From assembly GCA_965215885.1 (NCBI GenBank), contig CBDCEW010000035.1, positions 1 to 18,515 on the forward strand: a DNA stretch of 18,515 bases. Reading direction: 5' to 3'. Shown piece by piece: positions 1-18,515 of this stretch (positions within the stretch are counted from its first letter, which is position 1; the number at the start of each line of letters is the position of its first letter). The DNA comes from Candidatus Moanibacter sp. GTDB taxonomy: Bacteria > Verrucomicrobiota > Verrucomicrobiia > Opitutales > UBA2987. A model generated the notes under the pieces. It ran no database searches and had not been told where the DNA came from. It worked only from the letters and a program-made list of their open reading frames with translations. The position numbers and the translations under genes are program-made.

Positions 1-265
1 CCGAACTCGACGAAGACGAGGTCCCCATCCGGATCGAGAAAGGAGACGCGCGTCAGTTCGCGGATGTAGCCTGGTAAGAGGCAACTTCGGAGGTCTGCTC
101 GAATCCGTTATAGGTATTGCCCATGAACGGAGTAGCGTGATCGACCAGATCCGCATCGCCGAGAACGAGCAAATCGGCGGCGTGTCCGAGCAGTTGGCGT
201 TGTTCGAGTGTTTCGATCTTCATCGTTGAAGTCCGGAGTTTGCTAAGTTTTTTATTCTTTCTCAT
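1..265 (-). CDS. 5' end of a LEPR-XLL / planctomycete-extracellular-motif secreted protein; apparent 1-nt frameshift near 58-62; runs off the left edge
   Basis: ATG at 265 gives a basic N-terminus MRKNKKLSKLRTSTMK followed by IETLEQRQLL (LExRxLL motif). The frame stops at 53-55, but a shifted frame continues ELTRVSFLDPDGDLVFVEFG to the edge, resembling the DxDGDxVxV segment I recall from PVC surface proteins. Confidence 0.7.
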
Positions 266-645
266 AGGGAACAGATTTAGTTGAGGATATATTACTTTAG
301 GCACTGATTCCAAAGTGAATCATGAAATTTTGAGAGTGACAGATAACACCGAATTCTCATCGTAGTCGAGTCGAATTCAGTTGTAAGAGTGTGATTATTA
401 AGAACTTGTACGTTTTCCCAAGATTGGAATCGGTTGATTATAGTTCAAACAATGGGATGCTTTTCTCACTTAAATAGAACCTCTGTCAACAAAAAATTTT
501 GCCTCGTCTGCAGAATCTGTGGGTCGACTTTAGACATTCGTATCGTAATTCATTGTAAGGTAGAGACTTAACGGAAAATTCCTTGCACGCAGTGCAGTAG
601 ACCCAAAAATGATTTCAAAAGTGTTTTACCTAGGCTGTAGTTGTT

Positions 646-684
646 CAGGCGTAATCGTAGTTGATGGTCACGCTAAACACTTAC
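646..684 (+). repeat. Copy A of an imperfect 35-39 bp direct repeat (copy B at 2758-2792)
   Basis: CAGGCGTAATCGTAGTTGATGGTCACGCTAAACACTTAC vs CAGGCGTTTTCGTAGTTGATGG----GCTAAACACTTAC: 2 substitutions and one 4-nt indel. Confidence 0.85.
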
Positions 685-767
685 TAGACCTTATCCGAAA
701 AGCTACTGATTGGCCGCAAAGAGGCGCAAAAGGCGCAAGAAAAACTTGAGAAAAATCATTTTTTGGC

Positions 768-797
768 TTGATAAAAAGTGTCGCAACATGCTAGTGT
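768..797 (+). promoter_or_regulatory. Possible sigma70-type transposase promoter
   Basis: TTGATA (768-773), 18-nt spacer, TG-n-TAGTGT (792-797), upstream of an AAGGAG RBS and ATG 830. Confidence 0.3.
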
Positions 798-829
798 TTA
801 ACAACTTAAGATTAAGAAAGGAGTTAAAC

Positions 830-2380
830 ATGCCAACATGTGCGACAGAGGAGAACAAAAGCGATAAGACGCCCCTTAGCAACCTCATTCTGCCGGTTCC
901 AGACACGGATTTCCGTGATTTTCTGGATGAAGTTGAAGAATTGGCCGGGTTCGCGGCGCAAATCATCGAGGCGATCGAGAAGGATCTGGACGCCCATGCG
1001 CGTGAGAAGAAGAAACTTCGATTGGAAGATCGCAGGTTCTTTGAAGGGCGCACAGCGGAGCTGCCGGAGCTGGACATCGAGGAGGAGAATATTCTGGCTG
1101 CTGAATTGAATCTTGGGGCAGGCCGGCCGCGGATGCCGGCTTATGCGGTATACGTGTTCGTGATGATTCGAGGGTTTCTGGGTTCGTTGACCACGAAACC
1201 GGCACGGCGGTTTGTGCGCGAGTCGATGAGCTTGTACGGATTTTTGCAGAGCGGGGGACTGAGAATGCCGGCGGTGACGACGATTCTGGAGAACGTGAAC
1301 CTGGTCAGCCATACGACCCGCGAGTTGATCTTTGATAAACAGATTGGGTTTATCCTCCAGGAGCAATGGGACGATTTCGGGAAGCTGACGATCGACAGCA
1401 CCTCGGTGAAAGCAAACAGCTGCTGGCCCACCGATGGGAAGATTCTGAGCGGTCTTTTGATGCGGGCCAATCGTTTGGGTCAGAAGTTGCATGTCTTCGG
1501 GCTGGAGGATTTTCGCAAGGGATGGGTTGGGCGTTGGCTGGAGGAAATGGACAAGCTGGAGTTTCAGATTTGTCTGGCCGCGGGCAAACCGAAGTCGAAG
1601 GGCAAGCTGAAGAAACACTACCGGCGGTTGCTCAAGCGGGGCCGCAAGGCGGCCGACTCACTAACGGGGGAACTGAGCCATCTTGAAGAGGGCCTGTCGA
1701 TGGATTCACTGCCTCCCACTCGCCGGGAGCTTCTGGAGCGGGCATTGAGCCAGATCAGGGGCGATATTGCCGACGCCAAGCGGGTTGTTGAGTATGCTCA
1801 TGATCGGGTGTTTCACGAAAAGAAGCTACCGTCCACACAGAAGGTCCTGAGCCTCTCGGACGGATCGGCGGCCTACATCAAGAAGGGCAGCCGCAATCCA
1901 GTGATCGGGTACAAGCCACAACTGGTTCGCAGCGAAAACGGTTTTGTCACCAGCCTGATCGTACCGCAAGGCAACGCGGCAGACTCCATTGAGCTGGCGC
2001 CGGCCATCGGCGATTCGATCAAGCGCACCGGTGTCATTGCTGAACTGGTCAGCACCGATGACGGATATGCTTCGGCGAAGGGACGCAAGGAGGTGCTGAG
2101 CATGGGGGTAAAGCAGATCAGTATCAGTGGGGCGAAGGGCAAGAAGTTGACCACCCCCGAGGACTGGGAGAGCGAGGCGTATCGCGAGGCACGCCGCGAT
2201 CGCTCCGCAGTGGAGTCGCTGATGTTCACGATTAAAGATGGATTTGCCTTTGGCGAACTCGGCCGCCGCGGCATCGATGCGGTAGGCGATGAACTGCTCG
2301 AGAAGGTTCTGGCCTACAACTTCTGCCGCATCATACTGATGAAGAAACGCCGAGGGGAGGAACTGGAACAGGCAGCCTGA
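830..2380 (+). CDS. DDE transposase (IS5/ISNCY-like), 516 aa from the RBS-supported start
   Basis: Motifs TIDSTSVKANSCWPTD, KVLSLSD, GYKPQL, STDDGYAS, RSAVESLMFTIK. RBS AAGGAG at 818-823 favours ATG 830 over TTG 710. Confidence 0.9.
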   Translation: MPTCATEENKSDKTPLSNLILPVPDTDFRDFLDEVEELAGFAAQIIEAIEKDLDAHAREKKKLRLEDRRFFEGRTAELPELDIEEENILAAELNLGAGRPRMPAYAVYVFVMIRGFLGSLTTKPARRFVRESMSLYGFLQSGGLRMPAVTTILENVNLVSHTTRELIFDKQIGFILQEQWDDFGKLTIDSTSVKANSCWPTDGKILSGLLMRANRLGQKLHVFGLEDFRKGWVGRWLEEMDKLEFQICLAAGKPKSKGKLKKHYRRLLKRGRKAADSLTGELSHLEEGLSMDSLPPTRRELLERALSQIRGDIADAKRVVEYAHDRVFHEKKLPSTQKVLSLSDGSAAYIKKGSRNPVIGYKPQLVRSENGFVTSLIVPQGNAADSIELAPAIGDSIKRTGVIAELVSTDDGYASAKGRKEVLSMGVKQISISGAKGKKLTTPEDWESEAYREARRDRSAVESLMFTIKDGFAFGELGRRGIDAVGDELLEKVLAYNFCRIILMKKRRGEELEQAA

Positions 2381-2757
2381 ATCTGACCGCTTTGAAGCTC
2401 AGAGAAAAAAGCACCACGGGATGAGTATGCCTCCAGACAGCGGCAAATATACGTATTGTGCAGCAAGCCACGCCGATGGCCGCTCAATACCTGCTCATCG
2501 GCAGCGCCGGCAGCCTAAAACCCGAAACCTGCCAGCCATAGGCTGGTCCGCCCGTGGCGGAGAACCTTAAACCGCCCGCTCGAAAGGCTTTTCGAATGGG
2601 GTCTACCTAGAAGCGATAGCTGTACGCATTAACGGGCTCCGTCAAGTCGGAATATGAGAGTTTCTTCTTCGCGAAGATTTGTTTGAAAAAAGGGACCACC
2701 GACGACGGACCACGGCAACGGCAAGCCGAGCGACAGGAATGGGTTAATTCTCCGTCG

Positions 2758-2792
2758 CAGGCGTTTTCGTAGTTGATGGGCTAAACACTTAC
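2758..2792 (+). repeat. Copy B of the imperfect direct repeat (copy A at 646-684)
   Basis: Aligns to 646-684; lies 80 bp upstream of the wzt start. Confidence 0.85.
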
Positions 2793-2872
2793 CAGGGCAA
2801 TGCAGATACGGAACCACTGGTTAATGATTGCCAGAGATAATCTTTGGAGTAGCATCGGCGGGAGATTTCGAA

Positions 2873-4346
2873 ATGGCTGCTTCGACACAAATCGGTGAAC
2901 ACCTTCAGGCCACTGTGGACAAACCCTCTATGGTCGCCGACTCCTCCGATGTGTCTGAGGATAGAGCAGGCCGGTCGAACGAGCGAGTTCCCGAAACGGT
3001 TCTAAAGGCGGAAGGGCTATCGAAGCGCTACACATTGTGGAGTGAACCGATTGACCGGCTGAGGGCGCCGATTGTGCGCCGGGTTTCCAGGATGCCGCTA
3101 TTTCCCCGGGGTGTCTCCCGATGGCTGGCAGGGAGGGCGGACAGGATGGCCCGCGAATTTGCTGCCCTGCATGAAGTAAGCTTTGAAGTGAAGCGAGGCG
3201 AGAGCTTGGGGATCATCGGCCGGAACGGGGCGGGAAAGAGCACCCTCTTACAGATCCTGGCGGGGACCTTGCAGCCTACCACGGGCCGGGTCTATGCGAA
3301 AGGGCGGGTGGCGGCGCTTCTCGAATTGGGCTCCGCTTTCCAACGGCGAGTTTACAGGCCGCGAGAATGTCTACCTTCAGGCGGCCCTGGCGGGATTCGC
3401 GAAGCGGGAGGTCGATGAACGATTCGACGAAGTGGCCGCCTTTGCCAACATCGGTGAATTTGTCGAGCAACCGGTCAAGGTGTATTCAACCGGCATGATG
3501 TTGCGTCTCGCCTTTGCCACCCAGACCATCCTCGAGCCAGACATCTTCATTGTCGATGAGGCGCTGGCGGTAGGGGATGTGTTTTTCATTTCCAAGTGCA
3601 CCCGCTTTTTTGAACGGCGCCTGGAGGAGGGCATGTCGCTCATCCTGGTGAGTCACGACATACTCGCGATTAAGGCGCTCTGTCAAAGCGCGCTCGTTCT
3701 GGATGAGGGCAAACAGGTCTTTTTGGGTGATTGCAATCGGGCAGAGAGCATATTCCACGAGATTTACGAGGATGCGCAAAAAAGGAAGATGGAAGGGATT
3801 TCAACCAGCCGATCGGAAAGACCGCCAGCGGAGTTGAGGGAACTTGGGGGCGTCTCGTTACCGCCCAATGCGTTATTGAGGAACTGGCCCGCGGAAAACG
3901 AAATCGGGAGTCGCGAGGCGGAGATTATTCACTGTCATATTACAGATGAGGAGGGAAATCCCCGCCTTTCCTATTTTCAGGGTGAGACGGTAGGAGTCGA
4001 TATCTACGTGGAGGCCAGGGAGGTCGTGAAAGATTGCCATTTCAGCATCCAGGTGAGCGATTCCTACAATAATGTGATCTACGGGGTGAGCACGATCAAC
4101 TTGAAACAGAATGCGCAAACCCTGAAACCCGGAGAAATCAGAAGGTGGCGAGTTCGGATTGAAGGGGTGGGACTTGGTAAGTACTTAATCGACGCGCTTA
4201 TTTTCCTGGGCGATCGCGGTGACGGGTGCCCGGTCCATCATGTGCATCGAATTGGGGGGATCGCGGCGATTACAGTGGGGCAGAGAGGCTTGCGGCCCAA
4301 GTTTGTCGGGCTGGCGGATCTTAAGGCCAAGGTCGAATTCGAATGA
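2873..4346 (+). CDS. wzt: Polysaccharide ABC exporter ATP-binding protein with C-terminal Wzt_C-like domain; +1 frameshift at about 3341
   Basis: Walker A GRNGAGKSTLL lies in ORF 2828-3418. Signature YSTGMMLRLAFA, Walker B IFIVDEALAVGD and H-loop VSHD lie in ORF 3294-4346. Removing one C at 3340/3341 restores ELGSAFNGEFTGRENVYL. GGGAGA RBS precedes ATG 2873. Confidence 0.88.
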
Positions 4347-4374
4347 TTGTCGAATTTGCAATTTCTGATATTTC

Positions 4375-4441
4375 GCAACGAATGAATGAAGGGCAACGAA
4401 TGGGATGTGAGAAAAAGGAGGGGAAATTAGTTGCCCTTCAT
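4375..4441. repeat. GCAACGAATG repeat doublet with 12-bp inverted repeat (possible terminator or processing stem after wzt)
   Basis: GCAACGAATG at 4375 and 4393. ATGAAGGGCAAC (4386-4397) pairs with GTTGCCCTTCAT (4430-4441). Confidence 0.7.
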
Positions 4442-5145
4442 GTTCCACCCTGGGGCTGAAAGCCGCTTGACTTGGGTGCGTATTCGCCAGCAGCGTCATT
4501 GCAATATTCAGTACCTCGGTAGCGCGGAGCGCTTAACCATGTATAAATTCTGATGTCTCAGACCGCATCCGGTGAAGTAAAGAAAACCCCGCCGTATCTG
4601 GATCAAATACGAGAGATCTTCCCGGATTACCCTGTCAAGTCGCTTCACTATATAAAAGAGGGGTTAGCCAATGATACGGTAGTGGTCAATTGGGAATGGG
4701 TCTGCCGCTTTCCGAAGGATAAACAGTGGTCGCGGGATTCTTTTCGGCGCGAAGTAAAAGTCCTGGAGCTTGTGGAAAAGCGGGTGGATATCCCGACGCC
4801 GAAATTGGAGAAGAGAGGCACGGACTATTTCGTCTATCGATATATCAGCGCCGAACCCCTTCTACAACATCGCCTGAAGCGGTTTACGGAAGACGAACAG
4901 AATCGAATTGCGGAACAGTTCGCGATTATTCTGCGGCGGTATCAACAGATTTCGATGGATGACTTGAAGTCACACGGAATTCGAAATTCGCCAGTCAACC
5001 GGACGCACGATGATTGGCTGCAACTTTACAGCCGGATCGAAAGGAATCTGCTTCCAACGATGACGGCGCGCAACCGGGAGTGGTTTAAAGAGCACTTCGC
5101 ACCGATGCTCGGGGACAAACAGTGGATGGATTACGAACCCAAGCT

Positions 5146-7519
5146 CAGACCTCACTATATTGCCCCTCTAAAGGCACTATGCAATCGCAAGTTTAAATCC
5201 CGATTTTTTGCCCAGTCGGAAGATGATTCTTCGGCCTGAACCGTCGGGCATCAGTAAGGGCTTCTGATTGAGAGTTTGCAGATACTCAAGCACCACCGCC
5301 TGCACCCGAGGGGGATAAGTTGCGGTGGGGAATAAATGCGCTTCGACCGCACAGCCCCTCTCTATAAGAACGCCGTCACTGTGAGTCAAATTGCGAAACA
5401 GATCGTGGTCGTCACGATAGTTGTTGTAGCGAGCTTTAAAGGGTTCGAGCTGCTTGTAGAAGCTGTTACGGGCGAAGATTTTCAAGGCATCCATGAGGGA
5501 CTTGTTAGCGGTGTCCAGGCGGACATAGTTTTCATCAATGAGGCGCTGCAGCCTCGAGCATTCGGTGTCGATTTGCTCCAGTTCGAGTTGGAGGGCTTTG
5601 AGGGCCTGATCGAGTCGACGGATCTTTTCGCCCCTTGAGGCGCTTTTGCCCGGGTGGGCATGCTCGGCCAGGAGCAGTCTTTTCAATTCTTCGGTGCATT
5701 GCTGTTTTTGCTTCAGGAGGGCTTTGGCGGCACCGCTTTTCTCCTGCTTGTCCTCAAGGTGTTGGGCTAATCGCTTGTAGTGGACGGTGCGATAAGAGGT
5801 GATCTGATTAATCCCAAAGTGCTTATCGAGGTATTTGAAGTCATTCTCCTGAATCCAGCGACTGAACATCCCTTTGATTACCTCTTCATTTCGGGCCTGC
5901 TGATCGGTCGCCAGGATGCTCACGGTAATGGTTCGATTTTTTGGATTGGTCGCCTCCACGATCCACTGCACCAGTTGAGGATTTTTCTTCCAGGGGCCCC
6001 GCTGATAGCGAAGATGATACTCCTGGAGATCTTCGGCATGGTTGCGCGCGCGCTGCAGGCGCAACTGCCCGTCGATCCGTTGGAGGGGCTGGGCGCTGGC
6101 CTTGTAACCTTTTTCCCAGGTAATGATTTCGAGTTGAGGGTGCTCCACGATGGCTTCGTAAAACCACTCCGCGGCGATCGCCCGGTCCACGTAAATGCTC
6201 ACCTTCTTATCAGCCGGCAACTGCACCAGCTCGAGCATCGCTTCGCAGTTGGGGATAAACCGTTCCCTTATATCCTCATAGTTGTCAGTGCTCGCAAAAT
6301 AGACCGGATAGCCCTTGAGGGTATGAATAAAATCGCTGTGGAGCGCTTTGTCGGCCAGACGGATACCCGGACACCATCCCGCCAGCACCTTGCTCATTCC
6401 GGTGTAATGTTTGGTGTGCGGATCATAATAAAAGCTCTCTTCATCCGAAGCATTCAGGCCCCTCGCGTTCACTCTGAGGATCTCTCTTAAAAGCCCTTCA
6501 TCGGCCAGGGCGCTAAGGCTTTGGCGTTGCAGATAGGGGGTATACAGGACTCGCCCGATGAGTTTTTGCAGGTCTTCGAGATCGAGCAGTTTGCTCTGCT
6601 CGATATTGACCGCGGCCAACAACCCGCAAGCCACCCATTGTTTCAAAAGCCAGCCCTCTTCGCGATCAATCTGAGCGACTTCTCTGAGCGCGGCACTGAA
6701 CAGAAGTACTCCCAGGTGCCGATACCATTGCACCGCTTCGGAGCTCTCCCTCGAAAAATCGGGAGACCCCTTGCGATTGTCCCCTTCGCTTTCGGGGCTA
6801 TTTTCTGCTTCTTGCTCCTGTTCGTCCCTCCCCGAGTCCTCCGGGCAATCCCAGGGAGTCTCCCGATTTTGCGCCCTCTCGGCTTCGGCCTCCTTTGCCC
6901 GGGCCTCTTTAAGCTCCTTAAAGACAGGGCGCAAAGTTTCCCCACTGAGGTTAACTCCGAACACCTCCTCGATCTCCCCCCGTATCTTCTTGCTGTAGCC
7001 ATACCGACTCTCCCCATAGATCTGCCCGAAGCGCACCCGCACAAAACTCCGGATTTCCCTCGTCAATTTGCGATGAGCGCTGCGTCCCGCCAGCACTCGC
7101 GCTAAGGTCTCGGCATCTCCGCTTTGAAGCGCCTCCCCCCACCGCTTCATCGTTTTGGGGTCAACCTCAAATTGCTTCTCTAAGCGCCCTTTCTTCAACC
7201 CCGCATTGTAGAGGCGCCCCTCCAATAGCTTGAATTCAACTTGCTCCCGATCGTCCTCTACGACTTCAAAAAGCTCATGCCCGTAATAGACGTGCAGTTT
7301 GCCTTCCCTCAGATCCCGATAGACCGTGATCGAGGGATTACCCTTGTCCACTCCAAGGATGCACTGTAAGAAGGTCTCTTCTTTGACGGTAGGTTTCTCC
7401 ATTTTTCTTCGAATTTGATGGTTCGAAGATGAAGCCTACCGTTTTCTTTAGCTCTTAAAAGCCGGGAATTGTATCTGCGATTGCCCCCTGCCCGCCAACC
7501 CGCATGATAGCGAGTTCTG
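5146..7519 (-). mobile_element. Insertion sequence, 2374 bp, family not assigned, 5-bp target duplication
   Basis: AAGCT at 5141-5145 and 7520-7524. Terminal inverted repeats CAGACCTCACTATATTGC and CAGAACTCGCTATCATGC match at 14/18. Excision restores the kinase frame. Confidence 0.95.
5177..7402 (-). CDS. Large putative DDE transposase, 741 aa
   Basis: Fills the element. HTH-like N-terminal region (RLEKQFEVDPKTMKRW), candidate catalytic triad YYDPH / YVDRA / RWIQENDFK, C-terminal coiled coil. Confidence 0.85.
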   Translation of the reverse strand: MEKPTVKEETFLQCILGVDKGNPSITVYRDLREGKLHVYYGHELFEVVEDDREQVEFKLLEGRLYNAGLKKGRLEKQFEVDPKTMKRWGEALQSGDAETLARVLAGRSAHRKLTREIRSFVRVRFGQIYGESRYGYSKKIRGEIEEVFGVNLSGETLRPVFKELKEARAKEAEAERAQNRETPWDCPEDSGRDEQEQEAENSPESEGDNRKGSPDFSRESSEAVQWYRHLGVLLFSAALREVAQIDREEGWLLKQWVACGLLAAVNIEQSKLLDLEDLQKLIGRVLYTPYLQRQSLSALADEGLLREILRVNARGLNASDEESFYYDPHTKHYTGMSKVLAGWCPGIRLADKALHSDFIHTLKGYPVYFASTDNYEDIRERFIPNCEAMLELVQLPADKKVSIYVDRAIAAEWFYEAIVEHPQLEIITWEKGYKASAQPLQRIDGQLRLQRARNHAEDLQEYHLRYQRGPWKKNPQLVQWIVEATNPKNRTITVSILATDQQARNEEVIKGMFSRWIQENDFKYLDKHFGINQITSYRTVHYKRLAQHLEDKQEKSGAAKALLKQKQQCTEELKRLLLAEHAHPGKSASRGEKIRRLDQALKALQLELEQIDTECSRLQRLIDENYVRLDTANKSLMDALKIFARNSFYKQLEPFKARYNNYRDDHDLFRNLTHSDGVLIERGCAVEAHLFPTATYPPRVQAVVLEYLQTLNQKPLLMPDGSGRRIIFRLGKKSGFKLAIA

Positions 7520-7864
7520 AAGCTGGTTAACGGCGACCTTGGGCCCTACCACGTGCTCTTTAAAGAGAAGGAGAATAGGATCGTCGGTTGGATGGATTTC
7601 GGCACCGCGGGGATCGGCGATCCCGCAGGAGACTTTGCCTGTATTATCTATAATTATGGCGAATCGTTTCTAAAGCGGATGGCGCGTTTCTATCCCGAGA
7701 TCGAAGAAGCGCTGGACCGGGCGCGATTCTGGGCCGGCACGCTCGAGCTGGAATGGATACTCGGAGGTGCTCAGGCCAAGAGGCTTCCCTATTTTCTTAC
7801 CCATATCGGCTCAGCCAAAGATGCCAAACCGATGGGTTGTCCGTTTTACGTTTGGTATGGAGTA

Positions 7865-7959
7865 GCAACGAATGGGGATGAGGGAGCAGAGAGTTTAGCA
7901 ACGAATGAATGGAGGGCAACGAATGAAGAGTGAGTGGGACGAGGGTTTGGCAACGAATG
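7865..7959 (+). repeat. Cluster of four GCAACGAATG repeats
   Basis: Copies start at 7865, 7898, 7916 and 7950. Segment 7898-7925 matches 4375-4402 at 27/28 nt. Confidence 0.85.
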
Positions 7960-7995
7960 CGGAAAGCAGGAAATTGACTATACTTATAGACCGAT

Positions 7996-8160
7996 GTAGG
8001 AGTCGACTTCGCCTCCCTGCCGTAAGGAAGGGAATGAAACGCGAAGAAGAGCGTTTCCAAGAGCGCGTCCTCACTATGAGGCAAAGAATAGCGCTTTTGG
8101 GAATGCTCTTCTTCGCGTTTATGCACTCGCGTGAGCGAGTTGGCGAATTCGACCTCCTGC
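7996..8160 (+). other. Highly structured four-way-junction element (REPIN/MITE-like or ncRNA)
   Basis: P1 7996-8013/8142-8160; P2 8014-8033 with GTAA loop; P3 30-bp stem 8037-8066/8091-8120; P4 8125-8140 with GTGA loop. Begins with GTAG. Confidence 0.75.
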
Positions 8161-8253
8161 GACTGAGGGATCTATGTCCTCTCTCTATCCGTGCCATCTG
8201 TGGAATCCGTGGTCTCGCTTATCCGGATCGACTTCCCTTCGAACGATATTTCC

Positions 8254-8287
8254 GGGTCCTCCCGGTCCCGGCTTGCCGGGAGGACCC
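8254..8287. repeat. GC-rich 12-bp perfect hairpin
   Basis: GGGTCCTCCCGG (8254-8265) / CCGGGAGGACCC (8276-8287), with an alternative TCCCGG-CTTG-CCGGGA fold. Confidence 0.75.
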
Positions 8288-8344
8288 CGAGGTTTCGATT
8301 TCTCTTCTCCGTTTCCCTCTGTTTCCTTCTGTTCGCTCAATCGT

Positions 8345-9262
8345 ATGAATCCCTCCCATTCCAGCAGTGCCACCCAACCGCCGCCTGACCAGGAACGGAT
8401 TAAGGAGATCTTTCCGGACCTGGAAATAACATCGCTTGAGAAAAATGAAGACGGAGTGACCAATGATCTGGTGGTGGTCAATTCTCAGTGGGTCTGCCGC
8501 TTTCCAAAAGAGAAGAAGTCGGCGTGGGAATCGTTTGAGAGAGAGCTGAAAGTGCTGAAGCTCGCGTCCGATCGGATGGATATCCCGGCGCCGAAGTTGG
8601 AGAAGAAGGGTGCTGACTATTTAGCCTATCGATATATCGACGGAGAACCTCTCCTTCAGCATAAATTGAAACGATATACGGAAGAGGAACAGGACTCAAT
8701 TGCCGAGCAGTTTGCGAATATACTGCGTCCGTTTCATCTGGCACCGGCGAGTGATCTCAGAAAATACGGAATTATTCAGTCGCCGAGATACCGCTCCCCC
8801 CAGCTTTGGAGGGAATTTTACGGACGGGTTGAAAAGCAGTTAATGCCCTACATGCGCCCGCATAACAGAAAGTGGGTGAGACAGCATTTTGCGCCTGTGC
8901 TCAAGAACCACCGTTGTATGCAGTACGAGCCGAGACTGATCAATGCGGACCTGGGACCCCAACACATACTTTCCGATCATGGGAAAATGGCTATCACAGG
9001 TTGGATTGACTTCGGAATGGCCGGAATCGGAGATCCCGCTATCGACTTCGCCGCTATCATCTACTACTACGGAGAATCCTTCCTGAAGCGCATGGCGAAA
9101 CATTACTCGGAGATTGAGGAGGCGGTGGACCGGGCGCGATTCTGGGCGGGCACGTTCGAGCTGGAATGGATATTGGGTTTTGTCAGGACGAAGAAGCTTC
9201 AGTATAGTCTCTTCCATTTCGGGTCGGCCAATGACGCAAAGCCGATTGGTTGCCCGTTATAA
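8345..9262 (+). CDS. APH/choline-kinase-fold phosphotransferase copy 2 (intact, 305 aa)
   Basis: VCRFPK, catalytic loop INADLGPQHIL, WIDFG, GDPAIDFA. Start set at ATG 8345 by alignment with copy 1; the extension to 8174 is repeat-derived. Confidence 0.9.
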   Translation: MNPSHSSSATQPPPDQERIKEIFPDLEITSLEKNEDGVTNDLVVVNSQWVCRFPKEKKSAWESFERELKVLKLASDRMDIPAPKLEKKGADYLAYRYIDGEPLLQHKLKRYTEEEQDSIAEQFANILRPFHLAPASDLRKYGIIQSPRYRSPQLWREFYGRVEKQLMPYMRPHNRKWVRQHFAPVLKNHRCMQYEPRLINADLGPQHILSDHGKMAITGWIDFGMAGIGDPAIDFAAIIYYYGESFLKRMAKHYSEIEEAVDRARFWAGTFELEWILGFVRTKKLQYSLFHFGSANDAKPIGCPL

Positions 9263-9291
9263 GTTATGGATGAGCAGCGGACGTTGAATTG

Positions 9292-9355
9292 ACCGCGGAT
9301 TACGGCTTTGTGGACAGCGGATGGGAAGGAAGAGATTGACCGTGCAATCCGCGGT
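9292..9355. terminator. Inverted repeat between convergent genes (possible bidirectional terminator or repeat element)
   Basis: ACCGCGGATT (9292-9301) / AATCCGCGGT (9346-9355), extended by ACGG/CCGT. The loop is long and the U-tract weak. Confidence 0.4.
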
Positions 9356-9405
9356 AAAACTCTTTCGATCTCTCTTCAAAGACCGCCTTAGGAAAAGCGG
9401 GCTCA

Positions 9406-11610
9406 TTATTTCGCATGCCAGATGCGGAGGAGGCGGCGCCAGATACGCTTTCCGTAAGTGGTCGGCTTACCTTTGATGGTGGCCTGCACGCGCATGCCTT
9501 CGCGTTCGATGTGAGTTGATTCCGGTAGATCGGATTCCGCGAGGAAGAGCGCGAAGGAAGGCTCCTGGGAAGAGCCGGGGGCGAATCTCTCGTTGGGCGC
9601 CGGCCCTCCGAATAAGGACAGCATACCCGGCAAGTATTCATCCATCGTCATCTTCTTCTGTGGAAGAACCGCAATCTCACTCTTGAAGGATTCTCCAGTG
9701 GCCTGCCAGCGACCCTTCACGGCGCTTCCGATTTCAACCAGTTGCGCCTGGTCTTCCGTAAGTGGGATTACAAGCTTGAATCGGCTCGTATTTCCGATGC
9801 GGAAGATTGTAGTGTGTTCGGGAATCGATACTCCAAGGAGGCGGTTGAGATCCGGCGTGAGAACCTGTCCCGAAATCGATGCTTTCAGTTGGAGCTTAGC
9901 CGCCCTTTGCAGGGCCTGTTCATGGGCCGCAAGAGCAGCCTCAAAAGCGGCGGCCGATTCGGGCGCGGTGGATCGCTCTTGCCAGGAATCGCTGCCTTCA
10001 CTGTTTATGAGCTTGAGTTTGGCCAACTCCATATTTGCTTCCGTGAATACCAGAGCCTCTTCCACTTCTGGATTCTTAAGGAGGGCGAGGAGTTGGCCCG
10101 GTTCTACTCGATCTCCGGTTTCCACGTAGATCTGTTCTACAGTACCGGGGACTTCTACACCGACTTGCTCGGCTTCGGCGGATAGGACGACGCCTTGCTG
10201 CTTGATTCTGAAATTGCTGGGCAGAATAGAAAGGAGAGCGAGGACGATGAAAAGGGCTGTCCCGATATTTCTCAATCGTCGCGAGGTAGAGGTGACCTTC
10301 ACTATGTGGGCTTTCGGTTTCATGGCATCCATGACAGCTTTCACAAAGGGAAAGAAAAGAAAAGTCATTTGGACGATGACGCCAAAAGTGTCACCGAAAG
10401 GCTTGAGACCGAAGGGCTCAAGAACACGCGTAAATATTTTGCCGATGGAGTATATGACAAAAAACATGTATATGTAGGCGGACACGGCATAGAGATAAAA
10501 GACTGTTCCGTGCCTGTCGTCCTCAATGGCCTGCTCCTGCGCTCGATTGCGAATGCCGAAGAAGAGCTCCTGTAACTTCAGCGAGCCAAAGGTGAAGGCT
10601 TTCGCGCGCAGGTTGGGGATTTCCAATAGATCGGATATTATGTAATACCCATCGAATCTCATGAGCGGATTGAGATTGAAAAAAATCGAATTTACACTGG
10701 CCACCACCATCGCGTTGAAAGCGATGTTTCGCGACAGCCCGTCGGGGAGATAAAGCCAGCACCAGGCGGCAATGGAGGCTAGGAGAAACTCTGTATATAG
10801 ACCTGCCAGGGTGGTGAATATCTTGTGTCTCTTATGGCGCATCATCCAGGCGTCGGATGCGTCGACGTAGCCGCAGGGGGTAAACATGATAAAGCAGAGG
10901 CCCATCTCGTGCACCTCTCCTCCAAAATGCCGGCAGGTCATGGCGTGCCCAAACTCGTGGAGCGTTTTAATAACCGCGATCGTGACCCAAAGGAGGAGCA
11001 GGTTCCTGGGAGAGAAGAACTCTATGGTATTTTCGCTAAAAGCCTCCCGGTTCAGAGAAAGCCAGAAGAGCGTAAGAAGGAAGAAGCCAACGGCCAGGAG
11101 AATACACCCTCGCGACCACAGAATTCGGAATGTCCGGGTCAATTTGCCGAGCCAGGGACTCGGATCGACCAGCGGTATTTTGAAGAATATGAAACTTGCG
11201 ATAAAATGGACCCATCTTTCGGCGAGGGGTTTCTTTTTCTTCCTCTCCTTCTGAGCGAAATCGACGAAGCGGCGGGCGTTGATGTTGAGGAGGCCTTTAT
11301 TTCCAATTTGCCGAATGAAATGATGGATCTCCTCCAGGGGTTGTTCGAGATGGGGAAATTGCCGATAGTAATCCTCTCCAATTCGCTTTAGAGTGCGTTT
11401 GCCGTTCAAGAGGGTGACCAGAAAGGCTTCTTCCGGCTTGATGCGAAAATAGGTGAGGGCGAGAGGATCTTTGATAACATAGTAATCCTCGTTGCGGAAC
11501 TGCTGGCGCTGCATAATGAGATCGGCGCGGAAAGCGGCCGGAACCGTTTCCTTGAGCTTTTTCTCCAATTCAGCTTCTGCCTCTGATTTGGAGATGATTT
11601 GGCCGGTCAT
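9406..11610 (-). CDS. Peptidase M50 (site-2 protease) fused to a HlyD/MFP-type periplasmic adaptor domain
   Basis: KTLHEFGHA (HExxH), AGLYTE, NLNPLMRFDGYY, multiple TM helices. C-terminal lipoyl half-motifs (PGTVEQIYVETGDRVEPGQLLALL; LKASISGQV) flank a helical hairpin. Start is ATG 11610 or GTG 11631. Confidence 0.92.
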   Translation of the reverse strand: MTGQIISKSEAEAELEKKLKETVPAAFRADLIMQRQQFRNEDYYVIKDPLALTYFRIKPEEAFLVTLLNGKRTLKRIGEDYYRQFPHLEQPLEEIHHFIRQIGNKGLLNINARRFVDFAQKERKKKKPLAERWVHFIASFIFFKIPLVDPSPWLGKLTRTFRILWSRGCILLAVGFFLLTLFWLSLNREAFSENTIEFFSPRNLLLLWVTIAVIKTLHEFGHAMTCRHFGGEVHEMGLCFIMFTPCGYVDASDAWMMRHKRHKIFTTLAGLYTEFLLASIAAWCWLYLPDGLSRNIAFNAMVVASVNSIFFNLNPLMRFDGYYIISDLLEIPNLRAKAFTFGSLKLQELFFGIRNRAQEQAIEDDRHGTVFYLYAVSAYIYMFFVIYSIGKIFTRVLEPFGLKPFGDTFGVIVQMTFLFFPFVKAVMDAMKPKAHIVKVTSTSRRLRNIGTALFIVLALLSILPSNFRIKQQGVVLSAEAEQVGVEVPGTVEQIYVETGDRVEPGQLLALLKNPEVEEALVFTEANMELAKLKLINSEGSDSWQERSTAPESAAAFEAALAAHEQALQRAAKLQLKASISGQVLTPDLNRLLGVSIPEHTTIFRIGNTSRFKLVIPLTEDQAQLVEIGSAVKGRWQATGESFKSEIAVLPQKKMTMDEYLPGMLSLFGGPAPNERFAPGSSQEPSFALFLAESDLPESTHIEREGMRVQATIKGKPTTYGKRIWRRLLRIWHAK

Positions 11611-11635
11611 TTGATCTGCCGTTTTTTGCACTGCG

Positions 11636-13150
11636 TCATTCTTCCACATTCTGAAAGGGATGGTCGACCTGAGGCCCCCCAATAAGATACTGTATCTGCG
11701 CCACGGAAACGTTGTTGTCAAAGATCGCTTCTTGAAGATTAATCTGCGAGCGGCGCAGGCCTAGTTCGGCGTTGAGAACGTCATCCACCTTGGCCTCTCC
11801 AATCTCGTACATCTTCTGTGCCTGTTCCACACTCCTCAAGCCATAGGAGACTGAACTCTCTTGCGCAGTTATGACGCTTTCGGATTGATCGAGCTGCGAG
11901 TAGAGTTCCAGGAGACGCGAGCTGATGTCGTACTCGAGCTTATCTGCGTCCATCTGCGATTTGCGCAACGCGGCCTGGTTGGCCTTTAGGCGTCCCAGGT
12001 TGGCGCCGGCGTCGAAGATATTCCAGGTCCCGGATATACCGACCATCCAGCCGTCGAGAGTAATATTCTGATTGAAATAAGAGGAGTTTACACGATAGTC
12101 GGCAAAACCCGAGATTTTGGGATGAAACTCGGAGACGGCGGCGCGCACGCCCGCTTCGGCGGCTTCGATTTGGACTCTTGCCGCGAGCAGATCGGAGCGA
12201 TTGTCCAGGGCCATCTCTCTGGCTTCTCGGAAAGGGACGATAAAGGTTTTGCGGACGATGCTTTCGCCGGTAGGAATACCGATATGTGCATCAATAATCT
12301 CAGGGAGGCTGAGGATCCTACGAAAATACTGTTCGCTGTTCGTAAGGTTACTCTGCGCCCGTGCGGAATCAGCTCGCGCGTTCATAAGTTCGGTTTGGAC
12401 GCGAAGTTTATCCAGTTCCGGAACCTCGCCGAGGTCGTATCTTCTTGAAGTTTGACCGAGGAGTTTCTCAAAAGTGTCGACGGTGTTCCCATAAACTTGC
12501 AGGATGTTCTTTCGATAAAGCAGGTTGTCGAAAGCCTGCTCGACCAATGCGGCAACCCGGTAGGCGGTGCCTTGTGCATCGTAGTAAAGTTTCTTCTTTA
12601 AGAGCCGCTGAACTTCGGTCTGGTTTCTGATGCTTCTTCCATCGTAGATGAGAAAGTTGATCTGCAGCATGAGACTGTAACTTTTATCGGCTATCGCTGT
12701 CTGTTCTGAGGGCACAAAAGGATCGGTCACAGGTGAACGGTCAAGGAGGGCTTTATCCCGCTGGCTCGCCGCGCCGGTAATTGCCAGTTTCGGATAAAGG
12801 CCGGCCCGCACTTGCATGTAGACGCCCTCTTGCCGGTCGAGCGCGTTGCGCGCCGCAAGAATCTCGGGGTTTTCATCCATCGCCCGGTTTAGAGCCTTTT
12901 CCAACGTCCAGACCGTATTCTCCAGTTCTTCACGATTCTCGAGGCGCGAAAGATAGGCGCTATCCGCGGTCCTCTTCTTGAATATATTCTTTAGAAACCG
13001 TGAAGGTTCCGCGGATTCCAAGTTTCCGGGTGTCGAGGTATCCTTGGCCGCCATCGCGCTGGATGCCGTAACCGTCAGAGCAAGTCCGGCAATCGTTCGC
13101 AGAAAGTAGCACTTCCAAAATCGATTTCCGGTTTCAGCACAATGGTTCAT
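11636..13150 (-). CDS. TolC-family outer membrane channel
   Basis: Signal peptide ending SSAMA. Two OEP repeats: TLEKALNRAMDENPEI...YPKL...YDLGEVPELD and EAREMALDNRSDL...FHPKI...WNIFDAG...YEIGEAKVDDVL. ATG 13150 preferred. Confidence 0.93.
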   Translation of the reverse strand: MNHCAETGNRFWKCYFLRTIAGLALTVTASSAMAAKDTSTPGNLESAEPSRFLKNIFKKRTADSAYLSRLENREELENTVWTLEKALNRAMDENPEILAARNALDRQEGVYMQVRAGLYPKLAITGAASQRDKALLDRSPVTDPFVPSEQTAIADKSYSLMLQINFLIYDGRSIRNQTEVQRLLKKKLYYDAQGTAYRVAALVEQAFDNLLYRKNILQVYGNTVDTFEKLLGQTSRRYDLGEVPELDKLRVQTELMNARADSARAQSNLTNSEQYFRRILSLPEIIDAHIGIPTGESIVRKTFIVPFREAREMALDNRSDLLAARVQIEAAEAGVRAAVSEFHPKISGFADYRVNSSYFNQNITLDGWMVGISGTWNIFDAGANLGRLKANQAALRKSQMDADKLEYDISSRLLELYSQLDQSESVITAQESSVSYGLRSVEQAQKMYEIGEAKVDDVLNAELGLRRSQINLQEAIFDNNVSVAQIQYLIGGPQVDHPFQNVEE

Positions 13151-13219
13151 AAGACCACGATTTGCATGGCGCAGCGCAGCCGCAACCAAGATAGATTTGG
13201 CGAGGGCAACAATCCCCGG

Positions 13220-13667
13220 TCCCGCTTAGCGGGATGCTGCGGTTGCTTAGGTTTCCAAATGAAGGACCCAGCCTTCTCCTTCCCTGATTCTCCGGGCTTG
13301 CCCCGGAGAGCCTCAGGTTTTTCTACTCGCATCGGGGTAGCCGAGAAACCTAACGATCCCCAGGGCAAGCCTGGGGGATTCTTTCGCATACCAGCATCAG
13401 TATGTTTATCCGGAATCCTCAATTTACCCCACTGCAAGCGTGGGGGATGCCCATCACCACACTTACGGCTAACGACTTTCCAAATTGGAGGTTCGATGTT
13501 GGTTGTTCTCCACATTGTCGACAAGGTTCGCGAGTGAGGTTCGCGACGAGGTTAACCAGGGAGGTAGGAGTTTCGTTCTTGATCCGATCAAGGGTGTGCT
13601 GCCATTCAGCTGTTTGGGAATCCAGTGGCGCAAACCTTGCCTGCCTCGTCCCGCTTGGCGGGAGGAG
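13220..13667. repeat. Intergenic cluster of REP/PATE-like hairpins and short direct repeats
   Basis: CTTGC/GCAAG-loop hairpins at 13289-13309, 13358-13376 and 13427-13445. TCCCGC-TTR-GCGGGA hairpins at 13220-13234 and 13649-13663. AGGTTCGCGA twice at 13524 and 13537. Confidence 0.75.
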
Positions 13668-13764
13668 CGGCGACGGGTCGCGAGCCTTGTCGATTGGTTG
13701 CCGCTGCAGTTCGCTCGGGCAATCCTCAATTTGATGAATCATTGTGGCCTTTAGGGCTCCATTC

Positions 13765-15186
13765 CTATTTCGAAACGGTAAGCAGGTACATATCCGTCTG
13801 CTTGTCGTCGGCCAAAACCGGTTTATAGACCGGCTCCTTACCAAGTTCCCGATAGATTTCCGGCAGGTTGTATTTCTTTAGTGCGAGGGCCTTGTTGGGC
13901 CCGGCCGTGCTCTCCAGGTTGTAGACCGCTTTTTTGCAGACGCGAAGCGCCTCCTCCGCCATTTTTTTTGCCAGAGGAGCATAGATACTGGAAAAATACC
14001 CCGTGGTGATCACCACGTCAAAGGATCCATCCTCGAACGGCAATGGCTCCCCGGCGTCGAAACTAACAGTGGTGACTCCCTTTTCATCCATCATCTCCCG
14101 GCCAAGTTCGATTTTCTCGCTGGATTTATCCGCACCGGTCCATTTCCAACCGGGTTGAAGTTTCTTTAGCAGGAGCAAATCCTTTCCCCACCCGCAGCCG
14201 AGAAGAAGCGCGGAATCGATCCCCTCGGTGTTTGCAATTTCGGAGGCAAAAAAGGTAACAAAATTGCTCGGCTCAGGCACCTTCCCCTCCCTGAAATGGC
14301 TTATTTCGCGTTCACCGGCAAGAATACCGATTTGATCATCGCGCAAATCGGGATAAGGTAAGAGAAGAGACTGGAAGAGCGAACCGTTGTATGCGATAGC
14401 GTGGAACTTCGTCTGTATTTGTTTTGGATCTGAATTGGGAAGACCGAATTCGAAAGCGACCACGCTGGCTCCCCAGAGAAAGGCGTCGGCAAGGTTGCCG
14501 ATTTTGAAATCGATGCCCTTAATTCTCCAGGTCGTCTCTTTTTGATCCTTCTGGTTGTTGCAATAGTTGTAGGCTTGTTCGTCGAGAAGTCCCCAGATCA
14601 AAAATACCGGGGATCCGATAAACTGCAGGAATCCTATCATGGTATTGTAGTCGAGACGGGGATTGAGCTTTATCGGGTGAACCAGCATTTCCGGAGATGT
14701 CTTAACCGGGGGGAGAGTGTTCTCCAGAAACCTTAACGCCATCGAATTTAGTGAGGACATCCAGCAACGCCCGTCATCTTTCAGGTGTTTAAGAATCTCC
14801 CTGAAAATCAGGACATCGCCGGCCCAAAACTCGTGGGTTTGATAAAACACCAGGGTATCGAATTTTCCGTATTTCTCGACCTGTTTCCCGTACCAGGCGA
14901 AATCCCAGGGGTCGGCAGTGAGGTCTGAAAAGTCGTCCAGGTAATGGTGCATGGCTGGCCGGGGCTCGACCAGAGATAACCTCAATCCGGAACCGATCCT
15001 TCCCTGCAATTCTCTGGCCATGCGCCCATCGCCGGCATTTACGATCGCGACATGGGTGGCTTCGTTATTTACGCTCTCGCAGATGCTTTGCTCAAGCGTG
15101 TTGAGAGAAGGGGAAGAATTCAGGCAGCGCATGTTAGAAAGATTGTTGAAACTGGCCCATAGTGAAGAGGGTGGCTCGCTTATCAA
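13765..15186 (-). CDS. Class I SAM-dependent methyltransferase, probably two tandem MTase-like domains
   Basis: C-terminal LLLGCGWGKDL, WTGADKS, PLPFEDGSFDVVIT. N-terminal degenerate IVNAGDGRMA...KFDTLVF...LKHLKDDGRC. Start uncertain (TTG 15186 or ATG 15132). Confidence 0.8.
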   Translation of the reverse strand: MISEPPSSLWASFNNLSNMRCLNSSPSLNTLEQSICESVNNEATHVAIVNAGDGRMARELQGRIGSGLRLSLVEPRPAMHHYLDDFSDLTADPWDFAWYGKQVEKYGKFDTLVFYQTHEFWAGDVLIFREILKHLKDDGRCWMSSLNSMALRFLENTLPPVKTSPEMLVHPIKLNPRLDYNTMIGFLQFIGSPVFLIWGLLDEQAYNYCNNQKDQKETTWRIKGIDFKIGNLADAFLWGASVVAFEFGLPNSDPKQIQTKFHAIAYNGSLFQSLLLPYPDLRDDQIGILAGEREISHFREGKVPEPSNFVTFFASEIANTEGIDSALLLGCGWGKDLLLLKKLQPGWKWTGADKSSEKIELGREMMDEKGVTTVSFDAGEPLPFEDGSFDVVITTGYFSSIYAPLAKKMAEEALRVCKKAVYNLESTAGPNKALALKKYNLPEIYRELGKEPVYKPVLADDKQTDMYLLTVSK

Positions 15187-15276
15187 TTGAAAAAAACGCT
15201 TTACTCGCGCGGCTACCCGGCTTACCTTTCCGTAAATTCTTCCGCATTCAAAAGAGCAAGATTACCTATTAGACGA

Positions 15277-15331
15277 TTGGTAATAATAACTGGTTACCAA
15301 GTTGACGAGTGGCCGGAGGAATCCGTAAAAG
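15277..15331. promoter_or_regulatory. Palindrome and possible promoter in the divergent intergenic region
   Basis: TTGGTAA-N10-TTACCAA (15277-15300) sits directly before TTGACG (15302-15307), an 18-nt spacer and TAAAAG (15326-15331). Confidence 0.3.
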
Positions 15332-15359
15332 GGCCACCTATAACCCTTTTTTCTAATCC

Positions 15360-17585
15360 ATGTCAAATACTTCCAATGTACATGCGCCGGATGTGCAGCG
15401 CTGTTCCAACGACATTTCCGCGCGGCTCGCGAAAGAGGCTAAGGATCCCCCTGACCTCGCAAAATATCTCCAGGTTCATGCCGAGTGCATCAATCAGGCT
15501 TTGAATCCTCGAGGATTTTCCTATGAGATGTTGAACGGGAGCAATTTCCAGCGAGTGGTGGGGAAGAATCTGGAGGATTTGAACTTCAGGGAATCGCCCC
15601 AACAGGAGGAGAGTTTCAGGAGATTGACCCGCAAAGTTGCGAACGAAAGAGCTCCAGCTTTGCTCAAGCCCTTTACCTTGCCCACCGGTGCTGAAGGGAT
15701 GCGAGGCCTCGAGGTTGAGGACGCACCGGCCGCCGAAGAGCTACCCTTCTTTAACAGGACGCCTTTTCAGCATATTTTCGTCCCCATTCCGCTTGAAAAT
15801 GATACCGCCGGAATTCTGCGTGCCTGGTTTGTCGATGGGGACGCCCAGGAGAGCCAGGCCCGTCTCACGATTCTTGAGGCCGCTTGCCGGGAGATTGAGC
15901 TCTATTTCAAAACGCGGCGCGTGGCCGATGTCACACAGGAACTGACGCGCCTCAATACCTACAAGCATCTATTGGAAGAATTGTCTGGCGATCTGGATCT
16001 TGAAACGGTTTCCTGGAATCTCGTAAACTATGCTCGGGAAGCGGTATCTTGCGACCGGGTCAGCATCTTCACGGTAAGAAAATACAACAGGGATCGTTGG
16101 AATCGAGAGACTTCCCTTGATGCCCTGGAGTATCACTTCGAGGCCTGTAGTGGGTTGAAAAAGCCGCACCCAAGGAGTGAGCAAGGCGAACTCCTGAAAG
16201 CGATGGCAAAGGAAATGGTTTTTTCTACTATTCCGAAAAAGGAAGAGGAATCGAAGGGTCTCGAATCGATCAGCGAGGCGCCTTCAGGCCCGGAGAGCGA
16301 AGAAGATGGGTCTTCGCGGAATGGGAAGCGGGCAATGAAAGAGGGAGATGCTGAGAAGGGGAAGGCGCCAGAGTCGGTAAAGAAGCCGGAAAAAGCACTC
16401 GTTCCGGCGCCGCGCTCGAAACCGCCCAAGATTCGCCTCGCTCTAGTGGAGCGCGACGCCTCAAAAGTGGAAACGCGGAGCGAAGCTATCAACGCCTATT
16501 TCGATCACATTCCGATGAATTGGGCCACCGTAGTTCCGCTCTTCGATTGGGATTACAGAGTGTGCGGCATGCTCCTCTTCGAAGGGCGCGAACAGTCCGA
16601 AGACATGCGGGCAGGGCTATTTCGCATGCGGGATCTGACGATTTCGGGCGGGCGCGCCTTAGGGACTGCTCTATATTGGCACCAGAGCAAATCTCTTCGT
16701 TCGGCAAGGGTCTGGAATGAAGTGAGAGGGAAACTCGCGGCTACGCCTAATCGTACTCTGTTCTGGAAAGTTGCGCTACCCATGATCCTGGCGATCGCAA
16801 TCCTCGTTTTTCCCTTACCCTACAAAATTGACGGAGAAGCCACCATTCTTCCACGGAATTTCAGATCCCTCCCCGCCCTCGTTTCTGCCCGCATGAATGA
16901 TGTGCGCGTTCGTGAAGGCGACACTATTAGGGAGGGGCAGGTGCTCGCTCGTTTGGATACGCGGGATATCGAGATTCAATTGCGCCAGGCGCGTCAGGAA
17001 TTTGAGCGGTATATGACTGAAGCGGATCGGGCTCAAAGCGTGGGGCGAGAGACTGAAATGCAAATTGCGCGCTTAAACGCCAGAAAGATTTCTGCGACGA
17101 TTGAGAGACTCTCCACCGATATCGAGAAGGCGACCATTCGAGCGCCCTTCGATGGGCTAGTAGTAGGTCCGCCCAACCTCTCCCAGGAGGTGGGAAAAGT
17201 GACAGGAGTTGGCGAGTCGATCATCGAAGTAGCACAGCCGGGAGATTGGGATGTAAAAGTGGAAGTGCGCGAGCAGGATTTGGTGTATCTTGAGAGTCGC
17301 TTTCGAGATATTGGGGAGTTATCGGCGGAATTAAAACTAACGGCGGATCCCACCCGCGACTACAATTTGCTAGTGAGCGATTCCTCTCAGTTTGCCTATG
17401 GTCTGGAAACGAGCAGCAGCGAGTATTCCTTCGCTCTAATCCTTCCCATGGAAATGGATGCAGAGAATACCGAGATCCTCAAAGTAGGATTTGCGGGGAA
17501 AGTGAAAATTGATGGGGGTATCAAACCGATCGGCTATATCCTCTTTCACGATTTTGTGAACTTTATCAAATTGCGGTGGTTTTAG
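15360..17585 (+). CDS. HlyD/MFP periplasmic adaptor with a long cytoplasmic N-terminus containing GAF-like segments
   Basis: GAF-like IFVPIPL..GILRAW and VSCDRVSIF...VVPLFD..CGMLLFE; one TM helix; MFP motifs VRVREGDTIREGQVLARLD and IRAPFDGLVV around a coiled coil. Confidence 0.85.
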   Translation: MSNTSNVHAPDVQRCSNDISARLAKEAKDPPDLAKYLQVHAECINQALNPRGFSYEMLNGSNFQRVVGKNLEDLNFRESPQQEESFRRLTRKVANERAPALLKPFTLPTGAEGMRGLEVEDAPAAEELPFFNRTPFQHIFVPIPLENDTAGILRAWFVDGDAQESQARLTILEAACREIELYFKTRRVADVTQELTRLNTYKHLLEELSGDLDLETVSWNLVNYAREAVSCDRVSIFTVRKYNRDRWNRETSLDALEYHFEACSGLKKPHPRSEQGELLKAMAKEMVFSTIPKKEEESKGLESISEAPSGPESEEDGSSRNGKRAMKEGDAEKGKAPESVKKPEKALVPAPRSKPPKIRLALVERDASKVETRSEAINAYFDHIPMNWATVVPLFDWDYRVCGMLLFEGREQSEDMRAGLFRMRDLTISGGRALGTALYWHQSKSLRSARVWNEVRGKLAATPNRTLFWKVALPMILAIAILVFPLPYKIDGEATILPRNFRSLPALVSARMNDVRVREGDTIREGQVLARLDTRDIEIQLRQARQEFERYMTEADRAQSVGRETEMQIARLNARKISATIERLSTDIEKATIRAPFDGLVVGPPNLSQEVGKVTGVGESIIEVAQPGDWDVKVEVREQDLVYLESRFRDIGELSAELKLTADPTRDYNLLVSDSSQFAYGLETSSSEYSFALILPMEMDAENTEILKVGFAGKVKIDGGIKPIGYILFHDFVNFIKLRWF

Positions 17586-17604
17586 GATTCTTGAAGGACT
17601 TCAA

Positions 17605-18515
17605 ATGAAAGAATTGATTCTGCCGAAAAATTCCCACGTTCTTGCGAACGCGGCTACTGTGCTCCGTAAGCTATTGAAATGTGTAGCCGCGTTCGCAAGA
17701 ACGTGGTTGCGGATTCCGAAAGGACAGCTTTTTCAGCAGAATCTAGAATTGAGAGTTGGAATTGTGAATCGCTTACGTTGGCATTCACTTCCGAGGAAGC
17801 TTATCGGTTATGCCATTCTTTCGTTTTGGGCTATTACGGGGGTTTGTGTGAGTCATGCTCAAGACTCATCGGCAGGTGCTTCGAACTCAGGCTTTACCTA
17901 TTCTGAATACTCCCGTAATGCCGTTACACGCGGTTCGCTGCGGTCGGTAATGGTGCCCTTGGAGGATATCAGGCTCAGTTCGGCCGCAGCCGGTGTCATC
18001 GCCGGGTATCATTTGGAAGAGGGCGATACTCTGAAGGCCGGAGACATCATTCTTGAATTGGATTCTGAAATTGAGAGTTCCGTGGTCGACGAGGGCATCG
18101 CCCGGGTAAACGGGACAAAGGCCGACTTTGAGAGAGCGCAGAAGAATTACGCACGAGCCAAGGCTCTGCGAGAAGACAATATCAACAGCCAGAAACAGTA
18201 TGAAGAAGCAAAGTATTCGCTGGCCCTGGCCGAGAGCCGCTACCAACAGAGCCTGGCCAATCTCGCTATGGCGGAGGTCCGTCTCCGAGAGCGGTTTATA
18301 AGAAGCCCAATCGACGGAATTTTCCTGAAAAAGAGCAAGTCCGTCGGGGAATCGGTGGAGCGGCTGGAAACGGTTGCACGGGTCGTCGACGCCTCACGCC
18401 TCATGCTCGTTGTCTATTGTGATACGAGCCTCTTTGGGCAAATTGAAAAAGAGGCTAACTATCTGATCGAGCTTCTCGATGGACGGCACAGAGGTAAGAG
18501 AATTGAAGCCAAAGT
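17605..18515 (+). CDS. RND/HlyD-type periplasmic adaptor (MFP), partial, runs off the right edge; absent from the ORF track
   Basis: Frame open from ATG 17605 (GAAGGA RBS at 17593-17598) to the end. Signal-like LIGYAILSFWAITGVCVSHA-QD, AGVIAGYHLEEGDTLKAGDIILELD, IRSPIDGIF. Alternative GTG start at 17764. Confidence 0.88.
   Translation, partial: MKELILPKNSHVLANAATVLRKLLKCVAAFARTWLRIPKGQLFQQNLELRVGIVNRLRWHSLPRKLIGYAILSFWAITGVCVSHAQDSSAGASNSGFTYSEYSRNAVTRGSLRSVMVPLEDIRLSSAAAGVIAGYHLEEGDTLKAGDIILELDSEIESSVVDEGIARVNGTKADFERAQKNYARAKALREDNINSQKQYEEAKYSLALAESRYQQSLANLAMAEVRLRERFIRSPIDGIFLKKSKSVGESVERLETVARVVDASRLMLVVYCDTSLFGQIEKEANYLIELLDGRHRGKRIEAK
17634..17706. repeat. GTAG-type REP doublet (REPIN-like), perfect 24-bp inverted repeat
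   Basis: CCACGTTCTTGCGAACGCGGCTAC (17634-17657) / GTAGCCGCGTTCGCAAGAACGTGG (17683-17706), 25-nt spacer. Each arm is GTAG plus its own small palindrome. Confidence 0.9.

Follow-up and report, generated by a model that had tools for sequence, protein, structure and literature searches.

A SecA-less set of M50 protease-MFP, GAF-MFP, MFP and TolC genes that travels with LExRxLL-tagged proteins and may export them

The window analysed here (the whole stretch of DNA, 18,515 nt) is an entire contig (C35 of genome G000), so that no reading past either of its edges is possible within this assembly. The four transport genes found in it are real (Table 1), and the TolC and the three architecturally different MFPs claimed in a previous, sequence-only reading are all present. 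According to the domain and ORF annotation of the window, these genes form two divergent pairs flanking a methyltransferase gene, a close homologue of which occurs in 3 of the 15 fetched stretches of window-type loci. The leader-bearing gene is about 9 kb away, with two multicopy IS elements, the Wzt gene and kinase-like genes in between; it is not co-transcribed with the transport genes, an observation that speaks against the explanation we prefer below.

Table 1. Features of the window and the matches or signatures by which they were assigned
Feature	Position (nt)	Strand	Remarks
Leader-bearing cargo gene, 5' part	1..265	-	ATG at 265; LEQRQLL nt 188-208; runs off contig
ISNCY-like insertion sequence, passenger outside the system	684..2605	+	NF033593 E=1e-76, below cut-off
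Wzt-type glycan ABC ATPase	2828..4346	+	ABC_tran + Wzt_C; one-base frameshift near 3340
Two APH/phosphotransferase-like genes, passengers	4553..9262	+	first split by second multicopy IS, 5145-7520
RRE(PqqD-like)-M50 site-2 protease-MFP fusion	9406..11610 (ORF to 11721)	-	Peptidase_M50 + HlyD domains
TolC-family outer-membrane channel	11636..13189	-	PF02321 (OEP) E=4e-50; TIGR01844 E=9e-39, below cut-off
SAM methyltransferase, accessory, outside the core	13765..15186	-	Methyltransf_25 E=2e-15
GAF(-GAF)-TM-MFP fusion	15360..17585	+	HlyD_3; TM aa 466-484; GAF by family
Stand-alone MFP, cut by contig end	17764..18515	+	TIGR01730 107.6 vs 94.9 bits, over cut-off

Several details of the assembly had to be corrected. 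About 70 codons into the leader ORF there is a stop, after which the gene resumes in another frame; this stop results from a one-base frameshift, the contigs of runs X1, X3 and X17 (three studies) carrying one extra base near nt 60. The X17 contig reaches 3,200 nt past the left edge of the window. The ISNCY-like element, present in dozens of copies in G000 (97-100% identical), is skipped in the contigs of runs X1 and X3, while the frameshift of the Wzt gene corresponds to one base that runs X1 and X17 omit. The Wzt-type ATPase belongs to the surrounding surface-glycan island and adjoins the M50-MFP gene also in G006, G135 and G216, where an ABC2 permease is found 13-31 kb off. The earlier statement that the window holds neither a HlyB/PrtD ABC exporter nor an RND permease stands, with the correction that this frameshifted ABC ATPase lies in it.

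The M50-MFP probably starts at 11610 and comprises 734 aa, as does P0001 (residue positions below follow the numbering of the 771-aa ORF). It consists of an RRE (about aa 55-145), the zinc-binding HExxH (255-259) and NxxPxxxxD (349-357) motifs within a region of about seven hydrophobic segments (206-500), and an MFP part from about residue 505. Its top NCBIfam match is the daptide metalloprotease NF041824 (E=7e-51 over aa 80-426), the score being below the curated cut-off (173.6 vs 300 bits). The zinc motif (H255, E256, H259, N349, P352, D357) is intact in all 133 rows of the family alignment, 65 of which are database homologues selected without regard to the motif, in agreement with the protease claimed before; the RRE had escaped that reading. 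The family carries an N-terminal domain of the PqqD/RRE leader-binding type, as judged from profile comparisons: the best PDB matches of the family profile are PqqD 3g2b (E=3e-4), TfuB1 (0.006) and TbiB1 (0.15), and PF05402 matches 6 of 12 N-terminal segments, the window's own segment being below Pfam detection and weak in NCBIfam (TIGR04248 E=0.025).

As to the GAF-MFP, the MFP fusion claimed before was found, and its GAF part is supported at the level of the family: the window protein alone gives no GAF match, but GAF_2 matches 13 of the 21 aligned members, the closest orthologue among them, and the best PDB matches of the family profile are mostly GAF domains (E 0.001-0.03). The stand-alone MFP, 54% identical to its G006 orthologue, has a predicted Sec-type signal and a hairpin of 79 aa with an RLS tip (RxxxLxxxxxxS). 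Its start is inferred, since the stretch by which the ORF extends back to 17605 is repeated throughout the genome, with about 95 repeat matches upstream of the gene.

The N-terminus of the cargo is basic and has the ExLExRxLL consensus, taken from the available part of Seeger 2021 (PMC8567305), at residues 18-26 from the ATG, as seen in an alignment of the window leader with 30 neighbours of M50-MFP genes or paralogues. A hydrophobic core is absent (maximum 19-residue hydropathy 0.81), as the previous reading had noted. The window leader is the best match in G000 to PF07595, a model that at E<=10 also matches in 7 of 14 control genomes, yet it falls short of the cut-off (15.2 against 25.5 bits), and the NF012209 LEPR model gives no match at it; only two leader genes were found in G000. 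The giant substrate expected at this locus was not borne out: in G006 the orthologue at the syntenic position, with 65% identity over 72 aa, has 1,119 aa and the cargo paralogue 321 aa, cargos in the window's clade ranging from about 110 to >1,500 aa. The window cargo, whose C-terminus lies beyond the contig, is likely to be a protein of the surface or S-layer type, about 1,100 aa long. Its counterpart in G216 matches the RsaA S-layer protein (E 1e-20 to 3e-23) and has an RsaA-like C-terminus, which also speaks against our preferred explanation; in Caulobacter the C-terminus of RsaA is a C-terminal type I signal. The counterparts in G006 and G135 gave no significant PDB match, RsaA included.

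The four-gene set is widespread and travels with LExRxLL-tagged proteins across genomes. Using two leader models built in this analysis, we found a leader in 58 of the 68 M50-MFP-positive genomes (10 being unmatched by both models) vs 12 of the 232 genomes without an M50-MFP match among 300 Verrucomicrobiota genomes, so that the association suggested before is present; after dropping 11 genomes in or near the training sets, the former proportion is 47/57. With the independent NF012209 model, co-occurrence was seen in 22 of the 23 genomes matched at E<0.002 and in 24 of 33 at E<=0.05. A leader gene lies within the fetched DNA at 15 of 19 window-type loci, the other four being contigs of 2.8-5.9 kb, and in 12 related loci it is directly 3' of the MFP gene. 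In G022, the M50-MFP, TolC and GAF-MFP are present on a 22-kb contig that ends inside the M50-MFP; neither a stand-alone MFP nor a leader was found on it, which tells against the explanation preferred below. Leader variants follow the M50-MFP clades: the LExRxxFD type occurs only beside clade C (7/7 leaders), clades A and B are accompanied by the ExLExRxLL type, and the two leader models have no genome in common; this match, however, reflects one deep split among genomes that are also related, and is therefore no independent proof.

These data are best explained, with a probability of roughly 0.55, if the four genes form one envelope-spanning exporter of ExLExRxLL-tagged proteins, guided by the leader. 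The proposed steps are as follows. The cytoplasmic PqqD/RRE domain would bind the leader, as suggested by its fold family and the daptide analogy. The zinc site-2 protease would then cut just after the leader, while the M50 membrane helices and the TM helix of the GAF-MFP could provide the entry gate. The chain would pass through the MFP tube, docked to TolC by the RLS tip of the stand-alone MFP, and the cargo would here be a surface or S-layer-type protein, about 1,100 aa long, in a glycan island. The membrane protease is likely to recognise and remove the LExRxLL tag during export.

As for the energy source, in the loci and genomes tested the window's clade lacks a dedicated ATPase gene in the vicinity. 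A secondary SecA lies near 35 of the 41 clade A loci, as the previous reading had stated for some such gene sets, but near none of the 20 loci of clade B, to which the window belongs; the same holds for 25 clade C and 13 metagenome loci. A single SecA_DEAD copy was found in 13 of the 15 genomes checked, six of them being single-contig genomes that carry the module; the single-contig G216, G159 and G305 and the 90% complete G000 have one SecA each. A canonical HlyB partner, named in advance, if just outside the window, as one finding that would speak against the proposed system, was encountered neither in G000 nor in the related genomes tested, and the same applies to PrtD and C39 partners: TIGR01842 (PrtD) exceeded its cut-off in 0/5 genomes, this model being narrow since it did so in 0/14 controls as well; TIGR01843 (HlyD) did so in 0/5, the window MFPs scoring 23.9-33.9 bits against 208.65; and the C39 peptidase PF03412 was found in 0/5 genomes vs 7/14 controls. 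By size and BLAST, there is no RND-sized ORF directly beside an MFP gene in G006, G216 or loci L148-L158. Generic ABC-exporter matches number 3 to 10 per genome, and further ABC exporters are encoded in G000, among them an ABC+HlyD pair on contig C101, which counts against the preferred explanation. Of three possible sources of the push, housekeeping SecA comes first, with somewhat less than an even chance, given the SecA paralogue used by clade A; proton-motive force, for which an invariant membrane Glu311 is a candidate, or folding may be considered a weaker possibility, and an unlinked ABC transporter is improbable.

The strongest of the alternatives, although still unlikely, is a two-step route, in which the leader acts as a non-canonical signal through housekeeping SecA/SecYEG, the RRE-M50 part as its receptor and as the signal peptidase, and the role of the MFPs and TolC is limited to passage from the periplasm across the outer membrane. 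It would agree with the absence of a dedicated ATPase in clades B and C, the sole ATPase ever linked to the module being of the SecA type, and with a domain of about 240 aa after the leader that recurs in 29 G000 ORFs, many of which have a hydrophobic N-terminus. We know of no established case of TolC/MFP tubes moving large proteins out of the periplasm; moreover, the leader itself has no hydrophobic core, and the cytoplasmic domains and TM anchors on two of the MFPs fit a continuous conduit. LEPRxLL giants of Chlorobium are reported, in the available part of the source, to stay in the periplasm of axenic cells, a pool that suits this route and speaks against the exporter preferred above; that source assigns them to another route.

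Less probable still is that an unlinked ABC transporter exports the cargo C-terminus first and the leader is a tether or regulatory tag, clipped by M50 on a GAF-sensed signal, or that M50 cuts a membrane regulator. Such clipping would follow LapD/LapG-like logic, and the RsaA-like C-terminus in G216, the GAF sensor domains, the LuxR-type regulator adjoining the M50-MFP in G216 and the generic ABC-exporter matches would all suit it. Against it are the absence of C39 and of over-cut-off PrtD and HlyD in the five genomes tested, the lack of an RsaA match for the G006 and G135 cargos, and the cargos of family f30 (about 110-145 aa), too short for a tether plus an adhesin. The last alternative is that small peptides or glycans are what the module exports or matures, the leader-bearing surface genes merely sharing surface-biogenesis islands with it. 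Family f30, in which short leader proteins and a radical SAM/SPASM protein accompany the module together with a stand-alone PqqD, would suit this view, as would the Wzt and glycosyl genes near window-type loci, but it is very improbable given the leader genes directly 3' of MFP genes, the genome-wide association, seen also in clades without Wzt, and the leader variants tracking the M50-MFP clades.

The planctomycete/LEPR leader, which marks some of the largest bacterial proteins, was reportedly proposed as an export signal in 2004. Our analysis links this leader, for which no paper assigning an export route was found, to a gene module described in 2015 without a cargo, so that the route of the one and the cargo of the other can be put to a direct test. 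A minimal machine of four genes is what the SecA-less clades define, and it poses the question of how proteins are driven through TolC with neither an ABC transporter nor an RND permease nor a SecA of its own; swap experiments should be simple, given the short natural cargos and the clade-specific leaders, and a portable N-terminal tag for TolC-type export would serve biotechnology. The core of the module might, as we tentatively suppose, represent a new class of protein secretion system, in which a RiPP-style recognition element reads a non-hydrophobic leader and a site-2 protease-adaptor replaces the ABC transporter, with no dedicated ATPase, clade-specific leader codes, cargos from modified peptides of about 110 aa through S-layers to >10,000 aa, and the secondary SecA as one clade's optional add-on.

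Canonical type I secretion relies on HlyB/HlyD/TolC (RsaDEF for the S-layer), and peptidase-containing ABC transporters couple cleavage of an N-terminal leader to export. The window set shares the MFP and TolC conduit with the former, but differs from both: it lacks an ABC exporter and a C39 domain, its MFPs are of three different kinds, its protease is a metallo- instead of a cysteine protease, and its leader is not of the double-glycine type. That a trimer-of-dimers ring can contain more than one adaptor has a precedent, in the available part of PMC4446572, in TriABC-type pumps; these have two adaptors and, unlike the window set, contain an RND permease and transport small molecules. For the Planc_extracel PF07595/LEPR-XLL NF012209 leader, no export machine is assigned in the literature found (via the available part of Seeger 2021); the window differs in that its motif falls short of both curated cut-offs and its cargo is mid-sized. 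The daptide protein MpaP/DapP, in the portion of bioRxiv 2023.03.08.531785 at hand, is a stated leader remover with an N-terminal RRE and an intramembrane HExxH protease, as in the M50-MFP family with its RRE and HExxH/NxxPxxxxD zinc ligands, and the ELExMEAP of daptide precursors resembles LExLExR; unlike the window set, the daptide system has no MFP fusion or TolC, separate ABC export transporters and short-peptide substrates. The closest relative, contrary to the earlier impression that no description existed, is the locus reported by Kamneva, Poudel and Ward (2015; PMC4452313), i.e., a secondary SecA_DEAD, Peptidase_M50/HlyD, GAF/HlyD and HlyD/Biotin_lipoyl, with or without OEP, for which the M50 helices were already proposed as an inner-membrane pore; its main text, as available, names no 'leader', 'giant', Planc_extracel or cargo and notes no RRE. 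The window has the same M50/HlyD, GAF/HlyD (by family), stand-alone HlyD/biotin-lipoyl and TolC, likewise without an ABC transporter, and differs in that the defining secondary SecA was not found in its clade or in clade C; its gene set is a SecA-less variant of this known module.

The transport genes of the window, each present in one copy in the assembly of G000 (the Candidatus Moanibacter genome; 6.4 Mb, 90% complete), form two divergent pairs with a methyltransferase gene in between, and the closest named homologues belong to Opitutae/Verrucomicrobiota. The leader gene is separated from them by two multicopy IS elements, a frameshifted gene of a Wzt glycan ATPase and APH-like kinase genes. 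G006, a genome of the same family, shares the gene order (MFP, GAF-MFP, methyltransferase, TolC, M50-MFP, Wzt, leader gene) and has no IS elements there; the APH-like genes are likewise missing at the Wzt/M50-MFP position. One of the intergenic repeats makes the MFP ORF look longer at its N-terminus than it is. A LuxR-type regulator gene is located directly 3' of M50-MFP in several window-type loci (L116:17052-18158, Pfam-checked, with equivalents in L148 and L155-L158); the window has none. Elsewhere in G000 (C101:65404-68330) there is a separate ABC exporter and HlyD-like pair with its own adaptor.

Features of the window, with coordinates in nt
Feature	Position	Strand	Remark
Leader gene	start at 265	minus	about 9 kb from the transport genes
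IS element, first	684-2605		dozens of near-identical genomic copies; two other runs lack it here
IS element, second	5145-7520		dozens of near-identical genomic copies; splits an APH-like gene
Tandem APH/phosphotransferase-like genes	4553-9262		between Wzt and M50-MFP; all under resistance-family cut-offs
M50-MFP	9406-11721	minus	pair 1
TolC	11636-13189	minus	pair 1
GAF-MFP	15360-17585	plus	pair 2
Stand-alone MFP		plus	pair 2; truncated by the contig end
Intergenic repeats	4366-4400, 7950-8330, 13270-13570, 17605-17745		short; 15-95 blastn matches across the genome

The leader ORF ends after about 70 codons, and the homology to a paralogue on contig C4 goes on in another frame. Contigs from the sequencing runs X1, X3 and X17, belonging to three studies, carry one extra base near nt 60 (a site outside the coverage of X4), those of X1 and X17 have one base fewer at nt 3340, within Wzt, and those of X1 and X3 bypass the first IS element; the breaks thus probably go back to errors of assembly or to strain alleles, and we reject the view of the leader gene as a pseudogene. 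Reading past the edges, as the sequence-only reading had proposed, was impossible within the assembly, which ends at both of them, the window being the whole contig C35; tblastn with the G006 orthologues found neither the remainder of the cargo gene nor the MFP end on other G000 contigs. One X17 contig extends 3,200 nt beyond the left edge. This extension is compatible with a protein of the length of the G006 orthologue (1,119 aa), so the cargo of this locus is not the giant that had been expected. The C-terminal part of the counterpart in G216, another genome with a window-type locus, matches the Caulobacter S-layer protein RsaA; the counterparts in G006 and G135 have no significant PDB match. 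Judged from these sequences, the cargo may have a surface or S-layer role. The contig depth at the leader gene in an RNA run is 128.8, a figure that cannot rank expression, and a promoter scan of nt 1-700 gave 2 sites versus 0.9 expected, an uninformative excess. The domain of about 240 aa following the leader occurs in 29 ORFs of G000 (window 1-220, minus strand, and 28 other ORFs; C4:48327-49292), mostly at the C-terminus of host proteins, many of which have hydrophobic N-termini; it has no Pfam match, and the ESM Atlas returned unnamed clusters only, all under 0.9. Its role may be to anchor proteins to the surface or to glycans, in combination with either export signal.

The association of M50-MFP with the leader was followed through 300 evenly drawn Verrucomicrobiota genomes, at least 90% complete, 68 of which encode M50-MFP (E<=1e-30). 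Of the 33 genomes that the curated model NF012209 matched at E<=0.05, 24 were M50-MFP-positive, and at E<0.002 the proportion was 22 of 23; PF07595 was rejected as a marker, being too insensitive (6 of 301 genomes, 0 over the cut-off). Our own ExLExRxLL model matched 31 genomes (28 positive) and failed on 40 of the 68. Fetching 20 loci of this unexplained group revealed a variant leader, LE(D/K/E)RIxFD(G/A)A, with DUF4347 then in 7/7; the corresponding LExRxxFD model matched 39 genomes, of which 30 were positive, these accounting for 30 of the 40 failures, and the two models had no genome in common. With both pooled, the co-occurrence predicted by the sequence-only reading is borne out: the leader is found in 58/68 M50-MFP-positive versus 12/232 negative genomes, counts that overstate the statistical strength because related genomes are included and are not independent. 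After removal of 11 training-related genomes it is found in 47 of 57 positives. Neither of our models matched in 10 of the 68, and two M50-MFP-negative genomes (G080 and G142) have strong leader matches. At the level of loci, 15 of 19 window-type ones (G000, G006, G135, G216, L034, L035, L146-L158; several near-identical) have an adjacent leader gene, the other four being short contigs. The leader consensus among neighbours of M50-MFP genes is FxLExLExRxLLxA, in which the invariance of L, E and R arises partly from the selection of sequences.

In M50-MFP itself the residues H255, E256, H259, N349, P352 and D357 are invariant in 133/133 aligned rows, 65 of which are homologues taken from databases irrespective of the motif, most others having been chosen by it. 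The protein has about seven membrane segments by average hydropathy, one with an invariant Glu311; a Walker A motif is present in none of the five cluster proteins. A metagenome scan with one protein gave no match. The N-terminal 100 residues of M50-MFP are, at the family level, a PqqD/RRE-like domain. The top five PDB matches of a 35-sequence profile include PqqD (E=3e-4), TfuB1, TbiB1 and a second PqqD, and PF05402 matches 6 of 12 excised N-terminal segments, that of the window not among them; hhalign of the profile against one stand-alone PqqD, a single sequence, gave an uninformative probability of 6%.

As to an energy source, the M50 tree (106 regions, quick maximum likelihood, SH-aLRT only, midpoint root) has 41 rows in clade A, 20 in clade B, which is from Verrucomicrobiota and includes the window, and 25 in clade C; the other 16 and 4 rows form two groups of mostly planctomycete origin. 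Loci with a secondary SecA gene within 10 kb number 35/41, 0/20, 0/25, 3/16 and 0/4, respectively, and among those with flanks of 6 kb or more on each side they number 19/21 in clade A, 0/13 in B and 0/18 in C; the gene was found in 0/13 metagenome loci. Of 15 genomes checked, 13 have one copy of SecA_DEAD, among them the single-contig G216, G159, G305, G282, G193 and G250; G006 has an additional short one at another locus, of clade A, and in G059 there are two copies, both full-length. A genome search for SecA2 at E<=1e-150 gave 20/300 and overlooked copies seen in the loci of G240, G293 and G033, so 48 is too high a figure for the genomes lacking SecA2, and our conclusions are based on the counts per locus and the Pfam copy numbers. 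The lack of a canonical ABC partner is upheld: in five genomes tested per model, there was no HlyD or PrtD match over the cut-off and no C39 domain, generic ABC exporters being present. Wzt was rejected as an orphan motor ATPase, as its islands in G135, G216 and G006 also encode an ABC2 permease; also against it, G159 has the module without Wzt_C.

Directly established are the genes and domains present, the conservation of the motifs, the adjacency and co-occurrence of the leader, and the lack of an ATPase linked to the tested loci. Beyond these we propose a joint reading, with a probability of roughly 0.55: the leader would be bound by the RRE and cut by the M50 domain, and the chain would move through the MFP/TolC tube, driven by the housekeeping SecA or the proton-motive force. 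A two-step route, by Sec and then by TolC, is unlikely; a report of Chlorobium LEPRxLL giants in the periplasm speaks in its favour. We consider it still less probable that M50-MFP is a protease serving retention or regulation and that the cargo is exported by its C-terminus. That the genes share islands with no functional link is very improbable. A further possibility would be a secretion class that is leader-guided and ATPase-free.

The range of leader proteins is wide. Clade C genomes with a single SecA encode ones of thousands of residues (9,364 aa in G193, 4,014 aa in G250), and clade A cargo reaches 20,466 aa. After the module come, in family f30 (G159, G120, G138 and G305), genes for a stand-alone PqqD, for a radical SAM/SPASM protein and for two leader proteins about 110-145 aa long, an arrangement that is RiPP-like and connects the leader with RRE biology. 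These f30 loci (L119:5078-9822 in G159; also L120-L122) further contain an unassigned ORF and an NTP_transf_5 nucleotidyltransferase gene, and their short leader proteins are His/Asn-rich. G006 carries, at C1:1.77-1.79 Mb and C3:2.23-2.26 Mb, both a SecA-less cluster with the 1,119-aa cargo and a SecA2-type one with a 4,940-aa cargo, which makes it a natural test of leader specificity. The module of clade C also occurs in streamlined Pelagibacteraceae genomes (L056, L069, L072, L079, L096, L098, L107); four of these loci have long ORFs next to it that are cut by the locus edge.

Adaptor hairpins, parsed by regex in 57/89 stand-alone, 51/104 GAF and 26/117 M50 ORFs, have median lengths of 79, 60 and 61 aa, respectively, and RLS-type tips occur in 20, 2 and 0 of those parsed. 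RLS is, in the available text of PMC4446572, a proposed TolC-docking motif that is not universal. Lengths and tips thus hint that the stand-alone MFP docks TolC and the two anchored MFPs make the inner part.

The available text of Kamneva et al. (2015; PMC4452313) takes a secondary SecA_DEAD protein as the centre of the module, lists Methylobacterium extorquens AM1 as one carrier, notes the absence of an ABC component, proposes the M50 helices as a pore and leaves the function open; its main text has no "leader", "giant" or Planc_extracel, and large neighbours may be listed in its supplements. In the part of PMC8567305 available, the leader is a proposed export signal. Within the open-access literature, subscription journals being outside this scope, we found nothing that joins the module with leader and RRE or that describes forms without SecA, and the RRE-mining papers and adaptor reviews consulted do not mention M50 in a relevant sense. 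Good comparative evidence suggests that ExLExRxLL-leader proteins are the module's cargo. The window system is a real SecA-less variant of the published module: the latter, as far as the available text goes, is built on the secondary SecA_DEAD, whereas the clade B loci lack it (0/20). Among NCBIfam models, the one that M50-MFP matches best is that of the daptide intramembrane metalloprotease (E=7e-51, under the cut-off). According to the accessible part of the daptide preprint, RREs are there fused to a site-2 protease, and the same enzyme removes the leader; the M50-MFP family has this fusion in common with it, and the daptide precursor motif, ELExMEAP, is similar to LExLExR.
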